The translations under genes and the position numbers were made by a program. This document shows positions 1-64,000 of a stretch of DNA of 64,000 nucleotides, piece by piece. This DNA comes from a virus. The DNA lies in IMG/VR virus record IMGVR_UViG_3300045988_154277; one strand, 5' to 3'. How positions within the stretch are numbered: position 1 is the first letter of the stretch; every line of letters starts with the position of its first letter. Below the pieces are notes generated by a model. The model was not told the DNA's origin, did not search any database, and worked only from the letters and a program-made list of their open reading frames with translations.

Positions 1-2630
1 CTCTCTTGTCCTTTAGCACTCTTGTCGACAGGACGATATGTCTGGTTGACCTTCTTCGTTCCTGCTCCTCCGACGATCAGGTTACCAGTTACTCCAGCCA
101 GAGCACTATCCTGGTCTTCTGCAGTCAGATATCCAGCAACCTGATCTCTCATCCGAGCTAAATCAGCGTCATACACCAAGGTGAAATCCCCATTCAACAC
201 ATCGTTCATGATCTCGTTGACCAGAACCGAATAGATGTGATGACTATGTGGGATCACGACGAAACTATCATCCACAGGATGCAGCCCTCTGAAATATTCC
301 AAGATCGCGATGCATCGTTCCGTATCGAGGTCATCTCCGTACTGCTGCATCATGTCGTTGACGCTTTCCGGAAGCATCCCTCTGGTGTACCAGATCGCTC
401 CGTTGCGCACACTGTTTGGGAGTTTCAGAAGTCCGTATTCATATTGCAGATCACGGATCGCCAATCCATCACAAGTGAGCATCGCCAGCTCTTGATACCA
501 ATACAAGAGCACGTTCAACGTATCGATGTAGTGAACTTTAACGAATCCATTCTCCTCTGTAAAACAGGGATCTGTTGTCACGTAGATCGTGAGGTTGTTA
601 TCCTCTGTTCCAGAGTTCAAGTATTCACTGTTATTCACCTGGATCGTTTGCGATGCGATATTCCCAAGCATACTCTTATTGACAGCATGAACGTAGTCAA
701 CGTCACGAACCAACTCACGTCCATTCAGATACACGATCGGATGAACCGTGTGGACCAACGGGATCTGGATCTGAGATCCATCACTCCACTGAGTAGCGTT
801 CACCATCAACATACCGGAGCCGATACTGTGACCGTACAGCTCACCTAATTTAAAGGTACGATTGTAAGCAGTGGTCATCAGTCGTTTCGAACAGATCAGG
901 AAGGTTCTTCCGAACTGATCCTCTCCGAACGAGATCGTCGATGTACCGTCTTCATTTTCAGTGATCGAGTAGTACGTCGACGTTAAACTCTCCGGATCGA
1001 TTTGTTCGTAGGTCTGATCTACTGAATACTGATCGGCGAAATAGTTGCTCTTCGGTTCATCGTCATCACGTTCTCTGACACGGAACACTACGACATCACC
1101 AGTGACGGTCAAGGTATTGTTCCCCTCCATCGGAGACAAATATTCCGCATAGAACTTCGAATTCTCAAAGAGTTCCACCACGATCTCTGTATTCAGTGGT
1201 AAAGGAACACTCTTATCGATACTGATGACGACATACTGTCCGTGCTTGTTCACGTTGTAGAGTGTGTCGTCCAGATGTTTTCCATCGACAAACACATGTG
1301 CTCCAATATATCGAAGTGGGATCATCGCCAGTGGAAGATCCACGGTGAACACATGGGTGGTGTTCGGTCCGATGGTTGTTCTGGTAACACGTTTGCACAG
1401 CAGAGACATCGTGTTGTAGAATCCAAGAGCTTGGATGTACCCTGTTAAGGAGTTCACTCCACTGAACAGTGGGTTCTTGAACATCAGGTCCACATATTTG
1501 CTGGATTCCAGATGATCTGCCCTCCAGAAGGGAAGGGATGAGTCTCCTCTTCCCACCAGGAAGTTAAGGATCTCCTCATCGGACAGCTGATACAACATGA
1601 ACAGATAGTTCGCTTCTCGGATCAGCTTCAATCCTTTGTTGTGACGTCTTGCGATCACTCGGATCTCGATCTCCGTGGTATCCAATGCATTCATGTATGC
1701 ATTCAGGAGGATCTCGCTGATCGCGAAATCGTTGTGTGTCAACTGGATGATCGCATCGGTTGTGTTGAACCGATGGAGGAACAGCCCCTTCAGATGAGAG
1801 TTCGCAGTCGATGTATTTAGAGGACGGACGAACATATCACAAGTGTTATGTGTGATCAGATAGTTCTCCGGGTTATCCTCTTTTGGGATATGCATGATGT
1901 AGTTGAATCTCGCGTACTTCTTACTGCGGTAGAGGTAGTTCTGACCAACCACAGACAAGTTCACTGTGAAATCACTGACGATGTCGGGATCCGTGATCAG
2001 CTCGATGTAGTCTCCGATCTGGATATCGTTCATCGAAGCAACCTGGCTTTCACGTCCGTTGATGAACACGATATTCGCCAGACGAGCCATATCCCAAGCT
2101 TGGTTCCTGCTCTCCAGGTTGTTAGGACGGAGACAATCCGTCGATAAGTTCGTCAGAGGTTCTCCGTCACTATCCACATAAACAGAGACGAAGATCTTCT
2201 TAAAGTTGTATCTTGCACCGAGTATCGTCCTGGCCATCTTCGCTTCGATCGCCATGATGAAGGAACTACGGCACGGATAGTTGGTAATGTAGATCCCACG
2301 TCTCCACAACCACTCCCCGTTCGTACCGGTCACTCTGAAATCAAATGGGTTGGTATCCAGCCACTCGTCCAAAGGTACCCAGTCTGGAACGTTGATATTG
2401 AGGTTCCCCATACAGCATTTGGGAACCTCATATACGTAATAAGAGTCGGTATAGGGGAGTAAAAGAGAGACCGGTCCAAGATCGACCGATCCCATCCGTG
2501 GTATCGCACTGATACACCGTGCTATAAAGTTCTGACGATACTCTGTTGTCGGCATGTTCCAAATGTGATCCAGACAGTACTTGTTCAGATATTTGGACAT
2601 CACCGTAGAAGTATCAATCGTAATGGACAT
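1..2630 (-). CDS. Large hypothetical protein, truncated at window edge (>875 aa; start codon at 2630-2628, C-terminal part lies beyond position 1)
   Basis: Manual minus-strand translation from ATG 2630 (MSITIDTSTVMSKYLNKY...) stays open to position 1. Absent from the ORF track because no stop falls inside the window. Start is 4 nt after the stop of the upstream gene (2635). Confidence 0.6.
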   Translation of the reverse strand, partial: MSITIDTSTVMSKYLNKYCLDHIWNMPTTEYRQNFIARCISAIPRMGSVDLGPVSLLLPYTDSYYVYEVPKCCMGNLNINVPDWVPLDEWLDTNPFDFRVTGTNGEWLWRRGIYITNYPCRSSFIMAIEAKMARTILGARYNFKKIFVSVYVDSDGEPLTNLSTDCLRPNNLESRNQAWDMARLANIVFINGRESQVASMNDIQIGDYIELITDPDIVSDFTVNLSVVGQNYLYRSKKYARFNYIMHIPKEDNPENYLITHNTCDMFVRPLNTSTANSHLKGLFLHRFNTTDAIIQLTHNDFAISEILLNAYMNALDTTEIEIRVIARRHNKGLKLIREANYLFMLYQLSDEEILNFLVGRGDSSLPFWRADHLESSKYVDLMFKNPLFSGVNSLTGYIQALGFYNTMSLLCKRVTRTTIGPNTTHVFTVDLPLAMIPLRYIGAHVFVDGKHLDDTLYNVNKHGQYVVISIDKSVPLPLNTEIVVELFENSKFYAEYLSPMEGNNTLTVTGDVVVFRVRERDDDEPKSNYFADQYSVDQTYEQIDPESLTSTYYSITENEDGTSTISFGEDQFGRTFLICSKRLMTTAYNRTFKLGELYGHSIGSGMLMVNATQWSDGSQIQIPLVHTVHPIVYLNGRELVRDVDYVHAVNKSMLGNIASQTIQVNNSEYLNSGTEDNNLTIYVTTDPCFTEENGFVKVHYIDTLNVLLYWYQELAMLTCDGLAIRDLQYEYGLLKLPNSVRNGAIWYTRGMLPESVNDMMQQYGDDLDTERCIAILEYFRGLHPVDDSFVVIPHSHHIYSVLVNEIMNDVLNGDFTLVYDADLARMRDQVAGYLTAEDQDSALAGVTGNLIVGGAGTKKVNQTYRPVDKSAKGQE

Positions 2631-2634
2631 GTTG

Positions 2635-3663
2635 TCACCGTTTAACCTTATTGATCACAGCTCCTGTTCCCATGATGTCATTGGCGAACTGGAGGATCTT
2701 GCCTTTGGTGTTACGTAATTTGATCACATTCGACATCGTCGGGATTTTCGCCCCGGATGCCACTCTCAACAACTGGTAAACCCAGTATGGGGGATACTCC
2801 AACGCGATCGCCATCGTGATGCTGTCTGCTGCACTGGAGGAGAGGAACCGATAGAGCTGAGTTTTCGTCAGCTTCCGCATCCGGTGAGGACCTCTCTGTT
2901 GTAGAGCAGTGCAAATCACTTCTGGTGTCCAGAGTTTATTCGGATGATGGTTAAGATCTTCCACACTCTTGATCCTGGATTGAATATCGTTCATGGTTCC
3001 AAGGAACCCACAACGATTCAACAGAGCAGGATAGAGGTTGGGACCTTCTCCCCCGAGAAGCTGTGCATAATACGCAGCGAACAGAGTCTGAACGAACATC
3101 GATTCATTGTAGTCCAACCCATAGATACGACCCAACTCTACACCGATCGTCGTAGCATACGATTCGATCACGAACGATGCCAGTTTCGGGGAGAGCCAAG
3201 GGTCATGATCCTCATATCCAGTAACCAGTGCAGCACGCACAAACAGACTCGCCAACATGGTCGAATCTGTAATATTGTACTGGACATTGTATGGGTCTAC
3301 TTTTGTCGATATGGAGGTCAAGTTCACCCAACATTTCTGAAACCGTGCCGGTACAGAAAGGTTGCGAACCGACTTCCCGTCGACTACGATGTCTTGGATC
3401 GTTAAGACTTCAGGTATATCGTCCACTACCCCACTTAAGTTGTAGCAGAGGAAGCTTTGAAGCTTATCCGATTCAACAAGATCCTGATAGATCTTGGAGA
3501 TCGGAGTGCTAGAGAAGATCCGTGTCTGCGCAACGTGGGATAACTGATCGGGTGTCAGCACAGTGTCCGCTGTGTCCTTAATAAGAAACGCTACGGCTTG
3601 CTGTAACGGGACTTGCCCGATCCTATCTGCGACGATCGAGACGTCAAAAAGAGATAATTTCAT
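2635..3663 (-). CDS. Hypothetical protein (342 aa)
   Basis: Long minus ORF with unbiased composition, tightly coupled to the downstream gene. Confidence 0.6.
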   Translation of the reverse strand: MKLSLFDVSIVADRIGQVPLQQAVAFLIKDTADTVLTPDQLSHVAQTRIFSSTPISKIYQDLVESDKLQSFLCYNLSGVVDDIPEVLTIQDIVVDGKSVRNLSVPARFQKCWVNLTSISTKVDPYNVQYNITDSTMLASLFVRAALVTGYEDHDPWLSPKLASFVIESYATTIGVELGRIYGLDYNESMFVQTLFAAYYAQLLGGEGPNLYPALLNRCGFLGTMNDIQSRIKSVEDLNHHPNKLWTPEVICTALQQRGPHRMRKLTKTQLYRFLSSSAADSITMAIALEYPPYWVYQLLRVASGAKIPTMSNVIKLRNTKGKILQFANDIMGTGAVINKVKR

Positions 3664-3741
3664 ATCTTTAACCTCGTGTTGTCTAAGATGATTCTAAAGT
3701 CATAGGATCGTCGGCGACAACAAGTAACTGGAGAAATCTTT

Positions 3742-5868
3742 ATGGCGACGACTATTAAGCCATTCCCACATTATCAGATCAATGTGAAAGATAACTCCAT
3801 CTACAACGTGGAGTACACGACCATCCTCCCGGTGCATCGTCCGATCTGGATCATGCGCGCTCAGGAAGGACCGGTTGGGGATCCCGTGTGGTGTCCGACG
3901 TATACATTCGCTGCGGCTACTTTCGGTGAACAGACCTTCACCAATACCAATAAGAAGTACTACAGCAAACAGGCGAAAGTCCTGGTGGATACGCTGACCT
4001 ACAACGGTGCCTTCATCTGTCGTGCCGCCGATGAAACTGCTCTAAACTCAGTGGTGATCATCGAAGCTTGGGTTCGTCAGGTGAATGGAACCGAAGAAGA
4101 CGGAATCCTCCAGTACCTTTACGATGATGATGGACATCGACAAGTCGATGATGATGGCAACTACAAGCCGAAGAAAGACGGTGCTGGCAACAATGTGTAT
4201 GAACCTGGTCTCGAGATCAAGTACACACAGCGTTCCGCTCTGCTCTCTTCGGAAGAAGTTAGCGGTTTCGACTTCAGCTCTCTGCAGATGCGTCCAGAGG
4301 AGGATGGCGGCAAGAACTGGTCGGTTTACCCGATCATGGTCTTCGAAGCCCTCTATCCCGGCGAATACGGCAACGACCTCTGCTTCTCCCTGTTCTACAA
4401 GAACTCTGAGAACCTGGCTGGAGATGTCAACTTCTACAAGACGTTGTTCTACACTTTCGCTCCGGCTCGGAGAGATTACAACAGCACCACGGTTACTCCT
4501 CATTACGACATCTATAACACCACTCAGAACAGCTTCGCTGCGAACCCAGAGACGCTGAACCCCGATACTGGTGCTGAGATGTCGATGCAGGCGGTGTGCA
4601 ATAAAGCCTACGATGAAGATACGCATCAGCTTCCGTACACCATCTACACCTATGAAGAGAACCTGAACAAGATCGGTAACCTTATCGCTCAGTTTGAAAC
4701 GGAAGGGTCTCTTGGACTTACCAAACCTGATAATGTTTCGAATAGCGCTTTCGGCTACATGGTCAATGTGATCTCCTGCCGCAACCTCGGTGGAACGCCG
4801 TATGATCACGTCCGTCTGATCACCATCGACGAGACCGATGAAACTGTCGTTCAGCTTGCTGAAGACAGCTACATCTACCTGGCTGGTGGTTACGATGGCA
4901 GCGACATCGGCGATGAGATGGTTCAGAAGTGCATCCAGCAGTTCTGTGCTAAAAAACTCAATCCGAAGATCGTGGACAAGTTCCGCTATCCATTCACTCA
5001 CATGTACGATGTGGGTTACAACTTCGACACCAAGTACGCGATGCTCGATTTCCTCGATGTTCGCGACGACGTGATGATCGAACTGAGCACCCAGGTGCTC
5101 ATGGCGGATGGTACAGGTCGTACGATCCAGATGAACGACCAGATGACCGATGAGTCCAACGGCGAAGCTCTGCGTAGCCGTGCTCTGCTCATGCGGGAAT
5201 CGGTTCTCAAAGGCACCGACTGCTGCCGTTGTGCGATCTATGCGCATACCGGGTTCCTTGCGGATGGTGTCTACAGTGAACCCATGCCGTTCACTTACTG
5301 GAGTGCGATGAAGCACGCTATGTATGGCAACCTGCCGTATATGAACACGACCGAACCACGTGGTTGGCCTCAGAGCTACAACGAGTACTTCAAAGTCTCG
5401 TCTGTCAACTGGATCAACTACGATCCGGAAGGTCAGTCTCGTGTTTGGGACACTGGTATCAACTATGTCCAGTGGGCAGACATGTCTCGCATCTTCTATC
5501 CTGCTCTTCGCACCGTGTACCGTGCGGAAACCTCGGTGCTCGTCGATCAGTGGTTCGTCGATGCGGTGGTCTACACCAAGCATGTGGTTCGTAAAGCCTG
5601 GGGTAAGTTCAGCGGACGCAACGACAAAGTTGCTGTGCTGCAGCAAGGGATCAAGGAGTACCTTGATACCGAGCTCTCTTACCTGTACAACGGCAAGTAC
5701 GATTTCGAAGTCTCGGTCTATCAGACCGCCGAAGAACAGCGTATCGGATATATCCAGCACGTCCTGATCCGACTCACCAGTCCTGCCACCATGCGTGTGC
5801 TCGACGTTGATATCGAGGTCAACCGTGAAGGTTACAATCCGGAAGAAACAACTGCTGAAGCAGCGTAA
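3742..5868 (+). CDS. Structural protein, possibly contractile tail sheath (708 aa)
   Basis: 708-aa ORF with RBS GGAG 8 nt upstream of ATG. It is followed 10 nt later by a 342-aa ORF (sheath-then-tube arrangement). Size is similar to the phiKZ sheath at about 695 aa. Function inferred only from size and synteny. Confidence 0.35.
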   Translation: MATTIKPFPHYQINVKDNSIYNVEYTTILPVHRPIWIMRAQEGPVGDPVWCPTYTFAAATFGEQTFTNTNKKYYSKQAKVLVDTLTYNGAFICRAADETALNSVVIIEAWVRQVNGTEEDGILQYLYDDDGHRQVDDDGNYKPKKDGAGNNVYEPGLEIKYTQRSALLSSEEVSGFDFSSLQMRPEEDGGKNWSVYPIMVFEALYPGEYGNDLCFSLFYKNSENLAGDVNFYKTLFYTFAPARRDYNSTTVTPHYDIYNTTQNSFAANPETLNPDTGAEMSMQAVCNKAYDEDTHQLPYTIYTYEENLNKIGNLIAQFETEGSLGLTKPDNVSNSAFGYMVNVISCRNLGGTPYDHVRLITIDETDETVVQLAEDSYIYLAGGYDGSDIGDEMVQKCIQQFCAKKLNPKIVDKFRYPFTHMYDVGYNFDTKYAMLDFLDVRDDVMIELSTQVLMADGTGRTIQMNDQMTDESNGEALRSRALLMRESVLKGTDCCRCAIYAHTGFLADGVYSEPMPFTYWSAMKHAMYGNLPYMNTTEPRGWPQSYNEYFKVSSVNWINYDPEGQSRVWDTGINYVQWADMSRIFYPALRTVYRAETSVLVDQWFVDAVVYTKHVVRKAWGKFSGRNDKVAVLQQGIKEYLDTELSYLYNGKYDFEVSVYQTAEEQRIGYIQHVLIRLTSPATMRVLDVDIEVNREGYNPEETTAEAA

Positions 5869-5878
5869 GAGGTGAACT

Positions 5879-6907
5879 ATGGCTTCTAAGAATCAAGAAA
5901 ACCTCGGTCGGTTCTTCTACGAACCGGAACAAGCTGCTCAGATCACCGGTGTCCAGCAGGGTACCTCTCTTCCGATGACCTCGGATGAGAAAGGCATGTC
6001 CTCGGGTCTCCAGCTCGGATCCGGTTCCAACATGCCGCTGTTGGACGTCGCTACGCCGTGTACGTTTACCCCTGTCGTCCTGGTGGTGACTTCGCTCCCT
6101 GCCATGTACGTCGTGGATGGTAAGCCGACCCGCATGGCGTGGGTTCTGAAAGACCTCATCGAAAGTCACGCGAAATCTGTTACTGGCATCGACTTCGGTT
6201 ATACGCTCGGTACACAGGAAGGTCCTGTCGGTCACGACAGCCAGAACTTCCTTGTCCCTGCGAAAACCACTCGTGGTCAGGTCAGTCCTTCGTTCACCTT
6301 CGATGAACTGAGTGGCAACCTTGTCTGGAACACGTTCAAGAAGTGGATCTGGGACATCCAGCATCCCGATACGAACGCGAGTATGGCCAACGTGGTCTTC
6401 CCTGGCGCTTACACGATGTCCGCTTATGCGCTCTCGTTCATGGCGATCCAGTTCGACCCAACCATGCGTCCGGATCACATCATCGACGCCGCCCACTACG
6501 CCAACGTCTGGCCGACGGGCACTGGTGATATCGGATTCCAGCGTGTGATCGGAACGGTTCAGCACCCGGAACGTACGATCCCGATGACGGCTATCGTTCA
6601 ACACAATGATTACATCAAGACCATTGCGATGACGATCGCTGAGCAGTTGGCGCTACACAAGCACAACTACAACATCGCGCCCCCGTACAAATCGAGGGTG
6701 GACAAACCGCTCGAAGGCATGGGTCTCGGTGTGGAACACGAAGAGCGTATGGGTTGGGCGAAGCAGGATGGTATCTCTTCGTTCGATACTCGTCCCTCCA
6801 GTGGCACCACCACCTCGACATCTCATGCGGTTCACCCGGATCAGATGCAGTATCCGGATGGTGTGTCCAACTTCCAGCGTTCCGACAGGAACTGGGACCA
6901 GAACTAA
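5879..6907 (+). CDS. Structural protein, possibly tail tube (342 aa)
   Basis: Immediately downstream of the sheath candidate and followed by a plus-strand terminator hairpin. Confidence 0.3.
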   Translation: MASKNQENLGRFFYEPEQAAQITGVQQGTSLPMTSDEKGMSSGLQLGSGSNMPLLDVATPCTFTPVVLVVTSLPAMYVVDGKPTRMAWVLKDLIESHAKSVTGIDFGYTLGTQEGPVGHDSQNFLVPAKTTRGQVSPSFTFDELSGNLVWNTFKKWIWDIQHPDTNASMANVVFPGAYTMSAYALSFMAIQFDPTMRPDHIIDAAHYANVWPTGTGDIGFQRVIGTVQHPERTIPMTAIVQHNDYIKTIAMTIAEQLALHKHNYNIAPPYKSRVDKPLEGMGLGVEHEERMGWAKQDGISSFDTRPSSGTTTSTSHAVHPDQMQYPDGVSNFQRSDRNWDQN

Positions 6908-6920
6908 TCGTTCTATCGAT

Positions 6921-6954
6921 ATCTACCAAGGAAGTGTATTCTCCCTTGGTAGAT
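6921..6954 (+). terminator. Rho-independent terminator hairpin (atctaccaagg...ccttggtagat) followed by ATTTTACTT
   Basis: 11-bp perfect stem plus T-rich tail, directly after stop 6907. Confidence 0.6.
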
Positions 6955-7048
6955 ATTTTACTTATATCGATCGCATACGATGCCCGGATTGAACACATAC
7001 ATGAATGATCCATCCGTTAATGCTGTTTGATCATTTCTCATGATTTTA

Positions 7049-7066
7049 TCCCTGCTATAGCAGGGA
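7049..7066. repeat. 18-bp perfect palindrome TCCCTGCTATAGCAGGGA; its core CCTGCTATAGCAGG recurs at 34966-34979
   Basis: Exact palindrome seen twice in the window, both times in intergenic DNA next to terminators. Confidence 0.5.
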
Positions 7067-7096
7067 TGTGTTTAAACGAGATGACAAAAAAGAAGA

Positions 7097-7121
7097 AGGT
7101 GTGCCCCGTAGAGCACACCTT
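7097..7121 (-). terminator. Rho-independent terminator (aaggtgtgc...gcacacctt) with U-run on the minus strand
   Basis: 9-bp stem. The minus-strand transcript continues CUUCUUCUUUUUUGUC. Confidence 0.6.
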
Positions 7122-7133
7122 ACTATCCTCTGC

Positions 7134-7361
7134 TTATCGAAGCAGAACTTTTACACGATCTGCAATCACACACATCGTGTCAGTGATCACAGTCGTGAGT
7201 AACGCTGTCGCTTTTGGCATGAACAGCCAGATACCCCAGGTACAGAACCACAAAGCGTTTTCTGTTGTGTAGGCTTTGAAGAGTCCGAACAGTGGGATGT
7301 ATCCGTAGAAGAAGACGGAGAGTGCGATGACGACGACAGTGTCAGTTGTTTTGGTGTTCAT
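7134..7361 (-). CDS. Small membrane protein (about 75 aa, start MNTKTTD)
   Basis: RBS AAGGAAGGAG 8 nt upstream of the ATG at 7361. Two hydrophobic segments (VVVIALSVFFYGYIPLFGLF, LWFCTWGIWLF). The listed ORF has an unsupported N-terminal extension. Confidence 0.5.
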   Translation of the reverse strand: MNTKTTDTVVVIALSVFFYGYIPLFGLFKAYTTENALWFCTWGIWLFMPKATALLTTVITDTMCVIADRVKVLLR

Positions 7362-7495
7362 AATAGAACTCCTTCCTTTTAATTGTTTACGATTACAAAC
7401 ATTATTTGAATAAAGCACGAGTGACATAGCCTATGGCTAGAAGAGTGTTCGCATCACTCAACTAGCAAACAAATTGATTTGGTTAACAGCTCAGT

Positions 7496-7678
7496 TTACT
7501 GAGCTACAGGGATGATGTCGTAAACACCATTCCCAAGGTCAACAACCTTCGCTACTTGAACGTAGCGTCCGTCGTGTGTTCTCACACGAAGACTGGATGC
7601 AGGAAGTCGACCTGTGATGACTTGGCGCAGAAGCCTTGCCATTGTGTAGTCTTTTGGACGTGAGTTAATCACAGCCAT
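7496..7678 (-). CDS. Small hypothetical protein (60 aa)
   Basis: RBS TGGAGGTG upstream. First gene downstream of early-type promoter P1. Confidence 0.5.
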   Translation of the reverse strand: MAVINSRPKDYTMARLLRQVITGRLPASSLRVRTHDGRYVQVAKVVDLGNGVYDIIPVAQ

Positions 7679-7826
7679 AAGTACACCTCCAAGGTTAAGA
7701 CAGTGGCATTGGTTAACGGTAAGGTGAGATTACGATACATCACCAATGAACAACAGAAGCTGATGTAATCACCACTTAACTACATCACAAACAGGAGGCG
7801 AGTCACTCGTCGCTCTATTCGCTTAA

Positions 7827-7847
7827 GTAATATATACGTGAAAAACG
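7827..7847 (-). promoter_or_regulatory. Early-type promoter P1 (minus-strand core TATATATTAC; plus strand GTAATATATACGTGAAAAACG)
   Basis: One of seven copies of the conserved motif. Always placed as gene-stop, hairpin, motif, next minus-strand gene. The core equals the reported phiKZ early consensus TATATTAC. Confidence 0.6.
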
Positions 7848-7866
7848 TTTCACTTACACTTTTAAA

Positions 7867-7902
7867 TAAAGCGATACAGGAGTTGAGGGTTGCCCCTCAA
7901 CT
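7867..7902 (-). terminator. Terminator hairpin (atacaggagttgagggttg/cccctcaactcctgtat)
   Basis: 16-bp stem directly after stop 7920, followed on the minus strand by CGCUUUAUUU. Confidence 0.6.
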
Positions 7903-7919
7903 CCTGTATCTTAATTACG

Positions 7920-10796
7920 TTAGAATGATGGTGGCGGTGGTGTTTCGTCGAAGTTCATGTCCTGAGGTTCTTGTGGTGTACCACCTTCCTCCGGAGCACT
8001 ACCTTGTCCTCCTCCACCTTGATCCACTTGGTCGAATGCCTGATCCAAGTCAGATGCTTGTTCCTCAGGATTCATAGTTCCACCTTCTTCTGGAGCTCCA
8101 CCCGTGGGTTGTTCTCCACCGAACTCATCGGTAGTTCCTCCCATATCGGATCCTCCACCCATATCACCGTACGGGTTATCACCTTGTTCTTCCAGGTGTT
8201 TCCTGGCTTCATCTACGACATATTTCTTGAAGTTATCGAACTTAAGCTTCTGGTTCGTAACGTAGTCGTAGAGATCGAATGCGTTCTTGATGTTGATATC
8301 CTTCGGGAATGGGATATCGAACGAACTCTGGAATCCAACTTGCTTGATGTAATCACGAATCATATCCGATTTAACGGTTTCTCGGAAGAGGGTGAACATC
8401 TCTTTCGCATCCTGATCCATGATCTGATTTTCATTGAAGATCATCTGCAGAACACGATCGATCGCATCCGCATACGAAGTGATCTCTTCGTACTGGGCTT
8501 TGTCGACCACGATCTGAGGAGCAGGCAAGGAAATCTTGATGTTCTTGATCACCGTCTGAAGTTGTTTCTTGATGGAGTCTTTGTTCAGCTCCACTTCCTG
8601 CTTCGACTTCGGAGGTTTCGGATCGGATCCTTCTGCTTCATTGGAAGCTTTCATATCCTTACGGCTCTTGGAAGAGGTCTTCAGGATCTCTTCGATCCTC
8701 TTCTGCAGTGGGGAGGAGTACTTGAGATATGTACGGATCAGCTTGTTTCCGAACTTGGTCGTCGTCTTCTGTTCTCCCTTGATCTTGTTGTTGTACATCA
8801 AGTTCGTAGTAGCAACAGAACGAGAGTATTCCTGTTCCCCTGTTTGGTTAAGAGCAGCATGAGGAACTTCCAACCCGGTGATGATCCAGTTGCTCAGCTG
8901 TTCCAGGAACGCCGTATCAGGAGAGATCGCATTCGCAGATTTCCTATCGGTTGTGATGTTGAGGTTCTCACGAAGTCCTTTCATGTTCTTCGGGAGCAAC
9001 GTAAGTGATCTCTGGAGGAGATCTCGTTGTACCGTCAACGGTTCGTTATCGAACCGCAACATCTTCTTCTCGATGAACGCATCTCGCACCATAGCGAGAT
9101 ACTGTGTGACGTTGGCGTTCTTCTCATCCACATCCACTTCGATGACTTTGTTGTCGATCGCATTCTCTGTGGCAGCCATGATACCGGAGATCAGAAGAAC
9201 CGTTCTCAAGGAGAGAAGTGTACTCAGATCCTCGATACGCGATTTACCAGTTCCATCGATGTGGTAATCATAAGCCATGTACACCATCATGGAAGCTGGG
9301 ACGAATACCAACCCTACTCTCTTACGATCCAAGAGATAACGGAAAAGACAGAGTGTCGTCGCTTCATGCTCTTCGATCGTAGCCCCTGAGAAACCATATT
9401 CTTCCAGTTTGTTGTTGAGCAGGTTCCTCATCGTAAGACCGAACATCATGGCAGTCGCTTTGAAGCGTTGATCGTCGTTGATGCCAGCTGCATATTTGTA
9501 CGCTGCTGGTTGACCGAATGTCGCCTGCATCGCACCTTCTGTCAACTTACGAGGACCGTTGTAGGTAGAACGATCGTAGACATGATCGGTCAATGGAGTA
9601 CCCCACTGGTTCACCAGAATGAAGTAACCGATGTGCTTATCGGGTGCACCAGGGATCGTCACTGGGATCACAGAGGAGTAAGGAAGATCAATCACGGTTG
9701 GATGGTGTTTCTCTTCCAAAGACTCTTCTGTATCGAGAAGATAAGTTGGATTAGCAGCATCCATCAAGAAATGTTCCAGAACTTTCTTCTCCATGTTCTT
9801 CGCAGCACCGTCGTAACGACTCTTCGTATTCAACTTCGTCGCATCGTACGTGATCACAACGGACTTCTTCGCTTCGGAGAACAGCTCCTTGATCGCTTTC
9901 TTGGTCTCTCTTGTGGTTGCAACTACCTCTGGATCTGTGAAGACCTCGTAAGACTTATCACTCAGTCTCCAATTTTCGAACATCTGATCGATATCTGCAT
10001 CGATCTTGTTGAGAAGATCATCATAGTGCTGTTTCTTACGACCCTCTGTTGGACGGATCGTTGGAATAAGCAACTCCATAGATGCGTCTTTGGCGTCGTA
10101 CATCATCGGTGGATCGTTATCATATTCCAGACGTTCACTTCCCATCGTGAAGTTGCCAGGGATCATCTGTTGATTCATCTGAGGATGATTGACATTCTTG
10201 ATGATCTCTTTGACATCGTGACCTGCTTTGATCTCATCGATATCCACCGCCGCATTCAGTGTATCGATATTCACCTGAGGTACTATGAGGATCGGAGAAG
10301 CGCCATCTTGGAAGATGGCTTTCTTCATCCAAGTCTTCATACGAGGAGCCAACTCAAACGTACCGTTGAAGAACTCAGTCAACTCAGAGGAGATCTTATC
10401 TTCGATATCCTGACCGAGATCGGTCTTCTCCAATAAGATCTGAATGCTGTTCGTCTGAAGATCGGTGGGACTGATCACAGAACTCACCCAGATATCGGCA
10501 GCGTCTTTCAGCTCAGGAGCCAACACCCCGAAACTTTGAGCAGTCCGAGACCAATTACCAGCCTGCTGAGAGATACCCAACAGCTGGTCAAGGAATTCAG
10601 AAGTGGAAGGAAGTTGTTCCGTATGGGAACCGTCGGGTGAGTAGATACCAGGAAGGTACCGCATCTCGGTTGGGGTATGAAGAGAGAGTTCGACATCCTG
10701 ATGTTGATCCTGTTCCGGGTTGTCTTCCGGGAACGAAACACCGAGGATTTTGCCTAACCTCTTCAGCCCTCTTGTAAAACTATTGTCTGTAGGCAT
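7920..10796 (-). CDS. Large hypothetical protein (958 aa) with C-terminal acidic Gly-rich low-complexity tail
   Basis: Continuous ORF. The last ~80 aa are GGSDMGGTTDEFGGEQPTGGAPEEGG...PPPPSF. No recognisable catalytic motif. Confidence 0.6.
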   Translation of the reverse strand: MPTDNSFTRGLKRLGKILGVSFPEDNPEQDQHQDVELSLHTPTEMRYLPGIYSPDGSHTEQLPSTSEFLDQLLGISQQAGNWSRTAQSFGVLAPELKDAADIWVSSVISPTDLQTNSIQILLEKTDLGQDIEDKISSELTEFFNGTFELAPRMKTWMKKAIFQDGASPILIVPQVNIDTLNAAVDIDEIKAGHDVKEIIKNVNHPQMNQQMIPGNFTMGSERLEYDNDPPMMYDAKDASMELLIPTIRPTEGRKKQHYDDLLNKIDADIDQMFENWRLSDKSYEVFTDPEVVATTRETKKAIKELFSEAKKSVVITYDATKLNTKSRYDGAAKNMEKKVLEHFLMDAANPTYLLDTEESLEEKHHPTVIDLPYSSVIPVTIPGAPDKHIGYFILVNQWGTPLTDHVYDRSTYNGPRKLTEGAMQATFGQPAAYKYAAGINDDQRFKATAMMFGLTMRNLLNNKLEEYGFSGATIEEHEATTLCLFRYLLDRKRVGLVFVPASMMVYMAYDYHIDGTGKSRIEDLSTLLSLRTVLLISGIMAATENAIDNKVIEVDVDEKNANVTQYLAMVRDAFIEKKMLRFDNEPLTVQRDLLQRSLTLLPKNMKGLRENLNITTDRKSANAISPDTAFLEQLSNWIITGLEVPHAALNQTGEQEYSRSVATTNLMYNNKIKGEQKTTTKFGNKLIRTYLKYSSPLQKRIEEILKTSSKSRKDMKASNEAEGSDPKPPKSKQEVELNKDSIKKQLQTVIKNIKISLPAPQIVVDKAQYEEITSYADAIDRVLQMIFNENQIMDQDAKEMFTLFRETVKSDMIRDYIKQVGFQSSFDIPFPKDINIKNAFDLYDYVTNQKLKFDNFKKYVVDEARKHLEEQGDNPYGDMGGGSDMGGTTDEFGGEQPTGGAPEEGGTMNPEEQASDLDQAFDQVDQGGGGQGSAPEEGGTPQEPQDMNFDETPPPPSF

Positions 10797-10829
10797 CCTA
10801 TGCTCAAACCTTTAAATTAGGAGGTTCAA

Positions 10830-13661
10830 TTGGTTCAGTTAGAATTATACATCAGGGAACCGATCAACTTCTTGAGGACTCTTACACTGAAGAACAGTCA
10901 CTTCGCTGATCTGATTTGGAAGAACGATGTACAACCTGAGTATCAGGATCGATTACCCACTGAGTTGAACCCGTATTACCGGCATATTCGTGGGGAATAT
11001 ATCCTTGCCAATGATACAACGGAAGTGTTCGGAGTTCAGATCCCGAATCATCGGATCTATCGACGTCTCGATGAGATGATTTACATCCAATCTCTCGATA
11101 CGCAACAGCAAGTTCCTTTTACCAAAGAGACGCTTGCTAAGCATCCGAAGACAGCTTCGTTGTATAGGATACCGAATTCCTATTACACAAAACTGTGCGA
11201 GAGCTACCCTCAATATAGCGACTTAATCAAGTCCATCGTGTATCCCATCCAAGAGGAAGTCTGGTGTCCAAGACACCAGCGTATGGAGACGATTGAAACA
11301 GCAGATAACTACACGATCTTCGGATATGATGAAGATATGTTCCAAGAGAACGAACGTACCTCAATCTACACGGCGCTTAAGACAACCCTTGAAATGGTTC
11401 GTGTCCGTTGGGATGTGAAGGAGTTCGACTACGAAGACATGTTCCCGATCGTACATCAGGGGATCTTGTGGCATCTTCTATATCTGACGATCTTCGGACA
11501 GAGGATCCTCAACGTCCGTACCTCCAAGGTACATGAGTTCCATATCTGGAGCTATCTCAATAGCAAGGGTATCGGTGATTACAGAGATGTTCTTTCTTTG
11601 AACCAGGCTCTGTTCTTGTACCGTAACATCAACTATCTGTTGAAGAACAAAGGAACTCAGAAGAACTTCAGTATCCTGATCGGTGCACTTCTCAGACCGA
11701 TGAATGTTTCTCTGTACAGCAAGTCTATCGTGCAGGATGTTACCAGAGGTACTTCTTCTGTTGTCACATCCGGTACAAGTGATGTTGATACGGTCGTTAA
11801 ACCGAAGACGGTTGTCTTGGATCACAACACGTTGAGCGCTTCGTTTTCGAACACTTGTAAACCGTATCCTCAGATCTTGTCGAATGTTGCTGGAGATGAT
11901 GCGATCATCGAACAGGCGGAATGTCTTGTGGATAACACCAGACATCGCGAGTATGGTAAAGCGGTTGATATCGTACAGAGGATCCTGAACCAGTACAAAA
12001 TGGGAGATGGATACACTCGGGTAGAGGAGATGAACACCGGTACGATCGAGGCAACATCGATCACGTACGATAAAGAACAGGAATCCTATCTGGAATACCA
12101 AGATGAGAACTTGTTTGAAGTATCTACTGACAAACAAGACCGTCGATTCGCTGTTACTCCTCACACTTTCTTAGATACGAAAGCTCACGAGATCGACAGA
12201 AACATCACGTCTACTCTGTATAACCAAGTGTATGCGAAGTTCGTTCAAGAGTCGATCTTGTACCGTGCATCCGAGAAAGACCTGAACTTCAGTATCATCA
12301 TAACTCCACCGGATACCAAAGTACCGCTTGCACTGGATGCAGATCAAGTGGTCGCTCTGTTGCTGTACTGTGCGTGTCGGGAAGTTGGGATCACTTTGGA
12401 GAAACCCCCTGTTGCTGCAGAAGTCATGTGGCCGTATAAGAAGGAGTTCCCGGAGATCCCTGAGATCTTCCACTATCAAGGGCACAAGAGACATACGAAA
12501 TCTTACCTCACGGATTACGGGTTTACCGATATGGTACCCTACCCCCTACCGCTCATCTCAGCGGACGATATGGCAGAAAAGATCCACAGCCAGGCGATCA
12601 ACTTTTTGCACAACTTCATCGAAGTGCATCGATCTGCATCATCGATCCACATGGAGATCTTGTTGAAGGTCTACCAGCAGAGATGCGTGAAAGGTTGGAT
12701 CCCGTTGAGTCTGATCAATAACATCCCATACACACAGTTCTTCCGTGTCGTAGATGGATTAGCAGATGTGATCGAACAGTACGACGCCAGTGTTGGTCCA
12801 GAACTGGAATATTCAAGGTTCTTCGATGCCTTAATGGAACAGTTCTATCCTGTGGATACTCCTCTTCTCCTGGAGAGTGAGACTGCTCTGAACGAGAAGT
12901 ATCGCAGAGTGAAACAGTTCTTCGTTGAGATGTGTTCGTACAACATCACGTTCTTCGATCACATCGAAGGGATGACGAACGTATCTCATACATTCTGGCA
13001 CAGTACGTTCGATGTACAGAAGAATATCCAGATCGCACGATTCGAATACATGTGGCATGAGTACTCCATGAAGTGGATGATCCATCATGTGTTCCAAGTC
13101 CCAACGGAACTACTGTTCCGTATGGATGTCCACGGACCTTACGAATACATCTATCGATACGTGTGGGAACTGTGTGATTTCACAGATATCAAACTGGAAC
13201 ATGTCATCCGAACTTACTTCACTTTGTGTGAACGAGATCTGGACATCTCCGGTAAGCTACAACCCAGATGGGAACGTCGCGATAACACGATCACCGATAC
13301 GATCCGAGTAGATCTCGGTGATGATCCGAATATGTACGATCATTACGATCTCACTCAAGAAGAACAAAGTCACTACATGGCTTGTCGTCAAGAGGATCGT
13401 GCGGATGGAAAACGTGTGAAGATATACACTCCATATCCTCAGCATGATCCGAATGATGGTGTGATCATTACCCATTTCAGCATGGGTGTTGAATCCTGGT
13501 CTCCATCGGGAAGTGTAACACCTGTATATCAGAACAACAATGTGGTTGAAGTAATCGAGGAGAAATCTCAATCGTGGAATGAGATCCCAGATTACAAGTT
13601 GATCACAGAGAATGAAACAACAACCTTTGAAAAGATTAACCATAACTACGTAGGAGTTTAA
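10830..13661 (+). CDS. Large hypothetical protein (943 aa, TTG start)
   Basis: TTG start preceded by TAGGAGGTTCAA. Diverges from the 958-aa gene with only 33 bp between the start codons. Confidence 0.6.
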   Translation: MVQLELYIREPINFLRTLTLKNSHFADLIWKNDVQPEYQDRLPTELNPYYRHIRGEYILANDTTEVFGVQIPNHRIYRRLDEMIYIQSLDTQQQVPFTKETLAKHPKTASLYRIPNSYYTKLCESYPQYSDLIKSIVYPIQEEVWCPRHQRMETIETADNYTIFGYDEDMFQENERTSIYTALKTTLEMVRVRWDVKEFDYEDMFPIVHQGILWHLLYLTIFGQRILNVRTSKVHEFHIWSYLNSKGIGDYRDVLSLNQALFLYRNINYLLKNKGTQKNFSILIGALLRPMNVSLYSKSIVQDVTRGTSSVVTSGTSDVDTVVKPKTVVLDHNTLSASFSNTCKPYPQILSNVAGDDAIIEQAECLVDNTRHREYGKAVDIVQRILNQYKMGDGYTRVEEMNTGTIEATSITYDKEQESYLEYQDENLFEVSTDKQDRRFAVTPHTFLDTKAHEIDRNITSTLYNQVYAKFVQESILYRASEKDLNFSIIITPPDTKVPLALDADQVVALLLYCACREVGITLEKPPVAAEVMWPYKKEFPEIPEIFHYQGHKRHTKSYLTDYGFTDMVPYPLPLISADDMAEKIHSQAINFLHNFIEVHRSASSIHMEILLKVYQQRCVKGWIPLSLINNIPYTQFFRVVDGLADVIEQYDASVGPELEYSRFFDALMEQFYPVDTPLLLESETALNEKYRRVKQFFVEMCSYNITFFDHIEGMTNVSHTFWHSTFDVQKNIQIARFEYMWHEYSMKWMIHHVFQVPTELLFRMDVHGPYEYIYRYVWELCDFTDIKLEHVIRTYFTLCERDLDISGKLQPRWERRDNTITDTIRVDLGDDPNMYDHYDLTQEEQSHYMACRQEDRADGKRVKIYTPYPQHDPNDGVIITHFSMGVESWSPSGSVTPVYQNNNVVEVIEEKSQSWNEIPDYKLITENETTTFEKINHNYVGV

Positions 13662-13667
13662 TCGATC

Positions 13668-14501
13668 ATGGCAGATACTGTTTTCAAATCTGCGGGTTCC
13701 GTAACAACGATCATCGGAGCCATGAACCAGTTCCAAGCTTTCGCTGACTTGGACTTCGTGGAAGACCTCAGAACCACGTTGAACACCAAGTACAACATCC
13801 TGGCGGAACGTCGTCCGTCTACGGTACCGATGCTTCGTTACTTCGGGATCGGTGTTCGTGGATATCAGAACACGGATGGCAACCAAGGTGCTCTTCCGTT
13901 CAGCCCTAAAGCTACGGATATGGATCTGTACACTCCGATCCCGTTCCGGTGTGTCCCTGCAACCAACGATCTGACTCAAACCGAACGTCAGAAATATCGC
14001 ATGCGTGTTCGTGCCACCTATAACGGTGTCGAATACATCTGTTACTATCTCAAAACGATCACCTGGGACCCTTCCCATATTGAGCTGGTCCAGAAAGATA
14101 CAGATGATGTTGAGACCCCATACGCTCTGGATCCATCCAACCTGAACCCGGAACCTCCAACATTCGAGACTGGTGGTTCTATCGACACGAACCTGAACCG
14201 TGTGATCGTTCGTGCGACTGGTGTCTGTGAAGTCACTGGTTCGGAAGTGATGGAAGCCGTGAATGTCATCTACGGTGCGAATCTGATGTATGCACGTATC
14301 AGTGAGTTCGGGTTCTACACTGGATGTGAAGTCGGTGTGGATGCGGATGAACAGCCTGTGGATGGATCCGGTGTCAATACCGAAGCAACCTATGTTCAAC
14401 TGTGCAAGAAACGCTGCACACTCGGTACCGATCTGAGTGATCCTGGTTCCTATATGAGACCTTACATCTCGTTTGAATCGAGCTGCTGTCTCGAGATCTA
14501 A
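13668..14501 (+). CDS. Hypothetical protein (277 aa)
   Basis: Begins 7 nt after the upstream stop; same operon. Confidence 0.55.
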   Translation: MADTVFKSAGSVTTIIGAMNQFQAFADLDFVEDLRTTLNTKYNILAERRPSTVPMLRYFGIGVRGYQNTDGNQGALPFSPKATDMDLYTPIPFRCVPATNDLTQTERQKYRMRVRATYNGVEYICYYLKTITWDPSHIELVQKDTDDVETPYALDPSNLNPEPPTFETGGSIDTNLNRVIVRATGVCEVTGSEVMEAVNVIYGANLMYARISEFGFYTGCEVGVDADEQPVDGSGVNTEATYVQLCKKRCTLGTDLSDPGSYMRPYISFESSCCLEI

Positions 14502-14519
14502 TCGAAGACAAAAGAAGAA

Positions 14520-14555
14520 CTACTAGAGAAGAGAGTAACATCTCTTCTCTAGTAG
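14520..14555 (-). terminator. Terminator hairpin followed by UUCUUCUUUUGUC on the minus strand
   Basis: 15-bp stem ctactagagaagaga/tctcttctctagtag. Shares the TTCTTCTTTTGT tail found after several terminators. Confidence 0.6.
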
Positions 14556-14561
14556 TATCAT

Positions 14562-14807
14562 CTATCGGATCAGGGAACATATCGTATCTTCGGTGTAGCA
14601 TGTGGATGATCCATTCACATAGATCTCTGTGACCTCATCCACCGAGTCACAGTTCAGAGTTACTTGTTGACGACCGTCATCGGTCGTGATATCGATCTCT
14701 GGGAACTCCACAGGGACGATGTGTCCGTATTCCTCTGTGTCTTTTCCTTTGATCTTGACCGATCTTACACCGTGTTTTGCTAAGAGTTCCAATAAGAATA
14801 CATTCAC
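14562..14807 (-). CDS. Small acidic hypothetical protein (81 aa, GTG start)
   Basis: RBS GAAGGAGG 5 nt before the GTG. Confidence 0.5.
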   Translation of the reverse strand: MNVFLLELLAKHGVRSVKIKGKDTEEYGHIVPVEFPEIDITTDDGRQQVTLNCDSVDEVTEIYVNGSSTCYTEDTICSLIR

Positions 14808-14902
14808 GGGAACCTCCTTCAGTTAGTGTTGCGTTACCATACCATACTTTCCTATTATCTGTTATCATTTTGTGAAGAACCGACCGTCTCTGTTACATTG
14901 CA

Positions 14903-15097
14903 CTACAGCGGCACGACAGTTACGTCACCAAGGAGATCCTGTTTTGTAACGGGAGTCTTGGCTAATGTATCCATCGACAACTTGTTCTCAGACATAGCTT
15001 TTGCTATACCTTTAAGAAACACAGTGGTTTGCGGTTTCTGAACGAGAGTTGGAATTGGAAGGGTGATTCCATTTCTAACGATAGTTCTTGTATACAT
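14903..15097 (-). CDS. Small early protein, paralog 2 of a tandem pair (64 aa)
   Basis: RBS AAAGGAGG. Protein aligns with 15204..15395 (RTPVTxQDLL, PTLxxQK). The upstream intergenic sequence is also duplicated. Confidence 0.6.
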   Translation of the reverse strand: MYTRTIVRNGITLPIPTLVQKPQTTVFLKGIAKAMSENKLSMDTLAKTPVTKQDLLGDVTVVPL

Positions 15098-15203
15098 ACG
15101 GCACCTCCTTTCACCGTCGTTACCTTAGACGGGGTGAAGTTCAACGTAGTGGTATAACAAGACGATCGGCTCTTCTCAAAATCCTGACAGAGTGTATCAC
15201 AGC

Positions 15204-15395
15204 TCAACCGAGTGGTGTGACAATGGCATTCACCAAGAGGTCCTGTGCTGTGACAGGAGTCCTAGCCAATTGATCCATCGTCGTCCGATTTTCTTTTAGA
15301 AGAGTTGCTGTCTTCTTCAAGAATGGTGTGACACGTGATTTCTGAGTAATCAGAGTGGGTACACGCACACGGGTCGAATTTGTATAGTGATTCAT
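15204..15395 (-). CDS. Small early protein, paralog 1 of a tandem pair (63 aa)
   Basis: RBS AAAGGAGG. First gene after promoter P2. Confidence 0.6.
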   Translation of the reverse strand: MNHYTNSTRVRVPTLITQKSRVTPFLKKTATLLKENRTTMDQLARTPVTAQDLLVNAIVTPLG

Positions 15396-15478
15396 GTTGG
15401 ACCTCCTTTCTCCACCGTTACCTTAGGTGGTGTTGTGTTTAGTGGTTAAGTTGTGATCCTCTGTCAGGTACTCATTAA

Positions 15479-15499
15479 GTAATATATACGTGAAAAACG
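15479..15499 (-). promoter_or_regulatory. Early-type promoter P2 (core TATATATTAC)
   Basis: Sits in a ~55-nt cassette identical to the one at 29850 (ctgtcaggtactcattaagtaatatatacgtgaaaaacgatgaactacactg). Confidence 0.6.
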
Positions 15500-15504
15500 A
15501 TGAA

Positions 15505-15541
15505 CTACACTGAGGGTGCTGACTACGCACCCTCAGTGTAG
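15505..15541 (-). terminator. Terminator hairpin (ctacactgagggtgc...gcaccctcagtgtag)
   Basis: 15-bp stem after stop 15615. The minus-strand tail UUCAUCGUUUUUCACG runs into the promoter. Confidence 0.6.
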
Positions 15542-15614
15542 TTGTGTTATTATACAAAAAAGATAGTGATAACAGAGATGTCCGGACATCTCTGTTATCA
15601 CTTAGTGTGTAAGG

Positions 15615-17318
15615 TTACACCATCATCTTCACCGGCATCAGCCTGATCCAGTCATCGGAGGTGCGCACTGCGATGTAGGAGATCAGAACATTCGAACACG
15701 GCTGGAAGAAGATCGTGAACGTACGAGGATCATTCTGCTTGGACTTCACCATGAAGTACTCACAGTGAGAGGACGGTTTTTCCGGACCACCAAGATCCTG
15801 GGGTTCACAGTTGAACCTGAAGTTCGGCAGTAACATACCGTTGAACGGAAGCGTGGTATACACGACGTTCCTGTTCTTCATACGGACAACCGTATATCTG
15901 AGCAACAGGTCGATCATGTTGGTATAGATCTGCATCGCCTCCAGTGCCTGCGGAGTCTTCTCACCATCGTTGTCGGTATGGAGAGACATCTCACGATATC
16001 TTGCGATATCGCGGATCGGGTGCCCATCCACCAAGACATTGCCATAAACAGCGATGTAGTCGTTCAGACCCTCCGGTGTATTGGGATCGCTCAGCTGGAT
16101 ATCGAGGATCGACTTCAAGATCGTGGAACGAGCCACTGTGTTCAGACGATCACGGAACCCAGCCTGGGACCGAAGTTTGTCGACTTTGGCATCCACCGTC
16201 TCTTCCAAGTCCAGATAGGACAGCAGTTCCCTCAGTGAGTTGATCTTGAACGAACTGTCGGACGGATCCACCGTATTGTCATACAAAGCACCATACATGG
16301 CTGCCATGTTGAACTCCAGGATGAAGATCCCTTCCAACCTGTTCTTGAGATTGGCTTTCAGTTCGCCGAGGATGGCTTCCATGTTGCGGATATATGCACA
16401 CTTGGAGTTCGCCGGAGATGCTTTCGCCATCTCTTTCAGCTTCTTGATCACCGCTTCCGATTCTGCTCTGGGAACCTCATAGGCTTGCAACTGGTTGTAG
16501 TTGACCGATATGTACCTCTCTCTGGAGAGACAGTCCCGCATCCCATGGATCGCCGTCTCGACGGCTTCCTTCGGAGATACGAATCCACGATCCGTATCGA
16601 TCGTAGCCATATCGATCTCCTCTTCCGTAGCGGCATCCTTGTACTGGACGATCGTACCATCACCCCAACCGAGGTGAACATCCGTACCCGCACGACCACT
16701 TTCCGTATTGGTGACCAAGACCGGGGGATTGTAGAGTTCGGGAAGGTCCATCTTCTTCGTCCAGGTCTTCAGATCGGTACCTTCCGAAGACGGCTGCGGC
16801 TGTTGTACAGGCTGCTGAGGCGGAGTGACGATCTGTGTGTTCACCGGAGCTGCTTGCGGGGCAGTCGGAGGCGTCACCACACCATTCGGGTTCGCATAGA
16901 ACCCACCCTGATGAGGAACCGGAGCTTGAACCTGCCCAGTGAACAGAGAGGTTGTCTGATATCCGTTGTTCGCCAACATCGGGTTGTACATCTGAGGTTG
17001 TACCACAACGCCGTTGGTATACTGCGGCTGGTACATCGCCTGACGCTGAACCTGAGCGAACCTGGCAAGCATCTGCTGGATGAGATTCGACAGATACTGC
17101 TGGATCTGTTGATCCGTCGGTTCCGTTCCAAGGGGGAACTTGTTGAAGATAAGGTTGACGAACTCACCGAAGTGCTGGTTGAACTCGTTCACCAGATACG
17201 GCTGGACGTTGGGCAGGATCTGCCCATTGGCGACGAAGGTCTGCAGCATGTTGTTGAACAGAGCATTCACCCTGTTCGAGAACATCGCTGTCGGCGTGTA
17301 GCTAATATTAGCCATAAT
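15615..17318 (-). CDS. Hypothetical protein with Gln/Pro-rich N-terminal region (about 567 aa, start MANISY)
   Basis: RBS TAGGAGAAAACATT before the ATG at 17318. No RNAP motifs. Confidence 0.55.
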   Translation of the reverse strand: MMANISYTPTAMFSNRVNALFNNMLQTFVANGQILPNVQPYLVNEFNQHFGEFVNLIFNKFPLGTEPTDQQIQQYLSNLIQQMLARFAQVQRQAMYQPQYTNGVVVQPQMYNPMLANNGYQTTSLFTGQVQAPVPHQGGFYANPNGVVTPPTAPQAAPVNTQIVTPPQQPVQQPQPSSEGTDLKTWTKKMDLPELYNPPVLVTNTESGRAGTDVHLGWGDGTIVQYKDAATEEEIDMATIDTDRGFVSPKEAVETAIHGMRDCLSRERYISVNYNQLQAYEVPRAESEAVIKKLKEMAKASPANSKCAYIRNMEAILGELKANLKNRLEGIFILEFNMAAMYGALYDNTVDPSDSSFKINSLRELLSYLDLEETVDAKVDKLRSQAGFRDRLNTVARSTILKSILDIQLSDPNTPEGLNDYIAVYGNVLVDGHPIRDIARYREMSLHTDNDGEKTPQALEAMQIYTNMIDLLLRYTVVRMKNRNVVYTTLPFNGMLLPNFRFNCEPQDLGGPEKPSSHCEYFMVKSKQNDPRTFTIFFQPCSNVLISYIAVRTSDDWIRLMPVKMMV

Positions 17319-17449
17319 GTTTTCTCCTATGCATAGATTACTTAAGTGACCAGTTGGACGACTGACCACGGGTCATTAGTCGAATACGTGCGAGATTTCT
17401 TTATACCAGGACGGTATGATAAAGAAACCTGTCTCCATGTCGACTTGGA

Positions 17450-19347
17450 TCATTGGGTTGATCTCACCGGATACAACTGGTGCGGATGGCCTAATGTTGT
17501 TGTTATCATAGCGTTTGCTCGTTAGACAAACTATTCTCTACGTTTCCGTAGATGTTCGGACTATCTTTCAATCCTTATGACTAAGGACAACCGGTCTTTG
17601 GAACACACTTGTGTTCTACTCAGCGTTTCAGCATGATAGTCTCTGATCCTTCTTCCTGGTAACAGGAAGCTTGGAAGCTGATATCCCATTATTACTTCAT
17701 AAGAAGTCTGATCCTTAGCACCATGTGGATACATGGCTTTTATTTCAGCATAGATCATATCAATCATTCTTTCTGCTTTCGCGACTATCACGTTCATCCT
17801 TACGGATCCCGTTGTAGTTGATTGATCTCTTAGGGTATCCCAGCCGTTAACACGGTTTATGCAGCCACAGTGTTACCACTATAGCGCCCCCATACACACC
17901 AGTCATGTGTGAGAGGTAGAGCCAAGATACTTTCAACCACCAACTGAGACGGGTGTGCCTTGAGGAGTGCGACAGGCATATTCCGTCCACCTGTTGTCGA
18001 TTTGGTTTCTGTATTCTCCAGTGAGCGAAATCTCTTCGTGAGTACAGTCAGAAGACTATTGTCGTTGCAAATCGTTGGATTCGCACGGAACACGGAGTTC
18101 GCCATCATCCAGCTCTCTCCTTGAGAAGCTGTGGTGACGAATCGTTTCACCGTATCCGGTGTCAATCCTTCGTTCTTCGCATTGATCACTCCGAAAAGCT
18201 TCGTATTGATTGACGACACCAATGGTGCCATCAACTGACTCAACGAACCGATCTTCTTAGAGAACAAGTTCGTCGGTTCGTAACTGACGATCCACCGATC
18301 GATGTTGTAGAACACCTCTCGGAGAAGTTCGTAGATGCCGTTGACTTGGATGCCGATCGTAGCCAACTGATACTGTGCCGGTGGGTCCAGCAAAGTCGCA
18401 GTGGTCTCAAGATGCTTCTCTGCATTGTCGTAGAGCAGCTGAGCATTCGTAGTACTCGGATAGGTGTATTTGCCTAGCACGGTCTTGTAATAGACCGGGT
18501 GGGTCGCTATCAAATCACGTAATCCGAATCTCGTATACTCAGTGAGACACATCAGGTAAGATGCGATCACCCTTCTCTTGAAGAGATCGTCAAGACAGGA
18601 GTTGTGAACCTTAAGGTAGATATCTTCTCTGATCTCGATGTGAGAGTACTCGTTCGACTCTTCCATCTTCGGTACCAAGGAGATCTCTCCAGGCTGAAAC
18701 CCATAATACTGCATCGTCTTATCGAACGATAGTTCGACCAGATGATACAGGATGATTGGGGTAACACCAGCCTTCTTCCCGCGTCCTCTCTTTCCTTGAT
18801 GGATCTTCACTGTGGGTACGATCTCACGACATACTCTGCCGTCAGTCGTTGTGAAGACGAACTGCTCTGATCTTCTGAAAGTCAATGGTGCACGCATGAC
18901 TTTAATGATCAGACCATCTTGGATACGATGAAGACCGCCGCGCTCTACGATGGCGAACATCGGGAAATATTGCGTGTCGGATAGGATCACCGCTCCATGA
19001 TCCAGATAAGGGATACTGATGTGCAGTGGGTATTGCACATTTTCGAACTCGAAGATGAACTTCAACTGTTCGAATGAACTCTTCTGGATTTGGATCTTCT
19101 TCTTCAGGATCGTGTTGTTACGGATATACTCGATACGCTCGTCAGGAGTTAACCGTTGATACCCAATATAACGTAATCGACCTTTGAAAAGCTTTACTGA
19201 TTCTTGGAACATCACATCGAGATAATCAGGTATCTTCTTAATACTGTTCTCTCTGAAGTGAAGGAGGAAGTCGTCGTTGAAATCCGGGAGCAGATCACTT
19301 GCTCCGATCAGGACATTCCTCAGTACTGGATTGAAATGTTCATCCAC
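17450..19347 (-). CDS. RNAP beta subunit N-terminal fragment, interrupted by a group I intron (exon 1 19347..17905, exon 2 17506..17450)
   Basis: LRYIGYQRLTPDERIEYIRNNTILKKKIQ aligns to E. coli beta [43 protein letters not shown] aligns to the fork-loop GANMQRQAVP. Exon 1 ends on codon CAU (ends in U). The ORF-track reading frame runs on into the intron. Confidence 0.6.
17507..17904 (-). ncRNA. Group I intron A (about 398 nt, no ORF)
   Basis: Homologous to the introns at 40872..41286 and 59203..59606. Shares UGAAAUAAAAGC and the GAAA-capped P4/P5 region (GGUCGAAAGAC-like). Has P7-like GAUCAGAGACUA and a UUAGUC partner. Hairpins carry compensatory changes relative to copy B. Ends ...GCUAUG. 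Confidence 0.6.
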
Positions 19348-19375
19348 TTATGCACTCCTCTCTTATGTGTTGTTG

Positions 19376-20528
19376 CTACTTTGCCCCAGTCTTCATTTTG
19401 ACATAAGCTTCCAACAACTTCACGATGCCCCCGATCACTACGGGGACAGAAGCTGCTACTGCTACATGCCACAACTTGATCTGGGACTCCGCTACCTTAT
19501 TGTCTGATATCGTGACGTTGTTGTCCGATATCTTAGACTTCGTTTCAGTCTCTTTGCGTCTGGCGTTGATATCGCCAAGATCCGCTTGCGTCTTATGGTC
19601 TCCGATGATCGTGTTATATTGATCTCGATATCGATCACGTTCTGCAGTTGTCTGCTCTAGCGTGATCTTCAACTTATCACGCTCTACCTTAAGACCCTCG
19701 ATCGTCACTTTATTACGATCTTCGATTTCAGCGGTTACTTGTTTCTCTCGGTTCTTGAGATCTTGTTCTGTGATCTTACGATACTCACGCTTAAATCGTT
19801 GTGCTTCTCTTCTTGATGTTGCGATGGCTAGATTCAGATTGGAATGTAGTTCGATCACATCGACTGGTTCCTTCGGATCTAACATCGCTTCCAACGATTC
19901 TGTATACGTCATCACTTCACCACCTAACGTCATAGTGGTATAGATCGCACATTGATTGGTGATATCGAGTTGATGAGTGATCGGGATCTCAAAGATCTCA
20001 TCGAACATCACACCATACATCACATCTGTGTTCAGTTTCCGGAACGGATCGTTCACTACGAATTGAACCGTAGGACGATCCTCACGGGTTGCACTGATCT
20101 CACTTTCCGCATTGTTCAGCAGTTGGGCGTAGTTCATGCTGCTATACGGGTGGCTCACAAGATCCGCTCGATCACGGAGACAGATCACCACATTCAGTTC
20201 CTGGATGTAGACTTGGAACTCATTGATCAACAGATTCATCGGGATCGAGATCACGTAGCCTTTCATCAAGACCTGAGTACCATCGTCTTTGATGGATTTA
20301 CCAACAACAGAACGGACGGTGATCGTCACCTGCTGACGTCCGAAGAAGTGCATGTTGCCAGAACACTCCGGAGGCAGGTCAGTTCTCTTCCCACTGAAAT
20401 CAATCACACAGAGATTGGTCGTGCTCGTATTCGAATACGAGATCTCCGTGTAATAGTGGGTTCTAGTCGAAGTTAGCGAGCCCAACGCATCCGCTTGTTC
20501 GACCTTGTAGGGGTTGTCGTTGTACATG
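19376..20528 (-). CDS. Hypothetical coiled-coil protein with C-terminal transmembrane helix (about 384 aa, start MYNDNPY)
   Basis: Promoter P3 lies about 44 nt upstream of this ATG. The listed ORF extends further upstream across the promoter and is trimmed here. Confidence 0.5.
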
Positions 20529-20571
20529 GATGATATCCTTTGGTTGATTTGATTGAACATACTTTCTAGTA

Positions 20572-20588
20572 GTAATATATACGTGAAA
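20572..20588 (-). promoter_or_regulatory. Early-type promoter P3 (core TATATATTAC)
   Basis: Motif GTAATATATACGTGAAAG follows terminator 20658-20693. Confidence 0.55.
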
Positions 20589-20657
20589 GTTGGTTCAGCG
20601 AATATCAACCGAACGAAGGACCCATGTATTCCATTGTCTTGAAGATTAGAAATATAT

Positions 20658-20693
20658 TGATCACTACGTGTAGTTAACTACACGTAGTGATCA
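20658..20693 (-). terminator. Terminator hairpin (tgatcactacgtgtag ttaa ctacacgtagtgatca)
   Basis: 16-bp perfect stem 5 nt after stop 20699. Confidence 0.6.
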
Positions 20694-20698
20694 TCACG

Positions 20699-22456
20699 TT
20701 AACGTAAGACCCATCTGGCTTCATCGATCGCTTTGGTGATATCCGAGTCGAATCGCCATTTGGTTCCAGTGTTGTCACCGAACGATTTCCCGTTGTTGAA
20801 GATCTGTTCGGCAGCTCTAGAGAGTTTCCGATAAGAGCTCCTACCGGAATTATACGAGTTCGAAGATCCATTCTTCGAGAAGACGACTTCTCCTACATCC
20901 TTCAATGCATCCAACTGTCGATAGGTCTCATCATCCAAGACTTCCTTAGCGATACGATCTCCGACATTCGTCAGTTTGTTGAAGAGTTTAGAGTCAGTTG
21001 CTTCATTCATCAACTTTGATACATTATCCACGATGGATCGATCAACACCCAATGCTTCTGCAACATCCCCAACGGTGGATTTCACAGCCTTACAACCGTA
21101 GGATGCGCCTTTGGACAAGATGCCACCAACATTGATCCCAAGGTCATCGATGAGATCCGTGTAATTGCTGAGGTTGTACGGGTTGTTGATCACATTCTCA
21201 GCCATACTGATGATGTCGGATGAGAAGATCCCTTTGTCCTTGGAGAAGTTATCCAAGAGTTTACCGAAGGTGGATACATCTCCGGCATTCTTGGCAACAT
21301 CCAGACCTTTGGTGATGATACCATCGACCAAAGAACTAGTATCAGAGAGGTTGATACCTCCAACACTTTCCAGGACATCACCACCGACACTTTTCGCGAA
21401 GCTGGTAGCAGCACTGGTGATGTTGCTGAGATCGAAAGACCCATTGTTCGATATCGCATCGACAACAGAGCCACCGACACTATCGAGAACTTTATCCGTG
21501 ATACCTTCAAACGTACCACCGGTGATGTCACTGAAGATACTGCTAGCAGTTGTCTCACCGAGGATCGAAGTCATCGAGTTAGAACCGAGCTGCATCCCGT
21601 TGATGCTGGATGCTAGAGTGGAAGTCAGACCAGAGCTTCCACTTAAAGCACCGGTGATCAAACTGGCAGTACCCGATCCACCGAGAAGACCTCCCGTGTA
21701 TCCAGATACCACATTACCAACCAGATCACTTCCGATCGAAGAGAGACTCGGCGTCTCACCTTGGATGATCCCCAACCCAGCATCGGCTACGGTACCAACA
21801 ACAGAAGATGCGATCGTTGGAGGAACCACACCCCCTGTCATAGCAGAGACATACATCCCAGCACCGGATACAGCAAGGTCTCCTAACCCACTGTTCAGAA
21901 GACCTTCTGCACCGCTAGCCAGAGATGATAAATCCCCACTCAGAAGACCGCTAGCTCCACTTGTCAGAGAAGAGAGACCACCTCCCATAGCAGAGCTCAA
22001 TCCACCAGTCAAGGAGGAGAGCCCACTACCACCCAACGCAGATGCTAAACCTCCACCCAGAAGGTCTTTACCTTCGTTGAATAACCCTTGTGTCAATGAG
22101 TTAGCTGTGAGTTCTCCGGTTAAACCACCCAGCAGATCAGAAGACAACGGGTTCGTCACTGCACTTGGCATGATCGATGTCAAGGCAGGTGCAGTGAACC
22201 CAGTTACAAACATATCCTGTGCATGAGACATCATGTCCGTGGCGTAGCTCTGCATCGCAGACAGGTCCAAGTTCGCGATGTCGAGAGCGATCCCACCACG
22301 GACGGTATCGAGAAGACCACGTACATTCGTCGCAGCTTGTAACTGCGACATCATGTTGTTGGCACTCTCGTTGATGATGTCCATTGGATTAAACGGAGCG
22401 ATCTTAAACAACCCACTAAGGTCGAGCGGACTGACTCCGGTTAAATCTGTCAACAT
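20699..22456 (-). CDS. Gly/Ser/Leu/Thr-rich low-complexity protein (585 aa), possibly a virion internal or fibrous protein
   Basis: Long repeats of type GGLSSLTSGASGLLSG. Lies 14 nt downstream of the giant gene in the same operon. Confidence 0.55.
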   Translation of the reverse strand: MLTDLTGVSPLDLSGLFKIAPFNPMDIINESANNMMSQLQAATNVRGLLDTVRGGIALDIANLDLSAMQSYATDMMSHAQDMFVTGFTAPALTSIMPSAVTNPLSSDLLGGLTGELTANSLTQGLFNEGKDLLGGGLASALGGSGLSSLTGGLSSAMGGGLSSLTSGASGLLSGDLSSLASGAEGLLNSGLGDLAVSGAGMYVSAMTGGVVPPTIASSVVGTVADAGLGIIQGETPSLSSIGSDLVGNVVSGYTGGLLGGSGTASLITGALSGSSGLTSTLASSINGMQLGSNSMTSILGETTASSIFSDITGGTFEGITDKVLDSVGGSVVDAISNNGSFDLSNITSAATSFAKSVGGDVLESVGGINLSDTSSLVDGIITKGLDVAKNAGDVSTFGKLLDNFSKDKGIFSSDIISMAENVINNPYNLSNYTDLIDDLGINVGGILSKGASYGCKAVKSTVGDVAEALGVDRSIVDNVSKLMNEATDSKLFNKLTNVGDRIAKEVLDDETYRQLDALKDVGEVVFSKNGSSNSYNSGRSSYRKLSRAAEQIFNNGKSFGDNTGTKWRFDSDITKAIDEARWVLR

Positions 22457-22469
22457 AATCAGACTCTCC

Positions 22470-25400
22470 TTAGAGGTTGGTATCGAGCATCATCGATTGA
22501 AGGAGTTTACTTCCCACTACAGATGCTCGAGTACGACTATTCGGATCGATCGTATCCAGATCAGCTTCTCCGTTCTCTTCCAACATCCTGCGGAACTCGC
22601 TATACCCGTGGATGTTACCACCACGGATGTTCACCAATTCCTGCATCGTCTTGCTGAGTCCACGAGCAGCGAGGATCTGGATCTCCGGGTTCGTGATGGA
22701 ACAAGCGCGACTGTCACCAGTAACTTGCCCAGTCAACCCATCGATCGTCCGATCATTATCCGGAACTGAAATCTTCTCATCCAAGAACTGTTGTTGTCTT
22801 CGGATGGGGAGTTTCACGAACATATACTTGTTGTCGGTCAGATACTTACGACCAGTTGCACGGTCATACATCCAAACACGTTGGAAGAGATCCAACCCGA
22901 TCATATCACAAGCTTTCAGAAGATCTTCGTTCTGCAAGTTCACGATCATGTTGGGAGCGACGATGTGGAGCTGCCACTTGCCTTCCTTCATGTAGTTCAT
23001 GAACTGATCAAACTCTTTGTCATTCATCTGTCCTATGATCTGACGATACCGTTTGGAGTTCAGTCCGGACGGTTCCATCGTATCACAGAGCTTACAGATG
23101 TAGTCCAAGATCTCCTTCTTTTTCTGAGCGATCTTGGATGATGCGGTTGATGCTTCCATAGAAGAACCTAATTGTTCTGTTGACGATTGAGACTCCGAAT
23201 CAAAAGAAGTACATTCCAATGATTCGACAGCTGGTCCGAACTGTTTTACCATACTTGGATCAAACTTAGTTTCCCAAGTCACAGTGATCTTCTGTTTCGA
23301 AGTGTACTTCAATGGTTCATCATCCACATATCGACACTCACGTTTCGTATCTCCACCACCAAACGTTTTTAACTTAGACTTTACATCATCAGTCAGTTTG
23401 ATAGAGTAAAGATACCCAGTGGATTCACCATGTGTTTCTTTAAACGTCTTTGCGTTGTGATACACAGTGATGTGTTTTGGAATTGTATTAAGTTTGGAGA
23501 CGTCTTGTTTCCAAACATCATAACTCCAATGAATAGAACGATAACCGTGGTTCTCTTCTCCATACAAATCTTGTTTGTTTATGATGAAGATAGAAGCGAT
23601 CCCTTTCAGAGGAGAAAGGAAGATTGACTTCTTATATTGAGAAGCTCGTCCATAACCTTTCAGTTCTGTCAGATCGTTTGGAGATCCATGATAGAGTTCA
23701 TCACCCCATGTTTTCATCTGAGCAGAAGTTAGCTTTTCAGCTGACATCTTCAGCACATCAGTCTTCAAGACCATCAAGTACATCTTCTCTCTAGTTTCTA
23801 CAATCTTGAATCCCATAGACTCATACAGATGACACACCTTCTGGTTCGTCTTGTACGCACAGATGTAGATCTCAGTTGTGATTGGGTTGTGTTTCAGCAC
23901 ATATTGAATCGTAGCAGATACACTCTGCTTACCATAGCCCTTTCCCTGATACTTGGGGAAGATACCGAGATTAAACAAATCCACGGTGTTGTCTTTATAG
24001 AACATCACACCGATCGATCCGATCACCTCTGATCCATGCATCAACAAGAAGAACTGACGTCCTTTCTTCAGATCAGCTTTGACATCACTCGGAGTCCATT
24101 TCTTATAGTCATCTGGATCGTCGTCAATCAGATCAGCTGTATCTGTCACATACTTGACTTCTACCTGATTGGATAGATCCAGTTCCTTCAAAGTAATGGA
24201 ACTAGCTGGTAACGTCAGAGATTCAAGACTTATAGGTAACACTTCCATAGACACATGGACAACATCGCCTTCCAATTCCAGACTGGCTAAAGACTTAGAC
24301 ATCCTTTTTGGTTTCGGGGCTTTCCCTCCAGTCAGTTTTGGATTATGAACGTATTGTACATCCACATTGGTGTAAGTATTTGGTTGTATCCCATTAATAC
24401 TCAAATGATTTGGATCACCAGTGTATCTTAGGATAGTCTTCTTGTCTGATACTGTTTCCGAAAGAAAGTCTTGTGTACAGCGGTTTGTTGGAACTTTGTA
24501 AACATCGACCGACACAGTCTGCGTTGGCTTACAACGATATCTCCAATTAGGTTTTCCAATATCGTTGTATTCAACGATGATCAGAGAGTTGTGAAGATTG
24601 ACCTGTTTTGGTATAATGTTAAACAGAACAGTTCCACGTTTCATATTCCAAGTTGCAGTTTTAGCACCAAGCGCAACAGCATAATTGCTATCTGCACACA
24701 CTAGAATTCTATTCCCTACCTTAGGAAGATCCGTTCCACCTGCTGGAATACCAACGTAAACAGGTTTCCCCTTAACGTCAACCACTTCAACTTCGCCAGC
24801 CTGGACATTAGCTGCCTTTTCCTCTGACACCACGCAATCCTCAGGGATATCCAACGACTCAAAACCACGGAAGAACGCTTTCACGTTCTCACGTTCTTTC
24901 TTATCAACGATCTGATCGAACTGGTCTCCGGACCACTGCATGATATCCTCCATACGGGTTGAGAGGTTCGCTTCCTTGCCGGTATCAAGAACCAGACTGA
25001 TGATTTCACAATCTGTATCCTGACCGATACGGTGCACACGGTCAGATGCCTGCTGATACTCGATCGATCTCCAAGGTTTGTTCAGGAAAATCACTGTGTT
25101 GGCAGCCGTCAAGGTTGCTCCAGTACTCAACATCTTCAAAGATGCGATCAATGGATTCAACGACTGATCCTCTTGGAACCGTTTTACCGTGTTAGTCAGT
25201 TCAGAAGCTGTTTTACCGTATACAGCAAGTGGAGAATACCCTTCCTTCTGGAAGTAGTTATAAGCCAACTCGATCGTATCCACATAAGACGTGAATACAA
25301 CAGTCTTCTTCATGGCATCATCCACATACTGCTTCAGATCAGCAGCTTGCATCATCTCAGAGGTCATCTGCATACGGAGATGTGTCAATAAGGTACCGAT

Positions 25401-27623
25401 CACCTCTCCTTTGATCTTGAGAGGAAGGTACTTCACAACAGACTTCGACCAGATGAACTTCTTCTTGAGATCATCAGGAAGAGCAGGGATCAGAACGTCG
25501 CGTTCATACTGATTCGCCCAAACGATATCAGCGTTACCACGAGCATCAACGATATTCGAGTTGCGCAACTCGTCGATGATGTTCATATACCGTTGGAACT
25601 CAGGTTGATCACCGATACCAGGTTCATTCTGCAACCATTCGATCGCGTCTTCGAATGCTGTGATATACGCTGTGAGATTCTGTTGATAATAATCCTGTCG
25701 TTCTTTGACGAAGGTAATGATCTGTTTCTCCACTTGGGATACCGTATACTTCCATCCTGTTGACATACGGACAGAGACCGTTGTTTCTTTCTTCTCAGGA
25801 AGTGACAAGATATCCTTCGTAACACGAGTGATCATACGAGTGAGTCTTGCATTTAAGACGTCGTTTGCGATCGCCGTGTTGAAACCGAATGTCGCTTTGA
25901 AGATCGCACATGCTTCATCATCGAAGTAAGGATCCAAAACAGACATGATCGGGATGAGTTCGACTCCTGCGCACTTGATGGGCGTGCCACTGAGCAAGAG
26001 TAGATCTGCATTCTGATTGTATCTGGCAAGATCCAACAACAACTGTGTACGAAGAGACGAAGTTCTCAGGAAGTTATGAGACTCATCTACGATTACACCG
26101 AGGTTGTTGAGTTTGTTCTTGATCAAGAACTCTTTCACTTCTTCGATCCTCTCATAGTTCACGATGATCCATCGGGAGGATGTAGTGAGAGGACCTTTGG
26201 TATACCCAGCAACCCACACCTTCTGTTTTTGGTTGAAGAACTTAATCAGATGTGTGTTCCAAGTCTCCAACATCGTGTTCTTCGGACAGATGATAACGAC
26301 ATGTTCTTTCTTCAGAGCTGTCATCAACCCTAGAGCTGTGATCGTCTTACCAAGTCCTTGTTCGAAGGACAACAGATAACCTCTCAGGTGGTTCGTCGTC
26401 TTATTGGTTACATAGTTCTTGATGAACTCGATCTGATGCTCATAGAACTTGGCGTTGATCTCTCTATTGAGAACAGTCAGATCTGCGAATTCTGTCGGTT
26501 GAACAGCAGTACCTACCCAAGTATGACTTTTGATCGTATCGGTTAAGCTAACAGGGAATTGAAACTTATCCAAAAGATAGATGAGTTCCGGTATGAAGAA
26601 CTTATGGATACTGATCGTTCTCTTCTGAGCGAAGAAGAACCGGATACCGATCACCTTGAACAGGTGTTCCAGTTTCGTAGTTTTATACTCTTTGCGGAGT
26701 TTGTTGAAGAACTGGATCACCGGAAAGTTCCGTATCGTGTAATACATCCCCTCTTCCACAACAGGATCGAACAACCCTTCTGAAGATATCACAATAGCTT
26801 CAGTAGATGTGGTTTCCTCTCCGACCTGCGAAGTCACACTCATCTTAAGCTTAGGCGGATCCGGGATCGGCTCGCTGCTCTGAACATAGAGTTTAGATGG
26901 GATCCACATCAAGCAAGCTTCCAACACTTGAGTATATCTCGGACCATAAGACCAACGTTTGTCTTTGTTCTTCAGCCACCAGTCTTTCGCGGTATCACCC
27001 ATCTCGATACCAACAGCAGCCCAGTCAGCTACCATTTCACCGAGAGCCATCAGGATCGCAGGATGCCCTCCCTTATCCTTATATGCATCCTTCAGTTTTT
27101 CATCTGAGATCACCCACTGTTCTTTCTCAGGATCCGGACGATGCATATAGTTCTCAGGGTGATGGTCGTTGAGTTGGTGGTGCTTAGGCCATTCAATCTC
27201 TTCATAGACTCGCTTTGCTTCTGGAGAGATCTCATAGAGATCCTTATACTTATAAAGCGGAGCATTCAGTGCGAAAGACGCAACATGTTCGTTCCCTTGA
27301 AGCTTATCGTAATCATGCTGTTGGACTTTGGCGATGAACCGATCGAAATATCCTCCGAACTGGAAGAACTCGCGAAGGTAGTTCGCGCAGATCTTCACAT
27401 TCTCAACGTGGTTCTTCGTCCTTTGAATATGGTAACGTAAGATCCACTGAGCCAATTCAGCATCCGACAGAACAGTGTTGTTCTTCGTGATACAGGACTC
27501 GATGATCTTTAATACAGTTCTGTTAGGATCACACTCGATCAGTACTTGACCGCCTTTTTTAGACAGGTTGTTATAGTACATCGTATCGAATGGGACCTGT
27601 TTGAAATTGAGTTGGTCACTCAT
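22470..27623 (-). CDS. Giant multidomain protein (1717 aa): unknown N-terminal region, SNF2-family helicase, GNAT acetyltransferase, unknown C-terminal region
   Basis: SNF2 motifs LSFEQGLGKTITALG (motif I), VIVDESHNF (motif II), LLLSGTPIKCAG (motif III) and QASDRVHRIGQDTD (motif VI). The GNAT signature is LGIFPKYQGKGYGKQ...HLYESMGFKIVE. Confidence 0.7.
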   Translation of the reverse strand: MSDQLNFKQVPFDTMYYNNLSKKGGQVLIECDPNRTVLKIIESCITKNNTVLSDAELAQWILRYHIQRTKNHVENVKICANYLREFFQFGGYFDRFIAKVQQHDYDKLQGNEHVASFALNAPLYKYKDLYEISPEAKRVYEEIEWPKHHQLNDHHPENYMHRPDPEKEQWVISDEKLKDAYKDKGGHPAILMALGEMVADWAAVGIEMGDTAKDWWLKNKDKRWSYGPRYTQVLEACLMWIPSKLYVQSSEPIPDPPKLKMSVTSQVGEETTSTEAIVISSEGLFDPVVEEGMYYTIRNFPVIQFFNKLRKEYKTTKLEHLFKVIGIRFFFAQKRTISIHKFFIPELIYLLDKFQFPVSLTDTIKSHTWVGTAVQPTEFADLTVLNREINAKFYEHQIEFIKNYVTNKTTNHLRGYLLSFEQGLGKTITALGLMTALKKEHVVIICPKNTMLETWNTHLIKFFNQKQKVWVAGYTKGPLTTSSRWIIVNYERIEEVKEFLIKNKLNNLGVIVDESHNFLRTSSLRTQLLLDLARYNQNADLLLLSGTPIKCAGVELIPIMSVLDPYFDDEACAIFKATFGFNTAIANDVLNARLTRMITRVTKDILSLPEKKETTVSVRMSTGWKYTVSQVEKQIITFVKERQDYYQQNLTAYITAFEDAIEWLQNEPGIGDQPEFQRYMNIIDELRNSNIVDARGNADIVWANQYERDVLIPALPDDLKKKFIWSKSVVKYLPLKIKGEVIGTLLTHLRMQMTSEMMQAADLKQYVDDAMKKTVVFTSYVDTIELAYNYFQKEGYSPLAVYGKTASELTNTVKRFQEDQSLNPLIASLKMLSTGATLTAANTVIFLNKPWRSIEYQQASDRVHRIGQDTDCEIISLVLDTGKEANLSTRMEDIMQWSGDQFDQIVDKKERENVKAFFRGFESLDIPEDCVVSEEKAANVQAGEVEVVDVKGKPVYVGIPAGGTDLPKVGNRILVCADSNYAVALGAKTATWNMKRGTVLFNIIPKQVNLHNSLIIVEYNDIGKPNWRYRCKPTQTVSVDVYKVPTNRCTQDFLSETVSDKKTILRYTGDPNHLSINGIQPNTYTNVDVQYVHNPKLTGGKAPKPKRMSKSLASLELEGDVVHVSMEVLPISLESLTLPASSITLKELDLSNQVEVKYVTDTADLIDDDPDDYKKWTPSDVKADLKKGRQFFLLMHGSEVIGSIGVMFYKDNTVDLFNLGIFPKYQGKGYGKQSVSATIQYVLKHNPITTEIYICAYKTNQKVCHLYESMGFKIVETREKMYLMVLKTDVLKMSAEKLTSAQMKTWGDELYHGSPNDLTELKGYGRASQYKKSIFLSPLKGIASIFIINKQDLYGEENHGYRSIHWSYDVWKQDVSKLNTIPKHITVYHNAKTFKETHGESTGYLYSIKLTDDVKSKLKTFGGGDTKRECRYVDDEPLKYTSKQKITVTWETKFDPSMVKQFGPAVESLECTSFDSESQSSTEQLGSSMEASTASSKIAQKKKEILDYICKLCDTMEPSGLNSKRYRQIIGQMNDKEFDQFMNYMKEGKWQLHIVAPNMIVNLQNEDLLKACDMIGLDLFQRVWMYDRATGRKYLTDNKYMFVKLPIRRQQQFLDEKISVPDNDRTIDGLTGQVTGDSRACSITNPEIQILAARGLSKTMQELVNIRGGNIHGYSEFRRMLEENGEADLDTIDPNSRTRASVVGSKLLQSMMLDTNL

Positions 27624-27660
27624 CAGTAACCTCCTTGGTTCGACATATCTATTGTGAATT

Positions 27661-27670
27661 GCATAGCATG
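27661..27670 (-). promoter_or_regulatory. Candidate second-class promoter element (minus strand CATGCTATGC), 37 nt upstream of the giant gene ATG
   Basis: The same decamer, allowing one mismatch, occurs 35 nt upstream of the 33447..34919 ATG and 33 nt upstream of the beta-prime ATG. It contains TATG, the reported phiKZ late element. Confidence 0.35.
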
Positions 27671-27689
27671 CCTGAACATCAAGAAATCT

Positions 27690-27720
27690 AACTGAGGTAG
27701 AGAGCTACTCTACCTCAGTT
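27690..27720 (-). terminator. Terminator hairpin (aactgaggtagag...ctctacctcagtt) followed by AGAUUUCUUGAUGUUC
   Basis: 13-bp stem downstream of stop 27735. Confidence 0.5.
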
Positions 27721-27734
27721 AGGGTCGATATATC

Positions 27735-28520
27735 TTACATATTGTTCAGTGTACTGCAGATCGCTCTTACAGTACTGATCTCCTGGCGCACTACAAGATC
27801 AGAGAAGTTCAACCAGCATACAGCACATTTACGAATATCTCGTACCGTGCTATCGTTCGATGTGCGAAGCTTCGTATTGTATTCATTTACAACACGATTA
27901 CCAGCATCATCAAGTTTCCAACTGATATCATCCATCTGCAGAACGATAGACTGCATCCGTTTCACGGCTTGTTCAGAACTCCATTTGGAAGATTTGAACT
28001 TGACGACGGGACGAGCCACTCGCGGATCGAAGGTCAAATCATCGTTCTTGTCCAGATAGAAGTTCTTCTGACCGTTCAGAATGGTACGGATCGTTGCAAG
28101 CAATTTCACCATAGAAGTATGCTTCAACGGATCGATACCGACGAAGCCTTGGGTCACTTTCGTAGTAGCCAAAACGAGAGCTTGGATATCCTCGTACTTG
28201 TAGGGATCGGTTTCTTTCTCGGCAAGACGTTTAGGATCCAAGCTGTTCAGCCAATCATAGTAACCTTCGAATGTTTGATTGATTCCATTTTGCCAATTCT
28301 GTTTCTGCTGAGCTCTTCGACGTTCAGCACGCTCTTTCTGTTTCTTGCGGAACCACTCGATAAGATTGGAGATGATACCCTCTTCCGAGATGTAGAGAGA
28401 CTCGGTTCCGATGAATAACTCATCTGGAATACGATCCGATGTGACCGTTTGCATACGTACGTCGAACGATGGATCATTCGTGGTTTTGTTCAGGATATCA
28501 CCCAGGTGAAGATCGATCAT
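27735..28520 (-). CDS. Hypothetical protein (about 262 aa, start MIDLHLG)
   Basis: RBS AAGGAG before the internal ATG at 28520. The upstream extension lacks an RBS. Confidence 0.5.
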   Translation of the reverse strand: MIDLHLGDILNKTTNDPSFDVRMQTVTSDRIPDELFIGTESLYISEEGIISNLIEWFRKKQKERAERRRAQQKQNWQNGINQTFEGYYDWLNSLDPKRLAEKETDPYKYEDIQALVLATTKVTQGFVGIDPLKHTSMVKLLATIRTILNGQKNFYLDKNDDLTFDPRVARPVVKFKSSKWSSEQAVKRMQSIVLQMDDISWKLDDAGNRVVNEYNTKLRTSNDSTVRDIRKCAVCWLNFSDLVVRQEISTVRAICSTLNNM

Positions 28521-28609
28521 AGTAAACTCCTTGATGTTGATAGTTACATAGGATGCTCTGTGCATCAAACGTTCTTCAAACAAAAAGAAAACATCAATAC
28601 CATCGAATA

Positions 28610-28634
28610 CAGGAGGAGTCTCCAGCTCCTCCTG
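28610..28634 (-). terminator. Weak terminator-like hairpin (caggaggag...ctcctcctg)
   Basis: 9-bp stem. The U-run lies about 20 nt further on. Confidence 0.3.
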
Positions 28635-28677
28635 GGTTGCGTTGTTGATGTTCAGCTATAAACTAAGATAGGTTAGG

Positions 28678-28887
28678 TTACGCTACCTTAAATTCACAGT
28701 TGTAGGTACGACCAGTTAGCCAGACCTCGTATTGGATCTTGCGAACCGCCAATTGTGATGCGACAAAGGCATCGTAACCTTGATCCAAGTAATGTTGGTT
28801 CAAGGTATAATACCGTTGTGCAAATTCGGACATAAACTCACCTCCTTTCAAAGTTAGTAGTTTGGAAACATGTTGACAATGCAACAT
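28678..28887 (-). CDS. Small hypothetical protein (69 aa)
   Basis: RBS-like GGAGGTGAGTTT upstream. Confidence 0.45.
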   Translation of the reverse strand: MLHCQHVSKLLTLKGGEFMSEFAQRYYTLNQHYLDQGYDAFVASQLAVRKIQYEVWLTGRTYNCEFKVA

Positions 28888-28941
28888 AGCGACCTGTGTG
28901 GGTGTAGGGATGTTCGCGCATCCCTACACCCACACACCTAT

Positions 28942-29478
28942 TTACGCATCCACGTGAAGCTTATATTCCCTACACACTCGATATAATTCCCAGATGTCCT
29001 GATCGTCCAGATGTTCGAACTCCGCATGGAGACATTTCGTCTTAACGGAGGTTATCTCATCTCTCTTGTTCGATCTCAGGAACCAGAATAACATGATCCC
29101 AGTCAAATTACTGGTCAATGCTCTCTCGTATTTCTTGAGAGCGATGTCCTGGTAGAAGAGATCGCGTGTTGGGAAGGACGATGTGATATCATCCTTCTCA
29201 TCATAGAACGGGATGTTGATCGATCCAAGGAGATGCGATTCATCATCCCCGTGAGTTAAATAGGATACCACATACGGGTACACTTCCTCATCAGGACGAT
29301 ATTCGATAATGATCTCATCAACTTTGGGTTTGTCACACTCCGGGCACTTGCTGTATTTGTCAGCTATGTGTTCCCGAATGACCTTCTCCAATCTGTCACG
29401 AGAGGTGATTCCCGGCATCAAAATGTTGTTGACATCTCCAGTGGGTGCTCCATAGAACGTTCTGTAAATAGCGTGCAT
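28942..29478 (-). CDS. Hypothetical early protein (178 aa)
   Basis: First substantial ORF downstream of promoter P4, after about 370 nt of leader. Confidence 0.55.
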   Translation of the reverse strand: MHAIYRTFYGAPTGDVNNILMPGITSRDRLEKVIREHIADKYSKCPECDKPKVDEIIIEYRPDEEVYPYVVSYLTHGDDESHLLGSINIPFYDEKDDITSSFPTRDLFYQDIALKKYERALTSNLTGIMLFWFLRSNKRDEITSVKTKCLHAEFEHLDDQDIWELYRVCREYKLHVDA

Positions 29479-29849
29479 TTTCTTTTCCTTTTTAGTTATT
29501 GATTATACATGTTGTGAGTACCTGCAGAGTTACATATCCGGACTAGACGTTAGTAATCAACGCCTTTGGAAGGTTGTCCCAAGTGCTTTGGGGCATTCCA
29601 AACTCCTGAACAAAGAACTGCTCAGTGCGTTTGAGATCTCTCCCAAGAAGCAAGTAGACGCTCCGCATATGGACGACTGCAGGATGCAATCCCCATTTCG
29701 AATTAGCCATTGCCATTCGACACCACCGTCCTTTCTGATCTCTTCTTTGAACTACGTGATCAACGTAGGTTCTTGCGATGCTGGTTACATCGCAAGGGTC
29801 GTGGATGAAGTTGTGTAGGAACGATATGTCTCTGTCAGGTACTCATTAA

Positions 29850-29870
29850 GTAATATATACGTGAAAAACG
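29850..29870 (-). promoter_or_regulatory. Early-type promoter P4 (core TATATATTAC), in a duplicated 55-nt cassette
   Basis: Identical to the P2 cassette. Confidence 0.6.
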
Positions 29871-29875
29871 ATGAA

Positions 29876-29910
29876 CTACACTGGGTAGGATCATCTCCTA
29901 CCCAGTGTAG
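29876..29910 (-). terminator. Terminator hairpin (ctacactgggtagga...tcctacccagtgtag)
   Basis: 15-bp stem after stop 29917. Confidence 0.6.
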
Positions 29911-29916
29911 TTGTTA

Positions 29917-30237
29917 TCATAACAGTCCGTGAGACTTGACGGTATTCGCTCTTGCGAATGAGAATGGAACACTCATATCTAGATTCGGGATAACTGTCGT
30001 GCTCGCTCTGGACGGTACTTGTTTAACCAGTCCATCATCTCCGCATATAAACGAAGATGGGTTCGCAAGGAAAGTCTTCAGGTCGATCCTGTTACCAGAG
30101 TGATCCGTAATCACATTTTCGGATACAGAACGAACACGAAGACCATTGGTATCTTCAATAGGAGCTTTCTGTGACTCATTGTACACTTCGGCTCTTACAA
30201 CCACGTCGTCTTCATTGACATATACTGCGATACGCAT
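29917..30237 (-). CDS. Hypothetical protein (106 aa)
   Basis: Last gene of the minus-strand structural-looking block. Confidence 0.5.
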   Translation of the reverse strand: MRIAVYVNEDDVVVRAEVYNESQKAPIEDTNGLRVRSVSENVITDHSGNRIDLKTFLANPSSFICGDDGLVKQVPSRASTTVIPNLDMSVPFSFARANTVKSHGLL

Positions 30238-30247
30238 AGTTGCCTCC

Positions 30248-32245
30248 TTAGACCAACAGGTCGACTTGCTGCAGAACGAATCGATCGTTCAACAGACTGT
30301 TGGTTCCAGTTTGACTCTTCAGGGTCAATGTGAAGTCGGTGATCGTTCTCATGGAACTCTTCGCACTGACCTGTCTGTTCTGCTGAGTCAGAGAACACGA
30401 GATCGCACAGAGATCCTGGATATAATACATCACGATCGGTTCAACACGATCCTGCAATTCGATCACCTGGTTGGAAGACTCCTCGATCACCTGGTTCTTA
30501 TACCGGTCGAAGACCTTCACTTTGATACCTCTGATTTGAGAGATATCGATGTCGTTGTTGTTGATCGTGTGGTTGACCACCATACCCGCTCCATCGATGA
30601 ACGGATCTTCGGGCATACCTCTATCCACAACCCAGGTGTTGTCGGTTGTAATGGCAGCATCTCCATCTCCATTCTTGTAAGACACATTCTCGATGTCCAC
30701 CACATTGACTGTACCAACCCAGGTAGTGTAACGATCGCCCAACACCGATACCGTATTGGTGACAGCAGAGTTCGCTTGAGATGCGATCCACTGTGTACCA
30801 TCCGGGAGAACTGTCTCCGTTTCCGTATTGGGGTGTTTCACACCACCACTGTCGATCACATCCCACACGGTAGCACTACCTGTCTTATCGTAGAACGTAA
30901 GCTGAACATCACCAGGTGTTTTGCCATTGATCGACATCTGCAGGATGAACCCGTGATTGATATCGGTACTGTCATACACGATACGGAACTTCGGAACGAT
31001 CCGAGTATCGAAGTGAGACAACCCATTGTCCTCATATGTGGTTCCATGGACCGACACGTTCGACAACGAGATCTTACCAGAGATCATGTTGTACGTCAAT
31101 GCGAAGTCTGCGTTGTAATCGTAAGTTGGGACTTCCAACCGGAAATACCCAGTACCCACATTGACGATGGGGTTCATCTCGGTCCACGGACCGTGCGATA
31201 CTGCTGCGATATCCACCCAGTTATCGTCACTGTACTGGATCGCGTTGTACGAGAAGTTGGTGATCTCGTAAGTGAACGACACCTGCTTGTAGTGGCGTAC
31301 CGCTTCTTCCACGATCGTCAACCGGTTTTCGATCTCTGTGATGATCGGCTGAGCCGGAAGGTTCTCTGTTGTGATGAATTGACCGCTTCCCAACAACTGG
31401 ATCACATCGATCAGCTCGTCACGCAGACTGTAGAAGTCGTTGGCTGTGATCTCTCCTCCGAACGCACGGTAGTCCACTTGGATCGTACCAACGATCGGTG
31501 TTGTGAGCACGATATACTCATACACGCCACTCTTGTGAGAAGAGACTCTCGTTTTCCCGTGATTCACACCACGAACGATATAGTCTCTACCTTCCACAAG
31601 ATCAGTTCCGTTGTAGGTGAGAACAAGATCGTGTTTGTAGAAGGATCCGTTCGCAGGTCTGATCACGTACTTGTTGTTCGGAACGTTGACCTGATGCTCT
31701 TCGTTGAAGATATGGTTGTTCTCATTCAGACCGGTATAGTCCTCATCCAGGATCTGGAGTGTTGCCAGAGTGTCGCTGGTTACATCGACCACTGGGTCTT
31801 TGACATACTTCAAATACTGAAGATCTTTCAGCATCGCAAGCATCAGACCTGGTGTTGGTGTGGGACCGACACTGGTGTCCGGGTAATCGGTCAAGTACCG
31901 ATAGAACCCTTGGTATTCCACACTGATTTGGAACTCTTGTCCGGTCAGAACGGATCCTGTCATCAGGATCCCACGAACAAGGTTCGCTTGGAAGGTAGAA
32001 TCCTCAAGCTTCGCTTCGGAGATCGCGTTCGTTGCCTGCAGACTGGAACGATGTGCCCAGTCTGTGTTCTCATGCAACTCGATCGGTGCTCCTTGTACGA
32101 TCTTGTAAACTTTGATCGTGCTTGCGAACGCAGGCTCTCCAAAGTCGATCGTCTGTGTGGACTGGAACACCATGTAGCGTCTATCTCCACGCTTGAACTC
32201 GGGATCACTACCAGTGAGATCTGTCATTTTGATATCGTCTGGCAT
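30248..32245 (-). CDS. Structural protein, tail-fibre/baseplate-like (665 aa)
   Basis: Asn/Thr/Gly/Tyr-rich, beta-rich composition typical of fibre proteins. The 702-aa antisense ORF 30146..32254 has Arg/His/Cys/Asp shadow-ORF composition and is rejected. Confidence 0.5.
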   Translation of the reverse strand: MPDDIKMTDLTGSDPEFKRGDRRYMVFQSTQTIDFGEPAFASTIKVYKIVQGAPIELHENTDWAHRSSLQATNAISEAKLEDSTFQANLVRGILMTGSVLTGQEFQISVEYQGFYRYLTDYPDTSVGPTPTPGLMLAMLKDLQYLKYVKDPVVDVTSDTLATLQILDEDYTGLNENNHIFNEEHQVNVPNNKYVIRPANGSFYKHDLVLTYNGTDLVEGRDYIVRGVNHGKTRVSSHKSGVYEYIVLTTPIVGTIQVDYRAFGGEITANDFYSLRDELIDVIQLLGSGQFITTENLPAQPIITEIENRLTIVEEAVRHYKQVSFTYEITNFSYNAIQYSDDNWVDIAAVSHGPWTEMNPIVNVGTGYFRLEVPTYDYNADFALTYNMISGKISLSNVSVHGTTYEDNGLSHFDTRIVPKFRIVYDSTDINHGFILQMSINGKTPGDVQLTFYDKTGSATVWDVIDSGGVKHPNTETETVLPDGTQWIASQANSAVTNTVSVLGDRYTTWVGTVNVVDIENVSYKNGDGDAAITTDNTWVVDRGMPEDPFIDGAGMVVNHTINNNDIDISQIRGIKVKVFDRYKNQVIEESSNQVIELQDRVEPIVMYYIQDLCAISCSLTQQNRQVSAKSSMRTITDFTLTLKSQTGTNSLLNDRFVLQQVDLLV

Positions 32246-32250
32246 GGTGA

Positions 32251-33450
32251 TTAGCCCTTTATATTTTCAATCGCTTTTTCATATGCAGCTAGCTTGACTT
32301 TCAAGCTATCATTCTCTGCGATGAGTTGTTTCATCTCGGTATTGAAGAGTTTGTCGATCAACAGCTCACCAGGTGTATCGTCGATCACTTCCTGTCTGGC
32401 TTGGTTGATACTGTTGTACTCTTCTGTGGTAAGATAGATATCATCGTAGCGGTTGATCTTAACCAGTTCCTTATCCGCTGGGAACTGCTTCCCATCCGCT
32501 TTGATGCCGTATCTCACTTCCAAGAGTTCGGTGAGAAGCATGATCATATCCGTGACCATCTCCAGATCAGAGAAGACTCCAAGATTGATACCTAAGATCA
32601 GTTTGTCATATCGTGCGATGGATCCATCCGGAACTCCATCGACAAAAGACAAAGGTATGTAGATCACGATATCTTCATTCCGTGGATCAACCAACTTGTA
32701 GAACATCGTGTTCTGGAAAGAAGGTTCGTCCTTGTTGTAGACATCCTTAGCAACTCCGATCGGGGCGTACAGATTGTTGTACACGTCGATACCAGACGAC
32801 AACACATCTTTGTAAGAGAGGATCTTATCAACTCGATATACCCCACAGTACACATCGTGATATGGACTGTCTGGATCTCGAGAGTAACCCAACTTCTCAA
32901 AGTCTTTTACGAAGGTGAACCGATAGATCTTCCCAAGGATCAGATTGACTGTATCGTAACGTTGTGTCGTCAACGTGTTGTAGTTGGTCTTGGTCACCGT
33001 CCGGTTGGTCTCAGAGAACCGATAATTCGTGAATGCATTGTAGTACATCACGGACTGCGTTGTGATCAGATCACCTGTCACAGGATCGGTAGATGTGACG
33101 GGTTCACCGACGGTGATCTGGATGTTCGGATCATCGAACGCTGCAAGAGTTGGAGCATTATCCTCTCCGATATCACCTTTCTCCGTATCAACAGCATAGG
33201 TGACATTCCAAGGATCGGTAACTTCTGTTGTCGGTTGATATTCCGAGTAGTAGATTTTGAGACGATCGTACGAAGCGATCACCCATCCTCTACCACTCAA
33301 GTAATATACAACGACCCGTTGATCGAGCTTATCAGCGATACCACTCCACTCTCGGGCATTCCCAGATGTGGAAGGATCAACAACGGTGAGGTTTTGATTG
33401 ACAACAGCGGTTCCGGCTCCTGTAATACGGATACCTCTCTGTTCCATCAA
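32251..33450 (-). CDS. Structural hypothetical protein (399 aa)
   Basis: Tightly coupled within the block. Confidence 0.5.
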   Translation of the reverse strand: MMEQRGIRITGAGTAVVNQNLTVVDPSTSGNAREWSGIADKLDQRVVVYYLSGRGWVIASYDRLKIYYSEYQPTTEVTDPWNVTYAVDTEKGDIGEDNAPTLAAFDDPNIQITVGEPVTSTDPVTGDLITTQSVMYYNAFTNYRFSETNRTVTKTNYNTLTTQRYDTVNLILGKIYRFTFVKDFEKLGYSRDPDSPYHDVYCGVYRVDKILSYKDVLSSGIDVYNNLYAPIGVAKDVYNKDEPSFQNTMFYKLVDPRNEDIVIYIPLSFVDGVPDGSIARYDKLILGINLGVFSDLEMVTDMIMLLTELLEVRYGIKADGKQFPADKELVKINRYDDIYLTTEEYNSINQARQEVIDDTPGELLIDKLFNTEMKQLIAENDSLKVKLAAYEKAIENIKG

Positions 33451-34919
33451 TAACTCTCCTGTTTCAGAAGGTGGAATTCAATGAAGTTGGAGATGAATGC
33501 CAGATACTTCTTCTGTTCCAACGTTTCTTCGGTGAAAAGGTTGTTGTCATTGGATTGCAACCCAAGCGCTACTTTCATAGCGAGTGCAAGATCCATATTG
33601 AAAGATTGTGTCTCCTCAGTCATGAGGTCCCAATACATCCCAGCGTTGGCATCGATATTCTGGTAAGTCGGATGGATGCTTCCGAGATTCAGAAGATCAC
33701 TCGGGTTATCGAGCAACGGGAACGCGTAGATATACAACCCAGATCCAGCAGCCATCAACAGAGAACCGTTCTTACGGATCCAATCGATATCCGTGTTCGG
33801 GAACAGCTGAGCCATCTTCTGGATCATCTGATTGTATCCGATGATGTTCTTATCGATGACATATCCGTCAGTCAGAGAGACACGGTTGATGTAGAACGGG
33901 ATCAAGTAGAACCCACCATCGACGAACAAGTCAGGAAGGACACCTTTCCACACTTCTTCTGTTGCCAACCCAAGAGCAAGGAGTTCTTCACGGATGTAAT
34001 CACGCATCGCAGCAGAGGACGGGGCACACCCCTTGTACAGTACAGTGAACGGCATCCTGTAATACGTGGCGAGGCTGCTGTTGACATATCTCGACACATA
34101 GGTCGCCAACCCACTGTGATCTTCGGATTTGATCGCTTGCTGAAGCTGTTCATCTTTAAACCCAGAAGATTCGACGATAGCAGCAACAGTATTCGCGAAA
34201 TCCATGTCCAGAAGACGTGCTGGATCACAAGGCCAAACAACCTTCACCAAAATGGACAGAGGGTAATCAGCCAGGAACGCTTCCATCCCAAGCCAAATCT
34301 TGAATGTCAACACATCGGTGCCAACTCGGAACTGAAACTGGATCGACTGATAGAACGGAACAGCTGTTCCGTACATTTTGTATCCAGCAAGACTGGTATC
34401 CGACAACCGAATGTCGGAGTTGGTTGTTCCTGCAGATACTTGGATACTTCCAGGGACATACCCAGAGAACGAAGCAGATTCACTCTTCATCGCGCCATCC
34501 AACTGTTCAGCAGAAGGAAGCGTATCAGTACTGGTGTGTTGCAGGAAGCAATACTCGATGATGTTGAACAGATAAGTTCTTGTGACATCACTTTGACTGA
34601 TCGCGTCGATCCCGCGAGCATCCGCTTCATCCATGTACACAGGACGTACATGGGTATAGTCGTTACCATCTCCTTTACGGGTGTTGTCGAACTGAAGAGC
34701 CATACGACCGAACGCCTGTCTTCCAAAGGGAGTAAGAGACATACGTTTGTTATTCTGCGATACCGATCTTGGATCGAACAGAGAAGTTGGGTTGAGGAAG
34801 TAGTTGATCATCTGATCATTGAGAACCCCAAGTTGACTCTTACCGATATCCGGATAAGAGAGCATGGAGCCTCCACTCACCCCAGCGAACGATCCGTCGG
34901 AGCAAAAGGCATAAATCAT
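33447..34919 (-). CDS. Structural hypothetical protein (about 490 aa, start MIYAFCSDG)
   Basis: RBS AGGAGG 6 nt before the ATG at 34919. Candidate promoter CATGCTATGC lies 35 nt upstream. Confidence 0.5.
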   Translation of the reverse strand: MIYAFCSDGSFAGVSGGSMLSYPDIGKSQLGVLNDQMINYFLNPTSLFDPRSVSQNNKRMSLTPFGRQAFGRMALQFDNTRKGDGNDYTHVRPVYMDEADARGIDAISQSDVTRTYLFNIIEYCFLQHTSTDTLPSAEQLDGAMKSESASFSGYVPGSIQVSAGTTNSDIRLSDTSLAGYKMYGTAVPFYQSIQFQFRVGTDVLTFKIWLGMEAFLADYPLSILVKVVWPCDPARLLDMDFANTVAAIVESSGFKDEQLQQAIKSEDHSGLATYVSRYVNSSLATYYRMPFTVLYKGCAPSSAAMRDYIREELLALGLATEEVWKGVLPDLFVDGGFYLIPFYINRVSLTDGYVIDKNIIGYNQMIQKMAQLFPNTDIDWIRKNGSLLMAAGSGLYIYAFPLLDNPSDLLNLGSIHPTYQNIDANAGMYWDLMTEETQSFNMDLALAMKVALGLQSNDNNLFTEETLEQKKYLAFISNFIEFHLLKQESY

Positions 34920-34954
34920 AGTTAACCTCCTATGACGATTGAAGTAGAATTTAG

Positions 34955-34964
34955 GCATAGCATG
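34955..34964 (-). promoter_or_regulatory. Candidate second-class promoter element (minus strand CATGCTATGC)
   Basis: See 27661..27670. Confidence 0.35.
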
Positions 34965-34965
34965 A

Positions 34966-34979
34966 CCTGCTATAGCAGG
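34966..34979. repeat. Palindrome CCTGCTATAGCAGG (second copy)
   Basis: Identical to the core at 7051-7064. Confidence 0.5.
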
Positions 34980-34991
34980 CAAAAAAGATAC

Positions 34992-35024
34992 GTAGATCAG
35001 GAGAGAACACCCCTCCTGATCTAC
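34992..35024 (-). terminator. Terminator hairpin (gtagatcagga...tcctgatctac) followed by GUAUCUUUUUUGCC
   Basis: 11-bp stem with a clear U-tract. Confidence 0.65.
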
Positions 35025-35027
35025 GGT

Positions 35028-35363
35028 TCACAGATAGTATCCGAAGCCCTCTCTGGACTTCCTCTGTTTGGTCATGTTGGACTGTATCTTAGCGATTAAA
35101 GAGTCTGTCTTTTGTGACGGAATCTTCTTCTTGAGATTCGACTCGATCAACCAGTAAGGTTGTCCTTTGTTCGGAACGTGGAATGTGAAAGCCACGTGTG
35201 TCTGGTCGAACCCTCTCGCTATCGAAAAGTGGTAGATCGTTTCATCCTTCGTGAATGTCGCAGGATACTTCTCGATCAAATAACCTTTCGGTAGATACAT
35301 ATGCGGTACTCGCATCCCGATCGTTTGGGAAAAGTCGATCCAAGTGCCATTTAACGTAAACAT
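35028..35363 (-). CDS. Hypothetical protein (111 aa)
   Basis: Overlaps the helicase stop by 13 nt. Confidence 0.5.
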   Translation of the reverse strand: MFTLNGTWIDFSQTIGMRVPHMYLPKGYLIEKYPATFTKDETIYHFSIARGFDQTHVAFTFHVPNKGQPYWLIESNLKKKIPSQKTDSLIAKIQSNMTKQRKSREGFGYYL

Positions 35364-36856
35364 CCTTCAGATCCTCCTCCTGGAAGATGGTAGAAGTAAA
35401 CATTGCGTGCTCGTTCCTGATGCAGATCTTTCCTTTCATGGTAGTGACGTACTTGGGCTTGGATCGCCCAATCTACGATCTCTACATATTCAGGAGTCTC
35501 TCCATCTGGAAGCTCTCTTAACCGTCCTCTTGTCTGATCCACAACAGTATCCGCTTTACAGGATACGGTTTGTATCACAGTCTTAAGGTTCTTGATGTCT
35601 GTCCCACATCCTGCTTTCTTAGGAGTGGAGATGATGATCTCGTGGTTCATCAACACAGTATCATCCATCCCTCCGGTGTACGTTGTGATCTTAAATCCAG
35701 GATACTTGTCTTTGAACCAGTTGTATGCATAATCCACCATTTCCAAACGAGCGAAATAGATCAGCATCTTCTGACCTTCTTTTCTTCTATTGATGAAATG
35801 GATGTTAACAACCGGGAAGACAACTTCGTTGAAAAAAGCCCTCAGATACGTGGGTCTTTTTAACAACTCCAGCTCGTATTTTGCATGGTTGTACCCCCTA
35901 GCCTTGACGCACTTCTTTTCGTTCACATTCCCCATAAAGGCATAGGTGTAAACATCGATGTATCTCTTCCTGAGATGCTCTCCATATCGCATCTCAGATG
36001 GATAAATCATCTTGAAGATCCGACGGGTGATATTGGAAGCAGCAGAGAAGGTAGCTGTCAAGTAGATGTTGTTGATCACATTCGAGTTGAGATCGATGAT
36101 CGTATCAGCGTGGAAGTTCAGATGAACTTCATCCATGATCTTCGTACCAATACCGAAGTACTTCAAAAACGAAGACCAGGAGGGAAGATCCTGATAGTTG
36201 TTCTTCTTGTTCACCCAAAGACGAATGGTCTCCAAGCTACACACGAAGATATCAGGTTTGACCTTCCCTTCCAGAAGTCTGGTGATACTGTCGATCCCTT
36301 GGATCATATACACTTGCCCTGGTTTGGCATTGGTGAACTGGTAGATCGAACGTACCCATTGATCCTGTAGACCAGAGACGATGATCAATCCAGCATAGCC
36401 TAGCTTCACCAGGGAAGCGATCGATGAGACAGTTTTCCCAGAACCAGTTGCCGTCGCCAACCCTTTGCGATACATGTCCTGGTTCGTTAGAAAATTGATC
36501 ACTCCAACCTGTTCTGGTCGAGGAGTGAATGAGTTGATCATGCGGATATCGATCTTCCTTGGGGTAACCAAAGGTTCATCCACGATGTTCAACTCTACGC
36601 CAACTTCTTCGAGTTGGTCGATGATCAGAGGTAGTGCGTTGATCGGAACATAGAGACGATCTCGCACATAATCTGCACTGATGAACTTCCTCGTGGGCAT
36701 CATACGTCTACCGTATCGTGTCTTCACGAAGTCGTAATCTGTGAGTTTATGATGAGTGATCGCTCGGATGTTCGGAGCCCATGCATTGTTAGGGTTGACA
36801 TGGATGATCGCCCTAGTGCTACCTCGTTCGATCAGAACTTGGTTGTTGTTACTCAT
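35351..36856 (-). CDS. SF2 DEAD/DEAH-box helicase (501 aa)
   Basis: Motif I ATGSGKT, motif II DEVH (IMDEVHLNF), motif III TATF and motif VI QTRGRLRE. Confidence 0.7.
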   Translation of the reverse strand: MSNNNQVLIERGSTRAIIHVNPNNAWAPNIRAITHHKLTDYDFVKTRYGRRMMPTRKFISADYVRDRLYVPINALPLIIDQLEEVGVELNIVDEPLVTPRKIDIRMINSFTPRPEQVGVINFLTNQDMYRKGLATATGSGKTVSSIASLVKLGYAGLIIVSGLQDQWVRSIYQFTNAKPGQVYMIQGIDSITRLLEGKVKPDIFVCSLETIRLWVNKKNNYQDLPSWSSFLKYFGIGTKIMDEVHLNFHADTIIDLNSNVINNIYLTATFSAASNITRRIFKMIYPSEMRYGEHLRKRYIDVYTYAFMGNVNEKKCVKARGYNHAKYELELLKRPTYLRAFFNEVVFPVVNIHFINRRKEGQKMLIYFARLEMVDYAYNWFKDKYPGFKITTYTGGMDDTVLMNHEIIISTPKKAGCGTDIKNLKTVIQTVSCKADTVVDQTRGRLRELPDGETPEYVEIVDWAIQAQVRHYHERKDLHQERARNVYFYHLPGGGSEGCLR

Positions 36857-37014
36857 ACTTGTATTATAGGTGGTTATACACCAGGGGTGTTATCCCCTGG
36901 TGTATGGATATTAGTGATGATGTATGTGTACGGTTCTACCGCGAAACATGCATGCTACGATATAACCGATCACGAATCCGATGAAAATCTCGAACATGAT
37001 CACCTCTTACTATA

Positions 37015-38931
37015 TCAATCTAAGATACCGAAGAACGGACCGAACAGACCGATCGGTCGAGCGATGTTCGAAGTCTGAGGATCGTTGAAATAATCCTTGA
37101 GTCGTTCGAATGCAAGCTCCATCGACACAGTTCGGTTGCTGATCACATCTTCCAACTTACCGAACGTCACATGATAGGGATCGGTTACCGTACAGAGTTG
37201 ATAGTTCTGCTGGTTGTCGATCACCAAGTTGTGAAGCACGGTCTCCAGGTGGAAGATCGGGATCGAAGATTTTCGCCAGACGATCTCGCAGAAATCGTTC
37301 AACGCGTGAGGAACACTGTTATAGTTCCCTATCGTAGCGGTCAGGAAGGTCGCTACGCTCTTGGTATACGTGATCATATCATCGTTCATGATGATGAATT
37401 TGAACACGTCCTGCTTCGCATCGAACCCTGCCATCGGTACGATCACACCATCTTCGTCGAACTCCAACTTGTTGTAGTTGGTTCTCATGTGGTCCAGGAA
37501 CGCCTCACTCAGATACGGTACGAACGCATCGTACTCCATCTGGATCGTCTCCACCAGTTCCCCATCTTTCAACAGCTCCAGGTAAGACACCTTACTGAAC
37601 GACTCTGCGATGGGAAGTGTATCCAGGTTCAAGTCAACGATCGGCCCAAGCGCATCACTCGGGATCCGGATCTGATACTTATGGATATGTTTCCCCCACT
37701 TCTGATCGAACAGGATGGAGTTGTTGTTCTTGATGAAATACCTTGCAGCACTTTCCGTCAAGTTGTAGATGAGCGAGTTGGTGTTGATCAGGTGTTTCGC
37801 CGACAACACTTTCTGTGATACAGTGGATGATACCTTCGTAGAGCACAGCAGTCCGATATGGATCCCATGTGGAAGATACTTGATCAACCGATCCTTCCCA
37901 TATCCAGCACAGTGTTCACACATCCCGTCCAGATGGTTGCACCCGAACTGAGAGATCATGTTCACTGTTTGACCAACGTATCGATCGATGACGTTCATGT
38001 TGCTGAGAGCGACCCTTCGTCCATCATCGATGATGATCTTGTTGATGAAGTTCTTGGCATACTCTGGTTTGATCGTCATCGGGATCACGTTGTGATCGGA
38101 TCCACAATTTCCAGGATGAACCGTCTGTACCGTGGAACAACCGAGTCTCATCTTCCTTCCGAAATACTGAGACTTCTTGATCACATCTCGTGAGAAGAAG
38201 ATGGACTTCTTCGCTGAGAGGGATTCGGTTGCGAACTCCACCGGTGATTTCAACCCACTGAAGGATGAGGATGAGATCACGAACTTCCGCATCGTATCAT
38301 CGATGTCCGACCGAGGTCCATATGCCAGCAGCATCTGTGGGATCTGGTTGGTCTTCAGAACACCAGCTTGGATGTAGTGATACAGCACGTTGTTCGGAGT
38401 CTTCGGATCTTTCAAGATCTTCAGAAGTTCCTTCCCATCCTGTCTCAGCTGAGCTTCCGCAACCTGAGTACCCCACTTCGGATCGTAGACCTTATCAGCC
38501 AGTTCCTTGATCGGAGGATACTCCAACAGTTGCGTCAAGCTCAGACCATCGATAGATGGCATGTACTCACCCAACTCCGTTGTGATGAAGTTGTAGATCC
38601 TCGATACATTCCGGAAGATCTTGTGGACCATGAGCATGTGGTCCACGTCTGGACGCTCATCCAAAAACCGATCATAGATGATACTGTAGATCTTACTGCT
38701 ACTATCGCTGGAGATACTCTTGATATTGAACGTCTCCTTGATCGTTGGTAAGATCCCGAAGTACATCAACGGTTCCCAGTACAGGATATTCAGGATCGCC
38801 ATGCGTGTAGGCATCTGAACACTCTTGTTGTCTCCAAGAACCAGTTTACACATCCCACGATCTTGATGTGTCTGACGAAGTTGATCGGCATAACCGGCTT
38901 GGGTATACTGATCTGGTGTTAATACAAGCAT
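37015..38931 (-). CDS. RNAP beta-prime subunit C-terminal fragment (638 aa)
   Basis: NVLYHYIQAGVLKT aligns to bridge-helix NVLQYFISTHGARKG. GCSTVQTVHPGNCG aligns to trigger-loop GEPGTQLTMRTFHIGG. Start overlaps the stop of the beta C-terminal gene (ATGA). Confidence 0.5.
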   Translation of the reverse strand: MLVLTPDQYTQAGYADQLRQTHQDRGMCKLVLGDNKSVQMPTRMAILNILYWEPLMYFGILPTIKETFNIKSISSDSSSKIYSIIYDRFLDERPDVDHMLMVHKIFRNVSRIYNFITTELGEYMPSIDGLSLTQLLEYPPIKELADKVYDPKWGTQVAEAQLRQDGKELLKILKDPKTPNNVLYHYIQAGVLKTNQIPQMLLAYGPRSDIDDTMRKFVISSSSFSGLKSPVEFATESLSAKKSIFFSRDVIKKSQYFGRKMRLGCSTVQTVHPGNCGSDHNVIPMTIKPEYAKNFINKIIIDDGRRVALSNMNVIDRYVGQTVNMISQFGCNHLDGMCEHCAGYGKDRLIKYLPHGIHIGLLCSTKVSSTVSQKVLSAKHLINTNSLIYNLTESAARYFIKNNNSILFDQKWGKHIHKYQIRIPSDALGPIVDLNLDTLPIAESFSKVSYLELLKDGELVETIQMEYDAFVPYLSEAFLDHMRTNYNKLEFDEDGVIVPMAGFDAKQDVFKFIIMNDDMITYTKSVATFLTATIGNYNSVPHALNDFCEIVWRKSSIPIFHLETVLHNLVIDNQQNYQLCTVTDPYHVTFGKLEDVISNRTVSMELAFERLKDYFNDPQTSNIARPIGLFGPFFGILD

Positions 38932-41388
38932 TATACTTCCTCCTCGACTTCTTCGACCTCGAACCCGACGGCTGCCAGCTGGTGTTTGAAGATCCCGATG
39001 TTACTGGCACCATCGATCATCTCTTCTGTAGACATCCCGAGATCGTAGATCCCGCTGGGTTTATCAGCCGTCAGCAACAGATACTGGAGTCGATCGATCG
39101 CTGCAGGAGAGTTGCTGTATGTACACAGTAATCTCACAGCCATCTTCGCACCACAACACATCGTAAGAATAGCGGTCTCATCCTCACCATATCGGATCGG
39201 TGTTTGACCGAACATACTCTGTGCTTTCAGACTCTTGCTGTTGGGTTTGATCGGAGATAGGAACTGACTCTGATATCCGAACTCGATGCAGTTCAACTGG
39301 TCGATCGGGATCTTACCGAGCAGGTGGATATAGAGTTCTCCACAGAGAGCATCCGTACAGGTCTTCACCTGTTTCTTACCACCTTTCCCATCTTTGGCGT
39401 TGTAAGTAACCGGAGTTCTCCGGATCCCATACTTCTTCGCCAATCGATCGATCATCTCAGGACTGATGCTGTCACAGAACGGAGGGATCACCATAAAGAT
39501 CCCGTGTTTCTTGCAGCTGTCCACGAACTCATCTTCATAGTTCTTGGTCTTCTCACGAACATACTGCGCGAACACAGGTCTTACCTCTTGGAGATAATCG
39601 AGGATATACTCATATTGAGCTTCGATCGAACTCCACTGTTGAGTCCAGAGATTCCGCACAACCACATCAGAGACATAGTTGATATATTGTTCGTAATACT
39701 GACCACCATTCAGACGGTTGAACGGAGATGCACCTGTGATCAAGATACTGGCTCTGGTTCCATCCTCCATCGTCGGCATATCTTCATCTTCCCAGATGTC
39801 CGAGATCACACCTTTGTTACCAGCGTTACCAACCAGCTTGTAACCACGGTCGACTTCCCGCTGATAAGCATAAGTGATCTTAACTCGGATGAAGTCAACC
39901 GGTTCCTTCTTATTCATCAGGAACATGGACTTCCCACCTCTCCAGTAACTCCAACCTTTACAGCTGGTTACCAGAGTGTTGAACGCAGGAGTAACCTCAC
40001 GTCCTTCTCGTTTCATCTGCTCATACACATCAACGATAGCCGTCCAATAGGTGTGATACTGATCCTGATACTGCATCAGCTGGGCGTATGCTGTATCAGA
40101 ACTCAGCTCTGGATACTTCTTGTGGTTCGTGAAAATCTCAACATCGATCACAGTTGCACCGGCTTCTGCTCGATAGAGATCATCGTGGAACTCCTCTGCA
40201 CGACGGAGCTTCTCATCGGTCATATCCGTTAAGAACGAACTCTTGTTCTGTTTCCGGAATCCGATCAGGATCCCATCTTCACGGATCTGTTCACCGATTT
40301 CAGGGAACGTCTTATACTCGTTCTCCCCACCGTACAGATTCAGAGGGATGTCGTCGATCTTGACATCGATCGTCACACTGTCGATCACCGTGTGTGAGAG
40401 TTGTTTCTGAAGGCTTCTGCTGATCACGAATGCGTCTTCTGTGGTAGCCCACAGAGGAAGATATGCGACGTTGGCATTCACTCCCATCTTGTACAACCCA
40501 TCTTCGTGATTCGGAGATGTAACGAACTTCGTTGTTTGACTGACCAGACGTCCTTCTTGCAGCTGGTCAAAGTTCATCTGTTTGTTGATGTATCCGAATC
40601 CGCTATACAGTTCGGTATAACTGTCGACTTCGAAATACCCAACTTTACCATCTTCTGCTCCGATGTAGATCACAGTGAGACTGGGGTTGTTCTTGATCTT
40701 CTGAAGACCTGCGTTGACTCGGAACTTCGGGATCACAGCGACGATCTGTACGTCCTGATCTCGAGTACTTTTGTCAAATTCATATTTTCCGATCTTCGTC
40801 TCGTAGCCGGACTGGATCCGTGCTGTCTGACACCCATCCACCACCATCATCTGCGGGGCATTTGAGGAGAGCATTCTTTATGTTCAACCGAGTGCGTTAC
40901 TTCTCGGCCCGCAGCATTACCTGCTCCGCTTATAGATTTGCTATAAGAACAGACTATATCTCACTCCTTACTGAGTAAGGAGAACCTCCATTTCCACCCA
41001 CTTGGGTGTACATTTAGTCGTTGATCTTTCTTCTCAGAGAGAAGCTTAGAAGCTGATTTCCCATTGTTCGTTATCACACGATAACGACATCCCTTAGCAC
41101 CGTGTTGTTACACACAGCTTTTATTTCAGCATAGGACATTCTAATCATTCTTTCTGTCTTTCGACCGCGTTCACGCTTACCCTTGCGAGTTACGTTGTAG
41201 CTGATTAGACTTTAGTGGATCCCAGACCGTTAGAAGGTTGATTTCACCACTACATTACTGTAATAGCGCCCAATGTTGTTTAGGCCACGTTGCGAACTGA
41301 TGAACTGTAAGAAAGGTGAAAGGAGCGCAGGCGTTCCTGTCAATTCCGGTCTTACATTTAGATCTGATACAAATTGCGATGTCTTCAC
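38931..41388 (-). CDS. RNAP beta subunit C-terminal fragment, spliced (exon 1 about 41388..41287, exon 2 40871..38931)
   Basis: GNAGNKGVISDIWEDEDMPTMEDGTRASILITGASPFNRLNGGQYYEQ aligns to beta GRHGNKGVISKI...PSRMNIGQ. QSMFGQTPIRYGEDETAIL aligns to GGQRFGEMEVWAL. The listed ATG at 40874 is the last three nt of the intron. Exon 1 has a GTG start with AGGAGG 7 nt upstream and ends on CGU. Confidence 0.65.
40872..41286 (-). ncRNA. Group I intron B (about 415 nt, no ORF)
   Basis: Contains P7/P8/P7-prime as UCAACGACUAAAUG / CACCCAAGUGGGUG / GAUAUAGUCU. The P4/P5 region GCGGUCGAAAGACAGAAAG is near-identical to the beta-prime intron. P9 hairpins are present. Ends ...AAGAAUG. Confidence 0.65.
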
Positions 41389-41449
41389 ATTGATTCCTCC
41401 TAGTTTGGGTGTTATAGTTTCCAATGTTATGACTCAACATACTCAGATA

Positions 41450-41463
41450 GTAATATATACTCA
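41450..41463 (-). promoter_or_regulatory. Early-type promoter P5 (core TATATATTAC) driving the intron-containing beta-C gene
   Basis: Motif GTAATATATACTC sits about 60 nt upstream of the exon 1 start. The plus-strand gene 41482 also begins 20 nt to its right, so orientation here is ambiguous. Confidence 0.45.
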
Positions 41464-41481
41464 AAAGGGAGATGAAGCCAT

Positions 41482-41835
41482 ATGCCATCTACATTACGTG
41501 AACTCTTCGAAGAGCAAGTGGATCAGTACTGCAGTGAAGATCAGAACTGGGTACAGTTCGTAAGAGATCATTTTCAGTATCTCAGGAACACCGCACAAGA
41601 AGTCACTTTGGATGTCTACCGACACAACACGATGAAGTATCGATTGGAAGACTTCTTGGAGGATCAGCTCAAGATGTACCGATCTACTGCTTGGATCGTG
41701 TTGCTGATCAACCAGATGAACAGTAACGTGGATTTCCGAGAGATGTCATCGATCTTGATCCCTGACATGCGTGTGATCCAGTATCTGAGGAACACATACA
41801 ACACTGTAAAAGCCAATCAAGAAAACATGGTTTGA
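41482..41835 (+). CDS. Hypothetical protein (117 aa)
   Basis: RBS AAGGGAGA upstream. The only plus-strand gene in this region. Confidence 0.5.
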   Translation: MPSTLRELFEEQVDQYCSEDQNWVQFVRDHFQYLRNTAQEVTLDVYRHNTMKYRLEDFLEDQLKMYRSTAWIVLLINQMNSNVDFREMSSILIPDMRVIQYLRNTYNTVKANQENMV

Positions 41836-41839
41836 CCGA

Positions 41840-41874
41840 TAGTGAAGGTAGGGCTAATATCACCCTACCTTCAC
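41840..41874. terminator. Bidirectional terminator hairpin between convergent genes (agtgaaggtaggg...ccctaccttcact)
   Basis: 13-bp stem. Confidence 0.5.
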
Positions 41875-41881
41875 TATATCG

Positions 41882-42340
41882 TTATTGCTTGGAAACTGAC
41901 TTGTAGAGGAAGTTCTGGTACGCTCTGATGAACAGAGGATACGTCCAGAATGTATTATACTTGCGATCGAGATCTCGGATCACATCCCTCGATACATGGA
42001 ACTCTTCCAAGGAACGTAAGCAACGTTCTTTGTACTCAGCCATAACCGATGGTCCGTATTTCACGATACAAGACGCTGTGAATACAGCGATCCGATGTCC
42101 TGTCTTGTAAACAGGACTCTTCGATCCGAATAGATAATCTACACGTTTCACACCAGCTTTAGCGTTCAACGATGATGGATCCAATAGAGCGATGTTCTCA
42201 CAGACGTTATCATTCACCTCTGAAGAACGATCTTGATTCCTTCTATGAAGTTGACACTCCAGATCATAGAAGTATAAGAAATCATTGTAGATCTGATCAT
42301 CCAACTGTGGAGTCAGATGGGATGCTTTTGAAAAGAACAT
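41882..42340 (-). CDS. Hypothetical protein (about 152 aa, start MFFSKASH)
   Basis: RBS AGGAG 7 nt before the internal ATG at 42340. Confidence 0.45.
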   Translation of the reverse strand: MFFSKASHLTPQLDDQIYNDFLYFYDLECQLHRRNQDRSSEVNDNVCENIALLDPSSLNAKAGVKRVDYLFGSKSPVYKTGHRIAVFTASCIVKYGPSVMAEYKERCLRSLEEFHVSRDVIRDLDRKYNTFWTYPLFIRAYQNFLYKSVSKQ

Positions 42341-42383
42341 ATAGTATCTCCTGTTGTATAGGAAGATTGCATGTGATATCTTT

Positions 42384-43589
42384 CTACCCGATCGAAGAGA
42401 TCTTGCAGGGGACCCTTCCGATCGATGGGATCTCGAGCATATAAACATCATCGATCTCACCGATGTTCCAATTACCAGTGGACGCTGTAATAAGGGATGA
42501 TCCAGTAACCAATGTATCACTTCCTATCGTAGTTACTGTACGTGTCGTTTGATTACGGAGTACTGTAGTAGCATTGACGATGTCCGTTTGTAATGTGGTC
42601 ACAGTACGCAGACCTTGGTTGTTGATCATCGCCATCGGAGTATTCGTGATGATGTTCTTCAGCACAGAGAGGGCAAATCCACCCGCTACAGCAGTACCAA
42701 CATCTCCTACATAATTGAACGTAGCGTTCCCAAATCCTTTGTGATGGAACACATCCATCATCGTAGTTCCCACAGGTCCCTTGAACGACGCAACCGTGTT
42801 ACCATTTACATTGGTCACCAGGTTCCCACCTACGAAGAACTCTAAGTTCTTGGGAACATGGATCGCCATGTTCTTATCTTCCAGAGTGATCGATGTGCCA
42901 GCTGCATTTTCCAGCTTGATCCTTCCTCTGCAACCAGGTATCGGCTGAGACTCCAGCTTGATCGAGTTCGATGGGATCGATTTGTCTTTGACAGGTTGGT
43001 CCCAGATCTCAACGCTGCGTGAGTTCGTATCGATCTTGAAGAAATACCTCCAGTCTTCACCATCAGAAGCAGAAGTAGATAACAAGATGTGTTTATGATA
43101 CTTCGTATCGATCTCTAAGAAATAACTGTTGTCATCCGTGATACCAGCTTGTTTGCCTTCTACATCATCTCCGACAGCTCGACTCTTGTTGGTAATCGCT
43201 TGATCCAGAGCTGAGAACCGGATCTGTTCGAAGGTTCGCATGTAATCATCTCGTTCCAACGGTAACCAGAAGAACCGATCATCCGTTGCGAAGTTCAACA
43301 CGAGAACCTGTTGGTTCTTGTACATCGTCGGTACAGTACGGGATGTGAGTACACCAAGATACTCTGCAGTGATCGTCGTAGCGGTCTGTACGTTGACGGA
43401 CTCTTTCTGGTTTGTCATTACATTGGTCACTTCAACCGTATGAGTTGATGTTTCAGGGGTGATATCACCAGTCAACGTTGGGAGATATTCGGGTACGTAT
43501 ATGTGGAAGGTTCTCTGATTCCTGTAACCAGTTGATTCAGCCAGGTAACCGATGAACACTCTCCATCGATCAGACATAGGTGCTGCCAT
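42384..43589 (-). CDS. Hypothetical protein, structural-like (about 402 aa, start MAAPMSDRW)
   Basis: RBS AGGAGG 9 nt before the ATG at 43589. Confidence 0.5.
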   Translation of the reverse strand: MAAPMSDRWRVFIGYLAESTGYRNQRTFHIYVPEYLPTLTGDITPETSTHTVEVTNVMTNQKESVNVQTATTITAEYLGVLTSRTVPTMYKNQQVLVLNFATDDRFFWLPLERDDYMRTFEQIRFSALDQAITNKSRAVGDDVEGKQAGITDDNSYFLEIDTKYHKHILLSTSASDGEDWRYFFKIDTNSRSVEIWDQPVKDKSIPSNSIKLESQPIPGCRGRIKLENAAGTSITLEDKNMAIHVPKNLEFFVGGNLVTNVNGNTVASFKGPVGTTMMDVFHHKGFGNATFNYVGDVGTAVAGGFALSVLKNIITNTPMAMINNQGLRTVTTLQTDIVNATTVLRNQTTRTVTTIGSDTLVTGSSLITASTGNWNIGEIDDVYMLEIPSIGRVPCKISSIG

Positions 43590-43647
43590 GAGTATAATCC
43601 TCCTAATATTTAGGTCGTATAGGATCACTTCCGTAACAAAAGAAGAA

Positions 43648-43680
43648 CTATAGAGAGGGGTACCACCACCCTCTCTATAG
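43648..43680 (-). terminator. Terminator hairpin followed by UUCUUCUUUUGUU
   Basis: 12-bp stem ctatagagaggg/ccctctctatag. Confidence 0.65.
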
Positions 43681-43681
43681 T

Positions 43682-44050
43682 TCAATATACCAGATGTACG
43701 TTAGGATAGTCCTGCGATAACTTCTGTAACACAGGACTGATGATCTCATCGTAGATATGATAACGGTTCGCTAGTCCACTTCCTAACTTCGAGATCAGAT
43801 AGATCCTGTCAGGATGTGACTGGATCTCATCCAGAAGTCTAGCTAACTCTTGATCGAATACAGGACGATACTCGTCTGGACGGTAATACGAACGCTCAGA
43901 TAGACTGGGTCGTCGCTTCGTTACGAACCCATACGTCTGAGGATGCCACCGTAATGCAGCTGCACCACCTCTTCCCTGATGAAGCAGATTATCTCCATAT
44001 ACGAAGATCACGTTCGGATGATCGTCCAAGTACCGTTCTGTTACGATCAA
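43682..44050 (-). CDS. Hypothetical protein (122 aa; motif VIFVYGDNLLHQGRGGAA)
   Basis: ORF only; I could not assign a family confidently. Confidence 0.45.
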   Translation of the reverse strand: MIVTERYLDDHPNVIFVYGDNLLHQGRGGAAALRWHPQTYGFVTKRRPSLSERSYYRPDEYRPVFDQELARLLDEIQSHPDRIYLISKLGSGLANRYHIYDEIISPVLQKLSQDYPNVHLVY

Positions 44051-44505
44051 GCCTTGATAGGGTCCTGAGGATTCACCGGACCAACTCCTGCGTTGGAAGA
44101 TCCTTTGGTCTCCATCATGGTCAAGTAGAACCGAACCTTCGGTCGATCATCCACTTTCTTATCTTCGATCAGCTTCTTGTACCAGGGCGGGATCGCCGTG
44201 GGAGGGACGAAGATATCGATGTATCCCATTCCGTTGTCAACGCCAGTATCGGCTTTCAGACCGAACTCCGTCAACCACGTCGAGTTGATCTTCCGACCTT
44301 CGACGATCTGTTCGAATTCAAGAGCCCATTTCCGTTTGGTGATGTCAGATACTTCCTGATCCAACATCTGCCCAAGGAGTCGATGCAGACGTTCCTTGGG
44401 AGTGAGATTGCGGTCTACCGCACGCTTTACAGCCACAATAACCTCCTTGGTTAGTTGTTGATCGTTCGATTTATCACTCGATGATGTCCGTTGTCCAAAC
44501 ACCAC
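44047..44505 (-). CDS. Hypothetical protein (152 aa)
   Basis: ORF in an operon. Confidence 0.45.
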   Translation of the reverse strand: MVFGQRTSSSDKSNDQQLTKEVIVAVKRAVDRNLTPKERLHRLLGQMLDQEVSDITKRKWALEFEQIVEGRKINSTWLTEFGLKADTGVDNGMGYIDIFVPPTAIPPWYKKLIEDKKVDDRPKVRFYLTMMETKGSSNAGVGPVNPQDPIKA

Positions 44506-44672
44506 GGACAGAGTAATCGAGTATAATGTTGATTCCCTTGCGTAATTGCAAGGTAGTGTTCTTTACAGTGTGGGCAATACACTCTCCCACAACCATCACA
44601 AGCGTACTTGGGATCGTTGGGTTCTAGCTTCTTACCACACTGAGAACAGGTGACTTGATAGTTCGTATGCAT
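44451..44672 (-). CDS. Cys-rich zinc-ribbon-like small protein (about 73 aa)
   Basis: CSQCG...CDGCG...CPHC...CPWC. RBS AAGGAG upstream. Confidence 0.5.
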   Translation of the reverse strand: MHTNYQVTCSQCGKKLEPNDPKYACDGCGRVYCPHCKEHYLAITQGNQHYTRLLCPWCLDNGHHRVINRTINN

Positions 44673-45034
44673 CACTTCTCCTTCTTGATCGTTTCAAGAA
44701 GATCGCGAACAAGCATGTTGATTGCTTGGTTCTCTGGAAGATGACGGTGACCGGAGGCATTCCTTTCCAGCTTATCTTGTATCGTATCGTAGAAAGGTTC
44801 TGACTCTGGGTACCGTCCAACATCCGTCAGGATCTTCGTCAACTCCTCACGAACGATCTTCCTTACATACTCGTGATCGATACACTCATTCGGAAACTTC
44901 CATGCAGGATGCATCCTCGTGACACCTGGAGGGAGCGGTTCTTTTCCAGATGCAGTATCATCGATCAACTTATTCAATTCATCACTCATGATCATTTCTC
45001 CTTGATCGTCCAGATCTTCGAGTTCTTGAAACAA
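44672..45034 (-). CDS. Hypothetical protein (120 aa)
   Basis: ORF in an operon. Confidence 0.45.
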   Translation of the reverse strand: MFQELEDLDDQGEMIMSDELNKLIDDTASGKEPLPPGVTRMHPAWKFPNECIDHEYVRKIVREELTKILTDVGRYPESEPFYDTIQDKLERNASGHRHLPENQAINMLVRDLLETIKKEK

Positions 45035-47268
45035 GACTCCATCGTAAGACCCGTTGAAGTCTGTTTCTTATTCAGAAGGATCTGAACACGTTTCTTGGTC
45101 ATCAGGAATCTGAGACTCTTCAGATAAATGTGTTTAACCACACATCGCATCAGGATATCAGACGGTACTGTAAATCCAACCGACTCGTCCAACTTGAACA
45201 ACCCAACGAAGTGTGTCGTTCCCATCAGAAGTCGGTTGTACTTGGAACCATCTGTTACAAGCTCCAACGTCACAGTATTGAGATCGTTGGTGTTCATCGT
45301 GACCAGAACCAACCCTTCTCCCTGATCCAGTTTATCACCGACATACACCACATCGGTCTTCACACCGGTAGCCATCAGATTCGATCGCTTGGAGAACTCT
45401 GTATAGCGAACGGTACGAACACGACCACTCTTCTCGATCACGGTGAAATCATCACCAACAGGATAACAACTGTAGTTGCTATCGTCGATATACTGAGTTT
45501 CATTCACTCGATAAATCGTGTTCTCAGCGTGGTTCAAGATGATCGTGTGATGTGCGAAGTAAGGTGTGACTCGGAACACGTCACATTGGAACTCCTTCTG
45601 CAGATCGTAGTCTTTTGACAGGAACTGCGGAGGGATATTCGGATAGGGTGTTCCACTCAGATAAGGGATCTTCTTGTGCTTCGTAGAGGGATAGATCATG
45701 ATCTCGATATCACGAGACTCCCAACGACTTACCAAAGAAGACAACTCGGTAAGATCCTTCGCTTGGATCACGCCAGAGCCTTTCACTCTCAGTGCACAAG
45801 TAAACCGATTGAACTCGGTCTTACGAGTACACTTCTTACCATATTTCTCCTTGATCTTGAGAACCTGTTCGCTGACGATCTCATCCACTCTGCCGAACTG
45901 ATGTTGAAGATCATTGATGCGTTTCTTCACATCTTCCACCTTCGCAACCAGTTCTGCTTTACCCTGATGGGTGATCTGATGCATCTGGAGTCGAGACAGA
46001 AACTTCGCCTGATACTGAGACAACCCGAATGCTTGACACAATGGTTTGATCGTTGCTTCTTTGTTCTCCGCTTCTTTGAAGATACGAAGAACCTTATTCG
46101 TATTGTCAGCGATCACAACCAGCGCTGTCAATTCACGATATTCGTTGAAGAGATCAACATTGGTTTGTTTCAGATCAGATACGATCGAGGCGGTACGCAT
46201 CTGATACCAAGCATCCAACAATGTGATCGGATCCATACAGAGAAGTTTACCCTCGTGATTACAGAAGTTCCAGATCGGTGCTCTGGACATCGTGAACCGT
46301 ACGGTCTTCTTCAAAGTATCCAATACTTCGAATGGATCTCCACCTCGCTTCAGAGGGAGTTCCACATCACCCATCATCTTACCAGTAGTAAGATCGAGTA
46401 CTTCTGTGAAGTTCGACGTAACGAACGATGCTTTCTTGGTGAGCTGACCAAGTGGTTGTTTCACACACTTGGAGAAATCCTGACCGAACGGAATCGTACG
46501 GATGTTGATCTTATTGGGATGCAACTCCATCACACCACACGATACCAAAGAAGTATCGAACTTCCCTTCGCTGTAATCCTGCAACAGCTCCTGTTCATTC
46601 AAGATCAAACCAGCGACCGGATAGTCCGGGATCAGATACTTAGCATACTCTTTGTACGCTGTTGCAGCACTGATCGAGTTGTGATGACGTAAGTTGATAT
46701 ACTTCATCACAAGATCACAGACTGAGTTCAGGTTCAGATGAGGAAGTACTGAACGGAATCCGATCGCGATCCCTTGAGATCCTGTCAATAGAGCCATCGG
46801 GATCACCGGGATCAGATACGCTGGTTCCACTCCTTTACCAGTCTCTCTTGGAACATACACCAATGTTTTCTGGTTGGTATAGTTGAAGTAGACATCCCTA
46901 GCGAACTCCGCACTGGTTACGTCCAGATAACGAGGTGCTGCAGGATCACCACCACCATACGCTCCGATATTGCCTTCGCTGTAAACCAGAGGCTGACACT
47001 GGTTGAACGGTTGACACAGTCGGATCACGGCATCGTAGATACCACTATCGCCATGTGGATGATATTGATGCATGCAATCACCAACAACAGCTGCTCCTTT
47101 GATACGATCAGTACTATCTCCGATCGTAACCAAAATACGACGGTGGACCAATCTTAATCCATCGATATAGTTGGGTAATGCTTCCAGGATGGTGTACTTC
47201 CCATACTGTTCCATGTTCATCACAGAAGCATCACTTGCTGATATTTCACTTCTGAAATCTGTTTCCAT
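44992..47268 (-). CDS. DNA topoisomerase II large subunit, GyrA/ParC/T4-gp52-like (about 759 aa, start METDFRS)
   Basis: DGLRLVHRRIL (GyrA DGLKPVHRR), VVGDCMHQYHPHGDSGIYDAVIRLCQPF ([24 protein letters not shown]) and LLTGSQGIAIGFRSVLPHLNL ([21 protein letters not shown]). RBS AGGAG. Confidence 0.75.
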   Translation of the reverse strand: METDFRSEISASDASVMNMEQYGKYTILEALPNYIDGLRLVHRRILVTIGDSTDRIKGAAVVGDCMHQYHPHGDSGIYDAVIRLCQPFNQCQPLVYSEGNIGAYGGGDPAAPRYLDVTSAEFARDVYFNYTNQKTLVYVPRETGKGVEPAYLIPVIPMALLTGSQGIAIGFRSVLPHLNLNSVCDLVMKYINLRHHNSISAATAYKEYAKYLIPDYPVAGLILNEQELLQDYSEGKFDTSLVSCGVMELHPNKINIRTIPFGQDFSKCVKQPLGQLTKKASFVTSNFTEVLDLTTGKMMGDVELPLKRGGDPFEVLDTLKKTVRFTMSRAPIWNFCNHEGKLLCMDPITLLDAWYQMRTASIVSDLKQTNVDLFNEYRELTALVVIADNTNKVLRIFKEAENKEATIKPLCQAFGLSQYQAKFLSRLQMHQITHQGKAELVAKVEDVKKRINDLQHQFGRVDEIVSEQVLKIKEKYGKKCTRKTEFNRFTCALRVKGSGVIQAKDLTELSSLVSRWESRDIEIMIYPSTKHKKIPYLSGTPYPNIPPQFLSKDYDLQKEFQCDVFRVTPYFAHHTIILNHAENTIYRVNETQYIDDSNYSCYPVGDDFTVIEKSGRVRTVRYTEFSKRSNLMATGVKTDVVYVGDKLDQGEGLVLVTMNTNDLNTVTLELVTDGSKYNRLLMGTTHFVGLFKLDESVGFTVPSDILMRCVVKHIYLKSLRFLMTKKRVQILLNKKQTSTGLTMESCFKNSKIWTIKEK

Positions 47269-47319
47269 TGTAACTCCTAGGGTGTTGTGTTCTTGTATAC
47301 TGTGACTTCTTGCTATAGA

Positions 47320-47338
47320 GTTATATATACTTGAAACC
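47320..47338 (-). promoter_or_regulatory. Early-type promoter P6 (variant core TATATATAAC)
   Basis: GTTATATATACTTGAAACC sits about 52 nt upstream of the topoisomerase ATG. Confidence 0.5.
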
Positions 47339-47375
47339 AAGAAGAAACTAATAGTACTAGACATTACTTAAATGC

Positions 47376-47469
47376 ATCTAGTTGAGATGGACACCCATCT
47401 CAACTAGATACTTGAATATAAATCAGTATGTGGTTGTGAACTTGCGCTCTGTATAGTAATACAGAGCGC
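47376..47469 (-). terminator. Two consecutive terminator-like hairpins (15-bp stem atctagttgagatgg; 11-bp stem gcgctctgtat)
   Basis: Directly after stop 47474. Confidence 0.5.
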
Positions 47470-47473
47470 TTAT

Positions 47474-47842
47474 TTAAATATGATCAACTAGTTCACATTC
47501 ACGAAGCAGATCATCGATGTTTGGAATAGTTGGTTTCAACTGATCATACATCGCTTTAAAGATCGGGTCGTTCATTGTAAAGTCTCTAGCGAGATATAGA
47601 AACTCTTTCTGTTCATCTGTGAGATTATTCTTCAGGGTATCCCACAGACCAAGCTCCATGAGTTTCTGAGCAACTTTATACTTACTAAAGATGATACGAT
47701 CTAGAGGAACAACAGGGGTTGGTAGTTCCGGAAGTGTATCAACCTTTTCATACCCTTTTAGTTGCATAGCGGTAGGACCCATACTTGGACCATACCACAC
47801 ATCGTAATTTGTTTTGTCTTCATTCCACTTGATGTAGGGCAT
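47474..47842 (-). CDS. Hypothetical protein (122 aa)
   Basis: ORF. Confidence 0.5.
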   Translation of the reverse strand: MPYIKWNEDKTNYDVWYGPSMGPTAMQLKGYEKVDTLPELPTPVVPLDRIIFSKYKVAQKLMELGLWDTLKNNLTDEQKEFLYLARDFTMNDPIFKAMYDQLKPTIPNIDDLLRECELVDHI

Positions 47843-47843
47843 T

Positions 47844-48707
47844 TTAGTTCTCTGATATAAGTTTAATTTCGTCGGGTGTCATAACCGTGTTAAACACAGC
47901 TCCATATTCAAAGAGTGCGTGGCAATTACTAGTTTTATAGTTATTGTTATTGTTTCCTATTCCAAACCGACATGATCGATAGCTATTATCAACCTGTTGT
48001 CCAACACTCAGTTCATCTCTAGTAGCACTCCACTGTGATGTGGACGCTACAAGACTCCCATTTAAATACAAATTACCTTTTCTAGTTGTTTGATCACAAG
48101 TGAGTGCTAAAGTGATCCACTTGTCAAACAATTCTTTCTTTGCATCATCTACAGTAGAATAGGATTTGCGACATCTAACAATTTGCCCAGAAAAATTATC
48201 AGCAACGTTCTCAGCATGAGTCGCTACCCAAACATCTCCTTTCACCGTAACACCATTTATAGCTGGAGATGGATTACCAGGATCTCCAGTAGTTCCTTCT
48301 ATACCAACATAACACATTGTACCACTTGTATCTAAAAGCGGTGCACCTGCACCTGAAACAAAGCCAATACCAACATAATCTGTAATTATCACATACGGTA
48401 TATACATTCGCATAATAATCGTGTGATTCGGAGTCATCCCAGCTAAGTATAACTTACTAGTAATAAGTGGTGCTTGAGTTTGTTTTGGAGGAAAATAGAA
48501 AGTACCATCTGTACCAGATTGACACGTAACATTCTGCAGTGTCAATAACCCATCCTTGATATCGGTGGAACCGTTCGTTGCACTACCAGGGATCGGAAAT
48601 ACCTGATTATTCATAGGAGAAAACACACTCCCAGCATTATCAGGAAATACAGCCCACAAACAGTCAGGTTGACGTACTCGAGCCCTTATATAGTCCATAA
48701 CAGGCAT
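47844..48707 (-). CDS. LamG/concanavalin-like jelly-roll domain protein, probably tail-fibre associated (about 287 aa, start MPVMDYIR)
   Basis: C-terminal LYLNGSLVAS...FGIGNNNN...ALFEYGAVFNTVMTPDEIKLI resembles the LamG signature. The start overlaps the upstream stop (ATGA-type). Confidence 0.45.
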   Translation of the reverse strand: MPVMDYIRARVRQPDCLWAVFPDNAGSVFSPMNNQVFPIPGSATNGSTDIKDGLLTLQNVTCQSGTDGTFYFPPKQTQAPLITSKLYLAGMTPNHTIIMRMYIPYVIITDYVGIGFVSGAGAPLLDTSGTMCYVGIEGTTGDPGNPSPAINGVTVKGDVWVATHAENVADNFSGQIVRCRKSYSTVDDAKKELFDKWITLALTCDQTTRKGNLYLNGSLVASTSQWSATRDELSVGQQVDNSYRSCRFGIGNNNNNYKTSNCHALFEYGAVFNTVMTPDEIKLISEN

Positions 48708-48708
48708 A

Positions 48709-49278
48709 TCAACTACACCTCCAGTCAACAACCATAGCAGTGATAAGTTCACCATCATCAACCAGTCCATCCGTAGCAGCTAACTCAGCAGTTGTATCTC
48801 TGGATATAGTGATATCACTACCGGTTAGTGGTGTTGACAATTTCAATGTGCTATGTAGGATGATTCCGGCGCCAGCTCTTGCTTTAAACGACTCACTAAC
48901 AGGAACTGCTGCGATACCAAGACCACCCACATTCGCTACACCACTACCAGTCACTTTCAAATATACAATTCCATTGTAATTACTAGCAGGAGTTATCCAT
49001 AGATCGATCGTTGTTATAGGTTGAATGTATGTTCCAGAGAACACCATAGAATTAGTTGCATCTAGATAAGCTACTGTACCATAGGTGCTATTTGCAAATA
49101 TTCGATTGATAAATGGTCTTTCAGAACTAGACCCTCCACCAAGTGATTGTTCTGTTCCATCTTTATCATAGACTTTCAACCCGTCTGACGTTGCACTAAG
49201 CATGAGGTGTCCATCTAGTGCGTTCTTAGAGATCGGGGTATCCACGATCTTAAGATTAAGAGATGCTTGATCTTTCAT
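48709..49278 (-). CDS. Structural hypothetical protein (about 189 aa, start MKDQASL)
   Basis: Start reassigned: the listed N-terminus includes a PPP run encoded by the G11 tract. Confidence 0.45.
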   Translation of the reverse strand: MKDQASLNLKIVDTPISKNALDGHLMLSATSDGLKVYDKDGTEQSLGGGSSSERPFINRIFANSTYGTVAYLDATNSMVFSGTYIQPITTIDLWITPASNYNGIVYLKVTGSGVANVGGLGIAAVPVSESFKARAGAGIILHSTLKLSTPLTGSDITISRDTTAELAATDGLVDDGELITAMVVDWRCS

Positions 49279-49352
49279 ACAACTATTAACTCTCATTCCG
49301 AGCAATATTACAACGGATGCTCGGTTCCCTACCCCTCGATAGTACTGATGTC

Positions 49353-49363
49353 GGGGGGGGGGG
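49353..49363. repeat. G11 homopolymer tract in intergenic DNA
   Basis: gtcgggggggggggtaag. Confidence 0.8.
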
Positions 49364-49466
49364 TAAGCCCTCCCGATAGTCGCATACAACACACAATCAT
49401 AACATCGTTAGTGCTAAAACAGCACTAACGATGTTAGATCGATTCAAACAGTAAGTAGATAGTGCA

Positions 49467-50441
49467 TCACTTGATGTGTTTCTTCATCTTCTGGATCGTA
49501 TAAGCTGCGAATGCAGCTTCGTCTTCCATCTGATCAAGAGCAACCGAGTAGTAGCTCCAGAGATGGACGATGAACGCCCGGAACTGAGCGAAGTTCTTAT
49601 GACGTTCCCTTGCGTTCTCTTTGTCATTCGCATTCAGCATACGACGGATATCCGAAGATGCTTTCTTGGCACCGGATGCGAAGATCGGTCCGAGTTTCTC
49701 ATAATCGGCATAGAGGTCAAACATCTGATCGCCGAACTTCATGACATTATCCAAGGACTGAGCCGTGTAGCCGAGTGCACTCAGCTTTGCCTTACCGAAC
49801 ATTTTCTGAAGAAGACTGTCTTTCTTGTAGGCAACGAACGAGAAGATACGCTTCGTGTTGGAGGAGTCAAGCGATGCAAGGACCTTGTCAACACCACCGT
49901 TCATCATGTTGATCGCTTCTTTCAAAGCGTCCAGACCGTCTTTACGAAGCTTATAGACGCCATCCAGTTTGGAGGCGTTGATCCCACGAACAGACTCATC
50001 GAGGACCGCTTCGTAGTCGATCTGTTTACCTTGGATCGCTGATTTGCCTTCATTGAAGAGTTTCTCATAACGGTTGATCGTCGGGAACCACGTGGAGATC
50101 TTGTGACCGATCCGTGTTCCAAGCCATTCGAATTTCTCTGCGATGCTTGCAAAGAATCCAGTGATCGCATCATCGAGACGCTCCAGAGAGTAGTCATCTC
50201 CGATCAGAGCTCTGATCTGACCGTTGTCGTCGATCAGGGTACGGAACGCTTCCGTAGCACCATACTGTTTCAGATACTGTCCGATCTGGATCAGGTTATC
50301 AACCGCCGTGATATCCCGTTGCAGTTCATCCAACATCGCTGCACATTCCATCGATGTGGTGAGATGCTCGTAAGCGAGTTCCGCATCATCCCACTTAGGA
50401 TATACCTTGGTTTGAGTGAGTGATTCAATACCGAGTTGCAT
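49467..50441 (-). CDS. Alpha-helical hypothetical protein (about 324 aa, start MQLGIESL), member of a 3-gene paralog family
   Basis: RBS AGGAG 7 nt upstream. N-terminus parallels 56575..57567 (MNLGLEHL). Confidence 0.5.
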   Translation of the reverse strand: MQLGIESLTQTKVYPKWDDAELAYEHLTTSMECAAMLDELQRDITAVDNLIQIGQYLKQYGATEAFRTLIDDNGQIRALIGDDYSLERLDDAITGFFASIAEKFEWLGTRIGHKISTWFPTINRYEKLFNEGKSAIQGKQIDYEAVLDESVRGINASKLDGVYKLRKDGLDALKEAINMMNGGVDKVLASLDSSNTKRIFSFVAYKKDSLLQKMFGKAKLSALGYTAQSLDNVMKFGDQMFDLYADYEKLGPIFASGAKKASSDIRRMLNANDKENARERHKNFAQFRAFIVHLWSYYSVALDQMEDEAAFAAYTIQKMKKHIK

Positions 50442-50489
50442 TTGTATGCTCCTGTATAAACACACATATCCCCTTTTAAGATATCATTA

Positions 50490-50521
50490 CATCTATGGGG
50501 GGGGGTTACCACCCATAGATG
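50490..50521. repeat. Hairpin with 9-bp stem (catctatgg/ccatagatg) and G9-containing loop
   Basis: Sits between two paralog genes. No U-tract follows, so it is not a canonical terminator. Confidence 0.6.
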
Positions 50522-50547
50522 TTAACACAACACACTACATAGGATCG

Positions 50548-51741
50548 TTAGTGGTTGATATCGAATGTACCGCGTTTACCTTCACGGTCGTTACCAGTTG
50601 CTCGTAATTGATTGATAATAGCTCGTAAGCGAGAAGCTGCTTGTTCTACACTCCCAAACACCTTCTCCATATCAGTTGAGATTCTCGTGAGACATGTGTG
50701 TATGCTTCTAACAGTCTCTAACATCGCTTGACATGCAGCTGCAAAATTACGCAAATACGTCTTAAAATCAGTTTGTTCCGTTTGCGTTTGTAAACTCTGA
50801 ATGTGTTCGAGTACACGTATATTCACGAGCGACTTACCACTCAATCGTTTGGCAGCAGTTGACAGAGTACGAGTCACAGATGTTATTCGAGCTTCGAGAT
50901 CATGATAATCGTTAACAACCCGATCTACAGAACGAGCTGTATCCCAACCGCTATCAATCGGACCACGCTCCAACCGATTCTCATTCAACTCTGTTATCGC
51001 ATTGTGTAACGTGGTTAAATCGTCTCCTAGTCTATCGACAATCGTTTGTAACTCATCAGTCTTTTTAGTTACATCACAAGAATAAACACCATTCATGATG
51101 TTATCGACCTCTACAGAGGTAAACGCGTTTGCTTGATCTAAACTACGACTTACATCACGTTCGATCGTACGCATGATGTCTCGAATGCACGATAATCTGC
51201 TTTGCAGTGCTGAAAATATAACGTGACTCTTAGGGTTAATTTCACCCTTAGTGTTATACACATCATCACTATCATCAATTTTCATCGCCTGAGTAAACAC
51301 GGGTGGGATAGATATTGGATTCACAGCTTCCTGGCTTATCGTGAAGTTATTCATGTATTTGTCATAAATCTCACGATGCTCCATGATGAACGCTCTGTTT
51401 TCATCCAACTTATCGGTTCTCTTCTTAGAGAACCACTTCTTGATATGTTCAGAGATCCAATCACAGATCTTCTTAAAATATTCACCCAGCTTACGGATGA
51501 ACTTCACAACAAGATCCCAAGCACTCTCCAACAACCCTTCATATGAAGGTGTGATGTTAGCATTTACAAGCGCATCCGTCACTTGTTGGATAAGCAGTGC
51601 TTCTCCAGCTCCAGATGGTTGTAGAGGATGTTCATATACAGGTACTAACTCTACAACATTATTCAAGGCCATCGCAAGCATATAACACTCATGCTGAGCC
51701 TGGTACAACTCAGATATCATCAAATCGTAATCCATATCCAT
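50548..51741 (-). CDS. Alpha-helical hypothetical protein (about 397 aa, start MDMDYDLM)
   Basis: RBS AAGGAG before the ATG at 51741. Confidence 0.5.
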   Translation of the reverse strand: MDMDYDLMISELYQAQHECYMLAMALNNVVELVPVYEHPLQPSGAGEALLIQQVTDALVNANITPSYEGLLESAWDLVVKFIRKLGEYFKKICDWISEHIKKWFSKKRTDKLDENRAFIMEHREIYDKYMNNFTISQEAVNPISIPPVFTQAMKIDDSDDVYNTKGEINPKSHVIFSALQSRLSCIRDIMRTIERDVSRSLDQANAFTSVEVDNIMNGVYSCDVTKKTDELQTIVDRLGDDLTTLHNAITELNENRLERGPIDSGWDTARSVDRVVNDYHDLEARITSVTRTLSTAAKRLSGKSLVNIRVLEHIQSLQTQTEQTDFKTYLRNFAAACQAMLETVRSIHTCLTRISTDMEKVFGSVEQAASRLRAIINQLRATGNDREGKRGTFDINH

Positions 51742-51817
51742 AACGTTCTCCTTATATAGGTCATAGCATGAGACTAAGAATGTGTCTCTCGGAGAAAGAA
51801 AAAGAAGCAAAAAGAAA

Positions 51818-51843
51818 GAGAGTAGAGTGTGATCTCTACTCTC
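51818..51843 (-). terminator. Terminator hairpin (gagagtagag...ctctactctc) with a long U-rich tail
   Basis: 10-bp stem. Confidence 0.55.
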
Positions 51844-51846
51844 TTC

Positions 51847-52191
51847 TCTATACTCTAAATAATATGGTTATCTAACCCCCTAAGAACCCCCGGGTAGGGG
51901 TTGGGGCGTAGCCCTACATTTATGATGCTAAGGATGGAGGGTAGGGGAGATCTGATCATACACTGGATCTATCTCTAACCAATTCAAGATATCTATATCT
52001 TCGATTGATTAGAGGATAGATCTGACAGGCTTACGCTGGTGGATCTCCCCTACCCATCTCTGGATAGATACTCTTATGGTATTCCCGTTCGCTTCACGTA
52101 CGTTACGCTCACTCAAATAATATAGTTGTAGCAATATTTAATTACAGAGTAAAAAGTTACATCGTTATAGGTTAATCATATCTAACAAAAG
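51847..52191. other. About 345-bp non-coding, highly structured element: 14-bp outer inverted repeat (gggtaggggagatc/gatctcccctaccc) enclosing a 13-bp inner inverted repeat, with G-rich palindromes at its 5-prime side
   Basis: No ORF on either strand. Terminators flank it on both sides. Confidence 0.5.
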
Positions 52192-52193
52192 AA

Positions 52194-52226
52194 GAAGAGT
52201 AGAGAGGGTGGATCTCTCTACTCTTC
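52194..52226 (-). terminator. Terminator hairpin followed by UUCUUCUUUUGUU
   Basis: 12-bp stem gaagagtagaga/tctctactcttc. Confidence 0.6.
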
Positions 52227-52261
52227 CATGTAAGATCTTCTACGTTGATAGAGTTATCTGA

Positions 52262-52951
52262 TTAGATATCTCTCATACGTCTTACGACGTCATACAGTTG
52301 GTTGTTGTATTCAGCTAACCTTCTGGTGTAGGTTCTCATCTGTTCAGGGAGGTTAGGAACCTCCCTCTGGATCAGACGGATCGTCGTCTCCATGTTGAGA
52401 TGGGTATCGCTTAATTCAGCAGTCAATGACTTGTACTTATCGATCGTAGACTGCATCTCTGCATAAGCCTTCTTGGAAGACTCGATACCACTCTCCGTGA
52501 CTGCTTTCTGGTTCATCAGATAGAGTAGATATCCACGATAATCTTCGATCGTACAGTCTATACATCCTGCACAAGTCAGCTGACAGGATACCACTACAGG
52601 TGTATGACCTTGATGCTTATATACTTTGGTCTGTACATGGATATCGTAGACGTTCTCGATATCCACGATCGACATCAGGTGTACAGTCACCAGGAAGTCA
52701 TTCTCCACTTTGGATTTATAGAGCATCCCTTCGTGACGGACATACCCATCACTGAATACTTGTTGAGTCGTATGAGTTAACACCTCCAGGTAACTCCCAT
52801 CGTTCTTGGGATAGCCTTCTGGGAAGACTACACGTTTGTGGTCCTCATCCCACTTTAATAGATCGATCTTGTCTTCTGGGAAGACATACGTAGTATCCAT
52901 CAGGTGTTGAACTTTGTTCAACATCGATGTGATCAGTTCGTTCTGTTCCAT
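52262..52951 (-). CDS. Hypothetical protein (229 aa)
   Basis: ORF; RBS GAAGGAG. Confidence 0.5.
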   Translation of the reverse strand: MEQNELITSMLNKVQHLMDTTYVFPEDKIDLLKWDEDHKRVVFPEGYPKNDGSYLEVLTHTTQQVFSDGYVRHEGMLYKSKVENDFLVTVHLMSIVDIENVYDIHVQTKVYKHQGHTPVVVSCQLTCAGCIDCTIEDYRGYLLYLMNQKAVTESGIESSKKAYAEMQSTIDKYKSLTAELSDTHLNMETTIRLIQREVPNLPEQMRTYTRRLAEYNNQLYDVVRRMRDI

Positions 52952-52969
52952 ATTAGATTAATACTCCTT

Positions 52970-53404
52970 CTATTTATGAGTTGGTTGTAACTTGGAGAAC
53001 TCGATCTGTCCTCCGTAGAATGCGTTGTACTTCGGTAAGTGATAGGCTTTCGCTGCACGCTTACCATGTAACTCCCACCAACATCCCCGGATCCACATCT
53101 TCGTAGAACAAGTTGTGGTGAATGTTACATAGGACCAGTGGTTGCTGATCCTTAGTAATTTCTCCTTGAACATATCTACATAGTAGATGCTGAGGTTGTC
53201 CGTATTACAGCTGACGTATTTTAGGATCCATCTTCTCTTATGATAGAAGATGGAGGATGGGAGTCGTTCTTTGATTATGTCGGCATTTACGCTTGTCATA
53301 TCAAGATGTTTTAGTCTGTAGAGGACGTTGGATATAACCTCGTACTCTACTGACCAGAAGTGCCCTAACGACTGATAGGAATAGTTGTTCTCTGTGTACT
53401 TCAC
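52970..53404 (-). CDS. Hypothetical protein (144 aa)
   Basis: ORF. Confidence 0.45.
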   Translation of the reverse strand: MKYTENNYSYQSLGHFWSVEYEVISNVLYRLKHLDMTSVNADIIKERLPSSIFYHKRRWILKYVSCNTDNLSIYYVDMFKEKLLRISNHWSYVTFTTTCSTKMWIRGCWWELHGKRAAKAYHLPKYNAFYGGQIEFSKLQPTHK

Positions 53405-53581
53405 ATGTCACACACTCCTCATCTGACACCTGCATGTTTGATCGACATGCAGGTAGTATAGGTCACCTCTTCAGAGACCCGTTCGAACTTCTTAGTTTGG
53501 GGATACCGTATGTACAGTAACCCATTCCACTTGATGATGACAAGACCATCGTTGCCTTTGTGTAATATTCTGTTGGTCATG

Positions 53582-54157
53582 TTAAACTCTCCCTGGTATA
53601 AATGTGAGGTTCACTCTGAGCATCGGTATGTTGTGGTTGTGATACATCTCAAGAGTTTCTTGTTTTTGATTATCATAGAGTACAGTACACCGGACATTCT
53701 TGAGTGGAGTGTATTGTATCAGTTGTTTGGTGAACTCCTCCGTATCAAGATCCACGTAGAATCTGATGTTTTCCTTATCGGTTGGGAATATATCAGGACT
53801 GAACTCACGATTCAATACAGCTCGGAATGACTCTTCCGAAATGAATTGTATATCCGGTAGTACCGGGCTGGACCATAGTGAGATTTTGCGATCCCACATG
53901 GTACTCCACACAATGTTTTTACTCACTACGTAGTAGTGGAGATCGGGTCGCTGTATGCATTCGGATATGAGCATCGAGAGCAATGTCTCTGTCTTACCGG
54001 ATTGCCGACATCCGCATATTGCAGTGAACACCGGTTCCGGATGCCAAACACGAGTACGAACTTTATCAAAGAACACATCCAACTCATGGTCGTACATGTG
54101 TTCGAAGGTTCGACGAATGGTTTCGAGCTTCTCAGCTCTGTTTGGTTTAGATTGCAT
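53582..54157 (-). CDS. P-loop NTPase (about 191 aa, start MQSKPN)
   Basis: Walker A GCRQSGKT. RBS AAGGAGG before the ATG at 54157. Confidence 0.5.
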   Translation of the reverse strand: MQSKPNRAEKLETIRRTFEHMYDHELDVFFDKVRTRVWHPEPVFTAICGCRQSGKTETLLSMLISECIQRPDLHYYVVSKNIVWSTMWDRKISLWSSPVLPDIQFISEESFRAVLNREFSPDIFPTDKENIRFYVDLDTEEFTKQLIQYTPLKNVRCTVLYDNQKQETLEMYHNHNIPMLRVNLTFIPGRV

Positions 54158-54280
54158 TAGAATCCTCCTTGGGTTGATGGGTATAACTTGTTTGTCCTTG
54201 TGATATATTAAGAGTGACATCATACAACAACGACGATCTACATTGACCAGATCAGACATCAGGGTAGAATTGGGAGAACG

Positions 54281-54421
54281 TTAGTTAGTTACAACACTCT
54301 TCTTAGAGAAGAGTTGTCGTCTTAATTCTCGCAGATATGCTTCTTTTGCTCTGACACGAGTCATGACCTCGTCCATATGCTGAGAAGCACTCTTACTTGA
54401 ATTAGCGTAAGAGAACGCCAT
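54281..54421 (-). CDS. Small protein (46 aa, MAFSYANSSKSASQHMDEV...), member of a tandem small-gene family
   Basis: Below the ORF-track cut-off; found by manual translation. RBS GGAGGTGATCGAT. Paralogous to the next three small genes. Confidence 0.5.
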   Translation of the reverse strand: MAFSYANSSKSASQHMDEVMTRVRAKEAYLRELRRQLFSKKSVVTN

Positions 54422-54581
54422 ATCGATCACCTCCAGTCTAACCGTTCAGGTACGAATGAACGGATAAGTTCGGTTAGATCAGATCTGTATGTTGTTGTAT
54501 GAGTCACTTAAATTCAAAGAGTGATAGGAAATGTTACGGCAGTTGTTGACCAGACAAGACATCAACAACCGAGTTCACTGG

Positions 54582-54728
54582 TTATTTCTGTGGATGCTTG
54601 ACGATCCATCTTCTCCAATCTAAGTTAGACTGGTTAGGATGTCTTTGCATTACAGATTGCATGTGTTCTGAAGCTGTCGGTGGGACTAATACTTCAGGAT
54701 GTTTAGCATCGATGTATGCAAATGCCAT
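54582..54728 (-). CDS. Small protein (48 aa, MAFAYIDAKHPEVLVPPTASEHMQSV...)
   Basis: Manual translation. RBS GAAGGAGGTGAGCTCT. Confidence 0.5.
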   Translation of the reverse strand: MAFAYIDAKHPEVLVPPTASEHMQSVMQRHPNQSNLDWRRWIVKHPQK

Positions 54729-54894
54729 AGAGCTCACCTCCTTCTACCACAAACAGGGAACTGTCTTTGTGGTGTGACAGGTTGGAGCATGTCTGTAATA
54801 CACCTCCTATCACTTAAATTCAAAAGAGTGATGGGTTGTAGATGTGCGAAAATCACCAACCAGATCAGTCATCGGTGATTTGTGTCACGTACGA

Positions 54895-55068
54895 TCATTG
54901 AGCGATAGCAACACTCGATGCTTTTGACGTGAGTTTTGCATCAATAACACGTGTTTGCTTAAGAGCATTGCGCTCCCAGCGTTGACGATCACGTGCTTCT
55001 TGTTCAGCAACACACTTGTATCCGGCATTCGGATCTAAGATGCGTTTGAAGAACTCATCTGAGGTCAT
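54895..55068 (-). CDS. Small protein (57 aa, MTSDEFFKRILDPNAGYKCVAEQ...)
   Basis: Manual translation. RBS TAGGAGGTGATGTCAT. Confidence 0.45.
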   Translation of the reverse strand: MTSDEFFKRILDPNAGYKCVAEQEARDRQRWERNALKQTRVIDAKLTSKASSVAIAQ

Positions 55069-55547
55069 ATGACATCACCTCCTAACTACTGTAGATTAAA
55101 CAGTCTTGCAGTAGGACTGGTTATAAGAGTCAGTAACAGAACCTCTCTCCTTCAGGTGAGGGATGTATGTTACTACGAACTATTCTTCCGTTGGACGTTA
55201 GTCCATCGTGATGTAATAGAAGGACAGTATGCTAAGAACATATGGTTAAAATGTTCTTGTTGCCTGGAACAGGCCATCGACGTAAGTCGGTGTACTCGGT
55301 AACACGAGGAAGCTCCTTCCTTCAGGTAGGAGTAGTTCACGTTCAGATCTGTAGTCACCTACCATCCATCACTCGTCTTATCGAAAAAGAGACAGCTAAG
55401 GGATGAAGGATACAACTCCTTCATCCCTTAGCTAATCGTGTATTCGAAGTATAACTCTACACACGTTGGATATAGTAAGAACAACACTTCACAGTTGTCG
55501 AAACAACATCGACCAGATCAGTCATCGATGTTGAATTGTACTCACAT

Positions 55548-55745
55548 CTAAGTGGTTAACATTGCCACGATAGATGGCGTTTTAGTTGGTTTGTTGCTGT
55601 GATATATTCCGTAGTGTTTACGGAGCATATCCATCAACATCTTCTGCTTAGCTTTGGCACGTGCTACACGAGCATCATGCATTTCAGAAGCAGATTTAGG
55701 AGATAGCACGGTTGGGTGCTTCTCATCCATCATCGCAAACGGCAT
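55548..55745 (-). CDS. Small protein (65 aa, MPFAMMDEKHPTVLSPKSASEMHDARV...)
   Basis: RBS TAGGAGGTGATTTGT. Shares MxFA...KHPxVL...ASExH with the 54582 gene. Confidence 0.5.
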   Translation of the reverse strand: MPFAMMDEKHPTVLSPKSASEMHDARVARAKAKQKMLMDMLRKHYGIYHSNKPTKTPSIVAMLTT

Positions 55746-55846
55746 ACAAATCACCTCCTAACTACCGACTCAAGCACAAGTGAGTCGATCAGCTTGGTTG
55801 GATCAGATCTGTAAAACTATGAAGTGTTGTTCAATACAAACAAGTT

Positions 55847-55886
55847 AGCTAGGGATAGTGGAGTGTTCGCCTCCACTATCCCTAGC
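55847..55886 (-). terminator. Terminator hairpin (17-bp stem agctagggatagtggag)
   Basis: Follows the lysozyme stop at 55893. Confidence 0.55.
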
Positions 55887-55892
55887 TGGTTA

Positions 55893-56426
55893 TTAGTTGA
55901 CTTTGTTCCAGAGGTTGGACTCAGCCTGTCTACGTTTAACAAGCCCCGGTGCGATATCGTAAACGATCTTACCGTTCTTATCCTTTACGATTTTGCCCTT
56001 CGAGACTCTCTTCACTTTGTTCCATCTCTGGATCTCAGAGGGAACCGAACCATACTGGCGCTGGTTCAGTTTCTTAAGGAGAGTGGATGAAGCGAAGTTC
56101 GATCTCCCCACGTTGTAAGTGAATACGATGAGAGCAGCCTTCTGGTTGTCCGTCAGAGGGACCTTGACCTGTGTATCGATATATCCACCGATACTGGTTA
56201 CGTATCCGTCCAGAATACGATTTGCTTCTTCTTTAGTCATGTGACCACGAGCAACGAGGTTCTTATCATTAAACCCCCAACCGATGGCTTTCTTGTTGAC
56301 ATCAGTGTAGGGGGCTGAACGGAAGGTTTCGAACTGCTTGATCAGTTCGGTTGCCGAAGTCTTCCAATCTTGTGCGAAGACGTTGATGGTGAGGATGATG
56401 GTGATAAGAGTGATGATGTGTTTCAT
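55893..56426 (-). CDS. GH24 (T4-lysozyme family) muramidase with N-terminal signal peptide (177 aa)
   Basis: Signal peptide [45 protein letters not shown] aligns to [44 protein letters not shown] aligns to [29 protein letters not shown] at the C-terminus. Confidence 0.7.
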   Translation of the reverse strand: [177 protein letters not shown]

Positions 56427-56485
56427 GTTGTTGATTCCTTTTGTTTAGGGTTGTTGGGTTGATACAGCTAGATGTATTCAATAAG

Positions 56486-56504
56486 TAATATATATGCGAA
56501 ATCT
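56486..56504 (-). promoter_or_regulatory. Early-type promoter P7 (core TATATATTAC) with upstream CAGTGTAGTTCA element
   Basis: CAGTGTAGTTCA sits 12 nt upstream of the core, the same spacing as in P2 and P4. Confidence 0.55.
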
Positions 56505-56527
56505 TTTGAACTACACTGCATACGGTG

Positions 56528-56562
56528 TATCTAGGTATGGGATAACTACCCATACCTAGATA
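56528..56562 (-). terminator. Terminator hairpin (tatctaggtatggg...cccatacctagata)
   Basis: 14-bp stem after stop 56575. Confidence 0.6.
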
Positions 56563-56574
56563 CGTTGAAATGTA

Positions 56575-57567
56575 TTATGCGTTGGCGGGAGCAGGAAGTT
56601 CTTTCGTATTGGAGAACTTACGATTGAATGCTTCAAGACGGTTCTTGATGTAGAAGATACCATTAGCTGCTTGTTTCGCACATTCTTCGATAGCATACAT
56701 CACAGTTGCGGCTTGTCTGATTGTATTCTGAGCAACCTTAAGTTGATCTACATCACCCTTCTTCTCAGCACGTGCTTTGAGTTTCTCAGGGATCGTACGG
56801 AGACTGTTCACCAGGTTCTCACCCTTCTTGCACATTTCGTGGAGAGATTTGGACATCTCAGGCGCTTCATTGATAAACTTCTCATCGACTGGCTTTTTAG
56901 GATACTCACGTCCACCAGTCATAACAATACCGAGTTCGCCAGCCAGATCATTGCCGTGCTGACGGATCTGATTAGATTCTTCGTCGTTCATAGAACGGAT
57001 CACATCAACATTGGCTTTGGCACAGATCGACCGATCGAAATCAGAGATGATCTTCTGGATGTTGGAGTTGGTGAACGATTCGGCAACCATCGTTGGATTA
57101 CTGTCTGTAATGATGGTATCTGCTCTGAATGGTTGCTTCTTTGACTGTCGTTTCTTTGAATGATTGTTTTTGGCTTCCTTAGCCTCCTCTTGGACAGCTT
57201 GGTTGGCTTTGTCCGTAGACTTGAACAAGTTCGTAAAGAACTTCTTGATCTTCGTCCACAGATCTTGGAACCATTTCACAACAGCATCCCAACCTTTCGA
57301 GATGGTCTCACCGAGACCTTCCATCGTGAGCGATATGTTGTTCTGTCCGTAAAGGTACTGAATTGTTTCAGTACTTCCAGACTGTTGGATCACATCACGG
57401 ATTTGGATCAGCTGATCCATCGTGGTGATACGATCCATCAAGCAGTTGTATGCTTCCCAAGTGACGTCATAAGCCGACTCCATCGCGATATAAGCATCCA
57501 GGAGTTCTTCGTTGCTTGCGACACTGGATGTCTGCGGGATGCTCAGGTGTTCTAATCCGAGGTTCAT
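56575..57567 (-). CDS. Alpha-helical hypothetical protein (330 aa), paralog of 49467..50441
   Basis: N-terminal similarity (MNLGLEHL...MDQLIQIRDVIQQSGSTE versus MQLGIESL...VDNLIQIGQYLKQYGATE). Confidence 0.5.
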   Translation of the reverse strand: MNLGLEHLSIPQTSSVASNEELLDAYIAMESAYDVTWEAYNCLMDRITTMDQLIQIRDVIQQSGSTETIQYLYGQNNISLTMEGLGETISKGWDAVVKWFQDLWTKIKKFFTNLFKSTDKANQAVQEEAKEAKNNHSKKRQSKKQPFRADTIITDSNPTMVAESFTNSNIQKIISDFDRSICAKANVDVIRSMNDEESNQIRQHGNDLAGELGIVMTGGREYPKKPVDEKFINEAPEMSKSLHEMCKKGENLVNSLRTIPEKLKARAEKKGDVDQLKVAQNTIRQAATVMYAIEECAKQAANGIFYIKNRLEAFNRKFSNTKELPAPANA

Positions 57568-57601
57568 GATGTTGTTTCCTTTTGATGATACATTGTAATT
57601 A

Positions 57602-57611
57602 CCCCCCCCCC
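57602..57611. repeat. C10 homopolymer tract (G10 on the minus strand) in a divergent intergenic region
   Basis: accccccccccgcag. Confidence 0.8.
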
Positions 57612-57686
57612 GCAGAGGGAGAGAAGGGTAAGTGATAATACGAGTAAAAGCCCTCTGTATACCATTGTTTCTTGAGGGTATCCCAG

Positions 57687-57696
57687 CATGGTATGC
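57687..57696 (+). promoter_or_regulatory. Candidate second-class promoter element CATGGTATGC, 33 nt upstream of the beta-prime ATG
   Basis: See 27661..27670. Confidence 0.35.
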
Positions 57697-57729
57697 ACTC
57701 TGATATACACTACACTGAAGGAGGTATTT

Positions 57730-59786
57730 ATGGCTTTAGATCCAGTACGCATCTGGCTGATGGATGTGCCTAAATTCATACGAGAGAATAAATGTCAACC
57801 TGTAACATCCGTCTTCATCCGTGAGACCACAACGAATGAATTTAAACACGATGGGTTGTTCTCAGAAGACATCTTCGGTCAGATCAATACTCCGGAGCGG
57901 TTGATCCGGTTCGGATATGTCGATCTTCGGACGAAGATCCTACATCCGCTCATCTACATCGATATCGTGAAGCTGAAGGCTTTCTATGGAGAGATCATGG
58001 CTCGGAAAGCTTATGCCGTGTTCAATCCAGAGACCAAAGAGTTCATTCGTGCATCGGAAGAAGACGAAGATGCTGATACAGGGTATCAGTTTTTCATGAG
58101 TCATTTGGATGATTTGAAGTTCGAGAAGAACAAGTCCTTGAAACACAACGAGATGGTTGATGTGATCGAGCGACACCAAGGCAAGTTGACATTGGAACAA
58201 TGCCTTGTGATGCCAGCTGGATTACGAGACCTTAGAGAAGACGAAGGTAAACCAGCTGCAGATAGTATCAACAAACTCTACTCTTCTCTGATCAACTACA
58301 CACTGGCTCTTCCCACTACCAAGACTACGTCTGATATTTATGACAATGTCAGGTTCTCGATCCAGAAGAAAGTCTCTGAGATCTATCAGTATCTATTCGA
58401 TATGATCGAAGGGAAGTTCGGGTTCTTCCAGAGGAAGTACGGTTCTCGTAACCTTGCATTGGGTACTCGTAATGTGGTATCCACAGCATCCATGGCTGCG
58501 TTATCACCAGATGATCCTCAGTATCTGAAAATGGATGAGATCAAGATCCCACTCTTCCAGTTATGCAAGATGTTCACTCCGTTGATCATCTACAACATCC
58601 GGATGCTATTCCTGAACGAAGTGTTCCATATCACATCGGACCAGGTTGCTTTGATCGATCCAGAAACCAATAACTTGGTCTACCAGCCGATCGATGAGGA
58701 TGAGAAGAGTCGGTTCCTCTCATCGGAAGGGATCGAGAAGATGATCGATCTTTTCAGGGATCCTGAGTTCCGGTTCACTCCTGTTGTGGTATACAACGAA
58801 GAGGGCAAAGGATATTACCTCTACATGGTCTACGATGATACGGAAGTGATCTACTTGACGAGAAGCGTCAGTGAAGTGATCAACAAGATCAAGGATAAAG
58901 TAGGTGTCTACGATCCTCAGAAACTGAGACCTCTCACTTATGCTGAGATGTTCTACATCGCAGCGTATCGTGCTACTTACGACAAGACTTCATTGATCAC
59001 ACGATATCCTGCCATCGAAGTAGGATCTGAAGTACCGAATCGTGTACATCTGATCTCAACGAACCCTGCAAGGAAGATCAATCTGTTCTCTACGATGGAT
59101 GATGATAACTGGATCATGCTTCCAGAGTATCCGATCATCAACAATACCTTTGTGGATAGTCTGATCCCGCATCCACAGATCTTAGGAGGGTTAGGGATGG
59201 ATTCGCTAAACAGTCGAAGTCCCGCTATCGGGTAACCGGTGGTGACAAGAAAGTGAATTGCTGGAAACATCTAAGAGCTAGTTTGGCTACAGCGTGATCC
59301 GAAAGGATGAATGCGATATGCGGTCGAAAGACAGAAAAAACAAACTAGATGACCTATGGTGAAATAAAAGCTTGTATGTACCACACCAACATACAGGTCC
59401 TAAAGGTTGATGCTTCTATATGAAGCGGAACAATGTGCAATCAGCAGCTAAGCTTATAGATAACTCTCTGAGTCGCTATGAGAAAGTTCATCGACTAGGT
59501 GCTCCCACCCGAGCGATTGGGTGGATGGTATAGTCAGGCCGCTAATGAAGATTAGTGGGTAAACGTATGTAAGTTATTGATATTCAATGAGTTACAACGG
59601 AAGATGTTTGATGGCGACACAGCCTCGTCCAATGGTGTATTGAGCAAACAAGCCAACCAAGAAGTCAATGAGTATTTGGATTCAATAGGACGTTACATCC
59701 ACAGTAACGGAAAATTGATGCACGGTACCACTGACTTGATCAAATTGACGATCTTCAACTTATCGAGAGATCCTGTTCTCGTTTAA
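57730..59786 (+). CDS. RNAP beta-prime subunit N-terminal fragment, interrupted by a group I intron (exon 1 57730..59202, exon 2 59607..59786; about 550 aa spliced)
   Basis: RBS AGGAGG 7 nt before the ATG at 57730. FKHDGLFSEDIFGQ aligns to PERDGLFCARIFGP. LVMPAGLRDLREDEGKPAADSINKLYSSLINYTLAL aligns to [39 protein letters not shown]. Joining ...GLGMD (exon 1, ends in U) to FDGDTASS... (exon 2) recreates the catalytic NADFDGD motif. Exon 2 continues HSNGKLMHGTTDLIKLTIFNLSRD, matching [25 protein letters not shown]. Confidence 0.7.
59203..59606 (+). ncRNA. Group I intron in the beta-prime gene (about 404 nt, no ORF)
   Basis: P7/P8/P7-prime present as UCGACUAGG / CCCACCCGAGCGAUUGGGUGG / GGUAUAGUCAGG, matching the phage group I R/S consensus. 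GAAA-capped helices AUCCGAAAGGAU and GGUCGAAAGAC. P9 is CGCUAAU-GAAG-AUUAGUG. The 5-prime exon ends in U and the intron ends in G (AAGAUG). Confidence 0.75.
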
Positions 59787-59799
59787 AACAAAAGAAGAA

Positions 59800-59835
59800 C
59801 TAAGGAGGGATAGGACCAACCCTATCCCTCCTTAG
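59800..59835 (-). terminator. Terminator hairpin (14-bp stem ctaaggagggatag) followed by UUCUUCUUUUGUUUU
   Basis: After stop 59838. It also lies 14 nt downstream of beta-prime exon 2 on the other strand, so it may act bidirectionally. Confidence 0.65.
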
Positions 59836-59837
59836 TA

Positions 59838-60164
59838 TTAGTACAGGTCCTCTTCCTCTTTTTGGATCTGTATTTCATCGTCCATCAACCCTTCGACTAG
59901 TTCGATGATCTCTTCATCATCTTCCGGCATACCAGTTAGATACCGTTTCTGAACGAAAGATCCACCACACCAATCGACTGTCCATTCAGCTTTTACTTCA
60001 GTCCGATCATCACCCAAGAGGTTGGTGATGATACACAGACTCCAAGCACCACGTGTGTTCTCATGTGGTATTTCGATGGAGCCTTCTGCTCTACGAACAT
60101 CTCCGGCTTCTGGATGATGCATCGTGAGCTCGTTGTAATCAACTTTGGTTTGGTACTTGGACAT
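59838..60164 (-). CDS. Acidic hypothetical protein (108 aa)
   Basis: ORF. Confidence 0.5.
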   Translation of the reverse strand: MSKYQTKVDYNELTMHHPEAGDVRRAEGSIEIPHENTRGAWSLCIITNLLGDDRTEVKAEWTVDWCGGSFVQKRYLTGMPEDDEEIIELVEGLMDDEIQIQKEEEDLY

Positions 60165-60165
60165 A

Positions 60166-61059
60166 TCAACTCTCCAGGTTGGAGTTGAGGATCTTGTGAC
60201 ACAGATCCAACCGGCTGTTCAACATCCTCAGGTGGTTTTCGATAGCTGAGGTGAAATCGATCCGTTTCAGAGCATCGTGCATGTAGATGGCTGTCAGCTC
60301 CATAAATCCCACATCATCGAGTTGGAAATCGGTGATGGAAACACCGTTGATCCGTACGGTTTCCACCTTGGTATGGAACTTCTGGGAAGTTCCATCGTAA
60401 CACACATAAACATTCAGAAGAACGGATTTGATGTGTGGATAAACACCGATGCCTGTCAGATCTACTTCAATTTCGTAGATCGGTGTTGGTGACTGATTGG
60501 GGACACCACTCAGATTGTAGATGATGTTGTTGATTTTGATCCTCTTCCTGAGAGCATCCGGAAGTTTGGTCACATCCTCTTGGTTGCATTCATTTTCTTT
60601 CATGGCAGCTATGCCTTTCTCTGGTTGTTCCATTTTGGTGTTCTTGTAATACTGAACGATTCTTTCAGCGATGTCTTCCAACAATTTGTTGAAGTCATAA
60701 TCTGTGTTGTTGATCGTTGTGTGATTCGTGACATAGTAAGGAGATCGTAAGAAGGTATCGTACGGTGTTTTGTCAATCGATAACCTCCATGTGATATTTG
60801 ACGTATCGATGTTACGTGGTGTATCACCTTCGATTCCTAAGAACCCGATGCGAACATCCACATCTTGGTTCATCTTTGTTGGAACATCGATCGATTGTGG
60901 CTGTTTGCGACCGACTGTGCTGTGTTGATAGACCAACATGTCTTTCTTGGTGGTATAGATCACATCTATGATAGTCTTGTTATAGGTGTGATCGTCGTTA
61001 TATTCCGTGTTCACAACCACGAACTTAATCGGTCCGTTATTCGGTTGGTAAGTTTTCAT
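60166..61059 (-). CDS. Hypothetical protein (297 aa)
   Basis: ORF, coupled to its neighbour. Confidence 0.5.
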   Translation of the reverse strand: MKTYQPNNGPIKFVVVNTEYNDDHTYNKTIIDVIYTTKKDMLVYQHSTVGRKQPQSIDVPTKMNQDVDVRIGFLGIEGDTPRNIDTSNITWRLSIDKTPYDTFLRSPYYVTNHTTINNTDYDFNKLLEDIAERIVQYYKNTKMEQPEKGIAAMKENECNQEDVTKLPDALRKRIKINNIIYNLSGVPNQSPTPIYEIEVDLTGIGVYPHIKSVLLNVYVCYDGTSQKFHTKVETVRINGVSITDFQLDDVGFMELTAIYMHDALKRIDFTSAIENHLRMLNSRLDLCHKILNSNLES

Positions 61060-62002
61060 AATGATTCTCCTTAAATGGGTTTAACACTTCTACGCGATTG
61101 TACAGTTCGTTGATGTACGACGGATCTGTGATGCGAAGTACCGTGGGCGCATCTTGTTCGACAGTCTGTTTGGTTGGTGAACAAAGACGATCCAACATTC
61201 CGTATTGTGTGATGTAGGTGGCTTCGAAGAAGAGAACGTACAACTGTATCAGTGTCTTCGCAGACACTGATACATCTTTGTATGTCTCGAAGGTCGGCCC
61301 ATCGATTACATACGGACGGAACAGAGTGTTGATGAGATGCTTTGATTCTCCAGACAGAGAATTAGCTTCGATTCCACCCAGACTGAGTGGACTGATGCGG
61401 ATACAGTCTTTTTCGTAAGATACAAATACGGATCCGATAGTGATGTGCCGTAGTATCTGGCTTACAATACGGAAGTCCACATGTCCTCCATTCTTGGCAA
61501 ATCCAGCATCTTCAATCACCACGTGGAATGGTGTATGAAAGATCGTAAGATACGAATCCTTCGGGTTGGGCAGTATTGTGTTCAGCTCTCGTACATAGAT
61601 CGGAAGTTGATCGAACGGTATGCGATAATGAGCTTTGTGTTTTGCATCATATCCGTACTGTTCGATGAACTCTGCTGTTTTGTGAAACAGGTTGTTCAGT
61701 ATAGATGGTGTAACGAGTAAGTTTGGAAAAACAACATTGTCGAATGAACTGACATAACACAGATTATCACCTCTATCATTGTCGAGATACACATCGATAG
61801 CGATGAATGGAGCATTGGGTGCCGGTTGGACCTTCAGCAACATGATTCGACCGATTGTCAGCTCATTGGTTATGATGTCATACACACAAACCAATTCTTT
61901 CAGGTTCGGCATGAGTTGATGTTGTCTCAATGCATAAGTGTCGTTCTTAACGAACGTCACGTTTCCGACGACCATTTCGGTTGTCAATTCTACTTTAGTC
62001 AT
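61037..62002 (-). CDS. Hypothetical protein (321 aa)
   Basis: ORF. Confidence 0.5.
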   Translation of the reverse strand: MTKVELTTEMVVGNVTFVKNDTYALRQHQLMPNLKELVCVYDIITNELTIGRIMLLKVQPAPNAPFIAIDVYLDNDRGDNLCYVSSFDNVVFPNLLVTPSILNNLFHKTAEFIEQYGYDAKHKAHYRIPFDQLPIYVRELNTILPNPKDSYLTIFHTPFHVVIEDAGFAKNGGHVDFRIVSQILRHITIGSVFVSYEKDCIRISPLSLGGIEANSLSGESKHLINTLFRPYVIDGPTFETYKDVSVSAKTLIQLYVLFFEATYITQYGMLDRLCSPTKQTVEQDAPTVLRITDPSYINELYNRVEVLNPFKENHYENLPTE

Positions 62003-62097
62003 GATTGTATCCTTCTTCGTTGTTAGTTGAAATAGAGTCTATAAGTGTACGGTATACCGTACACTTATAGTTCTCAGTTGGTTAGATTTCGTTGGGT

Positions 62098-63354
62098 CTA
62101 GTCAGTAGAGCACGGCTGTGTATTCTGCTGAAGATGTTGTAGGTACTGAAGGTGTGGAAGATACTTCAACGCGTTGTTGTATTGTTCGTGGAAGTTCTTG
62201 TTCCAAGCGACGGTATAGATCCGTGCGAGCTCGACAAGATCTTCACACTCTGAATCAGAACCAACAAGTTTGAAGCTTTCTCCTTCGTCTATCTCGGTAC
62301 CATTGATGCATTCGGCGAAGATGGTCCAACCATCTTGTCCTCTGTGGATCCGTATCCTTGCATTGTTGAGGTAATGTGGTGGAACCGCTCCATATGCTTC
62401 TTTTGGGATGACGTGATAAGTAAGAATGAATCCTTCCGATCCCCAAAATACACGAGGTATGATGGAGTCACATACCACCTGTATCGTGTAATCGATGTGA
62501 CTTTGTTTTTGGTTGGCTGTTTCTTTCGGTTGTTCTTGACGGACTTGTTTGGTCTTCTTGCGCTCCTTACGAACCTTCTTAGGTGTCTGCTTGAAGAACT
62601 CATCATAGAGTTCCTTTATAACAGCTTCAAGATGATCCTCGATGTTGGAGTATTCGTAACCACACTGCACGATCCAGTGTTTGAAAGTTCTTTCAGAATC
62701 AGGTATGATGGAAACTTCACCTGTGACGTAGTTGGCTGTTTCACCAAGCTTATCACGCGAGATGTTTCTCGTTATGACGACATGACCGATATATCGTGAT
62801 GTGCTTGTGAAGATTTCCCAGCGTGAAGATCTGCACTCGGCATTTTCTTCATCAAGACAAAGCGTGAAATCCTTCGTCTGTACACTGATGATCTTATCGC
62901 AGTCGTTACGTCTGTATCGATACTCCAGGTTGTCTTCAGCATCCGACTTCACCCTACCGTTTAACAACTTTTGAAGTTTAACACCTAGTTCATTAAGTGT
63001 CTTGGCATCGGTTGAGAATCCAGTGACAATCGTTATAAAGATTGCTCTTTGGAGTTCTGTATGAGGTAGATCAGACCGTTTATAGTGTACCAACGAATAG
63101 ATCCCTGCATCGTTAGTGATATATTCGATTTGCGATAATGGGTGATGAGTGGCGCAGTATATCTGTATCTCTCCATGTTTCTGGCCATTCTTGAACACAT
63201 CCCATACGACCTTTCGAAAAGTCTCCATAGCGGGTGTGTCACTGTAGTCGCCGGTCCACGGTTTCTGTACATAGCAGGATGAATTAATATTGATTGTAAA
63301 CACACCGTGTGTGAGTGTTACGATACAATCGTCTGGTGGTTGATTGGTAGTCAT
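62098..63354 (-). CDS. Hypothetical protein (418 aa) with internal Lys/Arg-rich linker
   Basis: ORF. Confidence 0.5.
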   Translation of the reverse strand: MTTNQPPDDCIVTLTHGVFTININSSCYVQKPWTGDYSDTPAMETFRKVVWDVFKNGQKHGEIQIYCATHHPLSQIEYITNDAGIYSLVHYKRSDLPHTELQRAIFITIVTGFSTDAKTLNELGVKLQKLLNGRVKSDAEDNLEYRYRRNDCDKIISVQTKDFTLCLDEENAECRSSRWEIFTSTSRYIGHVVITRNISRDKLGETANYVTGEVSIIPDSERTFKHWIVQCGYEYSNIEDHLEAVIKELYDEFFKQTPKKVRKERKKTKQVRQEQPKETANQKQSHIDYTIQVVCDSIIPRVFWGSEGFILTYHVIPKEAYGAVPPHYLNNARIRIHRGQDGWTIFAECINGTEIDEGESFKLVGSDSECEDLVELARIYTVAWNKNFHEQYNNALKYLPHLQYLQHLQQNTQPCSTD

Positions 63355-63356
63355 AG

Positions 63357-63524
63357 TTACTCTTCTTCCTTCTGAGGTAAATACTGATCACAGTGGTAGT
63401 TGCGTTTAACCACGTGATGGTTCAATTGACAACGTACAACCTCGTGGTGGTTGTACCGAACAACCACCCTGTGCACGCAGTTGCGGCAACAGGGTGTGTG
63501 ATGTACTGGATGCAATTCGTTCAT
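63357..63524 (-). CDS. Possible Cys/His-rich small protein (55 aa, MNELHPVHHTPCCRNCVHR...)
   Basis: Manual translation. Starts 2 nt after the upstream stop and ends 2 nt before the next ATG. No clear RBS. Confidence 0.3.
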   Translation of the reverse strand: MNELHPVHHTPCCRNCVHRVVVRYNHHEVVRCQLNHHVVKRNYHCDQYLPQKEEE

Positions 63525-63526
63525 CG

Positions 63527-63985
63527 TCACCGAACAGGTTCGATGTTCTTCAGAGTTTCCATGATGTCTTCTGCCGTTGGCATCGTATCATGGAACTTCT
63601 TCAACCTGGAAGTAGCGTTCTCCACCACGAGGTTCAGCTCTTCCAGAGTCAAACTGTCTGTATCCGTCACCCAGTCAGCGACGTAATAGAGTCGTCTGGA
63701 TCCTTCGATCATGCCGAAGAGGATCGGATCTCTCTTCTTGATCACGGCTTTGTCCAGTTCCGCTACTTTGAAAGCTTCCAAGTTGGGATCGTAGTGTGCG
63801 ATACAGTAGTTATCGAACACCTTCAGTTTGTCCATCTTGTCTTTCTTCTCAGCAACAGGGAACGGAATCAACCCAGTGTAGTTCCTTATGAAGTCGATCC
63901 GAACACCTTTCTTACATTTCAGGAAGAACTCAACCATCTTCTCTTCTGAGACGTATTCAAGATATCCATTCTTGACCAACGTCAT
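63527..63985 (-). CDS. Hypothetical protein (152 aa)
   Basis: ORF. Confidence 0.5.
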   Translation of the reverse strand: MTLVKNGYLEYVSEEKMVEFFLKCKKGVRIDFIRNYTGLIPFPVAEKKDKMDKLKVFDNYCIAHYDPNLEAFKVAELDKAVIKKRDPILFGMIEGSRRLYYVADWVTDTDSLTLEELNLVVENATSRLKKFHDTMPTAEDIMETLKNIEPVR

Positions 63986-64000
63986 CTCACCGACAAGTGC

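What the first reader, a model, noticed from the sequence alone, without database searches (positions are those of the whole stretch)
37015..59786. Split multisubunit RNAP genes indicate a phiKZ-like jumbo phage
Separate ORFs encode the beta N-terminus (17450..19347), the beta C-terminus (38931..41388; GNKGVISD..., QSMFGQTPIRYGEDE), the beta-prime C-terminus (37015..38931; bridge-helix NVLYHYIQAG) and the beta-prime N-terminus (57730..59786). Separate N- and C-terminal beta and beta-prime genes are the hallmark of phiKZ-like virion and non-virion RNAPs. beta-C and beta-prime-C overlap by ATGA and sit under an early-type promoter. beta-prime-N sits under the other promoter class. This hints that fragments of two different polymerases are interleaved.
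Basis: partly seen in the sequence, partly recalled or inferred. Interest (0 to 1): 0.55.

Follow-up and report, generated by a model that had tools for sequence, protein, structure and literature searches.

The report
Jumbo-phage RNA polymerase genes with introns

Summary
All four ORFs are fragments of multisubunit RNA polymerase (RNAP). Three match solved chains of the phiKZ non-virion RNAP: beta-N matches gp123, beta-C matches gp71-73 and beta'-C matches gp74. The beta'-N fragment is the virion-RNAP type (phiKZ gp180 / PhiPA3 gp212).

Three of the "ORFs" are not continuous. Each is interrupted by an ORF-less group I intron of about 400 nt: 17913..17490(-), 41281..40876(-) and 59203..59606(+). 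The three introns are paralogues. They sit at LALP|PSAP in beta-N, RGL|MLSS in beta-C and GMD|FDGD in beta'-N.

Natural intron-less alleles in public metagenomes encode the predicted spliced proteins. These are 515 aa (100% identical), 683 aa and 550 aa (both about 99% identical, with the predicted junction sequence).

The beta-N gene ends at 17376, not 17450. The beta-C/beta'-C overlap is TAATG, not ATGA.

An early-type motif (TATATTAC; 7 sites, about 1 expected) precedes the non-virion genes. A TATG-containing motif precedes beta'-N.

Verdict: correct but ordinary, a new member of a known kind. Side observations concern intron polymorphism, a 9-nt-shifted intron and an odd intein at the DFDGD site in relatives.

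The parts
17914..19347 (-). Non-virion RNAP beta-N (phiKZ gp123-like), exon 1. GTG start at 19347; the exon ends ...LALP (CCU).
   Evidence: phrog_2943 at 1.4e-42. PDB 7ogp_E PHIKZ123 at 2.8e-11. Erwinia phage RAY annotates its homologue as nvRNAP beta subunit 1.
17490..17913 (-). Group I intron 1 (424 nt, no ORF with any family hit). It is inserted between Pro478 and Pro479 (phase 0).
   Evidence: No Rfam hit. It is 73% identical to intron 2 over 223 nt (E 1e-23) and scores 331 bits by nhmmer (E 1.6e-100), although intron 1 is itself one of the three sequences the profile was built from. By inspection, the 5' splice-site U pairs with G in P1 (CCU/GGG), P10 is CCAU/AUGG, and the intron ends in G. 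Intron-less allele P0166 (515 aa) is 100% identical to the predicted spliced product.
17376..17489 (-). beta-N exon 2 (PSAPVVSGEINPMIQVDMETGFFIIPSWYKEISHVFD, then stop).
   Evidence: Same frame and sequence as the relative L006 and as intron-less homologues, with no gap across the junction.
20572..20579 (-). Early-type promoter motif TATATTAC, upstream of a 383-aa gene followed by beta-N.
   Evidence: 7 sites, all on the minus strand, against 1.07 expected. The extended consensus is tttcacgtaTATATTACtta. Gene calls come from L139.
22470..23126 (-). Small virion-RNAP beta/beta'-like domain (homologue of the 224-aa phiKZ-type protein KTN4_185). Here it is the C-terminal 218 aa of the 1717-aa ORF 22470..27623.
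   Evidence: phrog_3233 at 1.8e-64 over the whole profile. tblastn hits PhiPA3 gp172 and KTN4_185, annotated 'beta/beta'-like virion-associated protein'. The N-terminal part carries DUF5662, SNF2 and GNAT domains.
35351..36856 (-). Helicase downstream of beta'-C, in the position of phiKZ gp75.
   Evidence: phrog_16 DNA helicase at 9e-22. phiKZ gene order gp71-73, gp74, gp75.
37015..38931 (-). Non-virion RNAP beta'-C (phiKZ gp74-like), uninterrupted, 638 aa.
   Evidence: phrog_3015 at 2.7e-87. PDB 7ogp_D PHIKZ074 at 7.8e-25 and AR9 7s00_D at 3.6e-15.
38931..40875 (-). Non-virion RNAP beta-C (phiKZ gp71-73-like), exon 2. Its TAA stop overlaps the beta'-C ATG by 1 nt.
   Evidence: Pfam RNA_pol_Rpb2_6 at 1.2e-18. 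phrog_3295 at 1e-123. 7ogp_C at 5.3e-56. Junction sequence.
40876..41281 (-). Group I intron 2 (406 nt, ORF-less). It lies inside codon Leu36 (CU|A, phase 2).
   Evidence: Rfam RF00028 at 36.5 bits, below the gathering score of 50; E 1.5e-7 locally and 1.1e-5 over the whole window. By inspection, P1 is GCCU|AA / UUGGGC, P10 is AAUG/CAUU, and the intron ends in G. Variant genomes L131, L132, L134 and L136 carry an uninterrupted 683-aa gene with the predicted junction RGLMLSS, while L133 and L135 carry the intron.
41282..41388 (-). beta-C exon 1 (GTG start at 41388 behind AGGAGG; 35 codons plus 2 nt).
   Evidence: The gene callers use the same start in the intron-less loci.
41450..41457 (-). Early-type promoter motif TATATTAC, 62 nt upstream of the beta-C start.
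   Evidence: AT-rich conserved early-promoter motifs are known for RNAP-encoding jumbo phages (PMC7598289).
57686..57696 (+). Second motif class, GCATGGTATGC (contains TATG), 34 nt upstream of the beta'-N ATG.
   Evidence: 4 exact sites against 0.17 expected. The others lie 37-38 nt upstream of the gene at 10830(+) and of the SNF2/small-virion-subunit fusion at 27623(-). The pattern was derived post hoc from three of these sites. phiKZ late promoters have only a TATG core (PMC7598289).
57730..59202 (+). Virion RNAP beta'-N (phiKZ gp180 / PhiPA3 gp212-like), exon 1. It ends ...GGLGMD (GAU).
   Evidence: phrog_2986 positions 4-484. tblastn at 1e-69 to 2e-81 to virion-associated RNAP subunits. 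No match to solved non-virion chains. The predicted fold of the 91%-identical P0048 matches AR9 and bacterial beta' chains.
59203..59606 (+). Group I intron 3 (404 nt, ORF-less). It lies between Asp491 and Phe492, inside the catalytic DFDGD motif (phase 0).
   Evidence: Rfam RF00028 at 38.9 bits, below the gathering score of 50; E 2e-8 locally and 2.1e-6 over the whole window. By inspection, P1 is GGAU|UCG / CGA(A)GUCC, P10 is UUUGA/UCGAA, and the intron ends in G. Intron-less allele P0046 (550 aa, 99% identical) and the 52% relative L004 read GLG(M/A)D(F/H)DGDTAS without interruption.
59607..59786 (+). beta'-N exon 2 (FDGDTASSNG...SRDPVLV, then stop).
   Evidence: phrog_2986 positions 485-538.

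Best explanation
The window is part of an uncultivated phiKZ-like giant phage of about 278 kb that, like phiKZ, makes two multisubunit RNA polymerases from split beta and beta' genes.

The window holds three of the four beta/beta' fragments of the non-virion enzyme: beta-N (gp123-like), beta-C (gp71-73-like) and beta'-C (gp74-like). It also holds the beta'-N fragment of the virion enzyme (gp180-like), and a small virion-RNAP domain fused to the end of a 1717-aa SNF2/GNAT protein.

Three of the genes (beta-N, beta-C and virion beta'-N) are each interrupted by a paralogous group I intron of about 400 nt with no homing-endonuclease gene.

Shown:
- the identities of the fragments;
- the intron homology;
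- that removing exactly these segments gives proteins that exist as uninterrupted alleles in related genomes.

Inferred:
- After transcription each intron folds and binds guanosine, which attacks after the U of the U-G pair in P1. The freed exon 1 then attacks after the terminal G, joining the exons and restoring the reading frame.
- The non-virion genes are early genes, read by the injected virion polymerase from TATATTAC-type promoters.
- The virion beta'-N is a late gene, read by the non-virion enzyme from a TATG-type start.
- The introns come and go in the phage population by recombination between co-infecting genomes, possibly helped by an endonuclease acting in trans or by reverse splicing.
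For: Fragment identity; synteny with phiKZ.

Intron evidence:
- Rfam group I hits for two introns, covering the full length of the model.
- All three align at 67% mean column identity, and only these three copies occur in the window.
- RNAalifold on six family members finds 27 of 59 predicted pairs with compensatory changes.
- In orthologous introns, 25 of 30 substitutions at paired positions keep the pair.
- The same nhmmer profile also hits the endonuclease-bearing introns of phiKZ (after gp56 and gp72) and PhiPA3 (after gp210 and in gene 065).

Junction evidence:
- An intron-less beta-C of 683 aa occurs in four independent assemblies.
- Intron-less beta'-N P0046 is 550 aa.
- Intron-less beta-N P0166 is 515 aa and 100% identical to the prediction.
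- Distant intron-less homologues align across each junction without gaps.

Promoter motifs: read against PMC7598289.

Precedent: introns in jumbo-phage RNAP genes are described in PMC10914365, PMC11620839 and bioRxiv 10.1101/2020.12.14.422802.
Against: - Both Rfam hits are below the family's gathering score (38.9 and 36.5 against 50), and intron 1 has no Rfam hit at all.
- No RNA data show splicing. The phiKZ introns predicted in 2002 were not seen to splice in one long-read transcriptome (PMC10914365).
- My P1/P10 pairings and the IA-like reading are by hand. P3 of intron 3 could not be drawn convincingly.
- The non-virion beta'-N (gp55-like), the gp68-like subunit and the other virion subunits lie outside the window, so the claim of two complete polymerases rests on family knowledge.
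- The late-type motif was defined post hoc.
Confidence: 0.88

Rival explanations
1. All four fragments belong to one split polymerase (beta-N + beta-C + beta'-N + beta'-C). The phage has a single enzyme rather than separate virion and non-virion sets.
For: The window happens to contain exactly one copy of each of the four fragment types. The rest of the genome was not examined.
Against: beta'-N matches only the virion-type gene in phiKZ-like genomes, with one place per record (gp180/gp212-like, annotated virion-associated). It has no match to the solved non-virion beta'-N chains, whereas the other three fragments match non-virion chains. A further virion-type small subunit domain is present. 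The two groups of genes sit behind different motif classes.
Confidence: 0.04
2. The interruptions are not introns. They are assembly or sequencing errors, pseudogene decay, or further splitting of the genes into extra mini-subunits (peptides of 36, 37 and 59 aa) that assemble without RNA splicing.
For: No transcript data exist. The Rfam scores are below the gathering score. Jumbo-phage RNAP genes are known to be split at the protein level (PMC7598289).
Against: The same inserts occur in independent assemblies (L001, L005, L133, L135, L137, L138). They are homologous to one another and to known phage group I introns. Each is bounded by a U-G pair in P1 and a terminal G. They interrupt codons or invariant motifs, and their precise removal reproduces natural uninterrupted alleles. 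Exon 2 of beta-C has no start codon at the junction, and the join is made inside a codon.
Confidence: 0.03
3. The introns are retained because they do something for the phage. They might occupy and so protect the most conserved RNAP sites from homing endonucleases or inteins of competing phages, or they might gate polymerase production through conditional splicing. On this view they are not merely selfish passengers.
For: Intron-plus, intron-less and intein-bearing alleles coexist at the DFDGD site within one phage lineage that is 90-99% identical. The intron-less beta-N allele differs by 13 nt in 1548, and 5 of these are synonymous changes within 7 nt of the insertion site. This resembles the silent-mutation escape from the PhiPA3 intron endonuclease gp210 (PMC11620839).
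Against: No endonuclease gene was found in or beside the introns. The same patterns are expected from ordinary gain, loss and co-conversion of selfish introns. For beta'-N, the exon differences are spread over the whole gene.
Confidence: 0.12

Closest known systems
phiKZ non-virion RNA polymerase (gp123, gp71-73, gp74, with gp55 and gp68; PDB 7OGP/7OGR)
   Same: The same three fragment types, split at the same places, with full-length sequence matches. The same gene order beta-C, beta'-C, helicase. The genes lie behind an AT-rich early-type motif.
   Different: Identity is only about 20-29%. gp55- and gp68-like genes are not in the window. The intron in beta-C is at residue 36 and has no ORF, whereas phiKZ and PhiPA3 carry one near residue 389 with the endonuclease gp72.
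phiKZ virion RNA polymerase subunit gp180 / PhiPA3 gp212
   Same: beta'-N aligns end to end (residues 2-548) at 30-33% identity and carries DFDGD.
   Different: In phiKZ and PhiPA3 the gene is followed by gp178/gp211; here the neighbours differ. Here the gene contains a group I intron in the DFDGD motif.
Endonuclease-bearing group I introns of phiKZ (gp56, gp72, gp179) and PhiPA3 (gp210) in RNAP genes
   Same: They are group I introns inside jumbo-phage RNAP genes at conserved residues. Their 3' halves match a profile built from the window's introns (E 2e-6 to 4e-15). See PMC10914365 and PMC11620839.
   Different: The window's introns are about 400 nt with no endonuclease ORF, and they lie at other sites and, for beta'-N, in another gene.
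Introns in RNAP subunit genes of AR9 and the Staphylococcus MarsHill-like jumbo phages
   Same: Multiple RNAP subunit genes are disrupted, and intron content varies between close relatives.
   Different: They belong to a different phage clade, and the sequences were not compared here.
ORF-less group I introns of T4-like and SPO1-like phages
   Same: Small self-splicing introns placed in conserved motifs of essential enzymes and polymorphic among relatives. This comparison rests on my own knowledge and the review text.
   Different: The host genes there are for DNA metabolism (td, nrdB, DNA polymerase) rather than RNA polymerase.

Membership tests
phiKZ-type split multisubunit RNAP, non-virion set | Sequence homology of each fragment to gp123 (beta-N), gp71-73 (beta-C) and gp74 (beta'-C) | tested here: met
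   7ogp_E at 2.8e-11, 7ogp_C at 5.3e-56, 7ogp_D at 7.8e-25. PHROG hits.
phiKZ-type split multisubunit RNAP, non-virion set | Presence of the beta'-N fragment (gp55-like) and the fifth subunit (gp68-like) | not testable with these tools
   Neither was found among the 20 ORFs of 321 aa or more (beyond the four RNAP fragments) that were scanned against PHROGs. The rest of the 278-kb genome is not available as sequence.
phiKZ-type split multisubunit RNAP, virion set | beta'-N with the DxDGD metal-binding motif, homologous to gp180 rather than gp55 | tested here: met
   The spliced product reads GMDFDGDT. The only tblastn place per phiKZ-like genome is the gp180/gp212 gene. No hit to the solved non-virion chains.
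phiKZ-type split multisubunit RNAP, virion set | The protein is packaged in virions | not testable with these tools
   This needs virion proteomics.
Group I intron (Rfam RF00028) | Match to the covariance model at the curated gathering score | tested here: not met
   38.9 and 36.5 bits against 50 for introns 3 and 2 (E 2e-8 and 1.5e-7 locally, full model length). Nothing for intron 1.
Group I intron (Rfam RF00028) | 5' splice site after a U that pairs with G in P1, terminal G at the 3' end, and P10 pairing with exon 2 | tested here: met
   By inspection. Intron 1: CCU| with GGG, CCAU/AUGG. Intron 2: GCCU|AA with UUGGGC, AAUG/CAUU. Intron 3: GGAU|UCG with CGA(A)GUCC, UUUGA/UCGAA. All three end in G.
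Group I intron (Rfam RF00028) | Conserved folded core supported by covariation | tested here: inconclusive
   27 of 59 RNAalifold pairs show compensatory changes. P2 and P7 show compensatory variants by eye. Orthologue substitutions mostly keep the pairs. No full P1-P9 model was built, and P3 of intron 3 is unresolved.
Group I intron (Rfam RF00028) | Precise excision restores the host reading frame | tested here: met
   Natural intron-less alleles equal the predicted ligated exons.
Group I intron (Rfam RF00028) | Self-splicing activity | not testable with these tools
   This needs in vitro splicing or RNA-seq.
Mobile intron with homing endonuclease (phiKZ gp72 / PhiPA3 gp210 type) | An endonuclease ORF inside the intron | tested here: not met
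   The only ORF of 60 aa or more inside an intron (17561-17797, 78 aa) has no Pfam or PHROG hit. The introns are 404-424 nt. No HNH, GIY-YIG or LAGLIDADG hit was found in the neighbouring ORFs.

The most novel reading that the evidence does not exclude
One family of endonuclease-free group I introns has retargeted itself to several conserved motifs of both phage RNA polymerases by changing its internal guide sequence. The evidence is three paralogues in three genes, plus a sister copy 9 nt away in an 83% relative. On this reading the family spreads by reverse splicing or by exon-homology recombination during co-infection. Together with an intein that competes for the same DFDGD site, it takes part in a contest between related giant phages over possession of, or immunity at, the polymerase active-site sequences.
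Probability: 0.15. Interest if true: 0.65.

Novelty: new member of a known kind. Interest (0 to 1): 0.4.

Why it matters
For annotation, gene callers truncate all three genes. Public calls are 638-647 aa for the 683-aa protein, 501-517 for the 550-aa protein and 496 for the 515-aa protein. Each call loses a conserved stretch, in beta'-N the catalytic DFDGD motif, so polymerase subunits in this common metagenomic phage group are mis-annotated.

For biology, the population data give a natural series of empty, intron-occupied and intein-occupied alleles at conserved RNAP sites. Such a series is the raw material for testing whether introns and inteins mediate competition between co-infecting giant phages, as was shown for one PhiPA3 intron endonuclease.

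The basic finding, split RNAP genes marking a phiKZ-like phage, is well-established knowledge.

Tried and rejected
- Rfam at gathering thresholds found nothing in the window. The introns appeared only with E-value thresholds on short stretches. Intron 1 was never found by Rfam.
- Pfam recognised only beta-C. Splicing the exons did not extend the Pfam match.
- Megablast of 36000-42000 against phage genomes found nothing.
The mapping of introns 1 and 2 to the bacterial motifs PIETPEG and NRALMGANMQRQ therefore rests on spacing and on my reading only.
- For intron 1 I considered 5' splice sites after CUCU and after CAU, and 3' sites after AUG (17507) and after the first G of UUAGG. I rejected them because only CCU|...GG|CCA gives P10 pairing, matches the length of homologues, and equals the intron-less allele.
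- For intron 3 I rejected the end of the Rfam match (59557) as the 3' splice site, because the frame then runs into a stop.
- Pfam did not recognise the intein-like insert. Its Hint fold showed only in the structure search.
- tRNA search found none.
- The mir-5881 hits at 15495-15549 on both strands are a palindrome, not a microRNA.

Full report
**Observation.**
The other three "ORFs" are shorter than claimed: 38931..40874(-), 17857..19347(-) and 57688..59235(+), plus a separate 59577..59786(+). PHROGs assigns all of them to phage RNAP families. It also shows that 57688-59235 covers profile positions 4-484 of phrog_2986, while 59577-59786 covers positions 485-538 of the same profile. That result gave the first sign of an interrupted gene. 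Pfam recognises only beta-C (RNA_pol_Rpb2_6, 1.2e-18).

**The interruptions are group I introns.**
- Rfam at gathering thresholds finds nothing.
- With E-value thresholds, RF00028 matches 59198-59557(+) at 38.9 bits (E 2e-8). It matches 40929-41292(-) at 36.5 bits (E 1.5e-7). Both matches cover the full length of the model and both are below the gathering score of 50. They remain the top hits in a whole-window scan.
- The third gap has no Rfam hit. It nevertheless aligns with the other two at 67% mean column identity. BLASTN gives 73% identity over 223 nt to intron 2 (E 1e-23).
- A profile of the three finds no further copy in the window.

**Splice junctions.**
I placed the junctions from the reading frames, from the rule of a U-G pair in P1 and a terminal G, and from P10 pairing, using the sequences.
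- Intron 1 is 17913..17490 (424 nt).
- Intron 2 is 41281..40876 (406 nt).
- Intron 3 is 59203..59606 (404 nt).

The spliced genes encode 515 aa (beta-N), 683 aa (beta-C) and 550 aa (beta'-N).

**Tests of the junctions.**
- For beta-C, variant genomes of the same phage group carry an uninterrupted 683-aa gene reading ...ISSQRGLMLSSNAPQ... (L131, L132, L134, L136). Others carry the intron (L133, L135).
- For beta'-N, cluster P0046 (133 member sequences) is 550 aa, 99% identical, and reads ...GGLGMDFDGDTASS.... A 52% relative, L004, is also uninterrupted.
- For beta-N, P0166 (a cluster of 99 members, on a 282-kb contig) is 515 aa and 100% identical to the prediction. Three distant intron-less homologues align across the junction without a gap.

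The beta-C stop and the beta'-C start share one base (TAATG), not ATGA.

**Structure of the introns.**
- RNAalifold on six family members predicts 59 pairs, and 27 of them show compensatory changes.
- In orthologous introns from other assemblies, 25 of 30 substitutions at paired positions keep the pair. Several are double changes.
- By eye, P2 varies in a compensatory way: CUAUUAC/GUAGUGG, CUAUCGG/CCGGUGG and CUAUAGUG/CACUGUGG.
- P7 is GACUA/UAGUC in the window and GAGUA/UACUC in relative L006.
- Hairpins between P7 and the 3' strand of P3 in introns 1 and 2 suggest subgroup IA. This is not a rigorous assignment, and I could not draw P3 of intron 3.
- No intron contains an ORF with a family hit.

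**Which polymerase.**
- beta-C matches phiKZ gp71-73 (7ogp_C, 5.3e-56, residues 23-677).
- beta'-C matches gp74 (7.8e-25).
- beta-N matches gp123 (2.8e-11).
- All three are chains of the solved non-virion enzyme.
- Erwinia phage RAY annotates the best-matching genes as nvRNAP beta subunits 1 and 2.
- beta'-N has no PDB match. It hits one place per phiKZ-like genome: PhiPA3 gp212, which is noted there as similar to phiKZ gp180, and proteins annotated as virion-associated.
- The predicted fold of the 91%-identical homologue P0048 matches AR9 and bacterial beta' chains.
- Synteny with phiKZ gp71/73, gp74, gp75 is kept.

A fifth RNAP-related piece went unnoticed. The last 218 aa of the 1717-aa ORF 22470..27623(-) match the small virion beta/beta'-like protein (phrog_3233, 1.8e-64; KTN4_185).

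**Promoters.**
- TATATTAC occurs 7 times, always on the minus strand, against 1.07 expected. Its extended consensus is tttcacgtaTATATTACtta.
- One copy lies 62 nt before the beta-C start. Another lies before a 383-aa gene that is followed 29 nt later by beta-N.
- This fits the conserved AT-rich early-promoter motifs described for RNAP-encoding jumbo phages (PMC7598289).
- GCATNNTATGC occurs 4 times against 0.17 expected. Three copies lie 34-38 nt before the start codons of beta'-N, of the SNF2/small-subunit fusion and of the gene at 10830.
- It contains the TATG core of phiKZ late promoters. Because I derived the pattern from these sites, its significance is overstated.

**Comparison with what is known.**
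- Split RNAP genes are the hallmark of this phage group (PMC7598289).
- Introns in their RNAP genes are already described. Examples are phiKZ gp56, gp72 and gp179 (PMC10914365), PhiPA3 gp210 (PMC11620839), and AR9 and the MarsHill-like phages.
- The window's intron profile also hits the 3' parts of the phiKZ and PhiPA3 introns.
- What differs here is that the introns lack an endonuclease, occupy different sites, and are polymorphic in the metagenomic population.

The finding is thus a correct identification of an ordinary feature, with an overlooked and moderately interesting layer. I rate novelty as a new member of a known kind and interest at 0.4.

**Source.**
Exact-sequence look-ups place the window on ENA contig ERZ28568400 scaffold_10 (278,450 bp). 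Its proteins belong to clusters with 78-150 members from many metagenomes. No phage record in the GenBank collection is similar at the DNA level.

Noticed in passing
L002/L003 about 4528-5115; proteins P0048, P0050, P0058, P0068, P0071, P0074, P0080, P0115, P0122-P0124: Relatives (44-91% identical) carry an in-frame insert of 196 aa or about 350-410 aa at the very DFDGD site occupied by intron 3. The predicted structure of P0048 matches a solved intein (9hth_B, E 9.5e-9, TM 0.66), although Pfam sees nothing. All 11 insert-bearing sequences read D(F/H)DGN|C...YD|T, and all 9 insert-free ones read D(F/H)DGDT. Compared with a canonical intein, the extein Asp and the terminal intein Asn appear swapped, and canonical splicing would leave DFDGN without the third metal-binding Asp. 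This is unexplained.
   Followed up: partly
L006/L007 4444-4751 against window 17490-17913: In a relative with 83% aa identity, the beta-N gene has a shorter (308 nt) intron of the same sub-lineage (shared CGCGAAAGCAGAAAGAAT). It is inserted 9 nt further downstream (LSLPPSS|PVV against LALP|PSAPVV). Its own matching P1 (GUCU/GGAC) and P10 (CCAGU/ACUGG) support the position. This points to independent insertion or short-range relocation within one motif.
   Followed up: partly
window 17905-17914 and 17487-17489 against L139/L140 (intron-less beta-N): The intron-less allele encodes an identical protein but differs at 13 of 1548 nt. Five of these are synonymous changes within 7 nt of the insertion site (GCT CTA CCT|CCA against GCA TTG CCA|CCT). 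They remove the splice-site U and one P10 pair. Smaller synonymous differences flank the beta-C site. The cause could be co-conversion, selection for guide pairing, or site immunity.
   Followed up: partly
window 22470-27623 (-): This is a 1717-aa ORF with DUF5662, an SNF2 helicase, a GNAT acetyltransferase and a Ser/Glu-rich linker, followed by the small virion-RNAP domain. That domain is a free-standing protein of about 222 aa in phiKZ-like phages. Among the 30 closest representatives (49% identity or more) all but one carry it at the C-terminus of a 396-2435-aa protein. This suggests that cargo enzymes are packaged with the virion polymerase.
   Followed up: partly
L135 1-944, L136 168-1349: Some variant genomes carry a 393-aa TnpB-like gene (OrfB_IS605, Cas12f1-like_TNB) immediately upstream of beta-C, where the window has the 117-aa ORF 41482-41835.
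   Followed up: no
viral contigs L010-L124; L059 and L069 from contig IMGVR_UViG_3300045988_142450: The intron core motif CTATGSTGAAATAAAAGC occurs in more than 115 viral contigs, often several times per locus. The 98% relative has at least two more family members outside the region covered by the window. Distant beta'-N homologues (L012, L037, L076, L093, L094, L117) have such an intron directly after, or overlapping the end of, their beta'-N match (which ends at our residue 427-450), a different site.
   Followed up: partly
IMGVR_UViG_3300045988_163688 (L002/L003, L006/L007): This 361,040-bp contig contains each locus twice in mirror-image positions, and the coordinates of each pair sum to 361,041. 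It is therefore a palindromic assembly artefact of a sequence of about 180 kb.
   Followed up: no
window 15440-15550, 29810-29860, 56445-56495: Three TATATTAC sites share about 25 nt of upstream sequence (cagtgtagttca...tttcacgta), and two of them also share about 20 nt downstream. A palindrome at 15495-15549 gives spurious mir-5881 hits on both strands.
   Followed up: no
window 57602-57611: A run of ten C lies in the divergent intergenic region between the phiKZ_IP-like internal head protein gene (56575-57567, -) and beta'-N. It is next to an inverted repeat AGAGGG...CCCTCT.
   Followed up: no

Follow-up and report, generated by a model that had tools for sequence, protein, structure and literature searches.

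A compact group I intron without an open reading frame very probably splits the beta-C gene of a phage non-virion RNA polymerase

We analyzed a window of 64,000 nucleotides of viral DNA (IMG/VR record IMGVR_UViG_3300045988_154277), which carries on its minus strand a gene that, judged by sequence comparison, is the homologue of phiKZ gp71-73 and encodes beta-C, the C-terminal half of the beta subunit of the non-virion RNA polymerase (RNAP). The protein matches PDB 7ogp_C (PHIKZ071) with E = 5e-56 over residues 23–677 and phrog_3295 at 1e-123, it contains the Pfam domain RNA_pol_Rpb2_6 (PF00562), and the gene order, with gp74-like and helicase genes as neighbours and phrog_3015 adjoining, is the same as in PhiPA3. 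Full-length homology, domain and gene order together place the gene in the phiKZ type of beta-C. A megablast search of the locus against GenBank phages gave no match, relatives there being recognizable at the protein level only (26–29% identity).

The gene consists of two exons. Exon 1 (positions 41282–41388) starts with GTG and provides 35 codons and two further nucleotides (MKTSQFVSDLNVRPELTGTPALLSPFLQFISSQRG followed by CU), and exon 2 (positions 38931–40875), which bears the Pfam and PDB matches, begins with A and AUG CUC and runs to the stop codon. Between them, on the same strand, lies a group I intron of 406 nt (positions 40876–41281), which starts with AAAC and ends with AAAG, the terminal G being at 40876; no open reading frame (ORF) is present within it, the longest stop-free stretch being 48 aa. 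As called, the downstream ORF has 647 aa and begins with MLSSNAPQ, as the original prediction stated.

The first exon had been described as starting with GTG behind an AGGAGG ribosome-binding site and below an early-promoter-like motif, and all of this can be read in the sequence. The Shine–Dalgarno AGGAGG (positions 41396–41401) is followed by a 7-nt spacer and the GTG at 41388, and the motif TATATTAC (extended form gagtaTATATTACta; positions 41450–41457, minus strand) lies 61 nt upstream of the GTG. The motif occurs in seven copies in the window, all on the minus strand and with the common context tttcacgtaTATATTACtta, against 1.07 expected, and none of 100 shuffles reached seven. Both signals are kept in the intron-less relative L002, whose gene call starts at the same GTG. 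A promoter role of the motif is suggested by analogy with the AT-rich early promoters described for jumbo phages (PMC7598289).

The position of the splice junction is fixed by intron-less relatives. The intron-less P0001 has a continuous gene of 683 aa (96% protein identity, 100% coverage) that reads ...FISSQRGLMLSSNAPQ..., and the DNA alignment with this allele (P0001/L002) shows a clean insertion, with exactly the 406 nt of the intron missing from it. The intron-plus and intron-less alleles both encode RGLMLS across the junction, and in this comparison excision restores the conserved open frame, while the frame of exon 1 otherwise runs into the intron and then stops. All 20 aligned homologues have SSQR-x-x-M, the Met being nearly invariant. 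The joined message is predicted to read ...CGU GGC CUA AUG CUC... and its protein ...FISSQRGLMLSSNAPQ..., with 683 aa, equal in length to P0001; the junction would appear as CAACGTGGCCT-AATGCTCTCC in cDNA, as ...TCGCAACGTGGCCT joined to AATGCTCTCCTCAAATG... in reads, and as the tryptic peptide GLMLSSNAPQMMVVDGCQTAR spanning the junction, accompanied by PELTGTPALLSPFLQFISSQR from exon 1. The comparison with intron-less relatives, which the original prediction had proposed as a check, confirms a precise insertion and corrects its limits: the predicted intron of 415 nt (41286–40872) has ends that are 5 and 4 nt off, and the AUG taken for its last three bases (ATG 40874–40872) belongs to exon 2, where it is the codon of the internal conserved Met37.

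From sequence comparison, the short upstream exon is what supplies the true N-terminus of beta-C. Without exon 1, the match to phrog_3295 starts at profile position 35, and the addition of exon 1 brings this start back to position 9. The exon-1 peptide aligns with the N-terminal ends of phiKZ gp71 and 20 homologues; the 36 residues that depend on exon 1 are found in gp71 and in every intron-less homologue, and the N-terminal alignment of the beta-C family shows no variation at S31, R34 and M37. The N-terminal profile also matches bacterial beta across the motif (Thermus, E = 1.5e-5; E. coli, E = 0.016), aligning ungapped to residues 536–606 of Thermus beta and 657–709 of E. coli beta. The insertion site is inside a Leu codon equivalent to L680 of E. 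coli beta, in the conserved motif ...PFLEHDDANRALM....

The intron RNA matches the Rfam family RF00028 (Intron_gpI) over the full model (positions 40929–41292, minus strand; 36.5 bits, E = 2e-7), a match that was obtained only in the permissive scan mode; at the gathering threshold there was none, the gathering score being 50. The shortfall accompanies a long insertion in the P5 region and an extra P7.2 hairpin. Support for the family comes from covariation: RNAalifold with 20 homologues found compensatory changes in 35 of 46 predicted pairs, covering P3 to P6, and P7, formed by GACUA and UAGUC, appears as GAUCA/UGAUC and GAUUA/UAAUC in relatives, where P7.1 and P7.2 also covary. The core helices P3–P8, including the pairing of the R and S elements in P7, are thus backed by covariation as in group I introns, with one U.C mismatch in P4 at a pair that is G-C in 18 of the 20 aligned homologues. 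P1, P2, P3, P8 and P9 all appear in the minimum-energy fold, and the folding z-score is −2.8.

The original prediction gives R and S strings and a P9 hairpin, all of which are present. The R element GAUCAACGACUAAAUG (positions 41011–41026) contains the 5′ strand of P7 and the S element GAGAUAUAGUCUG (positions 40950–40962) its 3′ strand, and the hairpins P9, P9.1 and P9.2 occupy positions 40888–40947 according to the minimum-energy fold and the sequence. The hairpin CACCCAAGUGGGUG (positions 40995–41008), which had been labelled P8, is a P7.1/P7.2-type insertion, because its place is after the 5′ strand of P7 and before the 3′ strand of P3; relatives carry two hairpins in this interval, and the second of them is the one that aligns with it. 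The real P8 is CUCCUUACUCAGUAAGGAG, downstream of it (positions 40964–40982), as given by both the Rfam alignment and the minimum-energy fold. The intron is most likely a compact phage intron of the IA type without an ORF.

The internal guide sequence CAUUGGGC (positions 41268–41275) provides UUGGGC for P1, which pairs with GCCU of exon 1 and AA of the intron, and CAUU for P10, which pairs with AAUG of exon 2. At the splice site, the final U of the 5′ exon makes a U.G wobble with the guide in P1, and G is the last base of the intron, as expected of group I introns. We infer splicing in vivo from the sequence, as well as the route by which the intron has spread. In the proposed course of events, the gene would be transcribed from the early-type promoter and its translation would begin at the GTG at 41388. 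In the pre-mRNA, the last bases of exon 1, GCCU, would pair with the guide GGGC, the U at 41282 making the U.G wobble of P1, and free guanosine would attack after this U. The guide CAUU would then pair with the first bases of exon 2, AAUG, to form P10, and the 3′ end of exon 1 would attack after the terminal G (40876), joining the exons.

Intron-plus and intron-less alleles coexist at the same site among close relatives, as in mobile introns. The intron is present in the window, in L008 (IMG/VR; 97% identical over 10.6 kb) and in L118 (ENA; 80% identical), whose contig begins inside the intron, and it is absent from P0001 (96% amino acid identity), P0002 and P0004–P0006. Related introns are found in more than 100 cases in phage contigs. 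A homing endonuclease gene, the other mark of mobile introns, was not found inside the intron, and the six ORFs neighbouring the introns that were scanned gave no Pfam match at E ≤ 0.01, hence no endonuclease domain.

The original prediction, that a third homologous group I intron makes beta-C a two-exon gene, agrees with the Rfam match, the paralogues and the intron-less alleles. Its junction, with the 5′ site after CGU (41287) and the 3′ site after AUG (40872), would give FISSQR-LSSNAPQ; here, too, U precedes the 5′ site and G closes the intron, the frame is kept, and Rfam's own alignment places P1 in this register. However, splicing there would delete Gly-Leu-Met, with the invariant Met37, relative to all 20 aligned homologues, the 96%-identical intron-less allele among them, and would lower the score against phrog_3295 by 13 bits (214.2 versus 227.3 bits for the true junction; 205.1 bits without exon 1). 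In addition, P1 in that register has three mismatches in nine pairs, whereas the alternative chosen by the minimum-energy fold has six contiguous pairs, and a comparable P10 pairing is absent, which makes this placement very improbable.

If the intron were an inactive remnant, translation of beta-C would start at the internal ATG and give 647 aa, and the upstream ORF, running from exon 1 on into the intron, would yield a separate 50-aa peptide or nothing useful. The 647-aa ORF does start with ATG, and automated callers choose that start or a nearby one in relatives (P0042, 647 aa; P0003, 653 aa, starting inside the intron), both on contigs that end at or inside the intron. On the other hand, this ATG has no Shine–Dalgarno sequence in the preceding GAACAUAAAGAAUG, whereas the GTG has AGGAGG; 36 residues would be lost, with the invariant S31 and R34 of a motif common to cellular beta; neither the ribozyme core nor either guide pairing is disrupted; and in the 97%-identical relative L008 the intron shows no faster divergence than the exons (3.2% versus 2.6%). 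We regard a remnant as very unlikely. The chance that the insertion is an assembly artefact or a chimera is negligible, given the same insertion at the same site in the independent public assemblies L008 and L118 and two paralogues elsewhere in the window. An ORF-less group I intron of 406 nt that interrupts the beta-C gene of the non-virion RNAP, with a spliced product of 683 aa, is therefore the explanation that we hold to be very probable.

On this explanation, beta-C called as a 647-aa ORF loses, in this phage and in its intron-carrying relatives, 36 residues that include part of a catalytic-cleft motif common to cellular RNA polymerases; the public calls of P0003 and P0042 already show this truncation error.

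The window contains exactly three paralogous intron copies (~17490–17913, minus strand; 40876–41281, minus strand; 59203–59606, plus strand), which are 66–68% identical, share a conserved core and all lack an ORF. Their hosts are three RNAP subunit genes (beta-N, beta-C and beta-prime) of both phage polymerases, and each intron is present in some close relatives and absent from others. In each copy, the exon base at position −1 is U, the last intron base is G and the guide matches both exons of that copy, the guide layout in the other two being AUGG.GGG and CGAA.GUCC. The beta-N copy, clearly homologous to the others though it is, was missed by Rfam even in the permissive mode. Between P7 and the 3′ strand of P3, the beta-C intron has one hairpin, and the beta-N copy and most relatives have two.

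Intron-less homologues place the junction of beta-N between ILALP and PSAPVV, at variance with the original prediction, and that of beta-prime between GMD and FDGD; they rule out the candidate junctions ...ALPL+YDNNNIR... in beta-N and ...GMD+MFDGD... in beta-prime. In the beta-prime copy, a start codon does form the last three bases of the intron (59604–59606). A phmmer search of the beta-prime host protein against PDB gave no match, and its identity is taken from the GenBank annotation of 201phi2-1 gp275 / phiKZ gp180.

It had also been proposed that the introns of beta-N and beta-C occupy a homologous site, with paralogous flanking peptides. This does not hold, because the hosts, homologues of phiKZ gp123 (beta-N) and gp71-73 (beta-C), encode the N-terminal and the C-terminal half of one and the same beta subunit. 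The supposed paralogy of PALLSPFLQF and PVALLKAHPSQL received an hhalign probability of 0.4% (E = 0.14), and the motifs differ. The C-terminus of beta-N aligns to the HPSxLGR... segment of the beta-N subunit of phage AR9 and therefore lies further upstream in beta. Its equivalence to residues 548–594 of E. coli beta is suggested by the AR9 alignment and gene order; a PDB profile search gave chance matches only, and hhalign against the E. coli fragment gave a non-significant probability of 0.1%, with its single aligned stretch in the expected register.

Each of the three introns is 36 to 59 codons away from a point at which the beta or beta-prime gene is split: the distance is 37 codons to the end of beta-N, 36 codons from the start of beta-C and 59 codons to the end of beta-prime-N. 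Intron activity has been proposed to be linked to the origin of the split polymerase genes of jumbo phages (PMC7598289). That the three introns spread within the phage lineage to non-homologous sites, for instance through reverse splicing after retargeting of the guide, in connection with this origin, is a speculative and unlikely scenario; an equally speculative alternative is that splicing sets the timing of polymerase synthesis, transcription and translation being separated in the phage.

Among known systems, PhiPA3 carries in its virion RNAP beta gene gp211/209 an intron with the HNH homing endonuclease gp210, which gives an advantage in phage competition (Birkholz et al. 2024, PMC11620839). 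As here, a group I intron interrupts a beta-like RNAP gene in a phiKZ-like jumbo phage, and it does so within the same conserved motif. However, the PhiPA3 host gene belongs to the virion RNAP, the site is not identical (in the ungapped alignment, the PhiPA3 intron follows the Asp equivalent to E. coli D675, five codons upstream of L680), and the nicking HNH endonuclease encoded there contrasts with the absence of an ORF here.

The phiKZ gp71-73 gene is orthologous to the present host, with the same gene order (gp74-like, helicase), and its intron is predicted to carry the endonuclease gene gp72 (PMC10914365), unlike the ORF-less beta-C intron. In phiKZ itself, long-read transcriptomics revealed no splicing of the predicted introns under the conditions of that study (PMC10914365); however, the purified phiKZ polymerase contains a fused gp71-73 polypeptide (PMC4666361).

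The IA2 subgroup of phage introns (T4 td, nrdB and sunY; Twort; SPO1) is marked by a pair of additional hairpins, P7.1 and P7.2, that separate the 5′ strand of P7 from the 3′ strand of P3. The beta-C intron resembles these in the P1–P10 guide, the GNRA-type P2 loop, a hairpin between P7 and P3′, P9.1/P9.2, the location within an essential enzyme gene at a conserved motif, and the stop of the exon-1 frame inside the intron; it differs in having one P7–P3′ hairpin, a score below the Rfam gathering score and no endonuclease ORF. The beta-C intron adds to a kind already known in phiKZ-like phages and leaves knowledge of that kind unchanged: three compact endonuclease-free introns join the known theme of mobile introns in phiKZ-like RNAP genes. 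Variable among near-identical genomes, the set is a natural system for the movement and retargeting of ORF-less introns.

The intervening sequence of PhiPA3 gene 065 partly matches the intron model (nhmmer, E = 4e-15, model positions 223–361), its insertion being mid-gene, whereas the beta-C intron is 36 codons from the start. Many relatives have fragments of roughly 400 aa, which may point to mid-gene interruptions there too.

The gene for the beta-C subunit is interrupted by a group I intron close to its 5' end. The 647-aa ORF at 38931..40874 (minus strand) carries Pfam RNA_pol_Rpb2_6 and shows 26–29% identity to beta-like subunits of phiKZ-type phages; taken alone, it is matched only from position 35 of the phrog_3295 profile, and with the upstream GTG ORF added the match begins at position 9. 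Compared with the PDB, the spliced product hits chain 7ogp_C (PHIKZ071, subunit gp71-73 of the non-virion polymerase of phiKZ) with E = 5e-56, and the next genes downstream encode a gp74-like subunit (phrog_3015) and a helicase, a gene order identical to that of PhiPA3. The phage itself is a distant phiKZ-like jumbo phage, and megablast of the region against GenBank phages gave no match.

We used the spliced product as the query in a homologue search. The best match, P0001, from a relative with a 269.5-kb contig, has 96% identity at 100% coverage, and its 683 aa are exactly the length of the spliced model. The DNA encoding it (L002) aligns to the window on either side of a clean gap of 406 nt: the window reads ...CAACGTGGCCT [406 nt] AATGCTCTCC... 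and L002 reads ...CAGCGTGGACTCATGCTCTCC..., with R-G-L-M-L-S encoded across the junction by both, in the window after splicing. L002 also keeps the GTG start, AGGAGG and the upstream motif. The lengthened profile match and the conserved GTG agree with the original prediction that the GTG ORF is a missing exon, and the comparison proposed there with an intron-less relative thus gives a clean junction. On the basis of the homologue alignment and the gap in L002, exon 1 occupies 41388..41282, the intron 41281..40876 and exon 2 40875..38931, all on the minus strand.

By sequence alone, the cut may slide by up to 2 nt, because AA opens both the intron and exon 2; the cut chosen is the only one with U before the 5' site and G ending the intron. 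In P1, exon-1 GCCU and intron AA pair perfectly with UUGGGC, with a U.G wobble at the splice site, and in P10 exon-2 AAUG pairs with the adjoining guide CAUU. Of the two other copies of this intron in the window, one has the guide AUGG.GGG, fitting its own exons CCU / CCAU, and the other CGAA.GUCC, fitting GGAU / UUUG; these matching layouts are independent support for all three predicted junctions. The junction first proposed (CGU| ... AAUG|) is in frame, but G-L-M is lost, the score on the family profile falls by 13 bits, and P1 requires three mismatches. SSQR-x-x-M is found in 20/20 aligned homologues (PFLQFISSQRGLMLSSNAPQMMVVDG in P0001), and Met37 does not vary across the N-terminal family alignment. 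Given the position of the junction, the ATG at 40874-40872, previously read as the last three intron bases, is the Met37 codon and lies outside the intron; that reading is true of the copy in the beta-prime gene (59604-59606).

At the curated threshold, Rfam gave zero matches in the whole window. In permissive mode, Intron_gpI matched 40929..41292 along the full model (minus strand; 36.5 bits, E = 2e-7) and also matched the beta-prime copy at 59198..59557 (plus strand; 38.9 bits), and the copy in the beta-N gene, near 17.5–17.9 kb on the minus strand, was missed even then. The latter is 68% identical to the beta-C copy by blastn, and an HMM trained on all three found exactly these three in the window. 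In the minimum-energy fold of the beta-C copy, P1, P2, P3, P8, P9, P9.1 and P9.2 are recovered, and its stability exceeds that of shuffled sequence (z = −2.8). One conserved core 18-mer occurs in >115 phage contigs in IMG/VR, and nhmmer over the loci fetched gave 138 related intron segments. Compensatory changes were observed in 35 of the 46 predicted pairs from P3 to P6 (20 homologues), and in P7 GACUA/UAGUC changes to GAUCA/UGAUC and GAUUA/UAAUC in relatives. The Rfam match, the paralogues and this covariation confirm the predicted third intron homologue on the minus strand. Of the quoted elements, R, S and the P9 hairpin were found; the hairpin CACCCAAGUGGGUG, labelled P8, is of the P7.2 type, since it lies between the P7 5' strand and the P3 3' strand, where relatives carry two hairpins, and aligns with the second of these, and the real P8 is CUCCUUACUCAGUAAGGAG.

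The original prediction also placed the beta-C and beta-N introns at a homologous site in two beta-derived paralogues. The beta-N host is a homologue of phiKZ gp123 and the AR9 beta-N chain, and its 424-nt group I intron occupies 17490-17913 (minus strand), with exon 1 ending at 17914 and exon 2 starting at 17489; a 78-aa ATG ORF (17561..17797) lies within it. The junction is ILALP|PSAPVV, followed by a 37-codon second exon, and not after PSQL as previously proposed, because the intron-less allele P0102 (515 aa, 98% identical) runs ...ESILALP|PSAPVVSGE.... Ungapped alignments place the N-terminal profile of the beta-C family on Thermus beta 536-606 (E = 1.5e-5) and on E. coli beta 657-709 (E = 0.016), with S31, R34, L36 and M37 corresponding to E. 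coli D675, R678, L680 and M681. The beta-N C-terminus aligns with AR9 ...LHPSYLGRLGLTSTSAGDPGASGSLTPFLE, which we take to be the HPTHYGRVCPIETPEG... segment of E. coli beta; this fragment was confirmed as residues 548-594, and direct comparison of the beta-N C-terminal profile with it gave no significant match. Under any such assignment, the tail of beta-N has to be placed upstream of the head of beta-C within the beta fold. The hosts being beta-N and beta-C, and the peptides having no significant profile similarity (profile-profile probability 0.4%), the two sites are distinct motifs of one subunit and do not form a homologous site in paralogues.

The third host is a homologue of 201phi2-1 gp275 / phiKZ gp180, the virion polymerase beta-prime N-terminal subunit. 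Its 404-nt group I intron (59203-59606, plus strand; between exon 1, ending at 59202, and exon 2, starting at 59607) interrupts the catalytic motif as GMD|FDGD and ends in AUG, so that the called ORF 57688..59235 is cut short and the gene continues in a second exon of 59 codons. Just past the second-exon stop, between convergent genes, a near-perfect palindromic hairpin, CTAAGGAGGGATAGG-ACCAAC-CCTATCCCTCCTTAG (59784-59852), gives spurious Rfam microRNA matches on both strands and is probably a bidirectional terminator. In P0195, the beta-prime N protein of a relative (263,594-bp contig), an in-frame insertion of ~196 aa inside DFDG^D (…GMDFDGNCLVGSTRV…VVVYDTASS…) looks like an intein almost at the spot of the intron, and the same may hold for several further homologues, 900-970 aa long.

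L008 (97% identical over 10.6 kb) and L118 (80% identical) carry the beta-C copy, and the relatives encoding P0001, P0002 and P0004-P0006 lack it. The other two copies are also polymorphic: the beta-prime intron is found in P0196 and P0198, and P0193 and P0102 lack theirs. Divergence from the 97% relative is about equal in intron (3.2%) and exons (2.6%). None of the three copies contains an endonuclease ORF, and six ORFs scanned near the introns had no Pfam match. A 197.7-kb near-identical relative sharing the window's introns (IMG/VR UViG_3300045988_142450; L055 and L065) has at least two further related introns elsewhere in its genome, so the lineage carries at least five copies of the family. 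Each of the three introns is 36 to 59 codons away from a point at which beta or beta-prime is divided into separate genes; this may simply reflect conserved motifs near split points, or may be relevant to the published proposal that the split genes arose through intron mobility.

That phiKZ-like phages carry introns in their polymerase genes is established, and the beta-C intron therefore belongs to a known kind. In phiKZ, introns with endonucleases are predicted at gp56, gp72 and gp179 (PMC10914365), and in the purified enzyme gp71-73 is present as one fused polypeptide (PMC4666361); for 201phi2-1, the annotation describes gp273/274 as interrupted. In the virion beta gene of PhiPA3, the intron with HNH endonuclease gp210 directly follows the counterpart of E. 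coli D675 (PMC11620839), whereas the beta-C copy is five codons downstream, in the other polymerase, and without an endonuclease. We did not find this site described in the literature. The finding is real on entirely computational grounds, with splicing predicted, and is useful for annotation; the junction, start-codon statement, P8 label and evolutionary inference of the original prediction need correction.

The motif TATATTAC occurs seven times in the window against 1.07 expected, always on the minus strand (7827, 15479, 20572, 29850, 33301, 41450 and 56485) and mostly within the common context tttcacgtaTATATTACtta; one copy is 61 nt upstream of the beta-C GTG. Jumbo-phage early promoters are AT-rich motifs of ~10 nt upstream of early operons, including non-virion polymerase genes (PMC7598289, PMC10914365). 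TATATTAC fits this description and, by analogy, would act as a promoter, TATATTAC/tttcacgtaTATATTACtta being likely the early promoter consensus of the phage. Of the proposal that exon 1 lies under an early promoter, the motif is present and its function is putative.

Two other ORFs on the minus strand deserve mention. A 321-aa ORF (61037..62002) with no Pfam match is for the most part missing in L016, a relative with 93% identity: the alignment passes directly from 61072 to 62020 (61073-62019 absent, ~950 nt). The ORF may be a mobile gene. A 1717-aa ORF (22470-27623) has helicase-like (phrog_62) and acetyltransferase-like matches and, at residues 1500-1717, a match to 'RNA polymerase beta subunit' (phrog_3233); it may be an unusual fusion or may hide further intervening sequences.

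Follow-up and report, generated by a model that had tools for sequence, protein, structure and literature searches.

A candidate structured non-coding RNA conserved among phiKZ-like jumbo phages of the human gut

The window analysed here, a 64,000-nucleotide stretch of viral DNA (IMG/VR record IMGVR_UViG_3300045988_154277), contains between positions 51847 and 52191 an intergenic element dense in inverted repeats. What does this element do, and does it act as RNA or as DNA? The initial annotation had described inverted repeats, G-rich palindromes and two bracketing terminators, and had left the choice between a non-coding RNA, a replication or packaging origin, and a protein-binding site. All of these features were found again (Table 1), and the repeats are genuine and not random. 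This DNA comes from a phiKZ-like jumbo phage; among the genes of the window are those for split RNA polymerase beta and beta' subunits, for an internal head protein of phiKZ type, for a tail sheath and for a topoisomerase. Nucleus-forming jumbo phages have been studied intensively; to our knowledge, their non-coding RNAs have barely been charted, and we know of none with an established function.

A closely related contig is present in IMG/VR (UViG_3300045988_142450), and the element with its flanks is identical in a 279-kb human-gut contig (L005). No match to the DNA was found in GenBank phages, plasmids and E. coli genomes, nor to the flanking proteins in GenBank phages. The two flanking genes (A and B), a 144-aa gene and a 170-aa gene specific to the relative L012 gave nothing but coiled-coil noise in Pfam, PHROG and PADLOC, and the AlphaFold model of the gene B product (pLDDT 64) had no significant fold match in PDB or BFVD. 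Among the approximately 30 window proteins scanned, there was no transposase, reverse transcriptase or nuclease.

Layout of the locus and candidate transcription signals

The element and its two terminators share the minus strand with the local genes; that this would be the transcribed strand is a point the initial annotation had missed. Read in this direction, gene A is followed by the hairpin T1, an AT-rich spacer, a block carrying TATATTAT, approximately 305 nt of structured sequence and the hairpin T2. After T2 come an invariant pyrimidine tail, the motif TGCTATG, a ribosome binding site (RBS) and gene B. The two bracketing hairpins are both predicted intrinsic terminators, on the minus strand only, with 14 (T1) and 13 (T2) pairs and at least five T within 8 nt after the stem. 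The T1 stem evolves among relatives, and its loop stands in opposite orientations in the window and in the contigs L001 and L003-L005. The T2 stem is invariant in all relatives, even those without the rest of the element.

Downstream of T1, the AT-rich spacer varies between relatives up to about 52147. The promoter-like block is nearly invariant in nine relatives, and its motif is unrecognisable in L014, the most distant one. In the window, a phage promoter class of the form TTTTTCACGTA-TATATTAC-TTAATGAG occurs at six to seven sites, all on the minus strand, and the TATATTAC-type motif resembles the AT-rich early-promoter type of phiKZ (PMC8244752). The element carries a weaker version of this type, CTACAAC-TATATTAT-TTGAGTGAG, and within it TATATTAT-TTGAGTG matches the class closely as a motif. 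We infer a transcription start near 52113. Gene B appears to have a promoter of a second type: gcaTGCTATGc (or TGGTATG/TCCTATG) is found repeatedly in the window, 25-45 nt ahead of the RBS in several genes, and the copy before gene B is kept in all relatives. This motif recalls the late TATG motif of phiKZ. Because gene B has this promoter-like motif past T2, the element looks like a separate transcription unit, and not an obligatory leader of gene B.

In the arrangement that we propose, the weak variant of the TATATTAC-type promoter would drive a minus-strand RNA of approximately 305 nt (up to ~325 nt with the tail), running from about 52113 to the U-run past T2 at about 51808. By analogy with phiKZ, an RNA polymerase encoded by the phage itself may recognise this promoter. 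T1 would insulate the RNA from gene A, and T2 would stop transcription before the TGCTATG promoter of gene B.

Table 1. Features of the locus and of the proposed RNA (window coordinates).
Feature	Position	Strand	Remarks
Gene A	52951..52262	minus	
T1, terminator-like hairpin	52193..52227	minus	14-bp stem, 7-nt loop, then UCUUUUG; ends gene A
AT-rich spacer	52128..52192	minus	75% A+T over 65 nt
Conserved promoter-like block CTGTAATTAAATATTGCTACAACTATATTATTTGAG	52112..52147	minus	contains TATATTAT at 52124..52117
P1, 5' hairpin GCGUAAC-GUAC-GUGAAGC	52091..52108	minus	3x3 internal loop GUA/GAA, conserved
Central domain	51939..52055	minus	117 nt; predicted three-way junction with 13 unpaired nt on 3' side; 14-bp outer stem
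Outer inverted repeat, GGGTAGGGGAGATC / GATCTCCCCTACCC	51939-51952 / 52042-52055		arms of the outer stem
Side hairpin of central domain	52038..52026	minus	GUAA loop
Inner hairpin of central domain	52022..51966	minus	
3'-domain core GGGCUACGCCCCAACCCCUACC	51893..51914	minus	4-bp hairpin, then CCCUACC
Two G-rich palindromes	51877-51917		
Two G-runs CGGGGG-UUCUUA-GGGGGUU	51874..51892	minus	
AU-rich hairpin UAGAUAA-CCAUA-UUAUUUA	51853..51873	minus	overlaps partial second copy of promoter-region motif, AACCAUAUUAUUUAGAG
T2, terminator-like hairpin	51846..51815	minus	12-13-bp stem
Pyrimidine tail UCUUUUUGCUUCUUUUUCUUUCUC	51792..51815	minus	invariant
TGCTATG, promoter-like motif of gene B	51762..51768	minus	downstream of T2, outside the RNA
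Gene B	51741..50548	minus	
Promoter-class sites cgTTTTTCACGTA-TATATTAC-TTAATGAG	29857, 15486, 7834, 20579, 56492, 41457; variant 33308	minus	

The element had been called ORF-free, and indeed only ORFs of 34-41 aa occur in it, none of them kept in relatives, where indels are found and, in L014, a stop. A 41-aa ORF lacks an RBS and begins, with TTG, just where transcription is inferred to start; frameshifts or stops interrupt it in L003, L004, L011 and L014. A 34-aa ORF has lost its ATG in the L008 clade. A small protein gene was rejected, no ORF with an RBS being conserved in relatives. Rfam returned nothing at the gathering score in the 64-kb window, and a permissive search of 51700-52300 (E up to 10) gave chance miRNA/snoRNA matches only. 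ARAGORN found no tRNA or tmRNA. An RNA of the retron, DGR or TnpB type was also rejected, with neither a reverse transcriptase nor a nuclease among the scanned proteins and no second (template/variable-repeat) copy. A Dam/SeqA or pac-like GATC signal was rejected as well, GATC being 3.7-fold over-represented across the whole window.

Folding, covariation and conservation among relatives

Compared with dinucleotide shuffles, the element is indeed highly structured, with z = -8.2 on the minus strand and z = -6.1 on the plus strand. The claim that nothing comparable occurs elsewhere in the window holds for the sequence, of which there is no second copy, but not for the folding. While z-scores of the element range from -6.8 to -8.2, other intergenic stretches fold as strongly, for example 29479-29916 (z = -9.6), where inspection showed a terminator hairpin together with a promoter and a 57-aa ORF, and 15396-15614 (z = -8.6). 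The arms of the outer inverted repeat are complementary at 14 of 14 positions, with 89 nt between them; by a back-of-envelope estimate, approximately 0.03 perfect 14-bp repeats within 120 nt are expected by chance per 64-kb window. The inner repeat is also real at 13 bp and contains one bulged base. Its AT-rich centre, however, is not a loop: in the folds, pairing runs on to a 4-nt apical loop.

Comparison of the relatives indicates an RNA fold with a 5' hairpin (P1), a 117-nt three-way-junction domain, and a 3' domain in which a short GGGC/GCCC hairpin followed by CCCUACC is best kept. An internal loop of the GUA/GAA type, such as that of P1, can form tandem sheared G.A pairs; the tetraloop of P1 is found as GUAC, GCAU, GGAA, GGAU and GUUA. 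The lengths of the two G-runs, as read from the alignment, co-vary from 5/5 to 6/6 in two separate clades, and the ten distinct sequences gave no single pairing scheme for them or for a 3' pseudoknot. Further pairings connect distant parts of the RNA. A helix of 8 bases may form between UUUGCUUC in the pyrimidine tail and GAAGCGAA near the 5' end (52095..52088); it is pairable in 10 of 10 sequences, with one G.U pair in all of them and one C-to-U change that keeps a U.G pair. Since this helix excludes P1, the RNA may have two conformations, or there may be a transcript that continues through T2. In addition, GGGUAGGGG has two alternative pairing partners, both of them copies of CCCCUACCC, and GGGTAGGGG occurs twice in direct and once in inverted orientation.

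Relatives were found via gene B homologues (45-97% aa identity), all of them on gut-metagenome contigs, and a scan for T2 added more. A gap of at least ~520 nt precedes gene B in all gut contigs found via homologues, and the element lies upstream of the gene B homologue in L001, L003-L011, L014, L023, L025 and L026. The block from CTGTAATT to CTTTCTC is alignable in nine distinct genomes. Conservation in relatives, on which the initial annotation had made its reading depend, was thus found in at least nine gut-metagenome contigs. Each relative, like the window, has the element at one locus. In IMG/VR, pattern scans recovered the source contig only, and protein-profile scans of IMG/VR and GTDB gave no additional relatives; pattern matches in L017-L020 were rejected as chance because nhmmer does not find them. 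In L012 and L013, a different AT-rich sequence of approximately 350 nt replaces the element, and everything is kept from TTATTTGAG on, T2 and tail included. As T2 and the tail are invariant in these two contigs without the element, part of the conservation belongs to something else.

Nucleotide identity of the element to the window is 86-97%, compared to 72-86% for the best-conserved protein genes (topoisomerase 79-86%, lysozyme 72-79%). The 144-aa gene is approximately 74% identical at the nucleotide level, and the gene B protein is 45-53% identical, with its C-terminal two-thirds barely alignable as DNA. For L014, identity is 76.6% over the element, in a stretch that includes part of gene B, and 78.9% over the topoisomerase gene. 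Block by block, the L014 element is 35-84% identical, below the protein genes, with the helices kept. Its best-kept 40-nt blocks are the 3' domain from the GGGC core through the G-runs (84%) and the T2 terminator (97%). This identity pattern suits a structure-constrained RNA better than recently transferred DNA.

The alignment also provides evidence of covariation. In the central domain, 98% of alignment cells are paired, and four pairs are doubly changed, compared to 0.7 in shuffles (0/500) and 0 in slid controls. Two further pairs with double compensatory changes are present in P1 of L014. This gives six doubly changed pairs in total, with none in slid controls, and paired cells amount to 98-99%, compared with 30-58% for slid partners; the stems are maintained although the loops differ in sequence. 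The helices are therefore kept by compensatory substitution, as expected of a structured RNA under selection, with all six double changes coming from the L014 lineage. Because all six go from Watson-Crick to Watson-Crick pairs, a DNA hairpin or cruciform explains them equally well. Of the cells in the AU-rich hairpin, 97% are paired, and the only changes in three of its pairs are between A-U and G-U. These switches, and the G.U pair and C-to-U change of the helix between the 5' end and the tail, are possible only in minus-sense RNA. The fifth pair of the core GGGC hairpin is A.C in the minus sense and G.U in the plus sense.

One stretch of the element resembles ribosomal RNA: nucleotides 58-89 read TGGGTAGGGGAG-(10 nt)-GTAAGCCTGT, colinear with E. 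coli 23S rRNA 1184-1211, a likeness equalled by 1 of 1000 shuffles. L014 alters exactly the rRNA-like bases and compensates on the opposite strand. What is kept is the pairing and not the identity to rRNA, so the likeness to 23S is probably a coincidence, and rRNA mimicry was rejected.

The 3' core and a dispersed bacterial repeat

T2 aside, the segment best kept between L014 and the other relatives is GGGCUNNGCCCCANNCCCUACC, followed by the two G-runs. When the 22-mer GGGCTNNGCCCCANNCCCTACC (18 specified bases) was searched in GTDB genomes, at least 120 loci were found. Among the matches listed, most were in MAGs of gut or rumen Clostridia, on several contigs per MAG, and a few were in other phyla; some matches in high-GC actinomycetes were coding and are probably due to chance. 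Also among the matches listed, TGGGGCTTYGCCCCAMACCCTACCA is shared by 91 of the 119 that could be scored, and 66 of these 91 have a second hairpin of 19-21 nt, beginning at the CC of TACC. This bacterial repeat has many copies per MAG, arranged in tandem and inverted pairs, and in one Ruminococcus MAG its unit measures approximately 135-210 nt, without an ORF. No neighbouring gene was common to the repeat loci, and the repeat had no match in Rfam or in the literature searched. Seen from the opposite strand, its core is GGTAGGG-TTT-GGGGC-AAA-GCCCC; this combination of GTAG with a palindrome is reminiscent of REP elements (PMC3733652), except that GTAG does not sit at the end of the stem. The similarity between the phage element and the repeat spans only ~30 nt, and the second hairpin of the repeat is absent from the phage. 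Ordinary terminator stems of the phage also use GGGTAGG/CCTACCC-like sequences.

We take the hairpin-CCCUACC module common to the phage element and the bacterial repeat to be real. It could represent a common host-factor binding site, a captured host-type repeat, or convergent GC-rich hairpins. Because the best-kept 22 nt also head the Clostridia hairpin repeat, we weakly favour a protein-binding or decoy role. The RNA might then act in trans as a protein-binding scaffold or decoy, but our confidence in this is low: a mechanism of this type, with the hairpin-CCCUACC module at its centre, is offered tentatively and is rather unlikely. More specifically, the phage RNA might titrate or recruit a host factor that recognises Clostridia-type repeats. 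That it is a molecular mimic of the repeat head, capturing a host factor which acts on the repeats, is somewhat less likely still. If the mimic reading were true, the element would represent a new class of phage non-coding RNA and give the first clue to the role of the bacterial repeat. The repeat is widespread and apparently undescribed, it may hint at the host range of the phage, and the link to it is the part most worth following. The protein-binding site proposed initially would fit alongside a non-coding RNA, and not as an alternative to it.

Competing explanations and comparison with known systems

Among the options raised at the outset, the non-coding RNA is favoured by the promoter variant, the terminator, the conservation above that of neighbouring genes, the six compensatory changes, and the pairings available to the minus-sense RNA only. 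From these sequence features, the element is probably a transcribed, selected and structured RNA, and we assign a probability of roughly 0.55 to the whole reading, in which it would be a stand-alone structured non-coding RNA of a new family. Next in our ranking, and improbable, comes a cis-acting leader of gene B, transcribed from the TATATTAT promoter and controlling the stop at T2. Such a leader might be an attenuator or riboswitch, or work by put/EAR-like processive antitermination, and would provide a second, earlier mode of gene B expression. It would suit the order of promoter, structured RNA, strong terminator and gene, and the position of the element, which directly precedes gene B in every case, including L014, where gene A is absent. 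The mutually exclusive pairings (P1 versus the GAAGCGAA/UUUGCUUC helix, and GGGUAGGGG with its two possible CCCCUACCC partners) are also in its favour, and 5'UTR sRNAs of phiKZ and 201phi2-1 arise by premature termination (PMC11512511). However, a conserved TGCTATG/TGGTATG promoter motif stands between T2 and the gene B RBS in every relative, L012 and L013 lack the element yet retain gene B together with T2 and the tail, and no sequence complementary to the T2 stem, as in an antiterminator, was seen in the element. A role at the DNA level, as a replication origin (perhaps transcript-primed) or as a protein-binding or cruciform site, ranks slightly lower. Phage origins activated by transcription, as in T4 and T7, have a comparable layout of promoter and structure. 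The 75% AT stretch here adjoins GC-rich palindromes, the cumulative GC-skew minimum at ~53.1 kb is within ~1 kb (gene orientation being unchanged there), and the compensatory changes fit DNA hairpins just as well. Yet this minimum is broad and shallow and derives from 64 kb of a ~200-280 kb genome, there are no iterons (direct repeats occur in pairs only), the GATC cluster is not special given the window-wide excess, the AT-rich part is the least conserved part, and the G.U-dependent helices favour RNA. Of the sites initially proposed, an origin is weakly suggested by the AT spacer and the shallow skew minimum, and nothing was found in favour of a packaging site.

We consider it very unlikely, and place last, that the element is a selfish or structural DNA relic, such as a REP/BIME-like repeat or an expanded terminator hairpin lodged between two terminators. 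The plus-strand core GGTAGGGGTT-GGGGC-GTA-GCCCT does consist of GTAG and a palindrome, like a REP (PMC3733652). The core belongs to a dispersed bacterial repeat with tandem and inverted pairs, GGGTAGGGG is present in both direct and inverted copies, and the outer stem resembles ordinary terminator stems of the phage, e.g. GGGTAGGAGAT..ATCCTACCC at ~29900. Against this, the phage has only one copy of the element, CCCTACC shows no enrichment across the window (10 observed, ~8 expected), and no transposase was found nearby among the proteins scanned. Moreover, one site has been held through the divergence to L014, with compensatory changes, and among closer relatives the element is more conserved than its neighbour genes. 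A REP is defined as a palindromic unit of 20-40 nt ending in GTAG (PMC3733652). Like REPs and BIMEs, the phage element combines short GC-rich palindromes next to GTAG, here on the plus strand, with direct and inverted copies (PMC3733652), and the bacterial repeat with the shared core has many intergenic copies, in tandem or as inverted pairs. Unlike in REPs, GTAG is separated from the stem in GGTAGGGGTT-GGGGCGTAGCCCT and GGTAGGGGAGATC on the plus strand, at a distance of 5-6 nt from the hairpin, and so does not terminate the stem. Only one locus exists in the phage, with no RAYT gene (IS200/IS605-type) among the ~30 window proteins scanned, and the element is ~300 nt long with its own predicted promoter and terminator. 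A REP element was rejected on copy number, there being one locus per genome.

For the stand-alone non-coding RNA, the closest known counterparts are the promoter-plus-terminator sRNAs of phiKZ and 201phi2-1. In phiKZ-like phages, these include sRNA005 of 201phi2-1, an sRNA upstream of gp182 in phiKZ, and intergenic sRNAs detected by ONT-cappable-seq (PMC11512511). As in those cases, the element is a short non-coding unit of a phiKZ-like phage, with a candidate phage promoter closely followed by a terminator, situated upstream of a late/structural-type gene and conserved among related phages. It differs in that those sRNAs were filtered to <250 nt and seen as transcripts, whereas the present element spans ~305 nt and is known from sequence alone. 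The candidate is long, structured, better conserved than its neighbour genes and confined to uncultured relatives of phiKZ from the human gut, which makes it a concrete target for metatranscriptome mapping and covariance-model searches. Should it be only a terminator-rich spacer, the finding would be an ordinary one.

Two better-known RNAs share features of the predicted architecture. Like the pRNA of phi29, the candidate is a phage-encoded, structured RNA with a three-way junction and a promoter (here predicted). Unlike the pRNA, it has no Rfam match, belongs to another type of phage and has no link to packaging genes. 6S RNA is a hairpin with a central bubble that sequesters RNA polymerase. 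The element recalls it in having an imperfect hairpin of >100 nt, with an asymmetric internal region of ~19 x 13 nt between long helices, but no Rfam 6S match was obtained even at E = 10, and a small, conserved hairpin is formed by the "bubble" on its 5' side, which creates the three-way junction. The resemblance to either RNA is only architectural; for a phage equipped with polymerases of its own, a 6S-like role in shutting off that of the host would make sense.

Terminators T1 and T2 and sequence change around the element

The two terminators that bracket the element were compared among the related gut-metagenome contigs. The loop of T1 reads ATCCACC in the window and L006, and GGTGTAT in L001 and L003-L005. 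The second variant is nearly the reverse complement of the first, so that the hairpin loop, judged from these sequences, appears to have been inverted between the two groups. The stem of T2 and the 24-nt pyrimidine tail that follows it are identical across all relatives, including L012, which has no element, and L014, its most distant copy; the T2 loop is variable (AUC-A, CUUAA or CUCAA). Conservation of the stem and tail far exceeds that of any coding sequence nearby, and a role in ordinary termination does not account for it.

Around the element, the window is identical to ENA contig NODE_36_length_279029 (L005) and shows 14 differences in 561 nt from L001 (IMGVR_UViG_3300045988_142450), with which it has the gene B protein in common. 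In L012 and L013, a different AT-rich sequence was found where the element would be. This sequence contains TATAAT-like motifs and inverted repeats of its own (GATACTCTCTATC...GATAGAGAGTATC), and the two contigs also carry an additional 170-aa gene. Since both retain T2 and the pyrimidine tail unchanged, the replacement sequence may be an alternative cassette.

Resemblances to bacterial sequences

The 22-nt core of the element's 3' domain is also the core of a dispersed, multi-copy intergenic repeat, found at no fewer than 120 GTDB loci (L028-L147). Among the GTDB matches listed, most come from Clostridia MAGs of gut and rumen, with others in some Bacteroidales, Myxococcota, Magnetococcales and Chlamydiota bins. 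The repeat consists of a head, TGGGGCTTYGCCCCAMACCCTACCA, then at least one variable hairpin, with ACYCY after each. Tandem copies were seen at L103, L146 and L033, and inverted pairs at L047. The repeat contains no ORF, belongs to no Rfam family and had no match in the literature searched.

A likeness to ribosomal RNA was also considered. Within the element, TGGGTAGGGGAG and GTAAGCCTGT, 10 nt apart, are colinear with E. coli 23S rRNA 1184-1211, where the spacer is 6 nt, an arrangement equalled by 1 in 1000 shuffles. The likeness is probably coincidental, because the rRNA-like bases are not retained in L014.

Neighbouring genes, promoter-like motifs and composition

Gene B, downstream of T2, encodes an all-helical protein whose first ~130 residues are almost invariant among homologues, the remainder being ~40-50% identical; its AlphaFold model (pLDDT 64) gave no significant fold match. 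Another stretch, in a region of small ORFs (46-65 aa), is conserved to an unusual degree in distant relatives: its identity, 95% to L012 and 84% to the related contig L008, exceeds that of the adjacent lysozyme gene. It may encode conserved small proteins or be a further non-coding element. Promoter-like motifs of two families recur in the window: the first often lies immediately 3' of a terminator hairpin, and the second sits 25-45 nt upstream of an RBS.

Positions of the features discussed (window coordinates except in the last line)
Feature	Motif	Position	Strand	Likeness
T1 loop		52207-52213	minus	
T2 stem and pyrimidine tail		51792-51846	minus	
Core shared with bacterial repeat		51914..51893	minus	
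rRNA-like segment		52025-52056	minus	E. coli 23S rRNA
Gene B		50548-51741	minus	
Conserved small-ORF stretch		54810-55123		
Promoter-like family 1	TTTTTCACGTA-TATATTAC-TTAATGAG	29857, 15486, 7834, 20579, 56492, 41457, 33308	minus	phiKZ-early-like
Promoter-like family 2	gcaTGCTATGc	51768, 34962, 27668, 28553 (minus); 10796, 57689 (plus)	both	phiKZ-late-like
AT-rich sequence of L012 and L013		3434-3886		

Cumulative GC skew reaches its minimum at ~53.1 kb (region about 52000-53500), where the skew passes from negative to slightly positive while the genes remain on the minus strand. In the window as a whole, 913 GATC sites were counted where base composition predicts 246. Phages do not usually show such an excess (3.7-fold), which hints at some genome-wide constraint, methylation-related or of another kind.
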